Below are positions 1-64,000 of a stretch of 64,000 nt of DNA, one piece after another. Position 1 is the first letter of the stretch. Every line of letters starts with the position of its first letter. The DNA is from an uncultured delta proteobacterium (lineage in GTDB: Bacteria > Myxococcota_A > Polyangia > Fen-1088), in the NCBI GenBank assembly GCA_963767925.1, contig CAVYGB010000002.1, forward strand, positions 2,048,001 through 2,112,000, read 5' to 3'. The position numbers were made by a program, and so were the translations under genes. A model generated the notes under the pieces. It was given only the letters and a program-made list of their open reading frames with translations. It was not told where the DNA came from and made no database searches.

Positions 1-1997
1 CGCGCACCACCGTCGTCGTCCTGCTCTTCGGGTTGCTTCTCTATCTGCCCTTCGCCGGCAGCTACGGCCTCTGGGATCCCTGGGAGACGCACTACTCGGA
101 GGTCGCCCGCCAGATGACCCACCGGGGCGACTTCATCAGCCTGTGGTGGCCCTGCTCGCCGCGCGAGACCGTCGTCTTCCAGACCAAGCCGGTCCTCACC
201 TTCTGGCTCATGAGCCTGGGCATGCACGTGGCCCGCGTCGGGCTGCCGGGCGGGGCGCCGGGGGAGATGGCCCTCGGCACCGCGGCCGAGTGGGCGGTGC
301 GCGTCCCCTTCTGCCTGCTCGGGGTGATGGGCCTTTACGGCGTCTACCTCGTCACCTCCCGCCTGGCCAGCCGCCGGGCCGGCGTGTTCGCCGCGATCGC
401 CACCGGGACCTGCCCGATCTACGCCCTCGTCGCCCGCCAGGCCATGACCGACATGACCTTCGTCGGCCCCGCCACCCTGGCCATCGCCCTCGCCGCCCTC
501 GCCCTGCTCGACAGCGACGAGAAGGAGCTGCCCCGCCGCGGCCGCGGCTGGTGGAGCTGGCCCCACCACCCCCTCTTTTATCTCACGCTCGGCACCTTCC
601 TCCTGCTCACGGTCCCCCAGCTCCTGATCGATTCCACCGCCCTGCGCGTGCGCATGCCCTGGGGCGACCGCCTCGTCACCATGTACGGCGTGGTGGTGAT
701 GATCCCCTACTGGGTGGGGCTCGTCGCCGTCGTGCTCGTCGCCGCGCGCAGCCGCTACCGCCGCCCCCTCTACCTCTACATCGCCGCCGCGCTCTGCGGG
801 CTGGCGGTGCTGGGCAAGGGGCTCGCCGGCCTGGGCCTCCCGGTCATCATCTTCACCGCCTACGTCCTGTTCACCGGGCAGTGGCGCCGCCTCCGCGGGC
901 GGCAGATGCCCCTCGGCATCCTCGTGTCGCTGCTGGTGGTGGCGGTGGTGGCCGTCCCCTGGCACCACGCCATGTACCTGCGCCACGGGGCGCCCTGGTG
1001 GAACGAGCTGTTCGGGGACAACCACTGGACGCGGATGATGATCGGCCGCCACGGCGACACCGGCTCGTTCGAATATTTCCTGCGCGAGCTCGGCTACGGG
1101 GCCTGGCCCTGGGTGGCGCTGGCCCCCGCCGCCCTGGCCTGGGCCACCTCGGTGCGCGACGACCGCCGGCCGGTGCTCTGGCTGGGGGTGGTCTGGTTCG
1201 TGATGGCCTATTCGATCGTGTCGGCCTCCATGACCAAGTTCCACCATTACATCCTGCCGGCCATCCCCGGCCTCGGCATCGTCCTGGGCTGCTTCCTCGA
1301 TCGCCTGTGGAGCGACCGCCGCCGCGTCACCGCCGCCGCCCCCGCCGCCCTGCTGGGCCTGCCCCTGCTGGGGCTGGTCACCGCCGACCTGCTCGGCAGC
1401 AAGAACGCCGCCCAGCGCTTCCTCTGGCTGTTCTCCTACGACTACGTCCACAGCAAGACCGGCCGGGCCTGGCCCGACGCCCTCGACTTCCGCCCCTACC
1501 TCATCGCCCTCGCCGTGCTGCTCGCCCTCACCACCGCCGCCCTCGTCTTCCGCCGCACCACCCGGGCGGGGCTGCTGGGCCTGGCCGGCGCCGCCGTCCT
1601 CTGCACCTACTTCCTGCTCGACGTGTTCATGCCGGGCGTGGCCCCCTACTGGTCGCAGAAGGGCGTCGTCGCCACCTACTACAAGAACCGGCGCGGGCCC
1701 GAGGAGCGCCTCGTCGCCTACCAGATGTTCTGGCGGGGCGAGAGCTTTTACACGAAGAACGAGATCTACGAGGGCCCCGAGGAGGAGCGCACCGTCTTCG
1801 ACAGCGACGACAGCGAGGAGAACCTCAAGAAGATGCAGGCCTGGATGGCCCGCAACCGGGGCCGCCGCCACTTCTTCCTGTTCGAGAACGCCCGCGAAGC
1901 CCAGCTCCGCGGCGCCTTGCCCCCCGAGGTTCAGCCGAGCTTCCGGGTCCTCGACCGCACCAACAACAAGTTCTCGCTCGCCGTCGCCGAGTTGTAG
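1..1997 (+). CDS. ArnT/GT39-like (GT-C, PMT_2) integral membrane glycosyltransferase, probably 5'-truncated by the window edge
   Basis: Contains LWDPWETHYSEVARQM, F.TKP.L.FW, EWAVRVP, LGKG and TKFHHYILPA.P motifs typical of ArnT-family proteins. Many hydrophobic segments. The frame is open upstream of the TTG at 33. Confidence 0.85.
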   Translation, partial: RTTVVVLLFGLLLYLPFAGSYGLWDPWETHYSEVARQMTHRGDFISLWWPCSPRETVVFQTKPVLTFWLMSLGMHVARVGLPGGAPGEMALGTAAEWAVRVPFCLLGVMGLYGVYLVTSRLASRRAGVFAAIATGTCPIYALVARQAMTDMTFVGPATLAIALAALALLDSDEKELPRRGRGWWSWPHHPLFYLTLGTFLLLTVPQLLIDSTALRVRMPWGDRLVTMYGVVVMIPYWVGLVAVVLVAARSRYRRPLYLYIAAALCGLAVLGKGLAGLGLPVIIFTAYVLFTGQWRRLRGRQMPLGILVSLLVVAVVAVPWHHAMYLRHGAPWWNELFGDNHWTRMMIGRHGDTGSFEYFLRELGYGAWPWVALAPAALAWATSVRDDRRPVLWLGVVWFVMAYSIVSASMTKFHHYILPAIPGLGIVLGCFLDRLWSDRRRVTAAAPAALLGLPLLGLVTADLLGSKNAAQRFLWLFSYDYVHSKTGRAWPDALDFRPYLIALAVLLALTTAALVFRRTTRAGLLGLAGAAVLCTYFLLDVFMPGVAPYWSQKGVVATYYKNRRGPEERLVAYQMFWRGESFYTKNEIYEGPEEERTVFDSDDSEENLKKMQAWMARNRGRRHFFLFENAREAQLRGALPPEVQPSFRVLDRTNNKFSLAVAEL

Positions 1998-2993
1998 TCA
2001 AAAGACGAAGGGGATGTCGAGCTGGACGATGCGGTCCTTGCGCGTCGTCATGGGAGCGTCGATCCCCTGGGCGTAGGCGATTCCGGGGCGCAGCCAGCGG
2101 TTGCCGACCTTGAAGTGGGCCCGGGGCCCCAGGGCGAAGCTCAGGGTCTCGCGGCGGTCGGGCCACGTGTCGAGCATCGCCGGGCTCGACAGCCAGCGCT
2201 GGAAGCGCAGCTCGCCGCCCAGCGACAGCATCGGCAGCAGGAAGTACCCGAGGTGCAGGCCGCTGGTGAAGTTGGTGCGGGACCGGTCCCGCTCCACCGC
2301 CGGGTTGCGCACCCGCACGAGCTGCAACACGGTGGCCTCGACCTGCGCGGTGAAGCCGGCCCGGCTGTAGGCCAGCCCAACCCCGGGGATGGCGGTGAAG
2401 TAGTTGACCGCAAACAGGGCGTTGTCCATGGCCGAGCGCGCGTTGATCCCCGCCGCCGCCGCCGCCGCCGTGGCGTTCATCCCGGCCGGGGCGCCGCCCC
2501 CCTGTCCGATGGGGAGGGTGAACCCCAGAAACAGGGCCAGCTTCAGCCCTGGCGCCAGGTCGAACGAGGAGGTGGCCCCCACCAGGGGGTTGACGAAGGC
2601 GTTGCCGGTCCCGGGCGCGGTGCCCGGCGTGTTGTGGATGTAGGCCAGGCGCACCACCGGCGCGAACCGGGGCAGCAGCCGGTACGACAGCAGCAGGGTG
2701 GAGGCCACCGTGCTGGCCGAGGTGCCGCCCAGCTCGTGGAAGGACACGGTCGTGTCGGACCTGACCACGCTGGCCGCGGTGATCGGCCGGAGCTGCCAGG
2801 GCAGCGAATAGGGCGGGGGCGGGGCGGCGGGGGCGGGGCTCGCCGCCGCCGGGCTTGTGGAGACCGACCCGCTGGGCAGCTGCGCCCGGGCCGGCCGGTC
2901 CGCGGCGCCCGCCAGCGCCGCCACCAGGATCCCCACCCCCGCCAGGCGTCCCCTGCCCGGGCGACTGTGACGGCGCTCTTGCTCTCGCTTCAT
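1998..2993 (-). CDS. Secreted, probable outer-membrane beta-barrel protein
   Basis: GAGGAGG Shine-Dalgarno upstream of ATG 2993. Signal peptide ending PARA-Q, alternating amphipathic beta-strand pattern, C-terminal ...LDIPFVF (terminal Phe). Confidence 0.65.
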   Translation of the reverse strand: MKREQERRHSRPGRGRLAGVGILVAALAGAADRPARAQLPSGSVSTSPAAASPAPAAPPPPYSLPWQLRPITAASVVRSDTTVSFHELGGTSASTVASTLLLSYRLLPRFAPVVRLAYIHNTPGTAPGTGNAFVNPLVGATSSFDLAPGLKLALFLGFTLPIGQGGGAPAGMNATAAAAAAGINARSAMDNALFAVNYFTAIPGVGLAYSRAGFTAQVEATVLQLVRVRNPAVERDRSRTNFTSGLHLGYFLLPMLSLGGELRFQRWLSSPAMLDTWPDRRETLSFALGPRAHFKVGNRWLRPGIAYAQGIDAPMTTRKDRIVQLDIPFVF

Positions 2994-3236
2994 GCTGGCC
3001 TCCTCGTCGTTCATGATCGTCGGAGGCCAGTGTCGACAATGGCGGGTTTCCTGGAATGGTCACCTGCCGCAACGGTTCGTAACTTCGCCTGAAACGATCT
3101 TCGGCCGTCGCGATCGCGCCCGATCGCGACCGTTGACCCGGCGGCAACCGAAGATTTACCTCGCCGCGGACCGCCCGAAATCTGCGGTTTTGCGGCTTTG
3201 AAGGTCCGGTGCCCGGAACGTTATAAAGGTGGGACG

Positions 3237-6200
3237 ATGGCCGCCCCCAGCGATGCGCCCGGACGGGCACCGGACGAACCGGTGCGCGCCGGAGGTGCGT
3301 TCGTCGGGCGCAGCCGCGAGCTCGACGAGATCCTCGCCGCCCTCGAGGAGGCGCTGTCCGGGCGGGGCCGCCTGCTGCTGCTGGTGGGCGAGCCGGGCAT
3401 CGGCAAGACCCGCCTGGCCGACGAGGCCACCCGGGCGGCGGCCGAGCGCGCCGTCCCCGTCTTCTGGGGGCGGGCCTGGGAGGCGGGGGGCGCCCCGGCC
3501 TATTGGCCCTGGCTCGACGTGCTCGACAACCTCGTCGAGCGGCTCGACGACAAGGCCCTGCGCGACAGCCTCGGCGAGGGGCTCCCCCTCGTCGCGGCGC
3601 TGGTCCCGCGCTTGCGGGCGCGCCTGGGCGAGTCGCCCGCCGCCACCGCCGCCCCCAGCCCCGACGAGGCCCGCTTCCGCCTCTGGCGCGCGGTGGGCGG
3701 GCTGGTGCGGGCGGCGGCCGCCCCCGCCGGCCTGGTGGTCGTGCTCGACGACCTGCACTCGGCCGACGAGGCCTCGCTGGCGCTGCTGCAGTTCGTGGCC
3801 CGTGAGCTGCGCGCCACCCGCCTGCTGCTGCTGGCCACCTACCGCGACGTCGAGGCCCGCCTGACCCGCGGCGCCGGCGATCTCATCGGCCGCATCAGCC
3901 GCGAGGGGACGTCGCTGACCCTGGGGCGGCTCGATCGCGAGGCGGCCGCCCTGCTGCTGCGCCAGCGCACGCCGGGCCTCGAGCCGGCGGTGGAGAAGCG
4001 CATCTTCGACAGCACCCAGGGCAACCCGCTGTTCCTGCACGAGCTGGCCCGCCTGGTGAGCGAGCAGGGGGGCTTCGCCCTGGCCGCGGGCGAGCTGCCG
4101 GAGGGCGTGCGCGAGGTGATCCGCCAGCGCCTCGACCGGGTGCCGGCCGAGGCCAAGGCCCTGCTCGATCTGGCCGCGGTGGCGGGCGACGAGATCGACC
4201 TGGCCGTGCTGGCGGCCGCCTCGGGCCGGGCTCTGCCCGCCGTGCTCGACGATCTGCGGGCCGCCACCCGGGCTGGCGTGCTGGTCGAGCGGGACGGACG
4301 CCGGCGGTTCTCCCACGCCCTGGTGCGCGAGGTCCTGTACACCGACCTGCCCGCCAGCGAGCGCCAGGCCCGGCACGGGGCGGTGGCGGGCGCGCTCGAG
4401 CAGCTCCGCGGCGGCGAGCCCCAGGCTCCGCTGGCCGAGCTGGCCCACCACGGCTTCGCCGGTCCCCCGGCCGGCATCCCCCGCGCGGTCGACCACGCCG
4501 TGGCGGCCGCTACCCGCTCGCTGGGCCTGGCCGCTTACGCCGAGGCGGTGGCCATCCTGGAGCGCGCCGCCGCCGCCGTCGAGGCGGCGGGCAACCCCAC
4601 CGCCCTGCGGGCCCGGGTGGTGCTGGCCCTCGCCGAGGCCCGCATCCGGGTGGGCGAGACCGAGATCGGCAAGACCCTCTGCCGCCAGGTGGCGCTGGCC
4701 GCCCGCGCGCTGGGCGACTCCACCCTGCTGGGGCAGGCCGCGCTCACCTACGGCCTGGTGTTCGCCTTCGCCATCGTCGACCCGGTGCTGGTACAGATGC
4801 TCGAGGAGTCGCTCGAGGCGCTCCCCGCCGGGGACAGCGCCCTGCGGGTGCAGCTCCTGGCCCGCCTGGGGGCGGCGCTGCAGCCCGCCCAGTGCACCGA
4901 CGAGCCGGTGCGCGTGGCCCGCGAGGCGATCGAGATGGCCCGCCGGCTCGACGACCGGCCGACCCTGCTGGGCGCGCTGGTGGCCGGCATCTCGGCGCTG
5001 ATGGATGTGGTCTCGGCCCGCGAGCGGCTGAGCCTCAACCTGGAGGCGGCCGCCCTGGCGGTCGAGCTCGGGGACCGGGAGCGCCTCCTGCGCACGCAGT
5101 CGCGGCTGGCCCTCGACCACGCCGAGCTGGGCGAGTTCGCCGCCGCCGACGTTCGCATCGAGGCCTTCGAGACCCTGGCCAAGGAGCTGCACGCCCCCTG
5201 GTACCAGTGGCGGGCGGTGCTCTTGCGGGCCATGCGGGCGCTGATCCACGGGCATTTCGCCGAGGCCGAGGCGCTGGCGGCGGAGGCCGAGCGGATGGGC
5301 CGGGAGGCCGGCGATCAGCAGGTCGAGCGTTGCATGAGCCTGCACCGCGATGGGCAGCTCCGGGCCATGGAGCGGCACGAGGAGATGCTCACCCACGGCG
5401 CCCTGGCCCGGCAGCACTGGGTCCGCTTCGGGATGGCGGGCGACGTCTGGCAGTGGCTCGCCAGCGCCCTGGCCAGCTCGCGGGTGGAGGACGCCGAGGC
5501 CACCTTCCGGCACCTGGGCCGCGTCCCGCCGGCCTCGATGCCCACCGGCGACAACGTGTACGCCCTGTTCTACATGGGCGAGCCGGTGGCCTTCGCCGGA
5601 AACGAGGCGGACGCGGCTCGCCTGTACGACATGTTGTTCCCGGCCGCCGACCGCGACGTCCTGCTCGGCATGTCCCAGGTGCTCTGGGAGGGCCCGGTGG
5701 CCCGGCTGCTCGCCCTGCTGGCGGTCCGCCTCGGCCGGTGGGAGGTGGCCGAGGGCCACTTCGGGGCGGCGATCGATCGCTGCCGGAGGCTCGAAGCCCG
5801 CCCGTACCTGAACCGCACCCAGTACGAATACGCCCGCGCCCTGCAGGCCCGGGCCGCCCCTGGCGACGCCGAGCGCGCCGCCGCCCTGTTCGCCGAGGCG
5901 GCCGCCGGCGCCGAGGCGCTCGGCCAGACCGGCCTGCTGCGCCTGATCGACCGCCGCCACCCCCGCGCCGCCCCGGCCGCTGGCGCCGGCCCGATCGCTG
6001 GAGCTTCGCCCGCCGGATCCGCCGCCGCCGCTGGTTCCGCCCTCGCGGGATCCGCGGCCGCCGCTGCACCCGGCAGCGCCGCGCCCCCCTCCGCGCCGGA
6101 CGCGCTCCCCTTCGCCTTGACCCGGGAGGGGGAGTACTGGACGGTCGGCTACCAGGGAGCCACCTTCCGCCTGAAGGACAGCCTCGGCCTGCGCTACCTC

Positions 6201-6647
6201 GAGCGCCTGCTGTCGCAGCCCGACCAGGAGGTGCACGTGCTCGAGCTGGCGGGCGGGCGGGAGGCCAGCGGCGAGGGCCCGGCGCTCGTCGACGCCGGGG
6301 ACGCCGGCGAGCTGCTCGACCCCGAGGCCCGCGAGAGCTACCGCCGCCGCCTCGAGGACCTGCGCGAGGAGCTGGTCGAGGCCGAGGCGGCCGGCGACTC
6401 GCTGCGCGCCTCCCGGGCCCACGCGGAGATCGAGTTTCTCGGCGCCGAGCTGAGCCGCGCCGTCGGGCTGGGCGGCCGCGGCCGGCGCGCGGGCGGCGCC
6501 GCCGAGCGCGCCCGCAGCGCCGTCCAGCGCCGCATCCGCAACGCCCTCGACCGCATCGCCGAAAACGCCCCCCCGCTCTCGGAATACCTCGAACAGACCG
6601 TGAAGACCGGCACCTTCTGCGTCTTCCGCCCGAAGCGATCGGCTTGA
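3237..6647 (+). CDS. STAND/LAL-like AAA_16 ATPase regulator with helical repeat region and conserved C-terminal putative DNA-binding domain
   Basis: FVGRSREL, Walker A GEPGIGKT, Walker B VVLDDLHSAD, GNPLFL, FSHALVRE. C-terminus GLRYLERLLSQPDQEVHVLEL...ERARSAVQRRIRNALDRI...KTGTFC. Paralogous to 24408..27449. Confidence 0.85.
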   Translation: MAAPSDAPGRAPDEPVRAGGAFVGRSRELDEILAALEEALSGRGRLLLLVGEPGIGKTRLADEATRAAAERAVPVFWGRAWEAGGAPAYWPWLDVLDNLVERLDDKALRDSLGEGLPLVAALVPRLRARLGESPAATAAPSPDEARFRLWRAVGGLVRAAAAPAGLVVVLDDLHSADEASLALLQFVARELRATRLLLLATYRDVEARLTRGAGDLIGRISREGTSLTLGRLDREAAALLLRQRTPGLEPAVEKRIFDSTQGNPLFLHELARLVSEQGGFALAAGELPEGVREVIRQRLDRVPAEAKALLDLAAVAGDEIDLAVLAAASGRALPAVLDDLRAATRAGVLVERDGRRRFSHALVREVLYTDLPASERQARHGAVAGALEQLRGGEPQAPLAELAHHGFAGPPAGIPRAVDHAVAAATRSLGLAAYAEAVAILERAAAAVEAAGNPTALRARVVLALAEARIRVGETEIGKTLCRQVALAARALGDSTLLGQAALTYGLVFAFAIVDPVLVQMLEESLEALPAGDSALRVQLLARLGAALQPAQCTDEPVRVAREAIEMARRLDDRPTLLGALVAGISALMDVVSARERLSLNLEAAALAVELGDRERLLRTQSRLALDHAELGEFAAADVRIEAFETLAKELHAPWYQWRAVLLRAMRALIHGHFAEAEALAAEAERMGREAGDQQVERCMSLHRDGQLRAMERHEEMLTHGALARQHWVRFGMAGDVWQWLASALASSRVEDAEATFRHLGRVPPASMPTGDNVYALFYMGEPVAFAGNEADAARLYDMLFPAADRDVLLGMSQVLWEGPVARLLALLAVRLGRWEVAEGHFGAAIDRCRRLEARPYLNRTQYEYARALQARAAPGDAERAAALFAEAAAGAEALGQTGLLRLIDRRHPRAAPAAGAGPIAGASPAGSAAAAGSALAGSAAAAAPGSAAPPSAPDALPFALTREGEYWTVGYQGATFRLKDSLGLRYLERLLSQPDQEVHVLELAGGREASGEGPALVDAGDAGELLDPEARESYRRRLEDLREELVEAEAAGDSLRASRAHAEIEFLGAELSRAVGLGGRGRRAGGAAERARSAVQRRIRNALDRIAENAPPLSEYLEQTVKTGTFCVFRPKRSA

Positions 6648-6650
6648 CCC

Positions 6651-6898
6651 CAGACCCCTCACCCCACCCTCTCCCCGCTTCGCGGGGCGAGGGCGAACAA
6701 TTGGCGGAGGTGCCCCCGTCATCCTCCGGGTGGTGAGGGGACGGATTCACCGGGATTTCCGCGCTACCGTTGCCCCTTCGACGGAGGTGCCCCCGTCGTC
6801 CGGGTGGTGAGGGGACGGATTCACCGGGATTTCCGCGTTACCGTTGCCCGTTCGCCCTCGCCCCGCGGCAGCGGGGAGAGGGTGGGGTGAGGGGTCTG
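6651..6898. repeat. REP doublet (REPIN-like): ~48-bp inverted arms enclosing two ~70-bp direct repeats
   Basis: 6651-6698 CAGACCCCTCACCCCACCCTCTCCCCGCTTCGCGGGGCGAGGGCGAAC is the near-perfect reverse complement of 6850-6898. The internal segments 6705-6775 and 6782-6849 are near-identical. Confidence 0.9.
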
Positions 6899-6910
6899 CC
6901 GGGCCCGCGG

Positions 6911-7993
6911 TCAGAGGGTGCGGCGGAAGTGGGCGATGGCGGCGGCGGCGGCCGACGAGACGGTGCGGGGCTGGTCGTAGAAGTCCGACTGCAGCCCGTC
7001 CACCTCGACCACGTCGTGCGGTCCCTTCATCCGCGCGGCGAAGGCCCGCGCCCCCTCCGGCGTGGTGGTGCGGGCGCCGGTGATGATCCGGGTCGGCACC
7101 CCGACGTGGTCGGCCAGGGCGATGGGATCGAACTCCAGCCACTCCGTCCAGGACATCACCGCGAAGCGGGGCTGCCACTGCGGGATGGCACCGCGCCTCG
7201 GGCTGAGGTAGTAGTCCATCGGATCGCCGTAGCCGAACATCGCCGCGCTGGGGTCGGTGGCGCTGGCCACCTTGACGTAGCTGACGATGCCCGACTCGCC
7301 GAAGATCTGGCGGGCCATCTTGCCCTGCTCCATCCGCTGCGACACCCCCATCTCGCCCCCGTAGATCTGGCGGACGATCTCCTTGTTGTGCAGCCAGGGC
7401 GCCACCATGGCGATGCTCTTGATGCCCGGGTCCTCCTGGGCAGCCAGGGCGGTGTAGCCCGCGCTGGCGCAGATGGCGAGCACGCCGATGCGACGGCTAT
7501 CGATGCCGCCGTTGGCCTGCAGGAAGGCCACCGCCGCGCGGATGTCCTCGGACTTGAGCTTCGGCGACTCCACGTCGCGGGGCAGGCCCTCGCTCTCGCC
7601 GAAGCCCCGGAAGTCGAAGATCAGCGTGGCGTAGCCCGCCTCCGCGAGGATGGGGGCGTAGCGCGCCGGCATCTGCTCTTTCACCGTGGTCCAGGACCCG
7701 GTGACGATCACCGCCGCCGGCAGGTTGGTCGGGTTCTTGGTGGGGCGGAAGTAGAGCTGCCCCACGAGCTGGTTCCCCTGCGAGTTGAAGCTCACCCGGA
7801 CCGATTCCACGCCTCCCGCTTCGGTGGGCGCCGCCACCTCCGCCATCCGGCCGAACGGAAGCCGCCGATTCGCAGCCGGCGTCGGCTGAGCCGCGCACCC
7901 GCAGGCGACGCCGGCCAATGCCAGCGCCCAGGCCCGTCCGCCTCGACCACCACCTACCTGCCCACCATGACATCCAGACTCGAGCCGCCCCAT
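6911..7993 (-). CDS. Alpha/beta hydrolase (YcjY/S15-like, Cys nucleophile), possibly exported
   Basis: GSWTTVKEQM, FDFRGFGESEG.PR, nucleophile elbow AICASAGY. Hydrophobic N-terminal segment with VACGC. The usual catalytic His position reads Q in QSDFYD. Start uncertain. Confidence 0.8.
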   Translation of the reverse strand: MGRLESGCHGGQVGGGRGGRAWALALAGVACGCAAQPTPAANRRLPFGRMAEVAAPTEAGGVESVRVSFNSQGNQLVGQLYFRPTKNPTNLPAAVIVTGSWTTVKEQMPARYAPILAEAGYATLIFDFRGFGESEGLPRDVESPKLKSEDIRAAVAFLQANGGIDSRRIGVLAICASAGYTALAAQEDPGIKSIAMVAPWLHNKEIVRQIYGGEMGVSQRMEQGKMARQIFGESGIVSYVKVASATDPSAAMFGYGDPMDYYLSPRRGAIPQWQPRFAVMSWTEWLEFDPIALADHVGVPTRIITGARTTTPEGARAFAARMKGPHDVVEVDGLQSDFYDQPRTVSSAAAAAIAHFRRTL

Positions 7994-8382
7994 GGCCAAT
8001 GTTCGCCTCCCTGAGGGTATTGGATATTAAAGACGGATCAGAACGATCCCGGCAAGGTGAGCACCGCTGCGACCCGCCCCGCCTCCGCCCACAGCGGCCT
8101 GCCCCGCTGACACCGACCCCGATGAGGACACGATGAAGGACACGACGAAGGCGCGGACCGAAACCAGGAGCCGGCAGCAAGCTGGGTCTCGTCCGCCGCT
8201 TGTAAAGCCCGCCCACGATGGGCCTTTTCCGGCCGGGCCCGCGCCACGCTCGCGCCACGACCTCGCAACGTCCTGTTCACCGAAGGCTCGTTGAACGGAA
8301 GTCAGCAAGTGCCGACAAGCAGCGCTTCCCCCCGCGGGCGCAGCGCGATAGTGTGGACGGCTTCTCCACAGGAGGTACGCGC

Positions 8383-11300
8383 ATGCGACGTCTGGTCCTC
8401 TTCGGTGCAGCGGTGTTGACCGCGTCGGGCGTGGTTTCGTGCGGGCAGCCGGCCTTGCCCCCGCCCGCCGGCAGCGGCGCGGCCGCGCCGATCTCGCCCA
8501 GCCCGACGGTGCTCGCCCTGCAGGCGGGTGGCCTCGTGACCTCCAGCGATGCCGCCGGACGGCCGCGGTTCATCCGCGCCCTCGGCGGCCGCGCCGGCGT
8601 GTCGATCGCCGCCGTCGCCCCCGAGACCGCCGCCCGCGAGCACCTCGGCCGCTTCGCCGCCGCCTACGGCCTCGACGGCGCCGCCGCCGCCCGCATCGAG
8701 CCGGCCCGCACCGGCCGCACCCCGCGCGGCGACTACCTCGTGCGCATGCGCCAGCAGATCGACGGCCTCGAGGTGTACGGGACCGAGGTGAAGGTCGCCC
8801 TGCGCCCCGATATGTCCCTCGTCGCCCTGTCCGGGACGCCCTCCGACGTGAGCGGCCTGAAGGCCCAGGCCCCCTTCGCGCTCAGCCCGGGCCAGGCGCT
8901 GCAGGCCGCCCTCGAAGATCTGTACGGCGGCGGCCAGCCCCAGGGGGCCCCGGTGCCCGCCCGCGCCCCCCAGGCCGCGGCCGAGCCGGGACGGGCCGCC
9001 GACGTCTGGCTCGATCTGCCGGCCGGATCGGCGGTCCAGCTCCCCGAGCCGGCCCGCGCCCGCCCGGTCTATTACCGCAGCGGCGACGAGCTGGTGGCCG
9101 CCTACTTCGTCGAGTTTTACGCGAGCGTCGCGACCTCCACCACCTCCGACGCCTACCGCTACCTGATCGCCGCCGGCGACGGGCGCGTGCTCGAGCGCCA
9201 CGACCTCACCGCCGACGCCGCCTTCAACTACCGGGTGTTCGCCGACCCGGCCGGCGACTTTCGCCCGCTCGACGGGCCCATCGCCAACTTCACCCCCCAC
9301 CCGAGCGGCAAGCCCGACGGCAGCGACCCCGAGTTCATCGGATCAGCGCTCGTCGCGATCGAGTCGCTCAAGAGCAAGCCGGCCGGGGCCATCGACCCCT
9401 GGCTCTCCGGCGGCGCCGTGCAGACCCTCGGCAACAACGTCGACGCCTACGCCGACCTGTTCGCGCCCGACGGGTACTCGAACGGCGACCTGCGGGCCAC
9501 CACCACCGCCGTCCGCACCTTCGATCGGGCCTACGACGTGGCGCTGCCGCCCGGGTCCTCGGCCACCCAGACCATGGCCGCCACCACCAACCTGTTTTTC
9601 CTCATCAACTGGCTGCACGACTACTGGTACGACTCCGGCTTCGACGAGGCGGCGGGCAACGCCCAGACCTCCAACTTCGGACGCGGCGGCGCGGGCAACG
9701 ATGCCCTGCGGGCCGAGGCCCAGGACTCGGCCGGGTACAACAACGCCAACATGGCGACCCCCTCGGACGGGTTCGCCCCCCGCATGCAGATGTTCCTCTG
9801 GCGGGCCCCCCAGATCAGCCTGCTCACCATCCAGCCCGGCGCGGCCGACCTGACCAACGGGCAGGCCGCCTTCGGGCCCCAGGAGTTCGACGTCAGCGGC
9901 CAGGTGGTGCTGGCCAGCGACGGGACCGCGCCGATCAGCGACGGCTGCGAGCCGCTGACCGGCGACGTCGCCGGCCGCATCGTCCTGGTCGATCGGGGCC
10001 TGTGCAACTACACGCTCAAGGCCCAGCTCGCCGAGGCGGCGGGGGCCATCGCCGTCATCGTCGCCAACAACGTGCCGGGGGCCCCGCCCACCCTGACCAA
10101 CTCCATCCCGCCGCTGCCCATCGGCATCCCCGCCCTGAGCGTCAGCCAGGCCGACGGCGTCCGCCTCAAGGAGCTGCTGGCCAGCGAGGCCGGGCTGCGC
10201 GCCCGCCTGCTCCGGGACGTCAACGGGCCCGACCGCGACGGCTCGCTCGACAACATGATCGTCGCCCACGAGTGGGGGCACTACTTTCACCATCGCCTCA
10301 GCGAGTGCAGCGGCCAGCAGTGCGGCGCCATGAGCGAGGGCTGGGGCGACTTTTTGGCCCTGCACACGGCTCTGCGCGAGGGGGACGACCTCGACGGCAC
10401 CTTCGCCGCCGGCATCTACGGGCCGCGGGCCCTGGGCGACTCCGGCTACTTCGGCATCCGCCGCTTTCCTTATTCGGTCGACTTCAGCAAGAACGGCCTC
10501 ACGTTCAAGCACATCCAGAACGGGGTGCCCCTGCCGCCCGGTCCGATCAACGGCGGTGGCGGCGGCAACTCCGGGGTGCACAACTCCGGCGAGGTCTGGT
10601 GCTCGATGTTGCTCGAGGCCTACGTGGGCCTGCACAAGCAGCCGCGCTCGCGCCCCTTCGCCGCCATCCGCCGGGCTTACGCCGACTACCTGGTGCTGGG
10701 GCTGCAGCTCGCCCCCCGCAACGCCACCTTCACCGAGACCCGCGACGCCATCCTCACCGCCATCGACATGACCGATCCCGCCGATCTGGAGCCGGTGGCC
10801 GCCGGCTTCGCCCGCCGCGGCGCGGGGAGCTGCGCCGTGGCCCCCCCGCGCGAGGTCAGCGGCAGCCTGGCGCCGGTGAGCGAGAGCTTCGGCGTGCAGC
10901 CCGGCCTGACCATCCAGTCGGTCGCCATCGACGACGCCGCCACCACCTGCGACGGCGACGGCATCCTCGACGTCGGCGAGCTGGGGCGGGTCCAGGTCGC
11001 GGTCGCCAACCCCGGGCCGATCGCCCTCACCGGCACCACCCTGACCTTCACCACCCCCGCGGCAGGGGTGACCTTCCCGGCGGGGCCCAGCCTCACCCTC
11101 GACGCCGTCCCCCCCTACGGCAGCGCGACCGTCACCCTCCCCATCGCCCTCGACCCGTCGGTCAGCGAGGCGAGCAGCCTGGTCCTGACCGTCGCCGCCA
11201 GCAACCCCTCCGCCTGCACCCCCTCGGTCAGCGAGCTGCGGGCGGCCCTCCTGCACGCCGACGAGAAGGTCGAGGCGACCGCCAGTGACGGGGTGGAGGC

Positions 11301-11874
11301 CTCCGCCTCCCCCTGGGCCCGGGCCGGCGCCGGCGCCGACGGGCTCTGGTCGCGCGCGACGTCCCCCGACGGCAACCACGCCTGGAGCGGCGCCGCCAGC
11401 GGCGGCCTGTCGGACACCCAGCTCGTGTCGCCGCCCCTGAAGGTGAGCGCCAGCGGCGACTTCCGGGTCGCCTTCGACCACGCGTTCACCTTCGAGGCCA
11501 CCGCGGCGAACCTCTGGGACGGCGGCGTCATCGAGCTGAGCACCGACGACGGCGCCACCTGGCGCGACGTCGCCACCCTGGCCGACCCGGGCTACACCGG
11601 CATCTTGCGCCCCCAGGCGGGCAACGTGCTGGCCGGGCGCCCGGTCTACGGCGGCAACAGCGCCTCTTACCCGGCGTTCGATCACGTGACCCTCGACTTC
11701 GGCACCGCCCTGGCGGGGCAGATCGTCCGCCTGCGCTTCCGCATCGGGACCGACGCCGCCCTCGGCGGCCCCGGCTGGACCCTCGACAACTTCGCCGTCC
11801 AGGGGATCGACAACCTCCCGTTCACCGCGGTCGTCACCCAGGCCGGCGCCTGCCCGGCCCCTCCGATCGAATAG
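8383..11874 (+). CDS. M36 (fungalysin) family zinc metalloprotease lipoprotein with propeptide, PA insert and C-terminal beta-sandwich domains
   Basis: GGAGG before ATG 8383, lipobox VVSC. Motifs TLGNNVDAY, GFDEAAGNAQ, NNANMATPSDG..PRMQMFLW, PA domain (IVLVDRGLC), AHEWGH, MSEGWGDF, GIRRFPYS, VHNSGEVW. Confidence 0.9.
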   Translation: MRRLVLFGAAVLTASGVVSCGQPALPPPAGSGAAAPISPSPTVLALQAGGLVTSSDAAGRPRFIRALGGRAGVSIAAVAPETAAREHLGRFAAAYGLDGAAAARIEPARTGRTPRGDYLVRMRQQIDGLEVYGTEVKVALRPDMSLVALSGTPSDVSGLKAQAPFALSPGQALQAALEDLYGGGQPQGAPVPARAPQAAAEPGRAADVWLDLPAGSAVQLPEPARARPVYYRSGDELVAAYFVEFYASVATSTTSDAYRYLIAAGDGRVLERHDLTADAAFNYRVFADPAGDFRPLDGPIANFTPHPSGKPDGSDPEFIGSALVAIESLKSKPAGAIDPWLSGGAVQTLGNNVDAYADLFAPDGYSNGDLRATTTAVRTFDRAYDVALPPGSSATQTMAATTNLFFLINWLHDYWYDSGFDEAAGNAQTSNFGRGGAGNDALRAEAQDSAGYNNANMATPSDGFAPRMQMFLWRAPQISLLTIQPGAADLTNGQAAFGPQEFDVSGQVVLASDGTAPISDGCEPLTGDVAGRIVLVDRGLCNYTLKAQLAEAAGAIAVIVANNVPGAPPTLTNSIPPLPIGIPALSVSQADGVRLKELLASEAGLRARLLRDVNGPDRDGSLDNMIVAHEWGHYFHHRLSECSGQQCGAMSEGWGDFLALHTALREGDDLDGTFAAGIYGPRALGDSGYFGIRRFPYSVDFSKNGLTFKHIQNGVPLPPGPINGGGGGNSGVHNSGEVWCSMLLEAYVGLHKQPRSRPFAAIRRAYADYLVLGLQLAPRNATFTETRDAILTAIDMTDPADLEPVAAGFARRGAGSCAVAPPREVSGSLAPVSESFGVQPGLTIQSVAIDDAATTCDGDGILDVGELGRVQVAVANPGPIALTGTTLTFTTPAAGVTFPAGPSLTLDAVPPYGSATVTLPIALDPSVSEASSLVLTVAASNPSACTPSVSELRAALLHADEKVEATASDGVEASASPWARAGAGADGLWSRATSPDGNHAWSGAASGGLSDTQLVSPPLKVSASGDFRVAFDHAFTFEATAANLWDGGVIELSTDDGATWRDVATLADPGYTGILRPQAGNVLAGRPVYGGNSASYPAFDHVTLDFGTALAGQIVRLRFRIGTDAALGGPGWTLDNFAVQGIDNLPFTAVVTQAGACPAPPIE

Positions 11875-11889
11875 GCTCCCGGGCAGCCC

Positions 11890-12087
11890 GTGCTGCCGTT
11901 CCCCGACAGCCTCTGCCACCGCTGCGAGGCCCACCGACAGGTGCGCACGAAGACCTCCCTCTTCGTGATGTGCACGGCCCTGCCCGTGAAGTACCCCCGC
12001 CAGCCGGTCCTCCACTGCGCCGCATTCCGCCCCGCTCCCACCGGGGCCAGCGACCCGCCGCCCCGTGACGACGACCCGCCCGACTAG
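11890..12087 (+). CDS. Small Cys-rich, putative zinc-binding protein
   Basis: SLCHRC...FVMC...KYPRQPVLHC gives four spaced Cys. GC-type codon usage, directly downstream of the M36 gene. Confidence 0.6.
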   Translation: MLPFPDSLCHRCEAHRQVRTKTSLFVMCTALPVKYPRQPVLHCAAFRPAPTGASDPPPRDDDPPD

Positions 12088-12121
12088 AGAGCTCCGGGCG
12101 GTCTGACCACTGCCTGCGCGA

Positions 12122-12164
12122 CCGGGGAACGTCGTTCCGTCCGAGGTCACGCCGGGATCAGTGA
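12122..12164 (+). promoter_or_regulatory. Conserved upstream motif, copy 1 (GGAAC-N3-GTTCC plus TCAC-N10-GTGA)
   Basis: CCGGGGAACGTCGTTCCGTCCGAGGTCACGCCGGGATCAGTGA aligns with 12791-12835. Both copies lie upstream of redox genes. Confidence 0.55.
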
Positions 12165-12209
12165 GACACAGGCGGCCTGGCCGCCGTCCCGCTGACCGGA
12201 GGAAGGACC

Positions 12210-12257
12210 ATGCCGAACGCCACCCTCTCGCTGCTGCTGCTGCCGGAGGGGCGATGA
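12210..12257 (+). CDS. 15-aa leader ORF (MPNATLSLLLLPEGR) overlapping the OsmC start
   Basis: Strong GGAGGAAGG Shine-Dalgarno. The stop overlaps the next ATG (ATGA). Confidence 0.4.
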   Translation: MPNATLSLLLLPEGR

Positions 12258-12775
12258 CCGCGGCGGAGCTGCGGGACCTCCACGACCGGCGCTCGCGCGC
12301 CATGTTGCGGAGACCCAGCTTCGCCGCCGGCAGCGGCCACGCCCAGGTTCGCCACCTCGACGGCCTCCGCTACGAGGTCGTCCACGACGGCCGCAGCCTG
12401 GTCGTCGATCTCCCCCCCGAAGACGGGGGCAGCGGCAGCGCCGCCTATCCCGGGCAGCTCCTGCGCGCCAGCGTGGGGGCTTGCCTGGCGATGGGCTATC
12501 AGCTCTGGTCGGCCCGCCTCGACATCCCCATCGATCGGGTGGACGTCGAGCTGTACTGCGAATACGACGCCCGCGGGCAGCTCGGCCTGTCCGAGGAGGT
12601 CCCCGTCGGCTGGCGCCGGATCGACGTCTCCGTCACCGTGTACAGCGCCGCGCCGGCGAGCGAGATCCAGCGCCTGATCGCGCACGCCAACCGGCTGAGC
12701 CCGATGCTCGCCAACCTCTCGCGCGACATCCAGCAGGTGCACCACCTGACCGTCGTCGCGCCCCCGGCCCGCTGA
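12254..12775 (+). CDS. OsmC/Ohr-family protein
   Basis: VDLPPEDGGSGSAAYPGQLLRASVGACL, YDARGQLG, SPML. GGAGGGG before ATG. Confidence 0.8.
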   Translation: MTAAELRDLHDRRSRAMLRRPSFAAGSGHAQVRHLDGLRYEVVHDGRSLVVDLPPEDGGSGSAAYPGQLLRASVGACLAMGYQLWSARLDIPIDRVDVELYCEYDARGQLGLSEEVPVGWRRIDVSVTVYSAAPASEIQRLIAHANRLSPMLANLSRDIQQVHHLTVVAPPAR

Positions 12776-12790
12776 GCGCCGGCCGCTCTC

Positions 12791-12835
12791 CCGGGGAACG
12801 GAACGTTCCCTCGCCCGTCACGCCTGGATCGGTGA
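12791..12835 (+). promoter_or_regulatory. Conserved upstream motif, copy 2
   Basis: CCGGGGAACGGAACGTTCCCTCGCCCGTCACGCCTGGATCGGTGA, similar to 12122-12164. Confidence 0.55.
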
Positions 12836-12902
12836 AGGCCCGCTGAAACCGACCGGGCCAGTCGGAACCCGCGAGGGCTCTGCAAAAAGAAAGGCAGTTA
12901 CC

Positions 12903-13835
12903 ATGAAAACCAAGACCAAGACCAAGACCCTGACCCTGTCGCTCCTCGTGCTACTCGCCGGCTCCGCCCGTGCCGTCGCCCAGGAAGGCAACCCCGCCGC
13001 CGCCGCCGCCCGCGCCGACATCCAGAAGACGTTTGGCTTCCAGCCGCAGTTCCTGCTCGCCTTCCCCGAGGCCGCCCTGCCGGGCGCCTGGGAGCAGATG
13101 AAGACCTTGCAGATGAACCCGGCGACGGCCCTGCCGGGCAAGGTCAAGGAGGCCATCGGCCTGGCGGTGGCCTCGCAGGTCCCTTGCCGCTACTGCGTCG
13201 TCGCCCACACCGACATCGGCAAGCTCAACGGCGCCAGCCAGACCGAGCTGGGCGAGGCGGTCGCGATGGCGGCCCTCACCCGACAGTGGAGCACCTTCCT
13301 CAACGGCATCCAGACCGACGAGGCCAAGTTCCGCGGCGAGGTCGCCCAGATCATCGACAGCGTGAAGCGCGCCGTGGCCAGCAAGGCCCCGGCTCCCCAG
13401 CCGGTCGAGGTCGTCGACGGGGCCAGCGCCCTGCGCGACGCGACCCAGACCCTCGGCTACGTTCCGGAGTTCCTGCGCCGCTTCCCGGATGTGGCCCGGG
13501 CGGGGGCCTGGCGCTCGCTGCGCGACGTGCAGCTCAGCCCGAAGACGGCCCTGTCCGGCAAGCACAAGGAGCTCATCGGCCTGGCGGTGGCTTCGCAGGT
13601 CCCCTGTCGCTACTGCATCATCGCCCACACCGAGTTCGCTCGGCTCAACGGCGCCACCGACAAGGAGATCGACGAGGCGGTCGCCATGGCCTCGCTGACC
13701 CGCAACCTCAGCACGCTCCTCAACGGGATGCAGGTGGACGAGGGGCAGTTCCGGCGCGACGTCGCCCGCATCGTCAAGGGCGCGCAGGCCGCCCAGAAGA
13801 AGGCGCGGACGACCGCCGAAGCTGCGGCGCGCTAG
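12903..13835 (+). CDS. Tandem-domain carboxymuconolactone decarboxylase/AhpD-family protein with signal peptide
   Basis: Two internal repeats KE.IGLAVASQVPCRYC..AHT (AhpD CxxC-H). N-terminal Lys-rich plus hydrophobic signal ending ARAVA-Q. GAAAGG Shine-Dalgarno. Confidence 0.9.
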   Translation: MKTKTKTKTLTLSLLVLLAGSARAVAQEGNPAAAAARADIQKTFGFQPQFLLAFPEAALPGAWEQMKTLQMNPATALPGKVKEAIGLAVASQVPCRYCVVAHTDIGKLNGASQTELGEAVAMAALTRQWSTFLNGIQTDEAKFRGEVAQIIDSVKRAVASKAPAPQPVEVVDGASALRDATQTLGYVPEFLRRFPDVARAGAWRSLRDVQLSPKTALSGKHKELIGLAVASQVPCRYCIIAHTEFARLNGATDKEIDEAVAMASLTRNLSTLLNGMQVDEGQFRRDVARIVKGAQAAQKKARTTAEAAAR

Positions 13836-14137
13836 CACGGACGTCCGACGCACGCCCGACATCGTCGCCGAAACCGGCGACCCTCCTCGAGAAAACGGAA
13901 GGCCAGGCTCGCTCTTCGCCACTCCGGTCAGGTCCTGTCGAGGCACCTGGTCCGGCTGGGCGGGGGGCGAGCCTGGTCTTAGGTGTTGTGCCCTGTACGT
14001 CCCCGTAGACAGAGCGGACGTTACCGAATAGACTTTGTCCCGTCCTTTCTCGTCTGGTTCCCCGTCCCCTTGGCAGTCTCGGTTCTGACGACTTGCAGGA
14101 GCCACGGTGACCGTGCAGTGAGGACCAGGAGAAGAAC

Positions 14138-14506
14138 GTGGGAAAGAGACTGTACGTTGGCAATCTTGCCTATAGCGTGTCCGAGGCTGAGCTCCGGGAT
14201 CTGTTCGCCGAGTTCGGTGACGTCGCTGAAGTAAAGGTCGTGCTCGATCGCGACACGGGCCGGCCGCGTGGCTTCGCCTTTGTCGAGATGGGAAGCGATG
14301 GCGACGCGGCTCAGGCCATGTCGAGCCTGAACGGCCGTGAGCTTCAGGGCCGTTCGCTGAACATCAAGGAGGCGCAAGAGCGCAGCCCTGGTGGCCGTGG
14401 CGGCGGTGGTGGCGGTGGTGGCTGGAGTGGTGGCGGCGGTGGTGGTGGCGGCGGCGGCGGCGGCCGCGGTGGTCGCGGCGGCGGCGGCGGCGGCGGCCGC
14501 TGGTAG
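14138..14506 (+). CDS. RRM RNA-binding protein with glycine-rich tail
   Basis: RNP2 LYVGNL, RNP1 RGFAFVEM, DRDTGRPRG, poly-Gly/RGG C-terminus. Confidence 0.95.
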   Translation: MGKRLYVGNLAYSVSEAELRDLFAEFGDVAEVKVVLDRDTGRPRGFAFVEMGSDGDAAQAMSSLNGRELQGRSLNIKEAQERSPGGRGGGGGGGGWSGGGGGGGGGGGGRGGRGGGGGGGRW

Positions 14507-14682
14507 CAGCGACCCCCCGTCGATCCGAAAACGGCGCTGGCTGAAGCGCCTTGACGTCCGCACGTGCGGACGAGAGCACTTGTTGCCCTCGTCCGCCTGC
14601 GGCCGCAGCTTGACCCGCGAGCGGACGCAGGCGTTCGCTTGCTGCGGTAGAGGTGCGAGCAACCTCCGGGTAGCACGGATCC

Positions 14683-16023
14683 ATGTCTCCGCCTGATGTG
14701 CACCTGGCTCCCGTCAACGAACCGCCGGACGCGGGCCTGGGTACTCCTGACCGCGGCGGCAGCGCCCACGCGCTCGATACGCTGAAATACGCTCTGCTAG
14801 CGGCAGCTGCGCTCGCTGGCCTGGCCATCGCCGGGTCTCAGCTCGGCCTCCGCTGGAGCGTCCGGATCTCGCTCACCATCTGGGTGGGCGTGGTGGCGGT
14901 ACGCCTGCTCCCCGGGCGGGCGCACCTGCTGGCAGGTCTGACCGGCGTGGCCGTGCTGGCCCAGTGGACAGCCCTGCGCTACGCCGCCTACCACCTGATG
15001 TTGATCGGCGCGGCCTACGCCTTGCGCCGGCGACCGCTGTTGCTGCTCGCCCTCGCGGTGCTCGGGGTGTTCCTGATCCCGAAGGAGCTGTTCCGGCTCT
15101 TTTACCACTGGCAGTTCTTCCACGACTGGCTGAGCCCCTTCCTGCTCGCCCACTTCTTGCTGGTGCTCGCGTACTGGTGGCGGGAGGACCGGCGCAAGGT
15201 CGTGCCCGACCCCTCGTTCAGCGACTGGCTCGTGCTGTTCCTGTTCCCGAGCCACCCGATGAACCCGATCAACTTCGCGCCCAGCCACCTGTGGCGGCCG
15301 CGGACCGCGGTCGCGCGCGACGTGCTCGAGACCCTGCTGCTGGTGGCGAGCAAGGCGCTGGCCCTGCTGGTGCTTTTCCGCCTGCTGCCCGGCCAGCGCC
15401 TGTGGGACCGCAACCTGGCCGACCTTCAGGGGGCCTCCTGGGGAGGGCTCTGGCTGTCGGTGGGGTACGGCTACCTCTCCGTCGCCCTCACCCTGTCGGG
15501 GACCTCCGACCTGGTGGTGGTCATCGCGCGCCTGTTCGGCTGGCGCCTGGCCCACCCCTTTCGCTGGGCCCTGCTGGCCTGGAACCCGGTCGAGCTCTGG
15601 CGCCGCTGGGCCATCTACAACCGGCGGCTGCTGCTCACCCTGGTCTACTTCCCGCTCGGCGGCAGCGAGCGGCGCCGCACCCTCAACGTGCTCCTCACCT
15701 TCCTGGCCAGCGGCCTGGTCCTGCACAGCGGCTGGGTCGGCTCCAAGTTCTGGGAGCTGGGCGCCGGCGGCTGGCGCGATCAGACCGTTTACTTCCTGGT
15801 CCAGGGCCTCGCCGTCTGCGCCTGCCTGTGGTACTGGCGCCTGCGGGGCAAGGACCCCCGCGCCGACCGCGACCTGCGCTGGTCCCCGGTCCGCGTCCTT
15901 TGCACCCTGGCCACCCAGGCCTTCTCCGCATGGGTCCACGTCCTCGTCATGGCCCCCCAGATCGGCTGGTCCGACCGCTGGCGCCTGATGGCCCGCTGCC
16001 TCGGCCTCGCCTGGCTATTCTGA
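14683..16023 (+). CDS. MBOAT-family membrane-bound O-acyltransferase
   Basis: Multi-pass membrane protein with LLAWNPVELWRRW...LVYFPLGG and TFLASGLVLH (catalytic His region). Confidence 0.75.
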   Translation: MSPPDVHLAPVNEPPDAGLGTPDRGGSAHALDTLKYALLAAAALAGLAIAGSQLGLRWSVRISLTIWVGVVAVRLLPGRAHLLAGLTGVAVLAQWTALRYAAYHLMLIGAAYALRRRPLLLLALAVLGVFLIPKELFRLFYHWQFFHDWLSPFLLAHFLLVLAYWWREDRRKVVPDPSFSDWLVLFLFPSHPMNPINFAPSHLWRPRTAVARDVLETLLLVASKALALLVLFRLLPGQRLWDRNLADLQGASWGGLWLSVGYGYLSVALTLSGTSDLVVVIARLFGWRLAHPFRWALLAWNPVELWRRWAIYNRRLLLTLVYFPLGGSERRRTLNVLLTFLASGLVLHSGWVGSKFWELGAGGWRDQTVYFLVQGLAVCACLWYWRLRGKDPRADRDLRWSPVRVLCTLATQAFSAWVHVLVMAPQIGWSDRWRLMARCLGLAWLF

Positions 16024-16062
16024 GCGACCCCTTAGATTGGGAGCCTGTTTCAGAAAGAGCCG

Positions 16063-16087
16063 GGTTCCCTCGCTGCGCTCGGGCCCG
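16063..16087. repeat. Short dispersed repeat, copy 1 (MITE/REP-like)
   Basis: GGTTCCCTCGCTGCGCTCGGGCCCG matches the reverse complement of 62025-62049 with one mismatch. Confidence 0.55.
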
Positions 16088-16088
16088 G

Positions 16089-17153
16089 CTACCGCAAGCG
16101 GATGTCGGCCAGGACCGCGAGGTGGTCGGAGGACCGGTCGGGGAGCACCTCGAAGCGGCGGACCGTCAGGCGGTGGTCGACGAGGATGCGATCGATGCGC
16201 ATCCAGGGGCGGTTGGCCGGGTAGGTGTACCCGAAGCCGCGGCCCACCTCGGCGAATCCGTCGCTGAACCGGCCCAGCGAGCGCCGGAGGATCCAGCTCC
16301 CCTCGGGCAAGTTGGTGTCCCCCGCGATCACGGTGGGGTGGGGGGACCGGTCGGCCTCGATCACGATCTCCTCGATCTGTCGCTGCCGCAGGAACGAGTT
16401 GGCCTGCATCACCGAGATCCCCTCCGAGCTGGCGAAGCGCCCCTGCCGCAACCCTTGCAAGAGCCCGTCGCCTCGCGCCTCCTCCAGCCCGTTGCGGGGC
16501 GACACCGGATGCACGTTGATGACGTGCAGGGGCCCGAGCGGCGTCTTGAGCCGGTAGCGCACGAAGCGCGACGAGCGGGGCGCCGAGTTCGGGATCGCGA
16601 TCTGCGGTGGCAGGTAGACGTCTTCGATGGGGAAGCGGCTGGCGATGGCGAACTGGCCGGCGTTGTGGCGGGCGAAGTCGGCCAGCTCCTTCTCCAGCGC
16701 CGCCTGCAGGCTCTCGGTGTGCTCCTGGATGAGGACGATGTCGGGCCGGGCGGTCCGGATGGTGTTCAGCACCTCGGTCGGGTCGTCGGTGGAGGCGACG
16801 TTGTAGCTGAGGACGCGCAGGGTCCCCCGCTCGGTGGAGCTGTCGGCGAACAGGTTGACCCGGGCCCCCATGAGAGGGAACAGCAGGACCGCCAGGTACA
16901 CCGGCAGGAGCAGCAGCAGCCGGCGCGGCCCGAACAGCACCAGGGCCAGCAGCACGAAGGGCAGGGGCAGCGCGAACCCCCAGCGCGGCAGGTAGAGCAG
17001 CACCGTCGTGATCCACCAGCGCTCGCCGACCAGGGGGAAGGCCAGCGCCACCGCGAGCAACCCCAGCAGGTAGCCACCGGCCAGGAGGGCGGCCATCCAG
17101 CGCATCAGCCGCTGGGCCAGCCCGACCGGGGGAGATTTCGATGACCAGAACAT
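16089..17153 (-). CDS. Endonuclease/exonuclease/phosphatase (EEP) family protein with N-terminal membrane anchor
   Basis: LRVLSYNV, DIVLIQE, IAGDTN, RIDRIL, SDHLAV. Three N-terminal hydrophobic helices. Confidence 0.88.
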   Translation of the reverse strand: MFWSSKSPPVGLAQRLMRWMAALLAGGYLLGLLAVALAFPLVGERWWITTVLLYLPRWGFALPLPFVLLALVLFGPRRLLLLLPVYLAVLLFPLMGARVNLFADSSTERGTLRVLSYNVASTDDPTEVLNTIRTARPDIVLIQEHTESLQAALEKELADFARHNAGQFAIASRFPIEDVYLPPQIAIPNSAPRSSRFVRYRLKTPLGPLHVINVHPVSPRNGLEEARGDGLLQGLRQGRFASSEGISVMQANSFLRQRQIEEIVIEADRSPHPTVIAGDTNLPEGSWILRRSLGRFSDGFAEVGRGFGYTYPANRPWMRIDRILVDHRLTVRRFEVLPDRSSDHLAVLADIRLR

Positions 17154-17306
17154 CACGGTGAGAGAGACGGCGAAGCGCCAGCAAGGAATATTAGCCGAAG
17201 GCCGCCGCTGCGCCGGACCCGCTCGGGTATCATCGTCTGTCTTTTCCTCGGTCTGTCCTCTGCCCCTCGTCTGTCATTTTTTTCCCGGCGGAGGAGCTCG
17301 GCGGCC

Positions 17307-17852
17307 TCAACGATCTAACAGGAGCGTTCCAAGGTGACGAGATGTAGGCAGAAGCTCGACCAGGGCAGAAAGCTCGCGCTCGCGGGTGCGGCCGGCCACC
17401 GCCGCCGACACGAACGCATCGGGGACCTCCAGCACCTCCCGCACCTCCGGCAGGAACCCCGTCAGATCGAGCAGCAGGTGGCCGAAGCCGGCCCGGGCCC
17501 GGTCGACGACCCGCCCCAGATTGGTGGCGGCGTCGTGCCAGGTGGTGGCGGCGGGCACGACCAGCTCGGCGAGGCCGTTGCTCCCCTCGACCTCGCGCAC
17601 CTCGAAGTTGCCGTCGAGGGTGGGGGCCTGCGGCTGCGCCTCGCTGGGCGACCACAGGTCGTGCGCCCGCACCAGGCCGAGGCGGCTGCCCGCCACCTTG
17701 TGCAGGGCCCGCCCCAGCCGCAGCAGCACCGGCCAGGTCGCGACGGCGGCGCTCACCGGCACGAAGGCCACCACCGCGGCGTTGGTGATCAGGATCTTGC
17801 GGGCGACCGCCACGTCTTCGGTCGAAGGGCCGCTGGCGGGCGCGCGGGACAC
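17307..17852 (-). CDS. Putative degenerate BY-kinase-like (pseudokinase) polysaccharide-export partner
   Basis: Ends with HLLLDLTG...DAFVSAAVAGRTRE.EL...HLGTLLLD, resembling the C-terminal half of CpsD/Wzc kinases, but has no Walker A. Sits in a polysaccharide locus. Confidence 0.45.
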   Translation of the reverse strand: MSRAPASGPSTEDVAVARKILITNAAVVAFVPVSAAVATWPVLLRLGRALHKVAGSRLGLVRAHDLWSPSEAQPQAPTLDGNFEVREVEGSNGLAELVVPAATTWHDAATNLGRVVDRARAGFGHLLLDLTGFLPEVREVLEVPDAFVSAAVAGRTRERELSALVELLPTSRHLGTLLLDR

Positions 17853-17900
17853 GCCCTCACCCTATCGCAGCCCTCGCCGAAAACAACCGCCACCCGGCTG

Positions 17901-19298
17901 ATGCTGCCGATGCTCGCCGTCCACGCCCTCGTCCTCGTCGTCGTCCTGCAGGGCTGGCCGGCGGTGGCCCGGGCCCAGGTGGGGGTCTCGGCGGCGGTGG
18001 GCCTCGGCGCCACCAACAACAACCTCGACATCGAGTCGACCACGCCCGGGGAGGGCGGGTCGAGCAACGAGTCCGACGGGCTGGCCCGCACCGTGCTGGG
18101 GCTGCACTACCTGCTGCCCGGTCGCAACTCCACCCACGCCTTCGACTACGCCCTGTCCACCTACATCTACATCCAGGGCGCGCAGTCGATCTCGTTCGCC
18201 AACGAGCTGGCGTGGACCTCCCTCGTCAACCCCACCCGGTTCTCGCAGCTCGACTTCAGCCTGCGGGGAACCCAGGGCCGCACCAGCGACATGGACCTGT
18301 TCCGGGGGCAGGCGCTGGGCGGGTCGGAGGCGCGCCCGACCTCGGTGGAGAGCTTCGTCTCCCTGGCGGCCACCGAGAGCCTGCGCTGGGAGCTGGGGCC
18401 CTTCTGGGAGCTCGGCCAGCTCCTCAACGGCGAGGTCTACGCGCCCATCGGCGACGCCACCCGCACCTCGGCCCGCACGCTGGGACTGGAGGCGCGCCTC
18501 CTGTTGAGCCGGATGTGGACCCAGGACCAGCTCGGCCTGTTCGTCGAGGGCGGGCACGGCCGCTCGACCGCGGTGGTGTTCGACGAGCCGATGGAGGGGC
18601 TGCTGGGGTACCCCGCCCGGGAGGCCAACTGGGTGCGGGTGGGGCTCGACTACGGCCACGCCTTCAACGACTTCTGGAGCACCCGCCTCGACGCCGGGGT
18701 GCTGGGGGTGCAGGTGCCCCAGATCCGCACCCCCTTCGTCGACCTGGGCGTGGGCCTCTCGCTCGCCCACCGCACCCGCACCAACGGGGGCATCGAGCTG
18801 CGCGGCGAGCGGGGGATCGACACGAACGTCTACGTGGGAGACGTGCTGCTGCAGAACTCTGTCGGCCTGCGGGTCGAGCAGCCCTTCGGCTACAAGGAGG
18901 CCTGGAACTTCAGCGCCGACGTGGAGTACCAGCGGAGCAAGTCGCTGTTCGTCGTCGACGTGAAGGAGTCCCTGCAGGTCTTCTCGGTCTCGACAATCCT
19001 CAGCCACGACTACAGCCGGCAGATGCGCCTGCTGTTCGAGCTGAACTTCACCTACCAGGACGCCGAGGCCGGCCTGCGCAACATGCTGCGCGCCGAACCC
19101 TTCACCTCCCACCGCACGATGTTCCTCATGAGCATCGAGTGGCGCTACCCCGAGCTGGAGGCCGAACCCGGCGGCGCGAGCCGCCTCGGCGGTCGCGGCG
19201 GCGCAGGCAGCGAGGACGAGGAGGAGGACGCCGGGGAGTCCAGCTCGGGGGGAGGGGACAGCGGCGGGGGCGAGGGCGGAGACGGGCCGGACCGGTAG
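17901..19298 (+). CDS. Secreted outer-membrane beta-barrel protein, probably linked to polysaccharide export
   Basis: Signal peptide ending AVARA-Q, long run of amphipathic beta-strands, acidic/Gly-rich tail. EPS context. Confidence 0.6.
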   Translation: MLPMLAVHALVLVVVLQGWPAVARAQVGVSAAVGLGATNNNLDIESTTPGEGGSSNESDGLARTVLGLHYLLPGRNSTHAFDYALSTYIYIQGAQSISFANELAWTSLVNPTRFSQLDFSLRGTQGRTSDMDLFRGQALGGSEARPTSVESFVSLAATESLRWELGPFWELGQLLNGEVYAPIGDATRTSARTLGLEARLLLSRMWTQDQLGLFVEGGHGRSTAVVFDEPMEGLLGYPAREANWVRVGLDYGHAFNDFWSTRLDAGVLGVQVPQIRTPFVDLGVGLSLAHRTRTNGGIELRGERGIDTNVYVGDVLLQNSVGLRVEQPFGYKEAWNFSADVEYQRSKSLFVVDVKESLQVFSVSTILSHDYSRQMRLLFELNFTYQDAEAGLRNMLRAEPFTSHRTMFLMSIEWRYPELEAEPGGASRLGGRGGAGSEDEEEDAGESSSGGGDSGGGEGGDGPDR

Positions 19299-19309
19299 GG
19301 TGGGGGTGG

Positions 19310-19449
19310 GAGACGGGCACGTCTGACGGATTCGTGCACGTTTTCGTGCACGTGCACGAGCACGTGAGACGTGCACGTCTGACGGAACCCGTGCACGGAT
19401 TCGTGCACGTGCACGTGCACGAGCACGTGAGACGTGCACGTTCCGTCAG
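19310..19449. repeat. GTGCAC-rich palindromic tandem repeat between convergent genes
   Basis: Two ~56-63-bp units (19310-19365, 19366-19428) plus a partial third, built from CGTGCACG palindromes. CTGACGGAA...TTCCGTCAG inverted repeat. Confidence 0.85.
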
Positions 19450-20951
19450 CGGTCGGCGGCCTCCAGGAGCTGGATGCGGATTCCCCGCAGCTCGAGGGCC
19501 GGGCGCGCGATGCGATCGCGCAGCAGCCGCTGCGCGCGCTCCCGCCCTGCGGGCGTCGCATCCGACAGGACCAGCCATACCCGCCGGTGGGCGCGGACCG
19601 TCTCGGTCACATCCAGCGTGGGTGCGCCCGCGGCGGGCGCGGCGTAGAGGCGATCGGGGCGGGAGCCTGGGGGCGGCTCGCGGAGGCGGAGGCGGAGGCT
19701 GGGGTGGCGGGCGTAGTGGGCGTAGGCGGTCTCGTTGTGGTCGACCTCGAACAGGAGGGCGTCGCCGGGCCGCAGCGCCGATTCGAGCGCGGCGGCTGCC
19801 TCTCGCCACTGGTGCTTGATCGGCCGGGTGAGGTAGGTGGCCTGCGAGACGATCATCGACGCGGCCAGCACGCCGGCGGCGGCCAGGCCGGGGCGCACGG
19901 GCAGGGCGGCCAGCCCGGCGCCCGCGAACAGGTAAAACGGGATCGAGGCGAGGATGACGTAGCGGGAGTTGTAGACCGGCCCCGCCAGCACCGACAGCAG
20001 GGCCGGGATCGCCACCGGGACCAGCAGCCAGCTCAGCAGCAGGCCGCGGCCCGCCCGCCCCGGCGTGCGCCACACCCCGATCGCGCAGAGAGCGGCCCAG
20101 GTGGCCCCCGCGATCAGCCCCGCCAGCAGCCGCCCGACGGTGGCGCTGTCCTTCCAGACCAGCGTCGGCCCCACCGCGAACACGAGCGGGGTGGCCAGCA
20201 GGTGGCGGTGCCACGAGTCGGCCGAGCGGGTCAGGTTGCCCTGCACCGCGAGCTGCTCGAGCAGCGCGGGCAGCCAGAGGCAGAATCCCGCCGCGGCGAG
20301 CCCGAAGGCGATGGTCGCCCGCGCCAGCACCGGGGGATCGCGCCGGTGGGCCAGCGCGAGGTAGAGGGCCAGGGCCACCGCGAGGAAGAGCCCGAAGTAG
20401 TGGGTCAGGGCGGCGCCCGCGGTGGCGGCGGCGAACAGCAACCAGGGCAGCCAGCGGCGCGGGCTGTCCAGGGCCCACAGCAGCGCCGCCACGGCCGCCA
20501 CTCCCAGAAACGTCAGCAGGGCGTAGCTGCGCGCCTCCTGGCCGAGCTGGAGCTGGTAGGGCGACAGTGCGTAGAGCGCGGTGCCGGCCAGGGCCGCCCC
20601 CTCGGGCAAGATGCGCCGGCCGATCCGGTAGAGCAGCGGCACGGTCAGCGTGCCCAGCAGCGCCGACAGCGCCCGGGCGGCGGCGTCGCCGTCCCCGAAC
20701 AGCCGCAGCCACAGGTGCAGCAGGGCGGGGTAGAAGGGCGGGTTGCCGAGGTCCTTGGCCTGCCCCGCCAGGATCTGCGACAGGGGGCTGCGGGCCAGCT
20801 CGACCGCGACCGCCTCGTCGTACCAGAAGCTCTGCCGCTCCAGCCCCAGCAGCCGGGCGGCGCCCGCCACCGCGGTCAGCGCCACCAGGGTGGCCAGCCA
20901 TCGGGGCCAGGCCTGACCCCCGGGACGGGCCAGCACCCCCACCGCCCCCAT
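19446..20951 (-). CDS. GT39/PMT_2-like (GT-C) membrane glycosyltransferase
   Basis: SFWYDEA, NPPFY..LLHLW, ARALSAL, QEARSYAL, LTHYF. Multi-pass membrane protein. Confidence 0.85.
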   Translation of the reverse strand: MGAVGVLARPGGQAWPRWLATLVALTAVAGAARLLGLERQSFWYDEAVAVELARSPLSQILAGQAKDLGNPPFYPALLHLWLRLFGDGDAAARALSALLGTLTVPLLYRIGRRILPEGAALAGTALYALSPYQLQLGQEARSYALLTFLGVAAVAALLWALDSPRRWLPWLLFAAATAGAALTHYFGLFLAVALALYLALAHRRDPPVLARATIAFGLAAAGFCLWLPALLEQLAVQGNLTRSADSWHRHLLATPLVFAVGPTLVWKDSATVGRLLAGLIAGATWAALCAIGVWRTPGRAGRGLLLSWLLVPVAIPALLSVLAGPVYNSRYVILASIPFYLFAGAGLAALPVRPGLAAAGVLAASMIVSQATYLTRPIKHQWREAAAALESALRPGDALLFEVDHNETAYAHYARHPSLRLRLREPPPGSRPDRLYAAPAAGAPTLDVTETVRAHRRVWLVLSDATPAGRERAQRLLRDRIARPALELRGIRIQLLEAADR

Positions 20952-20958
20952 CCCACCC

Positions 20959-21711
20959 TCAGCGGCCGACGCCGCGGAACATGACGAGCGGGGTGCGGAT
21001 CAGGATCGACAGCTCCGTCCGCAGGAAGGTCCGGAAGTCCTCGAGGGTCGCGCAGTAGGCCAGGTCGTAGAGCAGCTTCATGCGCATGTCGTCGGCCAGG
21101 GCCCCGTCGGCGCCCGGCAGCTTGAAGGGGTTCATCAGCGTCGACAGCAGCGGCAGGTCGCCCTTGTTGTTGGGCCGGCCGGTGTAGCCCAGGGCCACCT
21201 GAGCCAGGCCGGTGATGCCCGGCTTGACCCCCCGCATGCGCTCCTCGAAGTAGGGGATGGCGAGGGCCAGGTTCGAGAGGAGCTCGGGGCGCTCGGGGCG
21301 GGGGCCGACGATGCTCATCTGGCCGCGCAGGACGTTCCAGAACTGGGGGATCTCGTCGAGGCGGGTCTTGCGCAGGAAGCGCCCCACCCGGCTGATCCGG
21401 GGGTCGTTCTGGTTGGCCAGGACGGCGCCGGTCTCCCGCTCGGCGTTGGTCCTCATGGTGCGGAACTTGATCATCCAGAACTCCTCGAACTGGAGGTCCC
21501 GCCCGTGCCCCCCGGTGCCGAGGAGCCGGCCGGCCCGCTTCTGCCGGTAAAAGATCGGTCCTCTCGAGTCGAAGACGATGGCCGCGATGATGACCGGGTA
21601 AAGGGGAATGGTCGTGGTCAGCCCCACCACCGAGAGGAGGATGTCGATGCCTCGCTTTGCGAACTGTACGGGAGACGTCACGGTGCGATGCGAAGGATAC
21701 CCGCTTTTCAA
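20959..21711 (-). CDS. Priming sugar (phosphoglycosyl) transferase, Bac_transf family
   Basis: KRGIDI, GPIFYRQKR, IKFRTM, DPRISRVGRFLRKTRLDEIPQFWNVLRGQMSIVGPRPERP, VKPGITGLAQV, KLLYDLAY. Start uncertain. Confidence 0.92.
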   Translation of the reverse strand: MKSGYPSHRTVTSPVQFAKRGIDILLSVVGLTTTIPLYPVIIAAIVFDSRGPIFYRQKRAGRLLGTGGHGRDLQFEEFWMIKFRTMRTNAERETGAVLANQNDPRISRVGRFLRKTRLDEIPQFWNVLRGQMSIVGPRPERPELLSNLALAIPYFEERMRGVKPGITGLAQVALGYTGRPNNKGDLPLLSTLMNPFKLPGADGALADDMRMKLLYDLAYCATLEDFRTFLRTELSILIRTPLVMFRGVGR

Positions 21712-21752
21712 GGGCCAGGTCGCGTCGGGTGGACGTGTTGGCCGCCTCTGTG

Positions 21753-22214
21753 ATGATAGAATGGTACAGCTTGGGAGGTCAGCACATCATCCGCCTCGAA
21801 GTGCAGGGCATTCTGGACCATCGGGACGTCGCCCTCCGCACCGTCTCGGCGGCGTGTCGACTTCCGTTTCGTGGATCCCGGGGAGACAGGTTTCAGGAGT
21901 TCCGCTCACATGTCGTCTCCGCGGTCGGCGAGGCTTTCAACAACATAGCCATCCACGGCTACCGTGGTCGCTCGCCCGGGGTGGTGGAGATCGAGGTGGC
22001 GGCCAGCCAGGACGAGCTGTCGGTGGAGCTGCGCGACTACGGGGAGAGCTACGACCCCAACGTCGCCCCCACGCCCGATCTGAACACCTTGCCCGAATCG
22101 GGCCTTGGGGTGTTCATCATGAAGAGCTTCATGGATCGGGTCGAGTACACGCCGGGAGCGCCCAATGTGCTCAGGCTGACCAAGCTGGTCGACAAGACCA
22201 ATGGAATCCCCTAA
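21753..22214 (+). CDS. RsbW-like anti-sigma factor/serine kinase (HATPase_c_2)
   Basis: AVGEAFNNIAIHGY, LRDYGESYDP, ESGLGVFIMKSFMDRVEY. The true start may be at 21786 (see findings). Confidence 0.88.
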   Translation: MIEWYSLGGQHIIRLEVQGILDHRDVALRTVSAACRLPFRGSRGDRFQEFRSHVVSAVGEAFNNIAIHGYRGRSPGVVEIEVAASQDELSVELRDYGESYDPNVAPTPDLNTLPESGLGVFIMKSFMDRVEYTPGAPNVLRLTKLVDKTNGIP

Positions 22215-22233
22215 CGAAGTACGGAATGCCCTG

Positions 22234-22545
22234 ATGATATTTTCCACGAACATCGACGGAGGGACCGTCACGCTCAACATCACGGGCGAGCTCGACGCCG
22301 TTTCGGTCCCTGACCTGCGCCCGGTTCTCGATGACCTCATCAGCAAGGGCCACAAGAAGATCGTCGTCGACCTCAAGGGGTTGCGGCTGATCGACAGCTC
22401 GGGGGTCGGCGCGATCGTGTACCTGTTCCGCCGCGTGCGCGGGCTGGGCGGCACGGTGGTGGTGCGGGGGGCCAGCGATCAGCCGCTTGCCATCTTGCGC
22501 TTGCTGAAGCTCGATCAGATCTTGCTCGACAGCGCGCAGCTCTAG
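22234..22545 (+). CDS. STAS-domain anti-anti-sigma factor (RsbV-like)
   Basis: GELDAVSVPDLR, VVDLKGLRLIDSSGVGA containing the phospho-acceptor Ser. Confidence 0.9.
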   Translation: MIFSTNIDGGTVTLNITGELDAVSVPDLRPVLDDLISKGHKKIVVDLKGLRLIDSSGVGAIVYLFRRVRGLGGTVVVRGASDQPLAILRLLKLDQILLDSAQL

Positions 22546-22566
22546 CCGCGGGTCCGGTGCCGGTGT

Positions 22567-22634
22567 CGTTCGGGCAAGGCACGTTCGGGCAAGGCACGTT
22601 CGGGCAAGGCACGTTCGGGCAAACAACGTTCGGG
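22567..22634. repeat. 15-bp tandem repeat (CGTTCGGGCAAGGCA) x ~4.5
   Basis: Three exact units, one variant (CGTTCGGGCAAACAA) and a partial unit, with no spacers. Confidence 0.92.
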
Positions 22635-22696
22635 GGCTACGTGATGGTCGTCGTCGGCGTCTTCGTCGTCGCCGGCGCGGACCAGGGGGGCGGCAG

Positions 22697-23803
22697 ATGT
22701 TCGAAGGGCTGAGGGAGAAACACTTCGAGAAGTGGCTGCCGGGGTACCTGCGGCACGCCGCCGAGGCCTTGCTGGCCCCCCGGACCGAGGGGCTGCGGCA
22801 CCTGCTGTTCGCCTTCTGCGATCACTTCGAGCCCCGCTGGAAGCGGCCCACCGATGACGTGGCCCTGGGCCGGGTCAAGCGCTGGACCGAGGGCTACCCG
22901 GCGATGGCCGCCGCCTTCAAGGACGCCGACGGCCGCCCGCCCCGCCACTCGTTCTTCTTCCCCGGCGAGGAGTACGCCCCCGAATACCTGGCCGGCCTGG
23001 CCGAGCTGGCCAGGCGCAAGCTGGGCGAGGTCGAGCTGCACCTGCACCACGACAACGACACCGCCGACACCCTCAAGCGGGAGATCACGCGCTCCCTGGG
23101 CCTGTTCGCCGAGCACGGCCACCTGAGCCGCAAGGACGGGCGCCTGCGCTACGCCTTCATCCACGGCAACTGGTGCCTGGCCAACGCCCGCAGCGACGGG
23201 CGCTGGTGCGGCGTCGACGCCGAGCTCCCCCTGCTGTTCGAGACCGGCTGCTACGCCGACTTCACCTTCCCCGCCGCCCCCGACGAGAGCCAGCCCGGCG
23301 TGGTCAACCGGATCTACTGGCCCGAAGGGGACCTCACCCGCCGGCGGGCCTACGAGGGGGGCCGCCGGGCCCGGGTCGGCGAGATCTACCCCGACCGCGT
23401 CCTGATGATCGAGGGCCCGCTGTCGCTGCGCGTGCGCCCCGCCCGCCGCTTCCTGCGCATCGAGAACGCCGACATCACCGGGGCCAACCCCGCCACCCCC
23501 GAGCGCATCCACAGCTGGGTCTCCCAGAACATCCACGTGCAGGACCGCCCCGAGTGGGTCTTCGTGAAGGTCCACACCCACGGCGCCCAGGAGGCCCACG
23601 CCGACGCTCTGCTGGGCGAAGGCGCCCGCCGCCTGCACGAGACCCTGGCCACCCACTACAACGACGGCAAGCAGTGGGCCCTCCACTACGTCACCGCCCG
23701 CGAGATGTACAACATCGCCCTCGCCGCCATGGCCGGCCGCTCCGGCAACCCCGCCGACTTCATCGACTACCAGCTCAAGCCCCCGCCGGTGGCCGCGACC
23801 TGA
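22697..23803 (+). CDS. Conserved hypothetical His-rich protein, possible polysaccharide deacetylase-like metalloenzyme
   Basis: FCDHFEP, ELHLHH, FIHGNW.LAN, ADFTFP, VKVHTHGAQE, LHYVTAREMYN. Strong coding bias and EPS context. Confidence 0.6.
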   Translation: MFEGLREKHFEKWLPGYLRHAAEALLAPRTEGLRHLLFAFCDHFEPRWKRPTDDVALGRVKRWTEGYPAMAAAFKDADGRPPRHSFFFPGEEYAPEYLAGLAELARRKLGEVELHLHHDNDTADTLKREITRSLGLFAEHGHLSRKDGRLRYAFIHGNWCLANARSDGRWCGVDAELPLLFETGCYADFTFPAAPDESQPGVVNRIYWPEGDLTRRRAYEGGRRARVGEIYPDRVLMIEGPLSLRVRPARRFLRIENADITGANPATPERIHSWVSQNIHVQDRPEWVFVKVHTHGAQEAHADALLGEGARRLHETLATHYNDGKQWALHYVTAREMYNIALAAMAGRSGNPADFIDYQLKPPPVAAT

Positions 23804-23872
23804 GCCTGGCGCCCGCAGAGGTCCTCGACCACCTGCGGGCGTTGCTCGTCTTTGCACCAGGCCTCTGGCCGG

Positions 23873-24307
23873 CTAGGCCTTCTCGCCGGTGGGCAGGTAG
23901 CCGAGCTGGCGGAACATGCCGATGTCGTCGCGGGCGGACCAGCTCTCGACGATCTTGCCGCCGGCCAGGCGGTAGACGTGGATGTGCTCGGTCTCGAAGC
24001 GGCGGCCGGAGGCGGGCATCGCCGCGCGCAGGAAGGTGACGGGGCCGGTGTTGGTGCCGCGCATCGACAGGCGGCAGACCACCCGGTCGCCCTCGGCCAC
24101 CAGATCCTCGCAGGCCCAGCGCACGTCGGGGAAGGCGAGTCGGATCTTGTCGAGGATGCGGCGCAGCCCGGCGGCTCCCTGCGCCTCGGGCAGAGCGGCG
24201 TGGTTGTTCAGGTCGTCGGCGACGTAGCCGAGCGCTCCGTCCAGGTCTCCGCGGTTGATGGCGTCCCACTGGCGGCGGACGATCTCTTTGTTGTCGCTGG
24301 TGTTCAT
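23873..24307 (-). CDS. SnoaL-like ester cyclase (NTF2 fold)
   Basis: NKEIVRR, AFPDVRW..EDLVAEGDRVV, GTNTG, GKIVESW...D. GGAGG before ATG 24307. Confidence 0.9.
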   Translation of the reverse strand: MNTSDNKEIVRRQWDAINRGDLDGALGYVADDLNNHAALPEAQGAAGLRRILDKIRLAFPDVRWACEDLVAEGDRVVCRLSMRGTNTGPVTFLRAAMPASGRRFETEHIHVYRLAGGKIVESWSARDDIGMFRQLGYLPTGEKA

Positions 24308-24407
24308 GGTTCGTACCTCCAGTCCGGAGCCGTTCCGCCGCGCAGAACATTGTTCCACCGCGGGTCGGTCGTCGGTCGGAGCGGGCGGCGGGCGAATAGC
24401 CCGGCGA

Positions 24408-27400
24408 TCAGACCGGTTCGAAGGCGCAGTACGTGCCGGTCTTGACCGAGGCGGCCAGGTAGCGGCCCAGCGCTGCGTCGGCGGCGGCGATGCGGTCGAT
24501 CGCGTCCTTGAGCCGGCGCTGCACGTTGATGCGGGCGCGCTCCGCGTCGGAGGCCGCCCGCCGATCGCGGCCGCCCAGCCCGACGGCGCCGGCGAGCTGC
24601 TCGGCGATGGCCTCGATCTCCGCCTGCGCCCGGCTGACCCGGCCGGCGTCGCCGAAGCGCTCGCCCTCCTGCAGCTCCTCGCGCAGATCGTCGAGCCGGC
24701 TCCGGTAGGCCGCCTTGGCCCGGGCGTCGAGGATGGGGCCGGCGTCGCCGGTCTGGTGCTCGATGCCCGCCAGCTCGAGCACGTGCACCTGCCGCCCCGG
24801 CTGCTCGAGCAAGTAGTCGAGGTAGACGAGCCCCTTGGCGTGTTTGAGCCGGAGCGTGCCGCCGGCGGTGGCGATGGCCCACACGTCGCCCTCCCGGCGC
24901 AGCTCCAGCCGCAGGCCGGGGGGCGCCGGGGCCGGGGCCGGGGGAACGACCGCCGGGGCAACCGCCGCCGGCGACTCGGCCAGGACCAGCGCGCGCGCCC
25001 GCCGGCAGCTCTCGAGGATGGGCACCGCGCCCATCTTCTCGCCGAGCGCGCTGGCGTCGTCGTAGTGCCGGAGGGCCGCCTCGCGGCGACCGAGCAGCCG
25101 CGCCAGATCCCCCAGCACCCGGGCGACCGGCCCGATCATGCCGCCGCCCCCGCCGAACCAGAACATCCGGTTGGGCAGCGCCGACAGCAGCTCGTACAGC
25201 CGCGCCGCCAGGGTCGCGTCGCCGAGCAGGACGCAGGCCTCCGAGGTGCCGAGCAGCCGGGCGTGGTGGTCGGGATCGACCGGCAGGGCGGCGAGCGCGC
25301 GCGCCGCCTCCTCGCGCCGGCCGGTGGCGGCGAGGATCCAGATGGTGTTGTGCTGCTGGATCGGGTGGTTCCGGATGAGCGACAGCACCTCCTCGGCGTC
25401 GGCCGCGATGAGCGTCGGTTCGCCCCGCAGCTTGGCCAGCGACAGCCGCTGGATGGCCCACAACGCCAGGCCGCTTCGCGAGCCGGCCTCCTGCGCCAGG
25501 GCGTGGGCCTCCGCGCTCTGCGCCTCGGCCGCCGGGTAGTCGCCCCCGAAGGCGTGGAAGGTGGCGCGCACGAGCGGCAGCCGCCAGGCCTGGTGGGGCT
25601 GCGCCACCTCGGCCACGAGCTGCTCGTAGCCCTCGAGCGCAGCCGCCGCCTCGGCGCGCTGGCCCTGGCCCAGCAGGGCGGCGATGTAGTTGCCGTAGGT
25701 GGTGAGCAGCAGCAGCCGCTGGTCGAGGGCCACCGCCAGCCGCACCGTCTCCTGCAGCAGCGCGAAGCGCTCCTCGTCGGGCACGAGGTAGCCGCCCGCG
25801 GCCGCCACGAAGTGCAGGACGTAGAGCAGCGTGTAGGCGTCGCCCAGCCGGCGGGCCATCGCCTGGGCCGCCTGCATGAGGCCGAGGATCTCCTCGACGT
25901 CGGCCCGGTCCCGGGCCGGGCTGACCCCCGCGGCCAGCCGGGCCAGCAGCCGCGCGCGGGTCGGCGAGTCGCCCTCGGACGTGGCGGCCAGGGCCTCGCG
26001 CAGCAGGGCGTTGCCCCGATCGTCCCGCGTGCCGGTGACGACCTCGGCGCTGTAGACAAGCGCGGCCCGCGCCAGCAGGTCGGGCGCGCCGAGCTCGCGC
26101 GAGAGGCGGGCCGCCTGCACCGCCGTCTCCTTGCCGGGCGCGGTCTCACCCAGCCGGACCAGCGCCTCGGCCAGCGCGAGCTGCAGCCCGCAGCGCAGCC
26201 GCGGCGCCAGGCCCGCCTGCCCGGCCAGGTCCAGCCCGCGGCGGGCGACGCGGGCGGCGTCCTCGAAGGCCAGCCGGCCGATGGCGCGTTCGGCCGCCGC
26301 CAGCGCCACCTCCGCCACCCGCTCGGCCGAGCCGGCGCTCTGCCCCTCGAACAGGTGGTGGACCGCCTGCACCGGGTCGACCCCGCGGGCGAGCTGCGCG
26401 CTGCCGGCCCGCCAGTGCAAGGCGGCGCGGGCCGAGGGCCCGATCCGGGTGTAGAGGCGGTCGCGCAGCAGCAGGTGCGAGAAGCGGAGCCGTTCACCCC
26501 CGTCGACCGGCAGCAGCAGGCCGGTGGCGGCGGCCGCCTGCAGCCCCTCGCCCACCTGGGCGAGCGGCAGGGCCGCGGTCTCGGCCAGCTCGGACGGCGT
26601 CAGCTCCCGCCCCAGCACCGAGGCCGCCTCCAGCAGCGCGCGGGAGGCAGTCGGCAGCAGCGCCAGCCGCTCGTCGAGCACCGCCCGCAGCCCCTCGGTC
26701 AGGGGAGCCGATCCGGTCCAGCCGTGCCCCAGCCGCAGCAGCTCGGCCACGAACAGCGGGTGGCCCTCGGTCATCCGGTGCAGCGCGGGCGCCTGCCCCT
26801 CGCTGCCCGGGGCTGCCTCGCGCAGCCACTGCTTCACCTCGGACGGCGCAAGGCCGGCCAGCGCCAGCACCTCCCCCTCGCGCGCCAGCTTGCCGATCAG
26901 CCCCGCCAGCTCGGGCGCCTGGCGCGCCTCCGCCTCCCGGTAGGCGCCCACGACCAGCAGGCGCGTCCGCCGCAGGGCCCGGGCCAGCAGCAGCAGCAAC
27001 AGCAGCGAGGGCACGTCGGCCGCGTGCAGGTCGTCGAGCACAAGCAGCAGCGGCTGCCGGGCCGCCCGCTCGACGAGCCGGCGCACGGCCAGGTCGAAGG
27101 CGGCGAACCGCGCCTCGGATTCGCCGCTGCCCAGGTCGGCCCCCGCGACGGCGAACGGATCGGGGTCCATCTTCAGCTCGCGGAAGACCTGGATCCAGGG
27201 CCAGTAGGCGGGCGCGCCGCCCGCTTCCCAGCAGCGGCCCCAGGCCACAACGGCCCCCATGCTCGCCGCCAGGTCGGCGATGTGCTCGGCCAGCCGGGAC
27301 TTGCCGATGCCCGGCTCTCCCGTCAGGAGCAACAGGGTCCCCTCGCCGGCCCGCGCCCGCTCGGCCGCCAGCCGGGCGCGCGCGATGGCCTCGATCCGGC

Positions 27401-27449
27401 CGTAGAGGGGCTTCACGCCGCGAGGGTACGTTGTCGCCTCCGGAGCCAC
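24408..27449 (-). CDS. STAND/LAL-like AAA_16 ATPase regulator (paralog of 3237..6647)
   Basis: GEPGIGKS, GRCWEAGGAPAYWPW, LVLDDLHAAD, GHPLFV, FSHLLLRD and the same C-terminal domain (GLVYLDYLLEQPGRQVHVLEL...ERARINVQRRLKDAIDRI...KTGTYC). Start at 27449 or 27416. Confidence 0.85.
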   Translation of the reverse strand: MAPEATTYPRGVKPLYGRIEAIARARLAAERARAGEGTLLLLTGEPGIGKSRLAEHIADLAASMGAVVAWGRCWEAGGAPAYWPWIQVFRELKMDPDPFAVAGADLGSGESEARFAAFDLAVRRLVERAARQPLLLVLDDLHAADVPSLLLLLLLARALRRTRLLVVGAYREAEARQAPELAGLIGKLAREGEVLALAGLAPSEVKQWLREAAPGSEGQAPALHRMTEGHPLFVAELLRLGHGWTGSAPLTEGLRAVLDERLALLPTASRALLEAASVLGRELTPSELAETAALPLAQVGEGLQAAAATGLLLPVDGGERLRFSHLLLRDRLYTRIGPSARAALHWRAGSAQLARGVDPVQAVHHLFEGQSAGSAERVAEVALAAAERAIGRLAFEDAARVARRGLDLAGQAGLAPRLRCGLQLALAEALVRLGETAPGKETAVQAARLSRELGAPDLLARAALVYSAEVVTGTRDDRGNALLREALAATSEGDSPTRARLLARLAAGVSPARDRADVEEILGLMQAAQAMARRLGDAYTLLYVLHFVAAAGGYLVPDEERFALLQETVRLAVALDQRLLLLTTYGNYIAALLGQGQRAEAAAALEGYEQLVAEVAQPHQAWRLPLVRATFHAFGGDYPAAEAQSAEAHALAQEAGSRSGLALWAIQRLSLAKLRGEPTLIAADAEEVLSLIRNHPIQQHNTIWILAATGRREEAARALAALPVDPDHHARLLGTSEACVLLGDATLAARLYELLSALPNRMFWFGGGGGMIGPVARVLGDLARLLGRREAALRHYDDASALGEKMGAVPILESCRRARALVLAESPAAVAPAVVPPAPAPAPPGLRLELRREGDVWAIATAGGTLRLKHAKGLVYLDYLLEQPGRQVHVLELAGIEHQTGDAGPILDARAKAAYRSRLDDLREELQEGERFGDAGRVSRAQAEIEAIAEQLAGAVGLGGRDRRAASDAERARINVQRRLKDAIDRIAAADAALGRYLAASVKTGTYCAFEPV

Positions 27450-27545
27450 AAGCGGTGGCCCGCCCGTGGGCGCGGGCTGCCCGGCGCCGCGATTCCGTTT
27501 TCGGCCCGCGGGGAGGGGGCGGTCGCGACCCCTCCGTCCGGCGGG

Positions 27546-27737
27546 TCAGCGGGAGCGCGACTTGCCGGCGGGCGGGCGCTTGGCGGGGGAGCGGCCGGTT
27601 TCGTCGAACAGGGGGGTGCCGCCGGCGTAGAGGGTGTCGGCGGGGTCGCCGAAGGGGTTGCGCTTCTTGGCTACCGGCTTCTTGCTGGGGGCGGCGGGGC
27701 GCTTGGCGGCGGGACGCGGGGCGGGCTTCTTCGGCAT
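27546..27737 (-). CDS. Small basic Lys/Pro/Ala-rich protein
   Basis: ATG start, strong codon bias, histone-like N-terminus followed by NPFGDPADTLYAGGTPLFDETG. Confidence 0.55.
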   Translation of the reverse strand: MPKKPAPRPAAKRPAAPSKKPVAKKRNPFGDPADTLYAGGTPLFDETGRSPAKRPPAGKSRSR

Positions 27738-27799
27738 GGCTCAAGTATGGGAGCGGGCGGGGCGGGGATGCCACCGCGGCAGGGGTGGCAGGGGGTGGG

Positions 27800-30124
27800 T
27801 CAGGTGAGGAGGGTGGGGGGGAGGAGGGGGCTGGGGTCGGCTGTGACCAGGAGCCAGAGCTGGTGGGCGGCGCGGGTGGCGGCGATGTGGATGAGGTGGC
27901 GGGACTCGTCGTCGTTGCCGAAGGTGCTGGCGTTGACCTCGCACAGGACGACGTAGTCGAACTCCAGCCCCTTGACCTGGCGGATCTCGGTGACCTCGAT
28001 GCCGGGTTTGAAGGAGAACTCCTGGGCCCGGATCCGGCGCAGCAGGGGGACCTCGGCCCGGCGCAGGCCCTGGTAATAGCGGTCGGCCTCCTCGGGGTGG
28101 CGGGTCAGGACGGCCACGGTGGCGCGCGGCTCGCGGGCGAACAGGGGGCGCAGGGCCTCGGCCAGGAAGGCCACCGCCGCGCCGGTGCCGGGGAAGCGGT
28201 GGGCCTGCACGGGGGCGCCCGAGCGGGGGGCGCGGGGGGCCTGGGCGGGGGCCAGGGGGCCCATCACGTGGCGGGCGAGGGCGAGGATCTCGCGGGTGGA
28301 GCGGTAGGAGATCTCGCAGCGGCTCGACCGCGACGTGCTCGAGGCCGAGCTGACCCAGCAACGTGCGCCAGTCGAGAAAGCCGCTGTCGAGCAGCAGCCG
28401 CTGCGCGGTGTCGCCGGCCAGGGTGACCGAGCGGGAGGTGGTGGTGGCGCCGATCAGGGTCGAGCAGCTGCATGGGCGACAGATCCTGGGCCTCGTCGAC
28501 GAACAGGTGGGCCAGGGGCTGGTCGACCCCGCGCAGGAGCTGGTGGGTGCGCAGCAGGATGGCGGCGTCCTCCAGGTCGAGCAGGACGCGGCTCTCCTGG
28601 GTGGCCAGGCCGTCGATGCCGGTGTGCCCGCGGATGTCGTCGTCGTCGGGGGGGCGCTCGCGGTGGCGCAGCCGGCGCGGCTTCGGCTCCCGGTCGAGGG
28701 TCGCCGACACCCGCTCGGTGATGAACCGGTGGGCCTCCACGACCTCGGCCCGCCCCAGGCGGGCGGCCGGGTCCCCGCTCACAAGCGCGACGAGGCGCTC
28801 GCGGTCGGTGAGCAGCTCGGCCCACAGTTGCAAGATGGCGCGCGAGCTGCGGCGGCCCTCGTGGGCCTTCGTGCGCCGCTGCAGCTCCTCGAGCAGGGCG
28901 GGGTGGTTCTTGAGGCGGGTGACCACCGGGGGTGCGTCGTCGACGACCTGGGCCTCGAGCTTCGGCATCGCCCGCTTCAGCTCGCGCTCGACCCAGCTCT
29001 GGTAGGTGACGACGGCGACGTCGTGCACGCCGAGCGCCGGGAGCACCTGGCTGATGTAGGCGGCCAGCGCCGACCCGTAGGTCACGACAAGCATGCGCTT
29101 GGGCTTGAAGCGCTCGGGGGCGGCGTAGGCCAGGTAGGCGATCCGGTGCAGGCCGATGGTGGTCTTGCCGCTGCCGGCGCCGCCCTGGATCACCACCACG
29201 CCCGAGCGGGGCGTGGTGATCAGCTCGAACTGGCGGGGGTCGACAAGGGCGGCGATCTCCGGCAGGTGCCGGTCCAGCCGCTGCTGCCCGCGCCCGACCA
29301 TCCCCAGGACCGCCCCCCGCGGCAGCCCGGGCTGCGCGAGCTGTCCTGGCTGCGGTGGCTGTCCCGGTTGCCCGGGCTGTCCCGGTTGCCCGGGCTGGAC
29401 GGAATGTCCCGGCTGCGCGGACTGCGGTGGTGATCCGCCGCGCGGAGGTGGCGCCGCGCGCCCGAGGGGGCTCCCGGGGCGCGTCGCGGTCCCCTCGCCG
29501 CCGGTCAGCTCGGGGGTGGCGAGATCGGTCCGGATCCAGGCGCCGTCCTCGCGCAGCCACGAGCCCTGGGGGCAATCGATCCGCTCGAGCACCCCGCTCG
29601 TCGATGGTGACGGTGCGGCGGGCGAGGATCTCCCCCTCCACCTCGCGGTCGCCGAAGCGCTCCTCGTAGTCGCTCCCCTCGCTGTAGCGGTAATAGAGCT
29701 GGCTCACCGGGGCGTTCCGCCAGTCGACGATGTTGATCCGGCTGTCGGGGTCGATGAAGGTGGCCCGTCCGATCAGCACGTCGCGCTGGTAGGGCCGTCC
29801 GCCGGGGCCGTGCTCGCGCAGGCGCAGGTGGCCGAAGTAGGGGACCTTGGGATCGACGAGCACGCTGCGGGCCTCGGCCTTCTGCAGCGACACCCCCTGC
29901 AGCCGCTCCATCTGGGCGATCAGGGCGGGCACGTCCTCCAGGCGGGCCTCGGCGATCTCGTCGCGCAGGGCCACCAGCTCCTGATCGTAGGCCAGGCCGC
30001 CGCTGCGGGGGGGCGGCGGGCGGGTCCGCTGCTGCAGGCTCTCCTCGACCCGCGCCAGCAGCCGCTCCTCCTCGGATGGGATGTCGGCGTCGGGGGTTGG
30101 TTCCTGCTCGGAGTCGCGGGTCAC
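27800..30124 (-). CDS. helD: HelD-like SF1 ATPase (RNA polymerase recycling/UvrD-like), split by three frameshifts (~29597, ~28462, ~28315)
   Basis: Joining the frames restores PYFGHL, IVDWRNAPVSQLYY, QGGAGSGKTTIGLHRIAYL, VDEAQDLS, LAGDTAQ, SYRSTREI, KGLEFDYV and ATRAAHQL in the expected order. GGAG before GTG 30124. Confidence 0.8.
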
Positions 30125-30289
30125 GGCCCGCTCCACTATGCCATGGCCGACCCTCCCCGACCGCCGCGCGGGCGGAGGCACTGGCTCAGAAGCGGGCGTC
30201 GAGCACGAAGGCGGGGCCTTGCAGCCTGGCGGGGCCCGGCAGCCAGGTGGGGACCAGCGCGACGGAGGGGCGCGGCTCGGCCTCCTGCG

Positions 30290-30502
30290 AAAGCCCGCCA
30301 CGGTGGTGAGGACGCTGGCCATCTTGCTGGCGTCGTCGTGGCCGAACTGCAGCCGCTCGCGTCCCGGGGCGGGCAGGTTGGCCCCCACCAGGACGGCGAC
30401 CCGGTTGGACCGCGGCCGGACCTGCGCGGGCGCGGCGGTCGCGGCGATCGAGAGCGCCAGGAAGGCGAGGAGGGAGGTGAACAGGACAGGGCTCGCCGTC
30501 AT
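30290..30502 (-). pseudogene. N-terminal fragment of a secreted caspase-family (C14-like) protein
   Basis: Signal peptide followed by RVAVLVGAN..PGRERLQFGHDDASKMASVL, resembling the start of myxobacterial caspase-domain proteins. The similarity stops after ~70 aa. Confidence 0.55.
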
Positions 30503-30515
30503 GAGGTCGCTCCGG

Positions 30516-30870
30516 TCATGGGTTTTCTTTGTCGAGCACGAGAAGCTGGCGCCAGACGGCCGGGCGCTCGGAGGTGGTCGCTTCGTCCTCGGCGGGGGGC
30601 GCCTCGCGCGCCCGGGCGTGCAGCTCCGCCGGGATGGGCTGCCGGCCGAAGATGACGCTGAGGATCTCCTGGTTGCCTTCGCCGTCGACCCGGAAGCTCA
30701 CCGGCAGGAGCTGGTCGCCCCCGGCGATGGTCCCCTCGAACAGGACCAGCGGTTGCTCCTGGCCCGGCGAGCGGCCCGCCACCGACACGAACCGATAGCC
30801 GGCGCCGTTCAGCTCCACCCGCAGCCGGTCACCGGGGTACACCGCCCGCCCCTCGCACTGCCGTTTTCGC
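30516..30870 (-). pseudogene. C-terminal fragment resembling a DUF4384-like domain
   Basis: VYPGDRLRVEL...FVSV...LLPVSFRVDGEGNQE...IFGRQPI. No convincing start. Lies immediately upstream of the caspase fragment. Confidence 0.4.
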
Positions 30871-30987
30871 CGGGGCGCGCGGGGCGACGGGGTGACCGCC
30901 GGCGCCATCAAGTCCCTGCGGGAATTCCCCGAAGCGTAGAGGGCCACGCTTCCCGGCGGGGGTGATTTCGCTTATCGGGGGTTACAT

Positions 30988-33900
30988 ATGCCGAGACTAC
31001 GCACAGCCTGGGTCCTTGTCGCAGCGGTCGCGTTCGCAGTGGGGTGTGGAGGGTCGGGCAAGCCCGCTCCCACGCACGACGGGGCGCCCGGGGGTAACGG
31101 CGGCACCGGCGGCAGCGGCGGCTCCGGGGGCAACGGCGGCTCGGGGGCAGCGGCGGGACAGGCGGCACCGGCGACGCGCCCAACCCCGTGCAGCGGAGCG
31201 TGCGCGTGGTCTCCTCGCCGGTGCGGACCGTGATGGCCGGTGAGGCCCTCCGCTACCGGGTGGTGGCCTCCGACCCCAGCGCCTCCTTCGAGGGGATCGA
31301 GCTGCCCGACGGGGCCACCCTCGACACCGCGGGCAACTTCTTCTGGACCCCCGCGCCCGCGCAGAGCGGGCCCCGCCGGGTGGCGGTGAAGGTCAAGGCC
31401 GGCGACGAGGAGGTCACCCAGGCCTTCAACGTCGTCGTGTCGACCGCCAGCCGCCAGCGCACGCAGGCGGTGGACCCCAACGCCCCCGAGGCCACCTCGA
31501 TCACCGTGGACGCGCCCCTCTCGCCCATCCGGGGCGCCGGCGTGCAGATCGAGCCCGGCAGCCTCATCGGCACCGAGGAGCTGACCGTCAGCATCTCCGC
31601 CGTCGAGAACGCGCCCCTGCCCCCCTCGGCGGTGGTGCGGGGCGTGCCCCTCGGCAACCTCAAGCCGGTCGAGCTGGGCCCCAGCGGCACCGCCTTCCGC
31701 AAGGCGGCCCGGGTCCAGCTCCCGTACAGCGCCGACCTGCTCGGCGTGGGGGAACAACCCGAGGTCCTCACCATCGACCCGGTCAGCGGCGCCTGGGAGA
31801 AGGTGAAGATCCTCGAGGTCGACCGGGAGCAGAACATCGTCACCGCCGAGATCGAGCACTTCTCCACGTACGTCGTGGCGCCCGCGGGCACCCTGCTCGA
31901 GGGCAAGCTCTCGCTCGGCGCCGCCGGCACCGCCTGCGCGCGCAGCCTCATCGTGCGCGCGGCCCTCATCGGCCAGCCCGGCCTGTTGCCCGCCACCTTC
32001 GTCAACGGCTACGCTGGGCCGGCCGCCAGCCTGGCGGAGGTGCTGGCCGGCATGTTGCCCGGCCAGACCCTGCAGGTCTTCCTGCACGCCACCGCCCGAT
32101 CCAGGAATGGCCCCAGCGAGCAGGGCTGGTTGCTGATGACCGCCACCCGGAACATGACCGGCGGCTTCCGCGTCGCCATCAGCGGCAGCCAGCAGGCGGG
32201 CCCCTTCCTGCGGCTGCCCGACGTCATGAACGCCACCGACGCCCAGCTCCTGGCGCTGCTGGCGGGCCGCAAGGCGCACCTCATCTTCAACGGGCTTGGC
32301 GCCATGGAGAAGGGCGTCGCGGTGACCGTCGAGGTCTCGCTGTACCTGGTCGACGGCAACGACGCCGATCGCCCCCCCCTCAACCCGGTCAACCCGGTCG
32401 CCCGCGAGACCTTCGAGGCGAGCGAGCTGGCCAGCGATCTCCCCGCCACGGTCGGCTACGACAAGGACTGCGACCAGGCGCCCGAGGTCGACGACATGGA
32501 GCCCGACGGCGTGGCCCCGCCCCAGATCTTCGGCGAGCCCGCCTCGCCCCTGCGCCTGACCATCGGCGACACCGCCACCCTGAAGGTGGCCAGCAACAGC
32601 GAGGACGTGGCCTTCGCCTGGACCGCCAGCGACCCCAGCTTGCGCCTGGCCGCCGGCGCGGGGGACAGCCACACCATCAATCCCCGCCAGGCCGGCGTCT
32701 ACCGGGTGGTCGTCACCGGCGAGCACGAGGGCGCCGCCAGCCGCTACGTCTGGGACGTCCTTGTCGACGCCCCCGACACGCGGCAGAAGAACACGCCCCC
32801 CGAGGTGAAGATCGCCAGCAGCGTCGCCGTGGCCCGGGTGGGAGAGGTCGTCGCCCTGCTGGCCGTCGGCCGCGACAAGGAGCAAGGTGCGCTGCGCTTC
32901 CGCTGGCAGGCCAGCGACCCGGTCGTCCTGCCGATCACCCACGGCCCGCGCGTGCCCTTCGTCGCCCCCGCTCCCGGCGACTACAAGATCGAGTGCGTGG
33001 CCAATGACGGCATGGCCGACAGCGCCCCCGCCACCCTCGTGATCACCGTGCTCGCCGAGACGGCCAACCGCCCCCCCGAGGCCCCCGCCGTGACCCCCCT
33101 GTCGGCCCTGGTGCCCCACCCGGTGGGTGAGCCGGCGAAGATCCTGCTGCACGCCCGCTCGGTCGACCCCGACGGTGACCCGGTCACCTTCGACTTCGCG
33201 CCCGACCCCTCGGTCTCGCGCGCCGTCACCCTGGAGAAGAAGAGCGCCAGCACCGCCGAGGTGCGCAGCGCGGTCGATGGGGTGTTCCTGTTCCACGTCA
33301 CCGCCCAGGACAGCCACGGCGCCACCAGCCCCGCCACCGTCGTGCGCATCCAGATCGTCCCCGCCGGATCGGTGGGCGGCGAGAAGGTGGACAACGATCG
33401 GGACGGGCACCCCTCGGGCGTCGACTGCAACGACAGCAACAACGCCATCTTCCCGGGCGCCCGCGAGACCTGCGGCGACAACGTCGACCAGAACTGCGAC
33501 GGCCGCGACCAGCCGGCCGAGGAGTGCGACGCCGACGGCGACCGCTTCACCGAAGATCAGGGCGACTGCGACGACAACGACCCCCGCCGCAACCCGAAGA
33601 TGTTCGAGCGCTGCGACGGCATCGACAACAACTGCGACTTGCAGGTCGACGAGGGCTTCCAGACCGGCCAGCCCTGCCACGCCGGCACGGGGGCCTGCCG
33701 CGCCGCCGGCACCACCCGCTGCAGCGCCACCCTGGGGGCGGTCGTGTGTGACGTCCAGCCCGGGCGCCCGGCGATGGAGACCTGCGACGGCGTCGACAAC
33801 GACTGCAACGGTCGGGTGGACGACGTGATGGTCAAGAGCACCGGCGACGTCGGGAGCTGCGGGGCCTGCGGCAACGCCTGCCCGCAGCGGGCCAACACCG

Positions 33901-36071
33901 TCGCCGCCTGCCAGGTGGGGGGCTGCTCGGCGCTCTGCCGGCTGGGCTTTGTCGACCTGGACCGCGATCCCACCAACGGCTGCGAGTGCCAGATCAGCGA
34001 GCGCGGCGTCGAGAAGTGCGACGGCCTGGACAACGACTGCAACGGCCGCATCGACGACAACGTCACCGACAAGGTGTACGGCGGCGAGGAGAGCACCCGC
34101 GACGTGGGGGTGTGCGCCTCCGGCGTGCGCATCTGCAAGGGGGGCGAGCTGGTCGAGCAGCGGGCGCCGCGCCTGCCCGGCGACGAGGTGTGCGACGGCC
34201 TGGACAACGACTGCAACGGCAAGGTCGACGAGCTGTTCGACCTGCAGAACGACGCCCGCAACTGCGGGGGGTGCGGCATCACCTGCAGCTCGGGGGTCAA
34301 GTGCGAGCGCGGGCGCTGCGCGGGCGGCGGCGAGCCGACCTTGCCCCTGCCGCCTCGGTCCGACGGCAGCGGCGGGCAGGTGCAGATCGGCATCTGCCCT
34401 CTGGCGGCCGGTGGCACCACCTGCGTCGACCTGCAGACCGACCCCGTCCACTGCGGGACCTGCGGCAACGCTTGCCCCACCGGCATGTTCTGCGGCCTCG
34501 GGGCCTGCGTCTCGCTCGACAAGTTGCCCGATGGCACGCGCCCACCGGCGGTGGTGCGCGCGAGCTGTCCCCAGGCGCCCCCGCCCACCAGCGGCGGCGA
34601 CGCCGGCGTGGGCGGCTGCCCGGTCGCCCTGCCCGACGCCTGCAAGGGCCCGGCGGGTGACCTGTACTGCACCAACCTGCGCTTCGACAACGCGAGCTGC
34701 GGGGCCTGCGGCGTCCCCTGCCCGGCGGGCGCCTACTGCCGCGACGGGCGCTGCTCCGACCCCGGCTCGACCGAGCCGGGCAGCCCGGTGCCGGCCCCTA
34801 CCTGCCGCCAGCCGTTCAAGCTGTGCACCGACCCGTTCGGCGGCACCCACTGCACCGACCTCGCCACGGACGTCCGCAACTGCGGCGGCTGCGACATCGC
34901 CTGCGGGGCCGGCACCCGCTGCCTCGCCGGACAGTGCGTGACCGGCGAGAAGCCACCCGAGCCGACCTGTCCGCCCCCCACCAGCACCTGCCTGGGCCTG
35001 CAGAGCGAGATCCTCTGCGTCGACCTCGCCCGGAACCCCGACAACTGCGGGGCCTGCGGCACCGGCTGCGCCGCGGGCTCCTTCTGCAAGGAGGGCCAGT
35101 GCGTGGCCGGCACCGCGCCGCCGCCCACCTGCTACAAGCCGATGGTCACCTGCAAGGTCGAGACGCGGGTGTATTGCGCCGACACCTTCCGTGACCCCGG
35201 CAACTGCGGGGCCTGCGGCATGACCTGCCCGGCGGGCAACTACTGCGGCGACGGCCGCTGCCAGAGCGGCGCCCCGCCGCCCCCCGTCTGCGAGGAGCCG
35301 CGGCTGAGCTGCAAGGGTCCGCGCGACGAGCCGTATTGCACCGATCCCTTCCGGGATCCCACCAACTGCGGCACCTGCGGCAAGGCCTGCCCGCTGGGGA
35401 GCTACTGCGCGCTCGGCCAGTGCGCGGGCGGCGCGCCTCCCCCTCCCACCTGCGAGAAGCCCAACGTGATCTGCATGGACACCCGGGGCGGCTCGTCCTG
35501 CAGCGATCCGCAGCGGGATCCCCGCAACTGCGGGGCCTGCGGCACAATCTGCACCGCCGGCACCTCCTGCATCGAGGGCCGCTGCCAGGAGGGCGCCCCC
35601 CCGCCCCCGGTGTGTGAACAGCCGCTCACCCTGTGTCAGGACGCCGCCGGTGGGCCGGGGTTCTGCACCCTCCTGCTGCGCGACCCGCGCAACTGCGGCG
35701 AGTGCCGCAACGCCTGCCAGGAAGGCCTGGTCTGCACCGACGGTCGCTGCGTGGACGCGACGACCGTCTGCGAGAAGCCGCTGGCCTCGTGCCTGGACCC
35801 GGCGGGCAAGCCGATCTGCACCGATCCGCTGCACGACCGGCGCCACTGTGGCGGCTGCAACAAGGCCTGCGCCGACACGGAGGCCTGCGTGGAGGGCAAG
35901 TGTGGCCCCCCGCCCGGCTGCCTGCCGCCCCGCCTGGTCTGCCGCATCGACCCCCAGCGGACCGTCTGCACCGACCCCAACCAGGATCCCAACAACTGCG
36001 GCGGCTGCGGCAACCTCTGCCCTGCCGGCCGCCCCTGCGAAGCCGGCCGCTGCCTCCCTCTGCTGCCCTGA
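30988..36071 (+). CDS. Giant Cys-rich surface lipoprotein (Ig-like/ZU5-like domains, MopE-type metal-binding repeats, Stig1-like repeats), with one frameshift in a G-run at ~31145
   Basis: Lipobox FAVGC and Gly linker in the 30988 frame, continuing in the 31188 frame. ELGPSGTAF...EIEHFSTY. Five CDGxDNxCxG-type repeats and about twelve DPxNCGxCGxxC-type repeats. Confidence 0.85.
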
Positions 36072-36114
36072 CGGCGGCGGTAGCCTCGAGGCGGGCGCAA
36101 GCTTTGTAGCGGCG

Positions 36115-36161
36115 CCCCCTCACCCTTGCCCTCTCCCCGCTGCCGCGGGGCGAGGGCAAAC
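36115..36161. repeat. REP-like palindrome (same family as the 6651/6850 arms)
   Basis: CCCCCTCACCCTTGCCCTCTCCCCGCTGCCGCGGGGCGAGGGCAAAC, between convergent genes. Confidence 0.85.
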
Positions 36162-36337
36162 ACGCAGCGTGGACCCGAGCAAAGCGGCCGCCGCTACCCT
36201 TTGCGCGGCGGCACCGACGCGCTCGAGCTGATCCGGGAGGCGCTGGGCGGGGTGCTCCGCTGAGCGGCGGCGGCCCACGGCACCGGGGTGCGCGAGCTTC
36301 CTTGTGTGTGCGGTTTTTTCGCTGGGCGCTGGCTACC

Positions 36338-37273
36338 TCACACGCACAGGCCGGCGACGCAGAGCAGCCCCAGCAGGCACTCGCGGTCGTCGCGGCAGGG
36401 GCCGCCGGGCTTGCGGGGGACGCAGCGGCCGCGCTCGCACTGGGAGTCGTCGGTGCAGTCGTCGTGGCCGTCGCAGGAGAGCAGGCAGCCGTTGAGCGTG
36501 CAGCGGTAGCGGTCGCAGGTCACCTGGGGGGCGGGCTCCTGGCAGACTCCGGCGCCGTTGCAGGTGGCGGCCGGCGTGTACAGGTTGACCGCGCAGGCGG
36601 CGAGCCCGCACGGTGTCCCGGCCGTCGCCCCCGCGCAGCCGCCGTCGACGCGGACGGCGGCATCGGTGGCGGGCGCTCCGTCGGGGCGGGCGTCCCCGGC
36701 GCCCCCATCCGGGCCAGCGGGGGCGCCGGCGTCCACCTCGGTGGTGGCGCCGCCGTCCGGGGCGGGCGGGCCGCCGCTGACCGGGGCGCACACCCCGCTG
36801 GGGACACAGATCTGCTCGGGCGCGCAGCCGCCGGGACAGTAGGCGCCGAGGGTGAGCAGCACGCGCATCACCTCGCTGGGCCGGAAGGTCACGGTGGTCT
36901 CCGCGGTGGCCCGCTTCTCGTGGTCGGGACCGCCGAGCCCGGTGGCCTCGATGTGCAGGGTCGGCGTGCGGCCGGGGTCGGCGGGGCGCAGTCCGAGGCG
37001 GGCCGGCAGCCGGGGCAGGGGGCCCTCCCGGATCGGAAAGGTCTCCTCGACGATGGGTTGCCCCGGGGTGCCGTTCCAGACCTGGATGCGGATGGTGTCG
37101 ATGCGCGCCTGCACCAGCGGGGTGGCCTCCACCTCGACGATGATGCCGGTGCCCGCCTGCGAGCCGCAGGCGGCGGCCAGGCCGGCGCTCAGCCCGACCA
37201 GCGCGGCCAGCCCCGGGGAGCGCGGGATCGAGCCCCGGCCTGCGCATGGCGAAGCGGCGGATCCCGCCCTCAC
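36338..37273 (-). CDS. Cys-rich lipoprotein
   Basis: GTG start overlaps the upstream stop (GTGA). Lipobox LAAAC, beta-rich N-domain, DGG/DAG linker, Cys-rich C-terminus. Confidence 0.7.
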   Translation of the reverse strand: MRAGSAASPCAGRGSIPRSPGLAALVGLSAGLAAACGSQAGTGIIVEVEATPLVQARIDTIRIQVWNGTPGQPIVEETFPIREGPLPRLPARLGLRPADPGRTPTLHIEATGLGGPDHEKRATAETTVTFRPSEVMRVLLTLGAYCPGGCAPEQICVPSGVCAPVSGGPPAPDGGATTEVDAGAPAGPDGGAGDARPDGAPATDAAVRVDGGCAGATAGTPCGLAACAVNLYTPAATCNGAGVCQEPAPQVTCDRYRCTLNGCLLSCDGHDDCTDDSQCERGRCVPRKPGGPCRDDRECLLGLLCVAGLCV

Positions 37274-38532
37274 GGGATCTCCCGCGTCGACAGGCAGGCC
37301 GCCCCGCAGGTCCAGCCAGGCCCGTCGGGGCGGATCAGGAAGATCGCCGCCACCGTGGCCAGGCTGACCGCGCCGAGCGCCGGCCAGAACCAGGGACGGC
37401 GGTAGATCGGGGCCTGCGCGGGGGGCGGCGTGGCGTGCAGCTCTCCCGGCCGGGGCGGTCTCACCGACAGCACCGGCGCCGATCGGTCTGCCGCCGCTCG
37501 CAGCTCCCCCGGCTCCTGCGGCGCCCGCTCGGATCCGAGGAGGCGGGCCGGCGGGGCGTCGTGATCGGCCCAGCCAGCGCCGGCCTGGGCCACCACCGGA
37601 GCCGCGGGCGTCTCGGCCGCCGGCGCGCGCTCGGGCGCGGGTGGCGGCGGCGCGGGCGTTGCGACCGGCCCACGGGCGAATGTGGCTGACGTCGCGGGGG
37701 TTGCTGCCGCCTCGCGGACGGGCACCGCGACCGGCGCGGGCGCCACATCGGGCGCGGCGGCCGGCGCGAGGACCGCTCCGGGCGCCGGCGGCGCCTCGGG
37801 TGCTTGCGCCGGTGTCCCCATCGCGGGCGAGGGTCCGGTCTCCTGGGTGCGGGCCGCGATGGTCTCGGGCACGCGGGCTGACACGGTTCCAGCCGCGGGC
37901 GCACCGGGCACCGGCGCCGCCGGGGCGGGTGGGCTCACGTGCGGGGGAGGCGCCTCCCGCTCGGTCCAGCCGGCGCTCGTGGCCTGCGGGATCGGGGGCG
38001 CAGGCGGCGGCGCGGCCAGCTCGAGGCTGAGCGAAGGGGGCGGTCCGGCCCGGTCGGTCCAGGCGGCCGGGGGCGGCGTGGGATCCGGCGGCGCGGGCGG
38101 CGTCCGCACGGTCACGGTCGCGACCGGCGCGGGCGGCGGCGGGGGGGCGGGGTGCTCGATCTTCTGCCGGGCCGTGAGCTCCCGGATCCGGGCGAGGACG
38201 CGGCGGCGGTTCTTGCTGCTGGGATCGGCCTGCAGGTAGCGGCGGTAGTAGATGATGGCCGGCTCCTCGTCCCCCTTCTTCCAGTACGCCTGGGCGACGT
38301 TGTAAAGCAGGATGGGCGCGGGGTCGACCTGGTAGGCCTGCAGGAAGGCCTGCACCGCCCGGTCGTAGTGGCCGAGACCGTAGGCGGTCATGCCGAGCTC
38401 GTAGTGGGCTTTGGCCCGGGTGGCGGGATCGGGCGCCTGGGCCCGGGCGGCGGGCGCGGCGGCGAGCAGCGCGATCGCCAGCAGCACCGGCGCGGCGGCC
38501 CGCGCGAGCCTGCAATCTGGTGGGTTAATCAT
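37270..38532 (-). CDS. Secreted TPR protein with long Pro/Ala linker and C-terminal membrane anchor
   Basis: Signal peptide, AKAHYELG..AY.LGHYDRAV.AF.QAY, LLYNVAQAY, PIYRRPWFW followed by a TM helix. Confidence 0.8.
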   Translation of the reverse strand: MINPPDCRLARAAAPVLLAIALLAAAPAARAQAPDPATRAKAHYELGMTAYGLGHYDRAVQAFLQAYQVDPAPILLYNVAQAYWKKGDEEPAIIYYRRYLQADPSSKNRRRVLARIRELTARQKIEHPAPPPPPAPVATVTVRTPPAPPDPTPPPAAWTDRAGPPPSLSLELAAPPPAPPIPQATSAGWTEREAPPPHVSPPAPAAPVPGAPAAGTVSARVPETIAARTQETGPSPAMGTPAQAPEAPPAPGAVLAPAAAPDVAPAPVAVPVREAAATPATSATFARGPVATPAPPPPAPERAPAAETPAAPVVAQAGAGWADHDAPPARLLGSERAPQEPGELRAAADRSAPVLSVRPPRPGELHATPPPAQAPIYRRPWFWPALGAVSLATVAAIFLIRPDGPGWTCGAACLSTREIP

Positions 38533-38534
38533 GA

Positions 38535-39923
38535 TCAATCTCCGACGGCCTGATAGAGGTTGGTGGCCCGCGGGGCTGCCGGCTTGTGGTCCCGGCGCGG
38601 AGGTGGGTCGGCGGGCGCGAGCACCCCGGTGCTCACCAGGGAGTCCGGCGCCGGGCGCGGGCGGGGCCGCGGCCGCTCGGCAGCCACCGCCGGCCTGGCG
38701 GCCAGCCGGGGCAGCGGCGTGGCGGTGATGCGCGGGCGGGGCGTCGTCTCTCCCGCCACCGCTGGCGCGTCGGCCACGCCCTCTTTCGTAATCAGCAGCA
38801 CGGCACCCACCACCCCGGCGACGCCGAGCATCCCCAGGCAGGCCAGGAAGGCCACCCGCGAGCGGGGGTCGTAGCCGGTCCGGCCCCAGCGGGTGGGCGC
38901 CGGGCGGGCGGGCGGGCGGGCCAGGCTGCGCTCGACCGAGCGGACCTGCTGGGTGCCGGCCGTGCGGACCGCCTCCTGCACCCGCACCGGCGCGCCGGGG
39001 GGCGTGCGCAGCAGCTCGTCCCAGCCGCTGCGGGCGCTGCCGATCAGCGCCTCGAGCTCGATCAGCACCTCGTCCAGGCTCTGCGGCCGGTCGGCGGGCG
39101 CCTTCGCCAGCATGCGCGCGATCAGATCGTCGAACCCGACCGGCATGTCCTTCTCCAGCGAGCGCAGGCGCGGCGGCGCCGTCTCGACGTGGGCCCGCAT
39201 GAGGGCCAGGTCGTCGCTGTCGGTGAAGGGCGGGCGCCCGCACAGCAGCTCGAAGAACAGGCAGCCGAGCGCGTAGATGTCGGTCCGGTGGTCGACGGCG
39301 CTGCCGGGCTTCCACTGCTCGGGCGCCATGCACACGGGCGTGCCGATCACGCAGCCGTCCAGGGTCGGATTGCGCGACTTCTCCTCGCGCAGCATCTTGG
39401 CCACCCCGAAGTCGAGGATCTTCACCGAGAACGCGTTGCGATCGGCGGGCACCCGCACCAGGATGACGTTTTCGGGCTTGAGGTCGCGGTGGACCACCGA
39501 CTGGCCATGGGCGAAGGCGAGCCCCTCGGCGATTCGCCCCACGATGGCCGCCGCCAGCCGGGGCTGCCGGGCCAGCTTGCCGGTGCGCTCGGCCCACAGG
39601 CGCAGCGGCTCGCCCTGCAGGTATTCCATGGCGATGAAGGCGGTGCCGTCGGCCAGCACGTCGCAGTCGAACACCTCGACGATGGCCGGGTGGCGCAGGC
39701 GGGCCATCGCGCGCGCCTCGGCCAGCAGCCGCTGGACCACGTCGGCGCGGGCGGCGATCTCCGGCAGCAGGACCTTGAGCGCGCGCACCTGTCCCAGGTG
39801 CAGGTGCTCCGCCTTGAACACCTCGGCCATGCCCCCACGACCGAGCGAGCCCAGCACCTGGTAAGGCCCGATCTGATGATTGCCCGAGGGCGTGTGCTTC
39901 GGCCGTGCAAGGGAGAAGGCCAC
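38535..39923 (-). CDS. Hanks-type Ser/Thr protein kinase with TM segment
   Basis: LGRGGMAEV, ALKVL, HRDLKPEN, KILDFG, GTPVCMAPEQ, DIYALG. GGAG before GTG 39923. Confidence 0.92.
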   Translation of the reverse strand: MAFSLARPKHTPSGNHQIGPYQVLGSLGRGGMAEVFKAEHLHLGQVRALKVLLPEIAARADVVQRLLAEARAMARLRHPAIVEVFDCDVLADGTAFIAMEYLQGEPLRLWAERTGKLARQPRLAAAIVGRIAEGLAFAHGQSVVHRDLKPENVILVRVPADRNAFSVKILDFGVAKMLREEKSRNPTLDGCVIGTPVCMAPEQWKPGSAVDHRTDIYALGCLFFELLCGRPPFTDSDDLALMRAHVETAPPRLRSLEKDMPVGFDDLIARMLAKAPADRPQSLDEVLIELEALIGSARSGWDELLRTPPGAPVRVQEAVRTAGTQQVRSVERSLARPPARPAPTRWGRTGYDPRSRVAFLACLGMLGVAGVVGAVLLITKEGVADAPAVAGETTPRPRITATPLPRLAARPAVAAERPRPRPRPAPDSLVSTGVLAPADPPPRRDHKPAAPRATNLYQAVGD

Positions 39924-40166
39924 GTGGATACTCCGTGCAGCGGGTTGCGATGTCGGTGAGCTGCCTACGTCTGCGCGCCCGACGAATATAGGGGCGGCGG
40001 CCGACGTGTGTTCGGCGCACGGGAAAAAAAACGTTCGCCGGCTCACCCAGGGGCCCGGGATTCAAGGGTGATCAGGATGGAGCACCCCCTGCGATCGGGG
40101 GCGCTCCCCGGGGGATCGATCCCTACGTTCTGCCCCGAGTGGGGCCGCTGGCGCCGGCCGGGCTGC

Positions 40167-40598
40167 TCAACCCGCCAGGGCGGCGTTGATCATCTGTTCG
40201 ATGTCGGGCGCGCGCTTGGCGCGGAAGGGGGGCGGATTGCGCTCGATGTCCGGGTAGAGGGCGCGCAGAGCCCGGGCCACGTGCTCCGGGTCGACCGGGC
40301 GCTCGAACACCGGGCCGCTCTGGGGGGCGCTGTCGGGGCCGAGCGCGCCGACCACGAACAGCCGGCGGACCACCTGCAGGCGGGCGTCGCGGTCGAGCAG
40401 GGCCCGCACCCGCGTCCAATCTTTCTTCGGCATGGTGGTGTCGAGGAGGATGGCGCCGGGGACCGGACCGCTGGCCAGGGCGTTGAGCGCCTGGGGCCCA
40501 TCGTTGGCGATGGTGAGCGCATACCCCTCGTGTTCCAGCCGGGCGGCGAGGACGTCCCGCCACAGCGCGCTCCGGGCGACGATCAACATACTTCTCAT
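40167..40598 (-). CDS. Degenerate single-domain response regulator receiver
   Basis: LEHEGYALTIANDGPQAL, ILLDTTMP, ERPVD. The acidic pocket and conserved Lys are altered. Confidence 0.6.
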   Translation of the reverse strand: MRSMLIVARSALWRDVLAARLEHEGYALTIANDGPQALNALASGPVPGAILLDTTMPKKDWTRVRALLDRDARLQVVRRLFVVGALGPDSAPQSGPVFERPVDPEHVARALRALYPDIERNPPPFRAKRAPDIEQMINAALAG

Positions 40599-40705
40599 GT
40601 CGTCGGCAAAGTAGGTCCGGCGGCCTGGAGGGCAACCGCCGGAGGTGTTGCTGGAAGGTAAACCTTGATCAACATTTCTGGCGTCCCGCCGGTATTGTAT
40701 CCGGC

Positions 40706-41824
40706 ATGAGGTGTAGGTCTCAATCGAGGTCCTCGCGGTCCACCTTCTCCAGATCTGGCAGGCGCGGCACGTTCGCGTCGCTGGCGCGTACCGCGACCGC
40801 GGGGGTGGTCTTTTTCATCACCGCCTTTGGTTTCGGTGGGTTGCCCTCGCTGTTCCGCTCTGCTCCGGTCCTGACGGCGCGGGCCGCGGCCGGGAAGGCG
40901 CCGAAGGTCGAGCTGGTGCGGCGCGAGGCGGAACGGCGGGTCGACGTCCTGGTCGATGGCAAGCCCTTCACGACCTACGCCTGGCCGGAGAACCTCGCCA
41001 AACCGGTGCTGTTTCCCCTGCGCACCGACGTCGGCCAGGTCATCACGCGTGGCTTTCCGGTCGACCCCCAGCCGGACGAGGCCAGGGACCACCCCCACCA
41101 CGTGGGCCTCTGGTTCAACTACGGCGACGTGGCGGGCGCGGACTTCTGGGGCAACTCCGCCGGTATCCGCAAGGAGCCGGCCGGGGACAAACACGGCAGC
41201 ATCGTCCACCGCAGCGTCGACAGCGCCCGCGGCGGCGCCGGCCGCGGCGAGTTGACCGTCAGCGCCGACTGGCTCATGCCCGACGGCAAGCCGGCCGTGC
41301 GCGAGCAGACGCGCTACGCCTTCGCGGCGAGCGCGGGCCGCATGGCCGTCGACCGGGTGGCCACCTTGACCGCCAGCTCGGCGACCGTGCCGTTCCCGGA
41401 CAACAAGGAGGGCATGCTGGCGCTGCGCCTGGCTGGCTCGCTGGAGCATCCCAGCCGCCGCAACCCCAAGGCCACCGGCTCTTACCGCAGCAGCGAGGGC
41501 AAGGTCGGCGACGAGGTGTGGGGCACCCGCGCGCGCTGGGTCATGCTGACCGGCAAGGTCGCCGACGCCCCCGTCACCGTCGCCATCCTCGACCACCCGA
41601 AGAACCCGGGCTTCCCGACATACTGGCACGCCCGCGGCTACGGCCTGTTCGCCGCCAACCCCCTCGGCCAGAAGGCGCTGAGCAAGGGCAAGGAGACGCT
41701 GGATTTTGCCGTCGAGCGCGGGCGCCCCGCGCGCTTCGCCTACCGGATCGTCCTGCTCTCGCGCGACGCCAGGCCCGAGGACATCGAGGCCGAGTTCAAG
41801 CGCTTCAGCAGCGAGCTGAAGTAG
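40706..41824 (+). CDS. DUF6807 ('PmoA family') secreted beta-sandwich protein
   Basis: KPVLFPL, ITRGFP, DHPHHVGLWF, DFWGNS, KEGMLALR, VWGTRARW, DHPKNPGFPTYWHARGYGLFAANP. Start uncertain. Confidence 0.75.
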   Translation: MRCRSQSRSSRSTFSRSGRRGTFASLARTATAGVVFFITAFGFGGLPSLFRSAPVLTARAAAGKAPKVELVRREAERRVDVLVDGKPFTTYAWPENLAKPVLFPLRTDVGQVITRGFPVDPQPDEARDHPHHVGLWFNYGDVAGADFWGNSAGIRKEPAGDKHGSIVHRSVDSARGGAGRGELTVSADWLMPDGKPAVREQTRYAFAASAGRMAVDRVATLTASSATVPFPDNKEGMLALRLAGSLEHPSRRNPKATGSYRSSEGKVGDEVWGTRARWVMLTGKVADAPVTVAILDHPKNPGFPTYWHARGYGLFAANPLGQKALSKGKETLDFAVERGRPARFAYRIVLLSRDARPEDIEAEFKRFSSELK

Positions 41825-42029
41825 CGGCGTCGGCCCGGTCGGCCGCCGCCCGGCGCAGGTCGGCGGTCAGCTCGGCCCGGACGCGGGCCCGGCTCTCCTC
41901 GGGCGGGCACCCGGGCGCACGGGGGCGGTTGCGGGTAAGCTCGCGGCGCGTGGCGCCGCCGCTGCGTTCGACGCCTGCACACCGGCCTGGTCCGGACCGA
42001 TCCCCTGCCGTGAAAAAAGGAGTCGCGCG

Positions 42030-42887
42030 ATGAGCCCCAGACGATCGCTGCCTGCCCGCCCCGGAGCCCGCTCGCTCGCCCTCGCGCTGCTGCTCGCGGC
42101 CGGGCTGGCGGCGCCCACCTGTGCCACCCCCGCCGCGTCGCCGCCGCCCCCGGCGACCATGAAGGCGCCGCCCGCGCCGGCGCAAGCGGCCGAGGCCCCC
42201 GTTGCTCCGGCGCCTGCGGCGTCCCAGCCGGCGCCCGCCGCCGCCGAGCCCGAGGCGAGCGTGCATCCCGGCGCGAACGACCAGTACCTGCGCGCCGACA
42301 TGGACGTCAACGACTGGCTCCAGCGCTTCGAGCGCGGGGGCCGGGAGATCTTCGACCACCGCCAGGCCATCCTCGCCGCCACCGGGGTCGCCGCCGGCTC
42401 GGAGGTCGCCGACGTGGGCGCCGGCACGGGGCTGTTCTCGCGGCTGTTCGCCCGGACGGTGGGCCCCACCGGCCGGGTCTACGCGGTCGACATCGTGCCG
42501 AAGTTCCTGCGCCACATCGAAGACGAGAACAAGCGCCTCGGCATCCGCAACATCACCGCGGTCAAGGGGACCGAGCGCGCCGCCGCCTTGCCCCCCGAGA
42601 GCGTGGACCTGGTCTTCCTGTGCGACTCGTACCACCACTTCGAATACCCCCGGGCCATGAACGCCTCGCTGCTGCAGGCCCTGCGCCCGGGCGGCACCTT
42701 GATGTTGATCGACTTCCGCCGCGAGCCCGGCAAGAGCCCGGGCTGGATCCTCGAGCACGTGCGCGCCGGCCAGGAGGTCTTCAGCGCCGAGCTGCAGGCG
42801 GCGGGCTTCGAGAAGCTCGGGGAGACGCCGCCCGTGCTCGAGGAGAACTACATCGTGCGCTTCCGAAAGCCCGCCCGCCCGAACTGA
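42030..42887 (+). CDS. Class I SAM-dependent methyltransferase with N-terminal export signal and Pro/Ala linker
   Basis: VADVGAGTG, VYAVDI, SVDLVFLCDSYHHFE, LRPGG. Confidence 0.88.
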   Translation: MSPRRSLPARPGARSLALALLLAAGLAAPTCATPAASPPPPATMKAPPAPAQAAEAPVAPAPAASQPAPAAAEPEASVHPGANDQYLRADMDVNDWLQRFERGGREIFDHRQAILAATGVAAGSEVADVGAGTGLFSRLFARTVGPTGRVYAVDIVPKFLRHIEDENKRLGIRNITAVKGTERAAALPPESVDLVFLCDSYHHFEYPRAMNASLLQALRPGGTLMLIDFRREPGKSPGWILEHVRAGQEVFSAELQAAGFEKLGETPPVLEENYIVRFRKPARPN

Positions 42888-42914
42888 GGCGCCCGTCCGC
42901 GGGGCGCGCGCCGC

Positions 42915-45642
42915 TCAGCCGGTGTTGCGCATGCCCGCGGCGATGCCGTTGACCGTGACCAGCAGGGCGTCGGACAGGCGGGGGTCCTCGTCGGTGCGGG
43001 TGCGGCGGAGCAGCTCGGCCTGCAGCAGGTTCAGCGGGTCGACGTAGGGGTTGCGCAGCTCGATGGTGCGGGCCAGATCCGGCTGATCGGCCAGCAGCCG
43101 CGTCTCCCCCTTGGTCGACAGCACCGCCTCGAGCGTGCGCCGGGCCTTGCCCCGCAGCTCCTGGCCGAGCGGCCGCAGCTCGTCGGGCACCAGCACCCGG
43201 TCGTAATAGGCGGCGATGTCGGGATCGGCCTTCGCCAGCACCATGTCGAGCAGGTCGAGCACCGAGCGAAAGAACGGCCACTCCTGGGCCAGCGTCTGCA
43301 GCGCCCCCTCTCGGCCCTCCTCGAACAGGGCGGTGAGCGCCTCGCCCGCGCCCAGCCAGGCCGGCAGGTGCAGCCGGGTCTGCGTCCAGGCGAAGATCCA
43401 GGGGATGGCCCGCAGGTTCGACAGGCCGTCGAGCCCGGCCTGCCGCCGGGCCGGCCGGCTGCCGATGTTGAGCCGCCCCAGCTCGCGCACGGGGGTCGCC
43501 GTCTCGAAGTAGCGGATGAAGGCCGGGTCGGACTGCACCACCCGCCGGTAGGCGCTGGCCGCCAGCGCGGCCAGCCGATCCATCAGCGCCCGCTGCTCGG
43601 GCCCGGGCGCCGCCGGCGGCCGCAAGGTCGCCTCCAGGGTGGCGTTGCCGTACAGCTCGAAGCTCTCCACCGCGATCTCGTGCTTGCCGAAGGAGGCCTC
43701 CACCATCTCGCCCTGCACGGTCACGCGCAGGCGGCCGTCGACCGATCCGGGCGGCTGCGACAGCACCGACAGGTAGATGGGCCCGCCCCCGCGGCCGATG
43801 GTGCCGCCCCGGCCGTGAAACAGCGTCAGCCGCACCCCCGCCGCCCGGCACACCTCGACCACGTCCTCCTGGGCCCGGTAGAGCGCCCAGGCGGCGGCCA
43901 GCCGCCCGGCGTCCTTGCCCGAGTCCGAGTAGCCGATCATCACCTCCTGGTGGCCGCCGATCAGGCGGCGGTAGATCGGCACCTCGAGCAGCCCGGCGAT
44001 GACCTTGCCCGCGCGCTCGAGGTCGGCCAGCGTCTCGAACAGCGGCACCACCCGCAGCGGCTCGGTCATCCCCGCCTCGCGCTGGAAGAGCTGCACCAGC
44101 AGCACGTCCGAGGGGGCGCTGGCCATCGAGATGACGTAGGCCCCCAGGCCCCCTTCGGGCTGGCGGCAGCAGGCGGCCAGCGTGCCGAGGATGTCCTGCA
44201 AGGCCGGGTCGTCGGGGAGCTGGCGGGGGAGCAGCGGGCGGGGCGAGGCCAGCTCGCGGGTCAGGAACGCCACCCGCTGGTCCTCGTTCCAGTCGAGGTA
44301 GCTGCCCAGGCCCAGCGCGCGCGTGACCGCGTCCATGGCCCGGGCGTGCACCTTGGCCTCCTGCCGCAGGTCCAGCCGGGTGAGCGGTGAGCCCCAGCGC
44401 CGCCACCCGCCGCAGCAGATCGAGCAGCCGCCCGTCGGCCACGCTGCCCGCGCCGCTGGCCTGCAGCGAGCGGTGACACAGGGACAGCGGCCCCCACAGC
44501 TCGCGCGGATCGAGGTAGGGCTCGGCCGCCTGCTCCACCCAGGCGTGCTGATCGCGCCGCCGCGAGTGGGGCAAGGTGGTCTGCCCGTGCAGCTCGCGGA
44601 GCTGCCCCTCGCAGTGGGCGCGGGTGGCGCGCAGGCGGGCCATCACCTCGCGCAGGAGCACGCGGTAGGGCTCGCCGGCCTCGCCCACCCGGGCGCGCAG
44701 CTCCGGGCTGGCCCGGGTCATCGACAGCTCGTCGTGCAGCCGCTCGACCTCGCGCAGGTACAGCTCGGCCGCCTGCCAGCGCGCCAGCAGGCAGACCTCG
44801 GCGGTGACCGCCGCCGTGACGTGGGGGTTGCCGTCGCGGTCGCCGCCCATCCAGGAGCCGAAGCGCACCGGGGCCGCGTCGAGCGGCAACCCCTTGCCGG
44901 TGGCGTCGAGCAGCGCCCGATCCAGCTCGCGCAGGTAGGCGGGCAGGGCGTCCCACAGGATCTGATCGAACAGCACCAGCCCGGCCCGGGCCTCGTCGAC
45001 CGGGGTGGGGCGCCGGCGCCGCAGCTCATCGGTCTGCCAGATGGCCTGGATCTCGCGCCGCAGGTCCTGCGTCGCCGCCGCCCGCTCCTCGGGCAGCAGG
45101 TCGGGCCGGTCGCGCGTCGCCAGCGTCTCGGCGATGCGCCGGTGCTTCTCCAGCAAGGTCCGGCGCGACGCCTGGGTGGGGTGGGCGGTCAGCACCAGCT
45201 CCACGTGCAGCGCGCCCACCGCCTCGTGCAGCCGCTCGGGCGGCACCCCGCCTTGCAGGAACCGGGAGAAGGCCTCGGCGATGGCCCCGCTGGCCCCCGG
45301 CGCGCGCAGGCGCTGGCGCCGCAGCCGCACCCGGTGCTGCTGCTCGGCGATGTTGGTGAGCGCCAGGAAGTGGGCGAAGGCCCGGGCCAGCGGCATCGCC
45401 TCGGGCACGGTCAGCGACCCCAGCAGCGTCCGCAGCGCCTCCGCCGCCTCCGCCCCGCCGGCGCGGGCCTGCTTGGCCAGGGCCCGCACCCGCTCCACCA
45501 GCGTGTACAGCGCGGGGCCCTCCTGGGCGCGCAGGGTCTCGCCCAGCAGATCGCCCAGCAGGCGCACGTCCTCGCGCAGCCGCTCGTGGATGTCTAGAGG
45601 AACGACTTGGGCTGCCCCGTTGCCTCGATGACCGACATCCAT
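42915..45642 (-). CDS. ppc: Phosphoenolpyruvate carboxylase, one frameshift at ~44387
   Basis: LREDVRLLG, VLTAHPTQ, SWMGGDRDGNP, LDLRQE, VPLFET, QEVMIGYSDSGKD, FHGRGGTIGRGG, LRAIPWIFAWTQ, RNPYVDPLN, GMRNTG. Start uncertain. Confidence 0.93.
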
Positions 45643-47059
45643 AGATCGTCCGTGGGAATGACTTGCTTGCGGCTGCGGGTGGCCAGCGCCATGGGGACGT
45701 GCACGAACCGCCCGTGCCAGCGTCCTATCAGCATTTCGGTGTTCCCCGCCATCGCCGCGTGGACCGCGTTGCGGGCCATGTTCCAGCAGTAGACGCTGTC
45801 GGAGGGCGAGGCGGGGACGCTGCGAATCGTGTAGCTCGGGTCGATGTACTTGAGGGTGAGCGGCCGCCCCAGCCGCCGGAAGTGGGCCGTGATGGCGTCG
45901 CGCAGGAACACGCCGACGTCCTTGAGCTTCGTGTTGCCGCTGCGATCGCAGGCCTCGCCGCCGGCGCCGGGCGCCTCGAGCAAGCTCCTGGCCCGCCCCC
46001 TCCGCCACCACGATCACCGCGTGCCCGCGCCGCTCGAGCAGCCGTTCGAGGTAGCGCAACATGCCCCCCTCGCCCTCGAGCCGGGCGGCGATCTCGGGGA
46101 TGACGACCAGGTCGACGTCGGTCGAGGCCAGCGCCGCGTGGCAGGCGACGAAGCCCGAGTGCCGCCCCATCACCTTCACCAGCCCGATGCCGTTGTGGGC
46201 CCCCGTCGCCTCGACCCGCGCCGCCCGGATGACGTCCACCGCCGCCGAAAACGCGCTCTCGAACCCGAAGCTGCGGTCGATGAAGTGGATGTCGTTGTCG
46301 ATGGTCTTGGGCACCCCGACGACGGCGATCTTGAGCCCGCGCCGGGCCATCTCCGCCGTGAGCTGCATGGCCCCCCGGATGGTCCCGTCGCCGCCGACCA
46401 CGAACAGCACGTCGATGCCCGAGCGCCTCGAGGTTGTCGACGATCTCGCCCGGGTCCTGCGAGCCGCGCGACGAGCCGAGGATGGTGCCGCCCTGGTGGT
46501 GGATGTGCGCCACCGACTCGGGCGTGAGGATCATGGGGTGGTGGCCGAAGCGGGCCAGCAGCCCCTCGAACCCGTAGCGCAGCCCCAGGATGTGGCGGAC
46601 CCCGTAGCCATGCGCCAGCTCGAGCACCAGCCCGCGCACGACGTTGTTGAGCCCCGGGCACAGCCCGCCGCAGGTGACGATCCCGGCCCGCAGCGTCCGG
46701 GGATCGAAGAAGATCTTGTTGCGCGGCCCCGCCAGCTCGAACGCCGGCAGCGCCCCGAGCTGCCCCGCGTGGGCCCCCAGGCTCGACAGGCAATCGTCGA
46801 CCAGCACCTTGTCCGCCTCGCCCACGAAGTGCATCGCGTTCTCACCGAGGTGCGCCGCCACCGGCGAAGCCAGCCGGCACTTGCCCAGGTCCCGGATCGC
46901 GACATCCTCCACCCTGATCCGCCGCAGCCCCCGCGCGCCCCCGTCCGCGCCAGCCGCAGCCGCCGCCGCCGCCTCGGCCCGGCCCGTCGATCCACCCGGC
47001 ACCGGGTAAACCACGGTCCCGAGCTCGGACTCCGCTTCAGCTTCTATTCCCCCAGCCAT
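45594..47059 (-). CDS. pfkA: ATP-dependent 6-phosphofructokinase, two frameshifts (~46420, ~45985)
   Basis: FELAGPR, IVTCGGLCPGLN, GGTILGSSRG, GGDGT, PKTIDND, VMGRHSGF, VVAEGAGQ, KYIDPSYTIRS, ATGQP. Confidence 0.92.
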
Positions 47060-47205
47060 GAGAACGTGCGCCCAGACTGCGACCCTACTCCCCCCACGTT
47101 TCCACCACCTTTCCAGCTAAGAAAATCGCCGTAACCGCCCTGGCGGGAACGCGAGAGCAGACCCAGCCCCGGACGCCCCCGAGCCCTTCGCCCCCCCCAC
47201 CGCCC

Positions 47206-47250
47206 GTTCGCCCTCGCCCCGCGGAGCGGGGAGAGGGAGGGTGAGGGTCT
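47206..47250. repeat. REP-like palindrome (same family as the 6651/6850 arms)
   Basis: GTTCGCCCTCGCCCCGCGGAGCGGGGAGAGGGAGGGTGAGGGTCT. Confidence 0.85.
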
Positions 47251-47304
47251 CCGCATCAACCGTTCGGCGCTCGAGGAGCCGCCGTGCCTGGGCCCAGGAC
47301 CCGC

Positions 47305-47754
47305 CTAGTCGATGGAGATCCCTCCGCCGACGCGGCGGTACACCTGGAAGTTGCGAAACCGCGACCCGTCCGGCCGCGGCCCCTCCTGCACCACCGCCAG
47401 CAGCTCGCCGTCGATCGAGGCCACCCGCCGCGCATAAGCCACCGTGGCCCCCTTCCGCAGGGCCTCGCTATCGAGCGTCCGCTCATCGACCCGCGTGATG
47501 GAGAACGAATCCGGCCCCGGGCCCGACTCCCCCGCCCGCGCCAGCACCACCGGCTTGCCATCCGTCGGCCCGCCGAACGTCGTCGCGTGCTCCGTGCCTC
47601 CCTCCTCCATCGTCCAGCGGATCGAGACCTCCACGCCCCCCTCGTCCCCCGGCGCAATCTCGTACCGCCCCCCCGCCGGCGCCTCCCCGTGATCGTAGAG
47701 CGACAGCTCGGGCACCAGCTCCCAGCTCCCGTAGAAGGCATCCTGCTCGGCCAT
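47305..47754 (-). CDS. Hypothetical lipocalin-like beta-barrel protein
   Basis: N-terminal FYGSWEL (GxW) motif, TDGKP, C-terminal QVYRR. Coding-like bias. Confidence 0.55.
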   Translation of the reverse strand: MAEQDAFYGSWELVPELSLYDHGEAPAGGRYEIAPGDEGGVEVSIRWTMEEGGTEHATTFGGPTDGKPVVLARAGESGPGPDSFSITRVDERTLDSEALRKGATVAYARRVASIDGELLAVVQEGPRPDGSRFRNFQVYRRVGGGISID

Positions 47755-48090
47755 ACGCCGCAGTCTACCCCGACTCAGGCCCCCCGAACCGCGACGACCG
47801 CCGCGCCAGGCGGTCACGGCGGCGGCAGCGTCTCCTACCGTCGGCGCGACTCCCGTCGTGGTCGGCGGTGGCGCAAGCGTTGCGAGCCCGCTGCTCGACG
47901 GAGCCGGGGTCGTCGAAGGCCCGGGCCCCGCATCGGGCGCGGGTCAGAGGATGAGGTACACGCTGCTCGACGGAGCCGCGGTAGTCGAGGCCCCGGGCCC
48001 CGCATCCGGCGCGGGTCAGAGAATGAGGTACACCCCGCCGAGCACCACCACCGCCGCACCCGCCGCCGCCGCCGCCAGCGGCCATTTCGA

Positions 48091-49113
48091 TCAGAGAATG
48101 AGGTACATCCCGCCGATCACCACCACCGCCGCACCCGCCGCCGCCGCCAGCAGCCACTTGCGGGTCGCCCGGGGTGAGGCGGGCGCCGCGGACGCGGCGT
48201 CCATGAGCTCCTCGATTGGCCGCCCGGCGAACACCCCGTCGAACGCGTCCTTGAGCTCGTCCACCGAAGCCCAGCGGCGCGCGGGATCTTTCTCCAGGCA
48301 CCGGCGCGCGATGAAGTCGAGCTGCCGTCCGATCGGATCCGCCAGCACCGGCCGCGGCGTCGGACGCGGCGGATCCATCTCCAGCTCCACCATCAGCTCG
48401 CTGAGGTTCCGCCCCCCGAACGGCGGCCGCCCGCACAGCACCTGGTAGAGCACCACCCCGAACGAATAGATGTCCGTGCGGCGGTCGACCTCCTTGCCGA
48501 ACGCCTGCTCGGGCGCGAGGTAAGCCGGCGTGTTGATCGACGTGTCCTCGTCGGGCCCCCAGCGATCCTCCGACGCCCGCGAAGCCGTCACCGACCGACC
48601 CAGCCCCGCCCCCAGCACCTTCACCCCCGTGTCCCCATCCCCCGTCAGGAGGATGTTCTCCGGCTTCAAGTCCCCATGCACGAGCTGCACCTGGTGCACC
48701 GCCCGCAAAGCATCGAGCACGGGCCCCAGCACCGCCCCGATCCGCCGCATGGGCAACGTCTTCTCCGCCCCCAGCACCCGCGACAGCGGCCGCCCCTCGA
48801 CAAGCTCCATCACGATCGCGGACACCGCCCCCGCCTCCCGCCCCTCGATCAGATCCGTCACCGCCACGAGATGCGGATTGTTCAGCTCCCCCAGCGCCCG
48901 CATCTCCGAGAACAGCCGCTGCACCGCCCCGAAAGCCGCCGTCCGCGCCGCCGGCAAGATCCGCATCGCCCCCTTCCCCCCCGCTCCACATCCTCCACCT
49001 CATAAACCAACCCATTCGCCCGCCCCCCCATCAACCGCACCAACCGGTACCCCCCCACCCGGTCCCCCGCAACGCGCTCGTCGTCCCACGCTCCATCGCC
49101 CATCCCCCTGATC
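48091..49113 (-). pseudogene. Ser/Thr kinase-like gene (probable pseudokinase) with a frameshift at ~48972 and a duplicated, stop-containing tail
   Basis: GYRLVRLMGG, VHGDLKPENIL, TPAYLAPEQ, DIYSFG. DFG is replaced by GAG. The TM-coding segment is duplicated downstream (47860-48090). Confidence 0.7.
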
Positions 49114-49633
49114 ATCGTCTGTTCCACCAAAGAATTGGTGCCCAAAAGCCCCAACCCCGCCGCGAGGTGCGCCGATGTACCGCCGCCGCTGCCGCCCGGA
49201 GCCCGACTCCAGGTGCGGTGGTGTACCCGGCGCCGCTGCAGCTCAAAACCGAAGGCCGGCTACACCAGGCGGCGATGTGCTCGCCCGCCGCACCCACCCG
49301 CCGTCTCGCGTCTCCCGACCGTTGCTTTGCCTTCGGCTCTGCGGATCGAACAAGCGCCCGCGATCCGCTCGCTTCGCCATGCTCGCGAGGGTTACGCTTC
49401 AATCAGACCTACCTGAGTGCGCTTCCGCGGAAAGATCACGGCTGACCGCCTGCCTCCGGCGTCCGGCGATCGAGGATGCCGGCTGACGGGTGGGCAATCA
49501 GGCCATTCCTCCGCCGAGCTCGGAGGAGATGAGCCACAAGGGACGAGGGCTGCGCGAACGGTCCAACACTCGACGCTGGGGATCGCGTCACAGGCCATAA
49601 AAAGCACAGCTGTAGAATCTTATTTGACGCTGC

Positions 49634-49649
49634 CTGAACGTTTGTATAG
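49634..49649. promoter_or_regulatory. Putative myxobacterial LexA (SOS) box within a sigma70-like promoter
   Basis: The reverse complement CTATACAAACGTTCAG fits the Myxococcus xanthus LexA consensus CTRHAMRYBYGTTCAGS at all but two degenerate positions. It lies between TTGACG (49624) and TATAGT (49645). Confidence 0.6.
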
Positions 49650-49658
49650 TCTTGCGAT

Positions 49659-50190
49659 GTGGCGACAGCGGATGAGCTGGCCGACGAGATCGCTTCCCTC
49701 GCTTACGCCAAGGTCCGGGCGCTGACCCGCGTCGCCACCCCCGAAAAACGAGCAGCGCCTCCTCGATCTCGCCAACCACGCGACCGGCGCCCAGCTCGAG
49801 AAGATCTGCCGGGCGTACCCGGCAGGTAGCGAGCTCCTTGCTGGAGGAGGGCCGCTGGTCGAAGAACGTTCGGTGTACGAGCGCCTTCACCCCGGCGGCA
49901 TGGTCCGTCTCGAGCTGGTGCTCCATCCCGGCGAGGCGGCGCTGGTTCGCCAGGCAATCGATAAGGCACGCGACGGCTTGCGTGAACGCCGTCGGAGCGA
50001 AGCCCACCCGATCGGTGTCGTGCCTGCCCAGGCCGGTCCCGGTGAACGGTCCGACGCCCGAGCTTCCTCCGTTTCGCCGGATGTGCCGGACGCCGGCACC
50101 GTTGCTGGATCGGCGGTACCCGGGGCCACCCGCTTTCTCCACAGCCACCACGTGCAGCACTGGATGGCCGGCGGCGAGACCAAGCTGAGC
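49659..50190 (+). pseudogene. DUF222/HNH endonuclease remnant
   Basis: Fragments ELADEIASL, YAKVRALTRVATP, EQRLLDLANHATGAQLEKICRAY and HSHHVQHWMAGGETKL, with frameshifts and internal deletions. Confidence 0.75.
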
Positions 50191-50231
50191 GCAACCAATC
50201 CCCGCCGCCCAGCAGATCGTGAACGCCCAGG

Positions 50232-50390
50232 AGAGTCACCTTCGCACCCCGACGCGACAGCCAGGCCGAGACGTACGCCGTCCCATACCCGAACTCGACG
50301 ACATCCTTGCCATCCAGGTCGTCGGGCAAGATATGAAGCTCGGTCTCGGGAACTGCGAAGATGCCCCACGTGATCTCGTCGGTAGCCCCG
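50232..50390 (-). pseudogene. N-terminal fragment of a class I SAM methyltransferase
   Basis: ITWGIFAVPETELHILPDDLDGKDVVEFGYGTAYVSAWLSRRGAKVT (motif I), then truncated. Confidence 0.65.
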
Positions 50391-50693
50391 GCTCGGCGGC
50401 CAGCAGGGCAAGGTGATCTACGACGGCTCTTCGATTTCTAGCCAGCAGTTCGGTTGCCGCAATTGGCAGCAGCCCAAGGCCATCAGGATCGCCCGGTCCC
50501 CGCCGCGGACCTCAGCCGTACCGGAAGCAGGTCGAGGCCAAGGCGCGGAACATGAGCGTCGGTCTCGGCCGCCGCTTTTTGCGCTAGTGCGTCCCAATGT
50601 CCATCAGGGCATCTTGGCCAAGCAAATTCGGGAGATCTGTTTCGTCTTCCGGATAGGTGGCGCCATCCTGGCCAGGATTCAAAGGGAGGTCAT

Positions 50694-51998
50694 TTGCTAA
50701 AAGAGGATGCAATCGTGACTATCCAGGGTGAGTGTTCCCTTGATGGGGACGCCATCCCTGCAGCCTCTGTCGATGCATCACTTCTGCGCTATCCGAAGGA
50801 AGCGAGTGAACGGCACGGAGCGGACGGTTACCGGCGGCGAGGTTTCGACCTCACGCCCGCTGCGACAGCTCACCGTCACTCGACGCGCATATCTGGGGCG
50901 GCCGACCGCATCCGAGATTGGTTGCTGAGCGACGAAGTGCAGATCCGCGGCGGCGATCACGATGGCGGCGTGCTGGGATGGGTCTCGAAGAACATGGAGG
51001 AACGCTTCGTGTATCCCGAGATCATGGGCTACTACCTGACCGGGCTGGCTTTTGTCGCCGAAGAAGACGGCCGCTGGGCTGATCGCTGCGCTGAACGCGC
51101 CGGCCGCGCTCTGGACTGGCTGCGTCGCCGTCGGGGAGGGTGGCTGACCCGGCACTACCTGATGTCGTCGAGCAACAAAGACTGGAGGAACTGCGCCGTC
51201 TTCAGTTTCGACCTGGGAATGCTCCTGGGAGGCATCGGTCACTGGGTCCCTTCGCACGAAGTCGGTGCTCGGGCTGCCGAGATACAGGCGGTCGTGCTGA
51301 GAGAGCTCGACTTGATATCGCCCGTCCGCGGCTTGCTCGGTTCCCACACTCTCCGGGCGGGCCACGATGAGCAGGCCTTGCCTCGTCGCTGGTCCACGGT
51401 GCCCGGGCCCCACCATGTCAAGGTCGCGGCCAACGTCGATCTGAGTCGGCCTGCACACCCTCGGCTGCTGGCGCTCGCGGAACGAACCAGGGAGCACTGG
51501 ACCAACATCATGGCCGCAGATCACGGGTCGATAGAGGTGCACCCGGTCCTGTACTTCTTGGAGGGTCTGGTGCTGCACGCGAGTGCCACGGCCGGAGAGT
51601 TACCCCTTGACCTGTTGGATGCCATCCTGTCCCGGATCCTCACCGGCCAGCATGCAGAGGGCGATCTGGCCGAGCGAGCCAACCCGCGTGGCGGGTTGCG
51701 CCGTGCGGATGTGACGGCACAGGCGCTGAGGTTGTGCGCGATCATCCTCGCGCGGAACAAGCGGCCGGGACACGGCACGCTGCCGGGTCAAGCTCGGAGC
51801 CTGTGCGCCGCGCTCCTGGATCGCTACCTCCACGAGGGCGGCGGGGTGACCAGCTTCCCTTCCCGCGACGACGGCAGCGGCGCGGGAAATCCACCCAACG
51901 TTTGGACGACAATCTTCAGCTATCAGGCGCTGCGACTGTACGAGTCCGTGCTCCGTCGGGCGGTGGTGCCGCCGGCGCTGGTCCGGCTCCTGGCTTGA
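50694..51998 (+). CDS. Hypothetical protein, probable alpha/alpha-toroid fold
   Basis: YPEIMGYY, FSFDLG, RWS..PGPHH.K, HPVLYFLEGL, RADVTAQALR, NVWTTIFSYQAL in a repeating helical pattern. First gene of the operon. Start uncertain. Confidence 0.55.
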   Translation: MLKEDAIVTIQGECSLDGDAIPAASVDASLLRYPKEASERHGADGYRRRGFDLTPAATAHRHSTRISGAADRIRDWLLSDEVQIRGGDHDGGVLGWVSKNMEERFVYPEIMGYYLTGLAFVAEEDGRWADRCAERAGRALDWLRRRRGGWLTRHYLMSSSNKDWRNCAVFSFDLGMLLGGIGHWVPSHEVGARAAEIQAVVLRELDLISPVRGLLGSHTLRAGHDEQALPRRWSTVPGPHHVKVAANVDLSRPAHPRLLALAERTREHWTNIMAADHGSIEVHPVLYFLEGLVLHASATAGELPLDLLDAILSRILTGQHAEGDLAERANPRGGLRRADVTAQALRLCAIILARNKRPGHGTLPGQARSLCAALLDRYLHEGGGVTSFPSRDDGSGAGNPPNVWTTIFSYQALRLYESVLRRAVVPPALVRLLA

Positions 51999-52031
51999 CG
52001 CCGGTCTGACGAGGCTCCACGCGGACCTGAG

Positions 52032-53198
52032 ATGAAACTGCTATTCATTGCCGAAAAGTATCCTCCCATCGTGGGGGGTGGTGAGACCCAGCTGGAGCAA
52101 CTGGCGACCTCGTTGGTGTCGCTGGGTCACCAGGTCACGGTCGCCACCGACCGGGAGGGAGTGGGAGCCGCGCCCGACCCTCGGGGCGTGCGTCTGGTCC
52201 ACCTGGCCGGGCTGCGCCGCGCTTGCAGCAGCCTGGACTGCCACCAGGCCGTCCAGAGCATCTCCAGATTGCTGGCCAGCGAGGCGCCCGACGCCCTTCA
52301 CGTGGTCAACTATGTCCCCGCCCTGCTGCTCAGCTGGTTGCGCCCAGCAATCCGGGTCCCGCTGCTCTTCTCGAGCTTCGAGACGCTCATCCCCGCTCAG
52401 CGGGTGTTCGGGTTGTATGAGGATTTCCCGCTGGAGGATACCCTGCGCCGCTCGGTGGCGACGCGGCTGGTCCCGGACATCGTGTTCTGTGGATCCGAGG
52501 CGTATCGCCAGTGGGCGCTCGCGGGCGGGTTCGACCCAGACAGGCTGCGTGTCATCCCGCACTCCACCGACGTGGAGCGGTTCGCCTTCTCCGCCGACGC
52601 CCGGGCCAGCGGACGCAAGCGCCGGGGTTGGAGCCCGTCGGATTTCGTGTTCCTGGTCCCCGCTCGACCGATTCCGCGCAAGCGGATCGAGGACCTGCTG
52701 GCCGCGGTCTCCCGCCTACCCGGCCGGCGACGGCCCAAGGTAACGCTCACCCTTCCGGCCGCGCGGGGCGATGGGGCGTATCTGGATCGCCTGCGCGCGC
52801 AGATAGCGCGTGAGCACCTGGAAGACGTCGTCCATTGGGAACCGGACCTGGCCTGGACCGACATGCCTGCCCTGTACAGCGCTTGCGACGCGGTCGTGCT
52901 CCCCTCCGCCAGGGAAGGGTTTGCCATCGCGCTCATCGAAGGCATGGCGGCATCCCGGCCGGTGATTGCCACCGACATAGAGGGTCCGAATGAGTTCGTC
53001 GTCCATGGCGTCACGGGCCTGCTCTATCAAGCGGGAAATGTCGGCCAGCTGGCCGAGCTCTTGGCCCGAGTCATGGAGACCGACACTTCGGCCATGGCGG
53101 AGACGGCTCTGGCCATGACCAGGGAGCGCTACTCGGCGGGTGCGATGGCCCGTCGCTTCGCGGACGTCTATCAGGAGGCCTGTCGTGCCGGGCGCTGA
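52032..53198 (+). CDS. Glycosyltransferase family 4
   Basis: YPPIVGGGE, ARPIPRKRIE, VLPSAREGFAIALIEGMA, GVTGLL. Confidence 0.9.
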   Translation: MKLLFIAEKYPPIVGGGETQLEQLATSLVSLGHQVTVATDREGVGAAPDPRGVRLVHLAGLRRACSSLDCHQAVQSISRLLASEAPDALHVVNYVPALLLSWLRPAIRVPLLFSSFETLIPAQRVFGLYEDFPLEDTLRRSVATRLVPDIVFCGSEAYRQWALAGGFDPDRLRVIPHSTDVERFAFSADARASGRKRRGWSPSDFVFLVPARPIPRKRIEDLLAAVSRLPGRRRPKVTLTLPAARGDGAYLDRLRAQIAREHLEDVVHWEPDLAWTDMPALYSACDAVVLPSAREGFAIALIEGMAASRPVIATDIEGPNEFVVHGVTGLLYQAGNVGQLAELLARVMETDTSAMAETALAMTRERYSAGAMARRFADVYQEACRAGR

Positions 53199-54075
53199 GA
53201 AGGTCACCGCCGGAACGCTGGCGCCAGCTAGCGGGATGGCCGTCGCCTTGTGCGTCGACGCCAAATACGTGACGGGCGCCGCGGTGACTATCGCCTCCCT
53301 CGCCGGGCACACCCCATCGCCCCTTCACATCTGGGTGCTACACGGGGGACTGGGAGACCCCGAGCTCGACCTGCTGAGACGCGCGGCCGACCTCGGCGGT
53401 GCGACCCTCCACCTCCGGACGATGTCGCAGCGAAAGATCGATCTGCCGGTTCGCTCGGACTACATCAGCACCGCCACGTTCGGTCGCCTCCTGCTCGCCG
53501 AGGCCCTGCCGTCCACCCTGAGCCGCGTCCTCTACCTCGATTGCGATCTCCTGGTGACTGGAGATCCGAGCGGGCTCTGGCAGACGGATCTGCGTGGTGC
53601 CGTCCTGGGCGCCGTGCCCGAGGCGACGACCGGCGTGGCCGGCACGCCCCGCACCTACGAACATCCGCAGGACCCGAGGCTGGACCCCGCGGATCCCTAT
53701 TTCAACGCCGGCGTTCTCCTCATCGACCTGGCGATGTGGCGTCAAAAGCGGGTCGGCGAGCGCGCGATCGCCTACATCCGGCGAAATCGTCCGCCCTTGA
53801 TGGATCAGGATGCGCTCAATGCCTGCCTGGTGGGCCGCTGGCTGCCGCTCGACCGCGCCTGGAACGTGACCACGTTCTGGTTCCGCTGCCGGAGTCGCCA
53901 GCGCCGCTACCGCGCGCTCCTGGCCCGAGCCAAGATCGTACATTTCGTGGGGCACCGGAAGCCCTGGCTCCGTGCCGACGTCTGGATGGGCCAGCGATGG
54001 CATCGACATCTGCGCACGCTGGGCGGCGAGGCGAGGCCCGCGCTGGCGGAGATGCAGCTTGGGCCGGCGCGATGA
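53185..54075 (+). CDS. Glycosyltransferase family 8
   Basis: TFGRLLL, LYLDCD, YFNAGVLLIDL, DQDALN, HFVGHRKPW. AGGAGG before GTG 53185. Confidence 0.92.
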   Translation: MPGAEKVTAGTLAPASGMAVALCVDAKYVTGAAVTIASLAGHTPSPLHIWVLHGGLGDPELDLLRRAADLGGATLHLRTMSQRKIDLPVRSDYISTATFGRLLLAEALPSTLSRVLYLDCDLLVTGDPSGLWQTDLRGAVLGAVPEATTGVAGTPRTYEHPQDPRLDPADPYFNAGVLLIDLAMWRQKRVGERAIAYIRRNRPPLMDQDALNACLVGRWLPLDRAWNVTTFWFRCRSRQRRYRALLARAKIVHFVGHRKPWLRADVWMGQRWHRHLRTLGGEARPALAEMQLGPAR

Positions 54076-55844
54076 ACATCCTGCAGTATGCTCGGACCTC
54101 TCCGCATTGCGCGCCCTGGCGCGCCGGTCGCCCGGTCTGGCCGGTCACCAGCGACGATGACCTGCTGAGCTTGAGGGCCACGGCGACCCTCTTCGGCGCC
54201 CGCCTCGAGCAGGTGGAGCCCGATCGCCTGTCGAGCGCGGCGGCTGCGTCCGAGTCTGGCGGATCGCTCGTCATGTATCCGGACCCTCGTCTGTCCGAGC
54301 TGGCCGGGCTCTATGCCCACCTGACCTCGCGGACGGCGATCCAGCTCCCGCTGGCCGAGGTGTCGCGTGCGCTGCCCGACCTCGTCGTCTGCCTGTGGGA
54401 GCACCTGTCGCTGGATCTCCTGGGCGACATTCACCGGGCGTGTCTGGAACGGCCGCTGGGCCTGCTGGTCGCCCCTACCTTGGGTGAGCTTCGCGAAAGG
54501 TTGATCCGTGCCGCCGCCGCGGCGTCGCTGGAGCCGCCCGAGCGGGGGGCGATCCTGGCGGTGCACGGCTCGGACGCGGGACCCCGAGCGAGAGCGCACT
54601 CTGGCGAACCTTCCGGGCTGGGGGCGCTGCTGCACCAGGGACACAGCGACGGGCTCGATCTGAGCTTCGGCCCTGGCGAGGTTCTCTGCGACGTCCGCCG
54701 ACAGATGGTTGGCGGAAGGTCTGGGGCGGCCGCGTTGCCCTGCGTCCAGCGCGGGCATTGCTATCGGCTCGACCAACCGCTGTCGTCCGCACTGACGGGC
54801 GGCCGCTTGCTTGCCCCCAGCGATCTCCGGGCGCGGGCGGCGGTCTTCCTCACCTGCTTCGGTGTCTCCACGAGCGACGCTCTCGTCCCGCCGTCCTGGT
54901 CATTGCTGGACGGCTTGCTTGCCTCGCCGTCACTGGGCTGTGTCGCCACCGCGTTCGGTGTCTCCCTCCCGGACCGTACAATCATCGAGGCGCTGACCCG
55001 TGGGCTGAGCGAGGGGCACACCATCGGGCAAGTGCTCTATCAGAACTCCGAGCTACCCTCCGGTGCCCGGGAGCGCTGTCGGCTGTTGCTGTTCGGCGAT
55101 CCTCGCACGCGCCCGCTCCGACCGGCTCCGGTAGTTCAGGGGCAGGTCCGGCCCAGCCCATCTCGTGGCCAGGGAAATGGGAATGAGCCGACCGGGATGC
55201 CTGCTGTGTGGACGACCGGCAGCCGCGCCGGGTTCCTGCTCGACCTCGTCGTCTTCGCGGGCACCCGATCGCCGGGATTGATCGACCGCCTGTCCCGCTT
55301 CGCCGCAGAACACAGCTCGAACCCGCCGGGTGATGACGCCTTCGCACGTCTTCTCGACGGGCTCGCGCCGCTGTGGGACCACTGGCCCGCTCTCTGCGGT
55401 CGCCCCCGCCACGTGCTGGATACGCCCCTCTGTCCGGGGTGTGGCAGAGCCGGTGATAGTTTTCGCTTCGACCTCAGCCAGGCGGGCAGCTCCCGGGTTC
55501 TCAGTACTTGTGCCCGCTGCGGCGTCTTTCGAGACATCGAGGGGGACTCCGCGCTGGCGGCTTTGCCCCCCCGGATCTGTCAGGGCGTGGTCGAGATCCC
55601 CGATGAGGTATCCGACGGCTGGGTGATGCTGAAGTACCGGGACCAGCGGAAGAAATCAACCTACTGGGCGCTCGCCCCCGCCCGGGAGCGCCGGCAGGTC
55701 ATCGTGCCAGCTCCCGCCCGGGTGAAGGCGGGTGCTGGCCTGGCAATCTTGATCGTCATCTATCTACGCAAGTTCGAAATGGCCGGCTGGCAATTCGCAC
55801 TGCACGTCGCAGAGAGTGAGGAGGACAACGGTGCTGAGAACTGA
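54072..55844 (+). CDS. Putative caspase-hemoglobinase-fold (C25/CHAT-like) protein with C-terminal zinc ribbon
   Basis: LLHQGHSDG, AVFLTCFG, GHTIGQV, LLLFGDP in the order seen in clan CD proteases. CPGC...CARC near the C-terminus. ATGA coupling to GT8. Confidence 0.5.
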   Translation: MNILQYARTSPHCAPWRAGRPVWPVTSDDDLLSLRATATLFGARLEQVEPDRLSSAAAASESGGSLVMYPDPRLSELAGLYAHLTSRTAIQLPLAEVSRALPDLVVCLWEHLSLDLLGDIHRACLERPLGLLVAPTLGELRERLIRAAAAASLEPPERGAILAVHGSDAGPRARAHSGEPSGLGALLHQGHSDGLDLSFGPGEVLCDVRRQMVGGRSGAAALPCVQRGHCYRLDQPLSSALTGGRLLAPSDLRARAAVFLTCFGVSTSDALVPPSWSLLDGLLASPSLGCVATAFGVSLPDRTIIEALTRGLSEGHTIGQVLYQNSELPSGARERCRLLLFGDPRTRPLRPAPVVQGQVRPSPSRGQGNGNEPTGMPAVWTTGSRAGFLLDLVVFAGTRSPGLIDRLSRFAAEHSSNPPGDDAFARLLDGLAPLWDHWPALCGRPRHVLDTPLCPGCGRAGDSFRFDLSQAGSSRVLSTCARCGVFRDIEGDSALAALPPRICQGVVEIPDEVSDGWVMLKYRDQRKKSTYWALAPARERRQVIVPAPARVKAGAGLAILIVIYLRKFEMAGWQFALHVAESEEDNGAEN

Positions 55845-57348
55845 AAATGGAGGCTCCCACTCCGTCGACGAGCTCGATCTGGGCCGCGGAGACGCCGCCG
55901 AGCCCTCGTCAGCCCTGGAGAGCGAGACCCAACTGCTGCGGGAATGGGGCCGAGAGCACCTGTGGATGCAGGGCGAGCGGGCCAACGATCTGCAGGCCAA
56001 GAATCGTTACCACATCATCGTTCGCGGCGAGGGCTGCTACATCTACGACATCGAGGGCAGACGCTTCATCGATGGCAACGCCAGTGGCTTCGTCAAATCC
56101 ATCGGCCACGGCCGGCCCGAGATCCGCGAGGCGGTCGCCGCCCAGCTGTCCCGGCTGAGCCACACTCCAAATTCCTTCGGCCAAGCGACCGTGCCCGCCA
56201 TCCAGCTGGCCAGGAAGCTGGCGGAGCTGACACCGGAGCCATTGCACCGGACGTTCTTCTGCACGGGTGGCAGCCACGCCATCGAGGTTGCCGTGCAGCT
56301 CGCTCGTCAGTGGCAGCAGATTCGGGGTCAGACGCGCAGGTTCAAGATCATCTCCCGACGTCCCGACTACCATGGCTCGACCTACGGTGCGATGAGCCTC
56401 GGCTCCCGGACCGATCTGAACCACAGCCTGTTCGAGCCGCTCATGCCCGGGGTGGTCCAGGTCGAGGCACCCAACTGGCTGCGCTGCCCCTGGGGCCATC
56501 GGGACGCTGGCGCGGACGGGTGCTGCGATCTCAGCATCACCAGCCTCCGCCAGACAATCGAGGGCGAGGGGGCGAATACCATCGCGGCGCTCGTGGCGAC
56601 GCCGTTCCGGGTGGGCGGCTCGCTGCCGCCCAGGGACTACTGGCCGCAGGTGAAGCGTCTCTGCGAGGAAAACGGCATCGTGCTCATCGCGGACGAGGTG
56701 ACGCTGGGCCTGGGGCGACTTGGTAGCTGGTTGGCGCTGGAGCGCTTCGGTGTCGTTCCGGACATCGTCGCCTTCGGCAAGGGGCTCACGAGCGGAGAGC
56801 TGCCGGTGGGTGCCGTCATGGCCAGCCGAGAAATCGCCGGAGCTTTCGACAGCGCCCCGCGTGCCGTGGGAAAGTTCAACCACGGATCCACGTTCGGCGC
56901 GCATCCGGTGGTGATGGCGGCCGCCCTGGAAAACCTCCGCATCATCGAGAGCGAGGGGTTGCTGGACAACGCGAACCTGATGGGCACCCATCTGTATCGT
57001 CGTCTGCTCGAGATCCAGGAGCGACACCCGAGCATCGAATATGTGTCAGGGGGCCTGGGCCTGCTAGCGAGCCTCTCCATCGTGCGCAACCGTGCCACCC
57101 GAGAGCGGTACCCCGGCGGTACGGAAGGCCCCGCGCTCACCCGTCTGGCGCAGGCGGTACGCGCCGGGGGCCTCTCCCTTCGCGTCAGCAACACGATCAA
57201 CATCAGCCCGCCCCTCACTGTGACGCGGGCGCTGGTTGACGAGATCGTCGACGTCCTCGATCGCGCACTGTCCGAGATGGAAGAGGCCTTCCCACCCGAA
57301 GCCCCGACCGGACCGTTGTCCCCCAACCCGACTGCTGGAATGTCATGA
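55831..57348 (+). CDS. Class III PLP-dependent aminotransferase
   Basis: RGEGCYIYD.EGRRFID, IGHGR, GGSHA, YHGST, LIADEV.LGLGR, PDIVAFGKGLTSG (PLP Lys), HGSTFGAHP, SPPL. Confidence 0.93.
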   Translation: MLRTENGGSHSVDELDLGRGDAAEPSSALESETQLLREWGREHLWMQGERANDLQAKNRYHIIVRGEGCYIYDIEGRRFIDGNASGFVKSIGHGRPEIREAVAAQLSRLSHTPNSFGQATVPAIQLARKLAELTPEPLHRTFFCTGGSHAIEVAVQLARQWQQIRGQTRRFKIISRRPDYHGSTYGAMSLGSRTDLNHSLFEPLMPGVVQVEAPNWLRCPWGHRDAGADGCCDLSITSLRQTIEGEGANTIAALVATPFRVGGSLPPRDYWPQVKRLCEENGIVLIADEVTLGLGRLGSWLALERFGVVPDIVAFGKGLTSGELPVGAVMASREIAGAFDSAPRAVGKFNHGSTFGAHPVVMAAALENLRIIESEGLLDNANLMGTHLYRRLLEIQERHPSIEYVSGGLGLLASLSIVRNRATRERYPGGTEGPALTRLAQAVRAGGLSLRVSNTINISPPLTVTRALVDEIVDVLDRALSEMEEAFPPEAPTGPLSPNPTAGMS

Positions 57349-58346
57349 ACACCATCGCCACCCCACGCCGCACCGGATTTGGTCCCTCGCCCTTCACGAT
57401 GGGGACCTGGCCCCTCAGCGGGAGCGGGCACTACGGGGAAGTCGACGAACGGGAAGCCATCCACACCATCCACGCCGCCCTCGAGGTCGGGGTGACCAGC
57501 TTCGATACCGCGCCCGGATATGGGCAGGGCTATGCCGAGAGCCTGCTGGGAGCCGCCCTGGAGGGACGTCGAGACCGGGCGATCATCACCACCAAGTTCG
57601 GCCTGATCTCCGGTCGCGATCGCCACAGCGGCCGGGCCTCCATGCTGGCCGAGATCGATCAAAGCCTGAAACGTCTCCGCACCGACTACGTCGACTACTA
57701 TGTCGGGCACTGGCCAGACCCAGTCACCCCGCTGGAAGAGACCATGGGGGCGCTCGACGACATAGTGCGTGCGGGCAAAGCGCGACGGGTGGGGCTCTCC
57801 AACTACACCCTCGAGCTGGTGCAGCGATGTCGAGCCATTCGCCCCATCGATGTGGTCCAGGTCGGATACAGCCTCTTCGACCGGCGCATGGAGTCGGACC
57901 TGTTTCCCTACTGCCTGGAGCACGGAATCGCCATCATGACCTACGGCCCGCTGGTCCACGGGTTGGTGATTGATGGGATCAGCGAGGACACCACTTACCC
58001 GGCCAGCGACTGGCGCGCCAAGGGATGTGCAATGGGCCAGCCGTTGTTGACCCGGGAGAACCTTTTGCACAACGCTCGGGTCGTTCGCCGCCTGCGTGAG
58101 GAAGTGGCCCGACCCAAGGGTATGACCGTCTCGCAGCTGGCGCTCAGCTGGGTACTTGACCACCCGGCCGTCACCACCGCGCTGGTAGGCGCGCGCAACC
58201 GGTCGGAGCTGCGGGAGGACGTGGTCAGGCCCACCCCCCTCGGCCCCGCCGATCGGGACCAGATCGAGGAGATCATGGCGGGCGCGCGGGGGCGCGTGAA
58301 AGTCTTCCGTCCCTACGGTCGGGCTCGCGAGGACTGGAGCCAGTGA
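57345..58346 (+). CDS. Aldo/keto reductase
   Basis: MGTWPL, FDTAPGYG, TKFG, SLKRLRTDYVD, HWPD, GLSN, YSLFDR, QLALSW. Confidence 0.93.
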   Translation: MNTIATPRRTGFGPSPFTMGTWPLSGSGHYGEVDEREAIHTIHAALEVGVTSFDTAPGYGQGYAESLLGAALEGRRDRAIITTKFGLISGRDRHSGRASMLAEIDQSLKRLRTDYVDYYVGHWPDPVTPLEETMGALDDIVRAGKARRVGLSNYTLELVQRCRAIRPIDVVQVGYSLFDRRMESDLFPYCLEHGIAIMTYGPLVHGLVIDGISEDTTYPASDWRAKGCAMGQPLLTRENLLHNARVVRRLREEVARPKGMTVSQLALSWVLDHPAVTTALVGARNRSELREDVVRPTPLGPADRDQIEEIMAGARGRVKVFRPYGRAREDWSQ

Positions 58347-59107
58347 TGGAAGCACGACTAGACGGCGGGCGGGACACCACGAACGACTATCTTTTCGATG
58401 CCTGCGGGTATCTGAGGCACCGGAGCCATCTCGACGCCGCGAGAGTGGCCCAGCTCCTCGAAGCGCTGGCGCCGCGCTGGGAGACCACCACCAGCGTCGG
58501 CACCGAACGCGTCCGTAGCCTGGTTGGCGTCTCGGATCGTTTCGTCGACCTGGCCAATCACCTCGCGCGCGACATGCAGGTCCAGCGCTACATCAACCAG
58601 CCGTACCGGCTGATCGAGAGCTACGGGTTGCGGCGTATCGCAGGCACGTCGTTGCCTCTGCACAATGGTTTCAGCCAGCGCCAGGTGTCGGTGACCGGCG
58701 ACAGCTCTTCGCGCTCTATGTGGAGACACCACACGTATCACGATGGCAAGACCTACTGCATGATGGTCAAGATCCTGCTTTACCTCACCGACGTGGCGAC
58801 GGAAGGGGACGGCCCCTTCTGTTTCGTGGAGGGATCACACAAGGCCAACTTTGCCTTGCCCATTCCGGGTCCGGAGGTCAATGCGTCCCTGGCCCAGCAG
58901 GTGCTTCCCAACGTGCGGGCGCTACCGGTGCTGGCGGGCGACGTTGTCGTCCTGAACGAGGCGCTGATGCACGGGACGCTCATCAAGACCACCAGCGCGC
59001 CGCGTGTGGTCCTCGCCTTTTCCTACGCCCCGCGTTTCGTGGCGGACTATGACGAGACGTCGGGTCCGGCCCTCCCCGCCGGCTCCGGCACCGGATTTTA
59101 TCCCTGA
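58346..59107 (+). CDS. Fe(II)/2-oxoglutarate enzyme, PhyH-like
   Basis: PLHNG, YLTDV...DGPFCFVEGSHKANF, AGDVVVLNEALMHGT, PR. Confidence 0.85.
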   Translation: MEARLDGGRDTTNDYLFDACGYLRHRSHLDAARVAQLLEALAPRWETTTSVGTERVRSLVGVSDRFVDLANHLARDMQVQRYINQPYRLIESYGLRRIAGTSLPLHNGFSQRQVSVTGDSSSRSMWRHHTYHDGKTYCMMVKILLYLTDVATEGDGPFCFVEGSHKANFALPIPGPEVNASLAQQVLPNVRALPVLAGDVVVLNEALMHGTLIKTTSAPRVVLAFSYAPRFVADYDETSGPALPAGSGTGFYP

Positions 59108-59124
59108 CCCGCGGAGGCCCAGCC

Positions 59125-59814
59125 ATGGACGACCAGGCGCTGGCCGGTCCGGATCACATCGAATCCTGGCTGCGATCCCGGAGTGAGCCGGTGCTGCTGA
59201 TCGACGCCGGGGGTGTCATTTTCAACAACGTCATCGAGAGCTCCCCGTTCATGCTGGAGCTTGCGGTCAGATACCGAGTAGACGTCCAGGCGTTGCGGGC
59301 GGCCTACACCGCTCGCGACGTGTCCTTCGAGACCAACCTGGTGGGGGTGCATCGCGTCCTGTCAGATTGTCTGGAAGGCCTGGGGTGTGGCCCCCTGGAC
59401 CCCCCGGCCTTCGCGTGGATCGACGACCAGTACCGGGCGTCGGTGATCCCCGATCGCGGACTGCTCGCGGCGCTGAGATCGGCACGGGCGGCCGGTAAGA
59501 CCCTGGTCCTGGCCAACAACGAAGCGGAGGCCTGGGATCGAATCAAGGACCGAGCGTTCGGCCACTTCGACCTGTTCGATCACCTTGCTTGCTCCTGGCG
59601 GCTGGGGGCTTGCAAGCCCACTCCGGCGTATTTCGAGCAACTCGACAGGTTGCTCTACCCCCAGCCGCGTTTCAACTGGCACCTGCTGGATGACAATCCA
59701 GCGGTGGTCGCCCAGGCCCACGCGATGGGCGTGGGCGCCACCCGCTACCAGTCGCGACCGGGACCGGTTCGCCCGCAATCCCCAGGCGATTGCGAGGCTC
59801 GTTCGTATGGCTGA
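59125..59814 (+). CDS. HAD-superfamily phosphatase (YihX-like)
   Basis: Motif I LIDAGGVIF, LANN, SWRLGACKP, LLDDNP. Confidence 0.8.
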   Translation: MDDQALAGPDHIESWLRSRSEPVLLIDAGGVIFNNVIESSPFMLELAVRYRVDVQALRAAYTARDVSFETNLVGVHRVLSDCLEGLGCGPLDPPAFAWIDDQYRASVIPDRGLLAALRSARAAGKTLVLANNEAEAWDRIKDRAFGHFDLFDHLACSWRLGACKPTPAYFEQLDRLLYPQPRFNWHLLDDNPAVVAQAHAMGVGATRYQSRPGPVRPQSPGDCEARSYG

Positions 59815-60802
59815 GGGGCTCCACTCCGAGCGAACGCGGGGCTGGCGGACACGCCTCGAAGCGCGCCGGGCGGCCGAGCCACCCCCGCCCATGCCCACGC
59901 GGGAGCAGATAGGCGCGGTCATCGCCCGGCACCGCCTCGACATTCAGGGAGAGGACACAAGACCCCTGCCTGCGATCGGCACCGTCAACCGCGCCTTGGC
60001 CCTCGGGCAGCGGTACGTGTTGCGGATCCCCAAGCCCACCGGCGCTGCGGAGACGCGCACCGAATCGGTCGCCGCTCCTGCCGCGAAGGCGGCGGGCCTG
60101 GCTACGCCGGCCCTGCTCGTCTACGACGATGCCTGCGACATCTTCACGGTGCCGTACACGGTCTTCGAGCGGGTCGAGGGCGAAAATTTCGGCCTATTCG
60201 ACCTGGAGTCCGGCGTGTCGGCGCAGATCTATGAGAGCCTCGGCCGGCAACTCGCTACCCTGCACCAGGCGGTCATGCACTGCCCGGACCCGCTGGGCTA
60301 TCTGGCCCGACCACAGCGAGCGGACCCGGTGGACCTCCTCGAACACCTGGGGTCCGAGGCGTTCCTCAGCCGCCACAACCTCGCCTGGCTGTCGCGCGTG
60401 ATCGCGCGCTTACGACCGGCAGTCGCCGAGGCCGCTCCCTACAGACGTTTTCTGCACAACGACCTGCTCGCGACCAACGTTCTGGTCCGCGACGGGAAGC
60501 TCGCGGCGATCATCGATTGGAATGCGGCCGGGTGGGGTGACCCGGCGCTCGAGTTCTGGGCGTTTCCCAGTCGCATCTTCCCCTGCGTCCTGGAGGGTTA
60601 CCAGCAGGTGGCCGGCATCGACGGAGCCGAGACACTGCCCGAGCGGATCCTCTGGGATCACCTCTGCCTGGCTCTGGAATCCCTGCTCGCCCCGCCCGAG
60701 AAGGGAAATCTCAGCTGGGGAACGCCGCCCTTCGCCCGTCTGGTCGAGATCCTGGCGATGGCGGCCCAGTATCAACCCTGGCAGTTGCTCCTCCGCCCGT
60801 GA
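59807..60802 (+). CDS. Aminoglycoside phosphotransferase (APH)-family kinase
   Basis: GTVN, YVLRIP, VFERVEG, FLHNDLLATNVL (HxDxxxxN), IIDW..AGWGDPALE. Confidence 0.85.
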   Translation: MAEGLHSERTRGWRTRLEARRAAEPPPPMPTREQIGAVIARHRLDIQGEDTRPLPAIGTVNRALALGQRYVLRIPKPTGAAETRTESVAAPAAKAAGLATPALLVYDDACDIFTVPYTVFERVEGENFGLFDLESGVSAQIYESLGRQLATLHQAVMHCPDPLGYLARPQRADPVDLLEHLGSEAFLSRHNLAWLSRVIARLRPAVAEAAPYRRFLHNDLLATNVLVRDGKLAAIIDWNAAGWGDPALEFWAFPSRIFPCVLEGYQQVAGIDGAETLPERILWDHLCLALESLLAPPEKGNLSWGTPPFARLVEILAMAAQYQPWQLLLRP

Positions 60803-61938
60803 CCGCCACGATGTCCCCTCGCGCGGCGCAGCCCTCGTCCCGGCCCCCGCCCTCGGCGGCGGACGCTAGGAGGTCGACGGGAAGGCCCCACATTCACCTG
60901 ATCAATTCGCTGCAGGGCCTGGGGGGCAGCGAGCTGCGGACGATAGACCTTTACCGCGAGCTAGGGAAAGAGGCCGACGTCGAGCTATGGAGCGAACAGG
61001 TCCCCGGCGCAGCCTTCGCCGATCTGCCTATCCGGCAACTCGACGCCGACCGGGGCTGGTTCCCACGGGACGGGACCCTGCTGTTCGTCGGTGTCTATTA
61101 CGCTCCGGTCGGTCCCTGGATCCGGTACGCCGCTGCCAGCCGGGTGATCATCGTTTACAATACCTTTGCCATAGCCAAGCTGGCCGGGCTGGTCAACCAG
61201 GTGCGGGCGGCCGGCTTGCCAGCTCCGGAGATCGTCTACACCTCGACTCTGGTGCGAACGACGGTCGAGAAGCCCGAGCGGTTCGCCGCCGCACCGCCCG
61301 ATCTGCTCGAAGCCTGCGCCGCTCTCCGGAATAGTATCGCTCCCCGGAGCGTCGTTCACCCATCGCCGATCGCCATCGATCGGTTTCTCGCCATTCCCCG
61401 CCGCGAGCGTCAGCCGGGCGCACCCCTGGTGGTGGGCCGCCACTCGCGCGATACCCTCGAGAAGTTTCACTCCGATGACCCGTCCTTGTTTCGCCGCCTG
61501 GCCGAGCAGGGCTTGCGCGTGCGGTTGATGGGCGCAACCTGCCTCGCCGATGAGATCGGCTCGACGCCCGGCATCGAGATCCTCCCCGTCGGCGCCGAGT
61601 CCCCGACCGAATTTCTCGCCAGCCTCGATGTGTTTCTGTATCGCGTCTCCTACGAGCGCTGGCTCGAGGCCCTGGGCCGGGTGATCCTCGAGGCCATGGC
61701 GGCTGGCCTCCCTTGCGTCTGCGAGCAGCGGGGCGGTCACGTCGAGCTCATCGAGCAAGGCACCAACGGCTTGCTGTTCCACCCTGCTCGCAGCGCCGAC
61801 GCGATCGCCATCATCGAGTACCTCCGCGACCACCCGGCGATAGGTCCCGCAGTTGGGGCAGCGGCCCGGCAGACGATCCGCGACCTCTACAGCCCCGCAC
61901 GTCGTCGGGAGACCCTGTCGTTCTATCTCGGCGGATGA
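60799..61938 (+). CDS. Glycosyltransferase family 4
   Basis: GGSELR, VGRHSRD..EK, EALGRVILEAMAAGLP, GTNGLL. Confidence 0.85.
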   Translation: MTATMSPRAAQPSSRPPPSAADARRSTGRPHIHLINSLQGLGGSELRTIDLYRELGKEADVELWSEQVPGAAFADLPIRQLDADRGWFPRDGTLLFVGVYYAPVGPWIRYAAASRVIIVYNTFAIAKLAGLVNQVRAAGLPAPEIVYTSTLVRTTVEKPERFAAAPPDLLEACAALRNSIAPRSVVHPSPIAIDRFLAIPRRERQPGAPLVVGRHSRDTLEKFHSDDPSLFRRLAEQGLRVRLMGATCLADEIGSTPGIEILPVGAESPTEFLASLDVFLYRVSYERWLEALGRVILEAMAAGLPCVCEQRGGHVELIEQGTNGLLFHPARSADAIAIIEYLRDHPAIGPAVGAAARQTIRDLYSPARRRETLSFYLGG

Positions 61939-62024
61939 AGCGGCGCCGAATGCCGCATTTTAGGACATGGCTGCACCCACTCGCGTCTCCTAGTGTTGAA
62001 GAAGTCAGGTGTTTTGGCGCTAGG

Positions 62025-62049
62025 CGGGCCCGAGCGAAGCGAGGGAACC
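62025..62049. repeat. Short dispersed repeat, copy 2 (MITE/REP-like)
   Basis: CGGGCCCGAGCGAAGCGAGGGAACC, the reverse complement of 16063-16087 with one mismatch. Confidence 0.55.
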
Positions 62050-62118
62050 GAATACTTCGAAAACAGTCCTTAGCCTGTTCGGCACCGACACCTGTTCGTC
62101 CTCGATCCGGAGGTGCCG

Positions 62119-62298
62119 ATGTCTTCCAGCCAGCAGAAATCGTCGCGGCAGCCCCCGACGACCGGGGAGCCGCGAGCGGAACCGCAAGACCAGAGCGGAT
62201 CCGGTTCAGGGAATGCTACCGAGCCTTCTGAGCGGCGGCTCAAGGAGACGCTGGAGAAGCTGAAGAAGGAGGACCCCAACATCTATCCGATCTTCTAG
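62119..62298 (+). CDS. Small protein ending LEKLKKEDPNIYPIF
   Basis: GGAGG before ATG. Polar, disordered N-terminus and a helical basic C-terminus with a DP.IY motif. Confidence 0.7.
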   Translation: MSSSQQKSSRQPPTTGEPRAEPQDQSGSGSGNATEPSERRLKETLEKLKKEDPNIYPIF

Positions 62299-62306
62299 GG
62301 TCCCTG

Positions 62307-63176
62307 ATGAGCATGAGTCCCCCAGTTTCACTGCGCCCCTACGACGGCGGTAGCCTCCCCATGCCGGCCAACGCCGGCAAGAGCTTCGATCGATATGGAG
62401 TCGATCAGAGCGGCCGGGTGACCTACTCGTTCAACGGACTGGGTTTCCGGAGCGAGGAGTACGCGCCTCGGGCGGCCCGCCACATCTTCGTCGCCGGGTG
62501 CAGTCACAGCTTTGGCCTGGGCATCCCGCTCGCGCAGTCATGGCCCAACTGCTTTCGCGCGTTGTATTGCCAGCGTCATGGTCTGCGCGAGGAGCAAGTG
62601 AATCTCCTGAACTTCTCGTCCGTGGGCGCGTCCAACCGCTATATCACGCGGACCATCCTGGCCCAATGCGAACGCAGGCGACCGGACCTGGCGTTGGTTC
62701 AGCTCACCCACAAGAACCGGATGGAGAACGTCATCGAGGGGCGGGGCTTCAATATTCTCCCCACGATACTCCGATCGGACAACCGGGCCACCTTCAGCAT
62801 GGGTGAAACGCAGGAAGTCCTTTTCACTCGCTTGCGAGAAGCCGCCCGGAGCTACTACGGCTTTTATACGGACGAGTTCGGGGGAATGGAGCTTCTGCTC
62901 AACCTTCTGCTGGTGCAACGGTACTTCGCCCATCGTCAGATTCCCTGCGTCTTCCTGTGCATCGACCCCCTTCCCGAGGTCCCGCTCCTGCGCCCCCTGG
63001 TCGAGATGGTCGACCATTCCTGCCTGAAGACCTTGCCGGGACCGATCTTCGAGTGCCTCGAGGACGTCGGAACCGTGGACCTGCATCCGGGGGCCCGCAC
63101 CTCCGCCCGGCTCGCGGCAGAGCTCTTCGAGGTCTACCAGCGCGTGCAAGGCGGATCGCCTGGCGTGTCCGCATGA
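62307..63176 (+). CDS. SGNH/GDSL-like hydrolase or acyltransferase
   Basis: NGLGFRSEE, AGCSHSFG (block I), NFSSVGASN (block II), DLHPG (DxH). Confidence 0.75.
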   Translation: MSMSPPVSLRPYDGGSLPMPANAGKSFDRYGVDQSGRVTYSFNGLGFRSEEYAPRAARHIFVAGCSHSFGLGIPLAQSWPNCFRALYCQRHGLREEQVNLLNFSSVGASNRYITRTILAQCERRRPDLALVQLTHKNRMENVIEGRGFNILPTILRSDNRATFSMGETQEVLFTRLREAARSYYGFYTDEFGGMELLLNLLLVQRYFAHRQIPCVFLCIDPLPEVPLLRPLVEMVDHSCLKTLPGPIFECLEDVGTVDLHPGARTSARLAAELFEVYQRVQGGSPGVSA

Positions 63177-64000
63177 CGGCGAGAGCTGTCATCCGGGAAG
63201 TTCTCTGGACCATCTTCTACTTCGGTATCGTCACCCCGATCGGTCTGCTCTGGCGGACGCTGATTCGACGTGATCCGCTCCACCTGCGCCGCTCCCGCTC
63301 ATCGACCTACTGGCGCAGCCGCCCGGCCAGCCTCGGCGGCGGCGTCCAGCGCGTGGTCCGGGTGCCAATCCGGTTGCAGCGGCGGGCCCGACGCGGGTGC
63401 GTTCTCGGGATATCGGCCTACTACCACGACAGCGGCGCCGCCCTGGTGATGGACGGTCAGGTGCGAGCCGCCGCTCAGGAGGAGCGTTTCACCAGGAAGC
63501 GGCACGACGCCAGCTTCCCTCACCGGGCCCTCTCGTATTGTCTTCAAGAAGCGGGGATCCAGCTGGCGGACGTCGACCAGGTCGTCTTCTACGAGAAGCC
63601 GATGCTGAAGCTCAACCGCCTGGCCGTGACCCATCTGGCGATCGCCCCACGGGGTCGGGAGTCCTTCCTCGCCGCGGCGCCGCTGTGGCTGGGGAGCAAG
63701 ATGTTCCAGCAACGGACCATCGGGCGCGAGCTAAGGCGCCTGGAGCCCAGCTTCGACGTGAAGCGACGACTGGTCTTCGTCGAGCACCATGCCAGCCACG
63801 CGGCCAGCGCATTCTTCCCGTCCCCCTTTTCCGAGGCCGCCATCTTGACCATGGACGGCGTGGGCGAGTGGGCTACCACGACCGCCGCTGTGGGGCGTGG
63901 CAATCAGATCGAATTTCTGGAGGAGATTCGTTTCCCGCACTCCCTCGGGCTCTTGTTCTCCGCCTTCACGGCCTACACGGGCTTCCGGGTGAACTCCGGA
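63173..64000 (+). CDS. SxtJ-like membrane segment fused in frame to a NodU/CmcH-family O-carbamoyltransferase (3'-truncated by the window)
   Basis: Translated by hand with no stop: IFYFGIVTPIGLLWR...DPLHLRR...STYW, then VLGISAYYHDS, AAQEERFTRKRHD, FYEKP, EHHASHAASAFFPSPF, LTMDGVGEW, FPHSLGL, GFRVNSG. Confidence 0.9.
   Translation, partial: MTARAVIREVLWTIFYFGIVTPIGLLWRTLIRRDPLHLRRSRSSTYWRSRPASLGGGVQRVVRVPIRLQRRARRGCVLGISAYYHDSGAALVMDGQVRAAAQEERFTRKRHDASFPHRALSYCLQEAGIQLADVDQVVFYEKPMLKLNRLAVTHLAIAPRGRESFLAAAPLWLGSKMFQQRTIGRELRRLEPSFDVKRRLVFVEHHASHAASAFFPSPFSEAAILTMDGVGEWATTTAAVGRGNQIEFLEEIRFPHSLGLLFSAFTAYTGFRVNSG

Follow-up and report, generated by a model that had tools for sequence, protein, structure and literature searches.

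HygX is the orthoester-forming oxygenase of hygromycin B. Its site is of the H-x-G...E-x3-H type with a lysine, Lys137, and HygX-type oxygenases are given only for orthosomycin-type metabolites in the review that describes them (PMC13374393). Chitinophaga-type azasugar clusters have the gene order aminotransferase, oxidoreductase, HAD phosphatase (PMC8382821). The locus described here is tentatively read, with a little less than even confidence, as a pathway gained by horizontal transfer whose product would be a small glycoside, aminated, carbamoylated and oxidatively cyclised. Of this reading, the families of the enzymes, the active site of HygX type and the shift in base composition are established.

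Layout and composition of the locus

The window, which is the whole stretch of 64,000 nucleotides analysed, carries 13 plus-strand ORFs at 50694-64000 (from the ORF listing, with start codons fixed by exact look-ups), one of which has 59 aa while the other 12 are of enzyme size. The features are as follows.

48094-48999, minus strand: last backbone gene, Ser/Thr kinase, GC3 0.90
49000..50693, no strand: left border zone, low GC (0.65), no convincing gene
50694..51998, plus strand: g01, (alpha/alpha)6-barrel protein, carbohydrate epimerase/hydrolase-like by predicted fold
52032..53198, plus strand: g02, GT4 glycosyltransferase, Pfam Glycos_transf_1 (6.7e-31) and GT4 N-terminal domains
53185..54075, plus strand: g03, GT8 glycosyltransferase, Pfam Glyco_transf_8 (1.1e-46)
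54072..55844, plus strand: g04, 590-aa clan-CD (gingipain/caspase-fold) peptidase-like protein with C-terminal zinc ribbon and beta-sandwich
55831..57348, plus strand: g05, class III (omega-type) aminotransferase, Pfam Aminotran_3 (2e-82)
57345..58346, plus strand: g06, aldo-keto reductase, Pfam Aldo_ket_red (1.4e-67)
58346..59107, plus strand: g07, HygX-type Fe(II)/2-oxoglutarate oxygenase, Pfam PhyH (35 bits)
59125..59814, plus strand: g08, HAD-like hydrolase (weak assignment), Pfam Hydrolase (26.1 bits against a cut-off of 26.4)
59807..60802, plus strand: g09, APH-family small-molecule kinase, Pfam APH (2.1e-24)
60811..61938, plus strand: g10, GT4-like glycosyltransferase with divergent N-terminal half, Pfam match on residues 238-373 only
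61940..61964, plus strand: weak terminator-like hairpin directly 3' of g10, 6-bp G+C-rich stem and 5-nt loop, then AUUUUA
62119..62298, plus strand: g11, 59-aa hydrophilic ORF with conserved C-terminus, GGAGG 6 nt upstream, GC3 0.78
62307..63176, plus strand: g12, 289-aa near-orphan, possibly SGNH-like, with G-C-S-H-S-F-G at residue 64 read by eye
63173..64000, plus strand: g13, carbamoyltransferase N-terminal domain, Pfam Carbam_trans_N (2.1e-51) from residue 77, cut by the window end

Once the starts are corrected, neighbouring genes overlap at 7 of the 12 junctions (1-14 nt) and are separated by 8-33 nt at 4 others, in agreement with the same-strand operon of at least 13 genes proposed in the initial annotation, which reaches the window end at 64000 and is cut there. 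The widest junction, the 180-nt gap between g10 and g11, contains the weak hairpin, which falls under the criteria of the terminator scan, and the gap as a whole folds no better than its shuffles (z = 0.57). There are possibly two transcription units, g01-g10 and g11-g13 onward.

The 13 cluster ORFs have GC3 values of 0.75-0.84 (mean 0.81), whereas 14 backbone genes lie at 0.90-0.98 (mean 0.94), with disjoint ranges (Mann-Whitney p = 1e-5), and total GC drops from 0.72-0.78 to 0.64-0.69 from about 49 kb up to the window end. Thus, both the A/T-richer third codon positions described in the initial annotation and the compositional shift on which its acquired pathway depended are present. Because of the GC3 shift the operon is taken to be of foreign origin, which counts in favour of the glycoside pathway. 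The label 'island-borne' follows from composition, and from composition alone: the window has no tRNA gene, no integrase was seen in it, and the right border lies outside it. At 49.0-50.7 kb the 2-kb GC of 0.651 is the second-lowest in the left half of the cluster region, with lower values in the 61-64 kb windows. A 'pseudogene scar' had been placed upstream of the operon, but it could not be confirmed: none of the eight ORFs of the left border zone has a Pfam match at E <= 1, and the DNA of the zone has no match in the plasmid collection. Methyltransferase-like and HNH-like stretches were read there by eye only.

Glycosyltransferases and tailoring enzymes

Carbohydrate- or small-molecule-tailoring families were assigned to 10 of the 13 ORFs (Pfam, NCBIfam), a further point for the glycoside pathway; the curated cut-off of a named NCBIfam family, LPS/EPS families included, was reached by none of the 13 proteins, which for the LPS/EPS families also favours that pathway. 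The GT4, GT8, class III aminotransferase, aldo-keto reductase, PhyH and APH-family kinase proteins expected from the initial annotation were all found, as were the second GT4-like protein, the carbamoyltransferase N-terminal domain, the (alpha/alpha)6 toroid and the caspase-fold protein.

The first protein, g01, has no Pfam or NCBIfam match. Its structure model (pLDDT 87.5) has 110 PDB matches at E <= 1e-3 by Foldseek, led by a GH88 unsaturated glucuronyl hydrolase (2.3e-7); among the best fold matches are also cellobiose 2-epimerase/AGE-family enzymes (TM up to 0.64/0.70). As modelled, g01 folds as a carbohydrate-active (alpha/alpha)6 barrel, in support of a glycoside product; 331 representatives of its family were counted at E <= 1e-3. 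The gene probably begins further in, near 50922-50937; GC3 over the first 81 codons is 0.59, and a 353-aa form is present in a public collection.

Among the glycosyltransferases, g02 has E-x7-E at residue 295 and Alr3699 and the MshA-type chains 3c48/3c4q as top PDB matches, with all NCBIfam matches far under their cut-offs. The start of g03 was set by exact look-up (ribosome-binding site AGGAGG); the protein has D-x-D at residue 134 (311-aa reading), and its closest PDB chain is LgtC (1.6e-17). In g10, E-x7-E is found at residue 290, the N-terminal 234 aa have no match at E <= 10, and the protein shares 32% identity with the C-terminal module of a glycosyltransferase of 944 aa, which is encoded next to heptose-pathway genes on a Lichenihabitans plasmid.

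These relationships bear on a less likely alternative, in line with the decorated surface glycan named in the initial annotation: a strain-variable locus for the decoration of a glycan on the cell surface, either LPS core/O-antigen or exopolysaccharide. In that case a lipid-linked or lipid A-core glycan would be lengthened by the three glycosyltransferases, an amino-alcohol or amino-sugar substituent would come from the kinase, aminotransferase, reductase and phosphatase, and membrane-anchored g13 would carbamoylate the glycan at the inner membrane. In favour of this alternative, surface-glycan loci are usually lower in GC and strain-specific, LPS core loci can combine GT4 and GT8 enzymes with kinases and a carbamoyltransferase, and aminotransferase/phosphatase pairs can serve capsule decorations. 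The GT8 and GT4 top matches are LPS/EPS-type enzymes (LPS 3-alpha-galactosyltransferase is the sole NCBIfam match of g03, LgtC is its closest PDB chain, and the GT4 matches in NCBIfam are to EPS and PEP-CTERM-type families), and the best plasmid relative of g10, beside its heptose-pathway genes, is a module of a polysaccharide-type glycosyltransferase; both observations count against the glycoside pathway and for a surface glycan, as do the predicted N-terminal membrane segment of g13 and a host that is probably a Gram-negative myxobacterium. However, the glycosyltransferase scores are far under the curated cut-offs (GT8, 68 against 461 bits; GT4a, 84 against 260 or less), and flippase, polymerase, ligase, ABC exporter, initiating transferase and NDP-sugar synthesis genes were found in none of the 13 ORFs (Pfam, NCBIfam; 13.3 kb seen), which also favours the glycoside pathway. 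The oxygenase and the relatives of g04, described below, also argue against it.

The aminotransferase g05 has its PLP-lysine context, FGK, at residue 320, and its top PDB matches are omega-/putrescine transaminases (6io1, 1.3e-84; 6gwi), which place it in the amine:pyruvate omega-transaminase group and favour the glycoside pathway. Amine:pyruvate transaminases do not require an alpha-carboxylate. In g06 the sequence contexts with the D/Y/K/H tetrad are present, and the top PDB matches are YhdN/GSP69, IolS and MtmW. The phosphatase of the initial annotation stands as a HAD-like match, a weak one: the NCBIfam HAD-IA score of g08 is also under its cut-off, there is no PDB match at E <= 0.1, and motif I is D-A-G rather than D-x-D, the second Asp being missing, which counts against the glycoside pathway. 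The kinase g09 has H-x-D-x4-N at residue 217 and IDW at 236; its matches to named APH/Mph families and to PDB chains reach only E 1e-3 to 1e-4 and span about 40 residues, and its scores are far under the cut-off of every named APH family in NCBIfam.

The neighbouring g05, g06 and g08 stand in the order of the Chitinophaga/Paenibacillus azasugar clusters (PMC8382821), a likeness counted for the glycoside pathway and one that would also fit a glycosylated azasugar (iminosugar) core, in which aminotransferase, phosphatase and oxidoreductase would give an aminopolyol cyclising to an iminosugar that the glycosyltransferases then extend. Such a core is very improbable, since g05 matches only 5 of the 16 specified positions of the published azasugar aminotransferase consensus, g06 is an aldo-keto reductase and not a GutB1-type dehydrogenase, g08 combines its sub-threshold HAD score with a D-x-G motif I, and the trio is interrupted by g07. 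The mismatches of g05 and g06 also count against the glycoside pathway preferred here.

The initial annotation had likened g07 to KanJ, but its only PDB matches at E <= 10 are the HygX chains 4xc9/4xca/4zpi/4xcb (5.9e-39, 137 bits). Its site residues are H107-x-G109, K143 and E206-x3-H210 (253+1 numbering, 254-aa reading), so that the unusual H-x-G...E-x3-H site and an equivalent of Lys137 (K143) are common to both proteins, and its identity to the HygX orthologue of a hygromycin-type cluster is 38%. Among 72,556 plasmids the HygX gene of a hygromycin-type cluster was its sole match, which, like the PDB matches and the common site, speaks for the glycoside pathway; only 1 of the 13 operon proteins matched that cluster at E < 1e-5, which speaks against it. 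Judged by sequence, g07 in function looks much like an aminoglycoside/orthosomycin enzyme, resembling HygX rather than KanJ, and appears as the single specific tie of the operon to a known pathway. The restriction of HygX-type oxygenases to orthosomycin-type metabolites in the review (PMC13374393) argues against a surface glycan.

Peptidase-like protein and last three genes

Apart from weak zinc-ribbon signals, neither g04 nor any of 26 members of its family has a Pfam match. The structure model (pLDDT 86.4) has gingipain RgpB as top fold match (E 2.1e-4, prob 1.00, TM 0.30/0.40) and Kgp second, with separase and SAVED-CHAT ranked below the gingipains. The family comprises 41 proteins; in its alignment (A1) C262 (TCFG) is kept in at least 90%; LFGDPR and all four Cys of the zinc ribbon are invariant. 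The protein had been singled out as an oddity with a caspase fold; the fold was found, but its relatives sit in peptide clusters, 4 of 5 related loci being RiPP or other biosynthetic clusters, a setting that tells against surface-glycan decoration. In three Myxococcota loci (L001-L003) the neighbours of the homologue include a radical SAM enzyme and leader peptides of the double-glycine type with short Cys cores. Two of these loci, L001 and L003, additionally have OEP, HlyD and a C39-peptidase ABC exporter, and directly 3' of the homologue an NHLP-like leader whose short Pro-rich core ends in Trp; in L005 a radical SAM gene is directly 5' of it. None of the five loci contains another gene of the operon, which counts against the glycoside pathway. 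The sister genome has no g04 copy at 50-100% identity within the length range searched, and the next-best relative anywhere is 51% identical.

The 59-aa g11 ORF, which precedes the last two genes, was missed in the initial annotation. It is annotated in public records, has no Pfam or NCBIfam family, and has one homologue, in the sister genome, with 46 of 55 aligned residues identical and an in-frame 4-residue indel. The last 16 residues, ending in Asp-Pro...aromatic residues, are identical and all 9 substitutions fall in the first 43, a pattern that is not significant at about 8% divergence. The near-orphan g12 has no Pfam or NCBIfam match at E <= 10 and, in 5.8 billion clusters, one match besides its own entry (31% identity, motif common to both); the sister copy (93%) is inside the 90% cluster of the window protein. 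The top PDB match of g13 is TobZ (4e-22), followed by GdmN and the novobiocin enzyme (1e-18 to 1e-17). Its 76-aa hydrophobic N-terminal extension includes a 19-residue stretch with a mean hydropathy of 1.5 and has a GC3 of 0.83, like the remainder of the gene. A membrane anchor is atypical for soluble secondary-metabolite carbamoyltransferases such as TobZ, and the predicted anchor is counted against the glycoside pathway. By gene sizes and order only, g11-g13 resemble the carbamoyltransferase/small-ORF/GDSL module of saxitoxin clusters, and therefore g11 may have a more mundane role.

That likeness weighs against an improbable ribosomal peptide pathway with a glycan, in which g11 would be a precursor or scaffold peptide, g04 would release or transfer its conserved C-terminus, and the other enzymes would then hydroxylate, phosphorylate, glycosylate and carbamoylate the peptide. 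Consistent with a peptide are the ribosome-binding site of g11 and its frame kept across the indel, the confinement of its substitutions, the gingipain-like fold of g04 with its conserved Cys, the leader peptides, radical SAM genes and NHLP-like leaders of the related loci, and weak NCBIfam similarities, g05 scoring 232 bits with the daptide aminotransferase family and g09 30 bits with LxmK. However, both scores stay under their cut-offs (450 and 315) and do not exceed those of generic families, g11 has neither a double-glycine leader nor Cys, its unchanged C-terminus is not significant, no g04 copy of 50-100% identity was found in the sister genome in the length range searched, and in the window Pfam and NCBIfam showed neither a class-defining RiPP maturase nor a leader-recognition protein or peptide exporter; g01 and g07 point to carbohydrate substrates.

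Proposed pathway and its relation to known systems

The contigs of one sister genome carry nine of the 13 genes together, with identities of 84-95%, which favours the glycoside pathway; this close relative is the only one from which the operon is known, which counts against it, as do the lack of a scaffold-forming enzyme (cyclitol synthase, NDP-sugar pathway), exporter, regulator or resistance gene in the part seen and the fact that g04 and g11 are left unexplained. The operon is not a standard aminoglycoside cluster. As stated in the initial annotation, no 2-deoxy-scyllo-inosose synthase is in view, nor is any other cyclitol synthase or a DegT-type aminotransferase; with the single match to the hygromycin-type cluster, the omega-transaminase grouping of g05 and the APH scores of g09, the proposed likeness to aminoglycoside clusters is not supported. 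What stands of the acquired pathway is a compositionally foreign carbohydrate-tailoring operon.

In the preferred glycoside pathway, the g01 barrel (AGE/GH88-like), the g09 kinase and the g08 HAD-like protein would prepare a free sugar or sugar phosphate. The sugar carbonyl would be aminated by g05 and adjusted by g06, in the logic of azasugar, kanosamine and serinol pathways, and g02, g03 and g10 may attach two or three sugars from UDP-sugars of primary metabolism. An extra C-O link between adjacent sugar units, an orthoester or related oxidative cyclisation, would be made by g07, and membrane-anchored g13 would O-carbamoylate the product with g12 and g11 as putative accessory parts of its module; g04 is outside these steps. 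The product thus looks like a non-cyclitol glycoside or pseudo-oligosaccharide, amino-, carbamoyl- and cross-linked, of a kind not yet described.

Extent, composition and distribution of the operon

The operon at 50694-64000 is real, foreign and uncharacterised, its genes are of carbohydrate-tailoring types, and on the ORFs in view it is placed as a variant among the saccharide-type biosynthetic clusters, outside the aminoglycoside clusters. Up to the window end, which cuts it, it comprises 13 ORFs (g01-g13), all on the + strand and all present, by exact look-up, as reading frames called as genes in a public protein collection; the same look-up set the start codons of g03 (53185), g05 (55831), g07 (58346) and g10 (60811).

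Open reading frames of the operon at 50694-64000, with family assignments from Pfam/NCBIfam
g01, + strand, no family match
g02, + strand, GT4 glycosyltransferase (GT4a), Pfam/NCBIfam; motif E-x7-E
g03, + strand, GT8 glycosyltransferase, Pfam/NCBIfam; motif D-x-D
g04, + strand, 590 aa, no family match
g05, + strand, class III aminotransferase, Pfam/NCBIfam; aminotransferase lysine context present
g06, + strand, aldo-keto reductase (AKR), Pfam/NCBIfam; AKR tetrad contexts present
g07, + strand, PhyH family, Pfam/NCBIfam
g08, 59125-59814, + strand, HAD-like; 26.1 bits, just under the Pfam cut-off of 26.4
g09, + strand, APH-family kinase, Pfam/NCBIfam; motif H-x-D-x4-N
g10, + strand, GT4-like (GT4b), C-terminal half alone matching Pfam/NCBIfam; motif E-x7-E
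g11, 62119-62298, + strand, 59 aa (180 bp); GGAGG upstream, cluster-like GC3, annotated in public records
g12, + strand, 289 aa
g13, 63173 onward, + strand, carbamoyltransferase N-terminal domain (Pfam/NCBIfam) after a 76-residue extension

Neighbouring genes overlap by 1-14 nt at seven of the 12 junctions and are separated by 8-33 nt at four; the remaining gap, of 180 nt, lies between g10 and g11 (the latter ORF having been overlooked in the initial annotation). Because of this gap and a weak terminator-like hairpin just 3' of g10, the block may consist of two transcription units. The gap folds no better than shuffled sequences, the two upstream regions share no 9-mer, and promoter and terminator scans gave results at or below shuffle expectation. 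No Rfam match was found in the window, PADLOC assigned none of the 13 proteins to a defence system, and all of them fall short of the curated cut-offs of the named NCBIfam families.

The GC content of the window is 0.70-0.78 across most of its length and 0.64-0.69 from approximately 49 kb to the end, with no right border of the low-GC region inside the window. GC3 ranges from 0.75 to 0.84 across the 13 ORFs, whereas 14 backbone genes have 0.90-0.98 (p = 1e-5), and since these ranges do not overlap, the initial observation of a same-strand, tightly packed and compositionally shifted operon is real. The accompanying description of an island agrees with this composition, but the window contains no tRNA gene and no integrase was seen. 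The pseudogene scar said to precede the operon was not recovered: none of eight ORFs at 49.0-50.7 kb has a Pfam match, and the DNA has no match in the plasmid collection. A phosphoenolpyruvate carboxylase gene on the - strand (42918-45600) is split by a frameshift near 44.4 kb, with Pfam positions 1-400 in 44401-45600 and positions 403-919 in another frame in 42918-44642; the GC3 signal changes frame at the same place, and the split could be either a pseudogene or an assembly error. Elsewhere in the window are two large AAA_16-domain proteins (3093-6644 and 24411-27545), the first resembling the TOMM kinase/cyclase fusion family at a score under the cut-off, and a 1657-aa cysteine-rich repeat protein (31098-36068, + strand) with MopE, Stig1 and PKD domains, which scores 211 bits against the NCBIfam cut-off of 100 for the MXAN_6577-like cysteine-rich family and suggests a myxobacterial host.

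Conserved co-occurrence of the operon genes was found in one close relative and is known from no further genome. This sister genome, with contigs of up to 46 kb, has nine of them, g11 at 84% identity and g02, g03, g05, g06, g07, g08, g09 and g12 at 89-95%; no copy at 90% identity or more was seen for g01, g04 or g10, and the comparison covered g01-g12, g13 being cut by the window end. The next-best relative of g04 anywhere is 51% identical, and g12 is a near-orphan, with one 31% relative in 5.8 billion clusters in addition to its 93% sister copy.

The oxygenase g07 and comparison with sugar-metabolite clusters

The closest link to a known pathway is provided by g07, which is predicted from its aligned active site to be a HygX-type oxygenase, with orthoester formation as its putative reaction. 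Its full-length match to four HygX entries (5.9e-39, 137 bits), identified as such in PMC13374393, accounts for its only PDB matches at E <= 10. HygX is described there as an Fe(II)/2-oxoglutarate oxygenase that closes an inter-sugar orthoester and so turns hygromycin C into hygromycin B, with an unusual metal site (H-x-G...E-x3-H) and Lys137 (PMC13374393); residues H107-N-G109, K143 and E206-x3-H210 of g07 align with this iron site and lysine. Among 72,556 plasmids g07 has a sole relative, the HygX orthologue (38% identical) encoded by the PhyH gene of a hygromycin-type cluster on Streptomyces sp. SAT1 plasmid NZ_CP016083. The KanJ-like dioxygenase of the initial annotation was rejected, HygX alone having been matched.

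The Streptomyces plasmid cluster encodes APH(7'')-Ia (95% identity), two DegT aminotransferases, a radical SAM enzyme, SIS, GT4 and HAD proteins, and ABC exporters. The operon shares GT4, HAD-type and APH-fold genes with hygromycin-type clusters as classes, but within the window differs in lacking the DegT-type aminotransferase, radical SAM enzyme, SIS isomerase, nucleotidyltransferase, N-methyltransferase and ABC exporter, and in its host, which is probably a member of the Myxococcota rather than a Streptomyces. Only g07 of the 13 proteins matched this cluster by tblastn at E < 1e-5; one kinase match followed at E 0.003 (27%).

With the 2-deoxystreptamine clusters (kanamycin, tobramycin, neomycin and butirosin) the operon shares GT4, class III aminotransferase, Fe/2OG dioxygenase, reductase, APH-fold kinase and carbamoyltransferase classes, TobZ being the best PDB match of g13 (4e-22), with GdmN and the novobiocin enzyme barely behind. 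None of the 13 ORFs encodes 2-deoxy-scyllo-inosose synthase or another cyclitol synthase, and no named self-resistance gene (APH/AAC or 16S rRNA methyltransferase) was recognised in 50694-64000. The kinase g09 stayed far below the cut-offs of APH(4)-Ia (18 versus 725 bits) and Mph (23 versus 500), its PDB matches (E 1e-4 to 1e-3) cover approximately 40 residues, and searches of the plasmid collection with g01, g09 and g12 gave no matches. The sole aminotransferase among the ORFs, g05, is a class III enzyme that groups with amine:pyruvate and putrescine (omega-)transaminases. With no DegT/StrS-type aminotransferase in view, one hygromycin-type match among 13 proteins and a kinase far below the APH cut-offs, membership of the aminoglycoside clusters is not supported. 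A literature search found no directly relevant description of a myxobacterial aminoglycoside-like cluster; saskemycin is an unrelated carbamoylated glycoside, according to the excerpted account (PMC12637814).

The grouping of g05, g06 and g08 within 4 kb, with g07 in between, resembles the bacterial three-gene azasugar cluster of the GabT1/Yktc1/GutB1 type, which brings together aminotransferase, oxidoreductase and HAD-type phosphatase genes, and the azasugar logic of aminating a sugar phosphate, dephosphorylating it and adjusting its redox state is plausible for the operon. The best register of g05 has 5 of the 16 specified positions of the azasugar aminotransferase consensus SGNXFRXXXFPNX7LXVPXPYCXRC (Beal and Horenstein 2021, PMC8382821, as excerpted). 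The oxidoreductase of the operon, being an AKR, belongs to another family (g06 groups with the AKR11-type enzymes YhdN and IolS, and with MtmW), and the trio differs further from the azasugar cluster in its setting among three glycosyltransferases, a HygX-type oxygenase and a carbamoyltransferase. The protein g08, which is under both the Pfam and NCBIfam cut-offs and without a PDB relative, has D-A-G as motif I (D-x-G) in place of the D-x-D of phosphatases and may not be a phosphatase.

The g01 product was modelled confidently (pLDDT 87.5) as an (alpha/alpha)6 barrel, in keeping with the toroid protein proposed initially, and has 110 PDB matches at E <= 1e-3, to carbohydrate enzymes that include GH88 unsaturated glucuronyl hydrolase, cellobiose 2-epimerase, other AGE-family epimerases/isomerases and GH76. 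Because the HygX-type enzyme sits among three glycosyltransferases and this carbohydrate-type barrel, because the tailoring enzymes belong to types that take small molecules as substrates, and because the 13 ORFs include no polysaccharide assembly, export or NDP-sugar gene, we tentatively favour a pathway to a specialised metabolite, a small glycoside that would be aminated, carbamoylated and oxidatively linked between its sugars; its individual steps are those that we infer.

Glycosyltransferase affinities and surface glycans

The glycosyltransferases also lend themselves to a serious, if rather unlikely, rival reading, in which the operon decorates a surface glycan. The GT8 enzyme g03 groups with LgtC, g02 (a borderline match to the Pfam GT4-conflict family, 27.6 versus 26 bits) groups with Alr3699 and MshA-type enzymes, and g10 has a weak match to a pterin glucosyltransferase; the GT8 and GT4 affinities, the occurrence of a g10-like module within a large polysaccharide-type transferase beside heptose genes, the predicted membrane anchor of g13 and the low GC content all favour such a role. 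The LPS core, O-antigen and EPS loci resemble the operon in their GT4, GT8, kinase and carbamoyltransferase classes, in a GC content below that of the backbone and in strain-specific distribution, but the operon adds HygX-type, omega-transaminase, AKR and clan-CD proteins. The NCBIfam cut-offs for LPS/EPS families were missed by GT8 (67.9 versus 461 bits), GT4a (at best 84 versus 260) and GT4b (51.6 versus 400), and no Wzx/Wzy, Wzm/Wzt, WaaL, initiating transferase or NDP-sugar gene is present among the 13 ORFs of 50694-64000; a Bac_transf gene lies 30 kb away and has backbone composition. If this reading is true, the operon would amount to a variable glycan locus of an ordinary kind that has acquired a handful of unusual tailoring enzymes.

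A second low-GC patch (21000-23000, 0.66) adjoins that Bac_transf gene (20962-21786, - strand) and a PMT_2 glycosyltransferase gene (19449-20999, - strand), and may be part of a separate envelope-glycan locus.

The clan-CD-fold protein g04, the small ORF g11 and significance of the operon

The model of g04 (pLDDT 86.4) gave a single PDB match at E <= 1e-3 with Foldseek, to the gingipain RgpB (E 2.1e-4, probability 1.00, TM 0.30/0.40), followed by Kgp (3e-3), with separase and a SAVED-CHAT protease lower. This modestly supports a caspase/gingipain fold for g04, in line with the caspase-fold protein of the initial annotation. In an alignment of the g04 family (A1), C262, which follows a beta-strand, is at least 90% conserved, the zinc-ribbon cysteines and an LFGDPR motif are invariant, and the candidate catalytic His, H191 (G-H-S-D-G), stands in a column of His or Arg, where the Arg-bearing members have another His three residues earlier. 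The fold and the conserved Cys after a beta-strand are common to g04 and the gingipains RgpB and Kgp, and the PorU-type sortase is a further clan CD peptidase for comparison (PMC4560394, as excerpted); g04 differs from these peptidases in its additional zinc ribbon and beta-sandwich. The Peptidase_C25 link of g04 was a lead scoring 0.79 in a language-model search, and none of 26 family members matched Pfam Peptidase_C25 at E <= 1.

The g04 family, of which 41 proteins were found, was used to fetch five genomic loci (L001-L003 from Myxococcota, L004 from Planctomycetota and L005 from Acidobacteriota); none of them contains a further operon gene. The nearest genomic relatives of g04 are in Haliangiales and Kofleriaceae MAGs, which, with the MXAN_6577-like protein as the second line of evidence, makes a host from the Myxococcota probable. 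In the myxobacterial loci L001-L003 the g04 homologue lies beside a sigma-54 activator, a radical SAM enzyme and small ORFs with NHLP-like leaders that end in a double-glycine motif and precede short Cys-containing cores.

Apparent RiPP-cluster parts in the myxobacterial loci, in locus coordinates
L001, 5285-5632 and 11655-13175
L002, 5138-5707
L003, 5189-5551 and 11752-13392

L001 also holds a DUF7005 protein. In L001 and L003 an ORF immediately 3' of the g04 homologue has an in-frame NHLP-like leader and a short Pro-rich core ending in Trp, and is followed by OEP, HlyD and a C39-peptidase ABC exporter; the sequence of L002 stops within the g04 homologue, upstream of the corresponding region. 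The planctomycete MAG locus L004 (358-11457) places the g04 homologue with an APH-family kinase, an A-T-TE protein, a PhyH protein, a B12-radical SAM enzyme, a 2OG oxygenase and a PPTase, and in L005 a radical SAM gene is directly upstream. A plasmid search with g04 was uninformative, giving a single unannotated Rhodococcus match (28%) next to NRPS fragments. The neighbours in the five loci mark the g04 family as a companion of peptide and other biosynthetic clusters, although in the window g04 lies among sugar enzymes, not RiPP maturases. The literature search found nothing directly relevant on clan-CD proteins in RiPP pathways. If the tentatively favoured reading is true, a sizeable unannotated family of gingipain-fold zinc-ribbon proteins would gain a first context; in four of the five related loci its members neighbour leader peptides, radical SAM enzymes or further biosynthetic genes.

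The small ORF g11 encodes a hydrophilic peptide whose C-terminal motifs may resemble those of small proteins of the saxitoxin carbamoylation module. The one homologue of g11, from the sister genome, carries 9 substitutions over 55 aligned residues and an in-frame indel of 4 residues, with all changes within the first 43 residues and the last 16 identical; this pattern is suggestive and, at a background divergence of approximately 8%, not significant. A lanthipeptide was rejected, g11 having no Cys, as was an N-glycosylation sequon that is not kept in the homologue. The g11 ORF and the neighbours of g04 relatives would both fit a peptide (RiPP) product, a reading that is nevertheless improbable: no RiPP maturase (radical SAM, YcaO, LanB/C/M etc.) or leader peptidase/exporter was recognised among the 13 ORFs, the only candidate peptidase being g04, and a more ordinary role is on offer for g11 in the likeness of g11-g12-g13 to the saxitoxin module.

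The N-terminal extension of g13 (63173-63400) has a GC3 of 0.83, appears to be coding and contains a hydrophobic segment; neither it nor g11 or g12 has a Pfam/NCBIfam match at E <= 10. Small SxtJ-like membrane proteins that may resemble this extension are encoded beside carbamoyltransferases, and the literature search found nothing directly relevant on DUF5989/SxtJ. The saxitoxin clusters contain an sxtI-sxtJ-sxtK-sxtL carbamoylation module with an sxtK of 165 bp, according to the excerpted account (PMC2679770). The operon likewise groups a carbamoyltransferase with a very small ORF (g11, as sxtK), while the g13 extension would correspond to sxtJ (a small uncharacterised part of membrane type) and g12, with a G-x-S-H motif, to the GDSL-type sxtL; the likeness is one of gene sizes and order only, and the hydrophilic g11 differs from the saxitoxin module.

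It is conceivable, though very improbable, that the operon makes a peptide-oligosaccharide conjugate by a route undescribed for natural products, with g04 joining part of g11 to a sugar amine. In such a route g04 would have a transpeptidase role like that of PorU and GPI transamidase in their respective systems, cleaving the 59-aa g11 peptide and joining its conserved part to an amine installed by the omega-transaminase, and the acceptor would be a HygX-cyclised, carbamoylated oligosaccharide. If true, a myxobacterium would combine a RiPP-associated peptidase family with sugar chemistry of the orthosomycin type.

The tentatively favoured pathway for a small aminated, carbamoylated glycoside would, if true, extend HygX-type oxidative cyclisation beyond actinomycete orthosomycins; the excerpted account describes such cyclisation only for hygromycin B and its relatives (PMC13374393). 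A probable myxobacterium would then possess a saccharide-type pathway lacking any detectable relative among named families, which would point to a new class of polar glycosides, for example ribosome- or glycosidase-directed.
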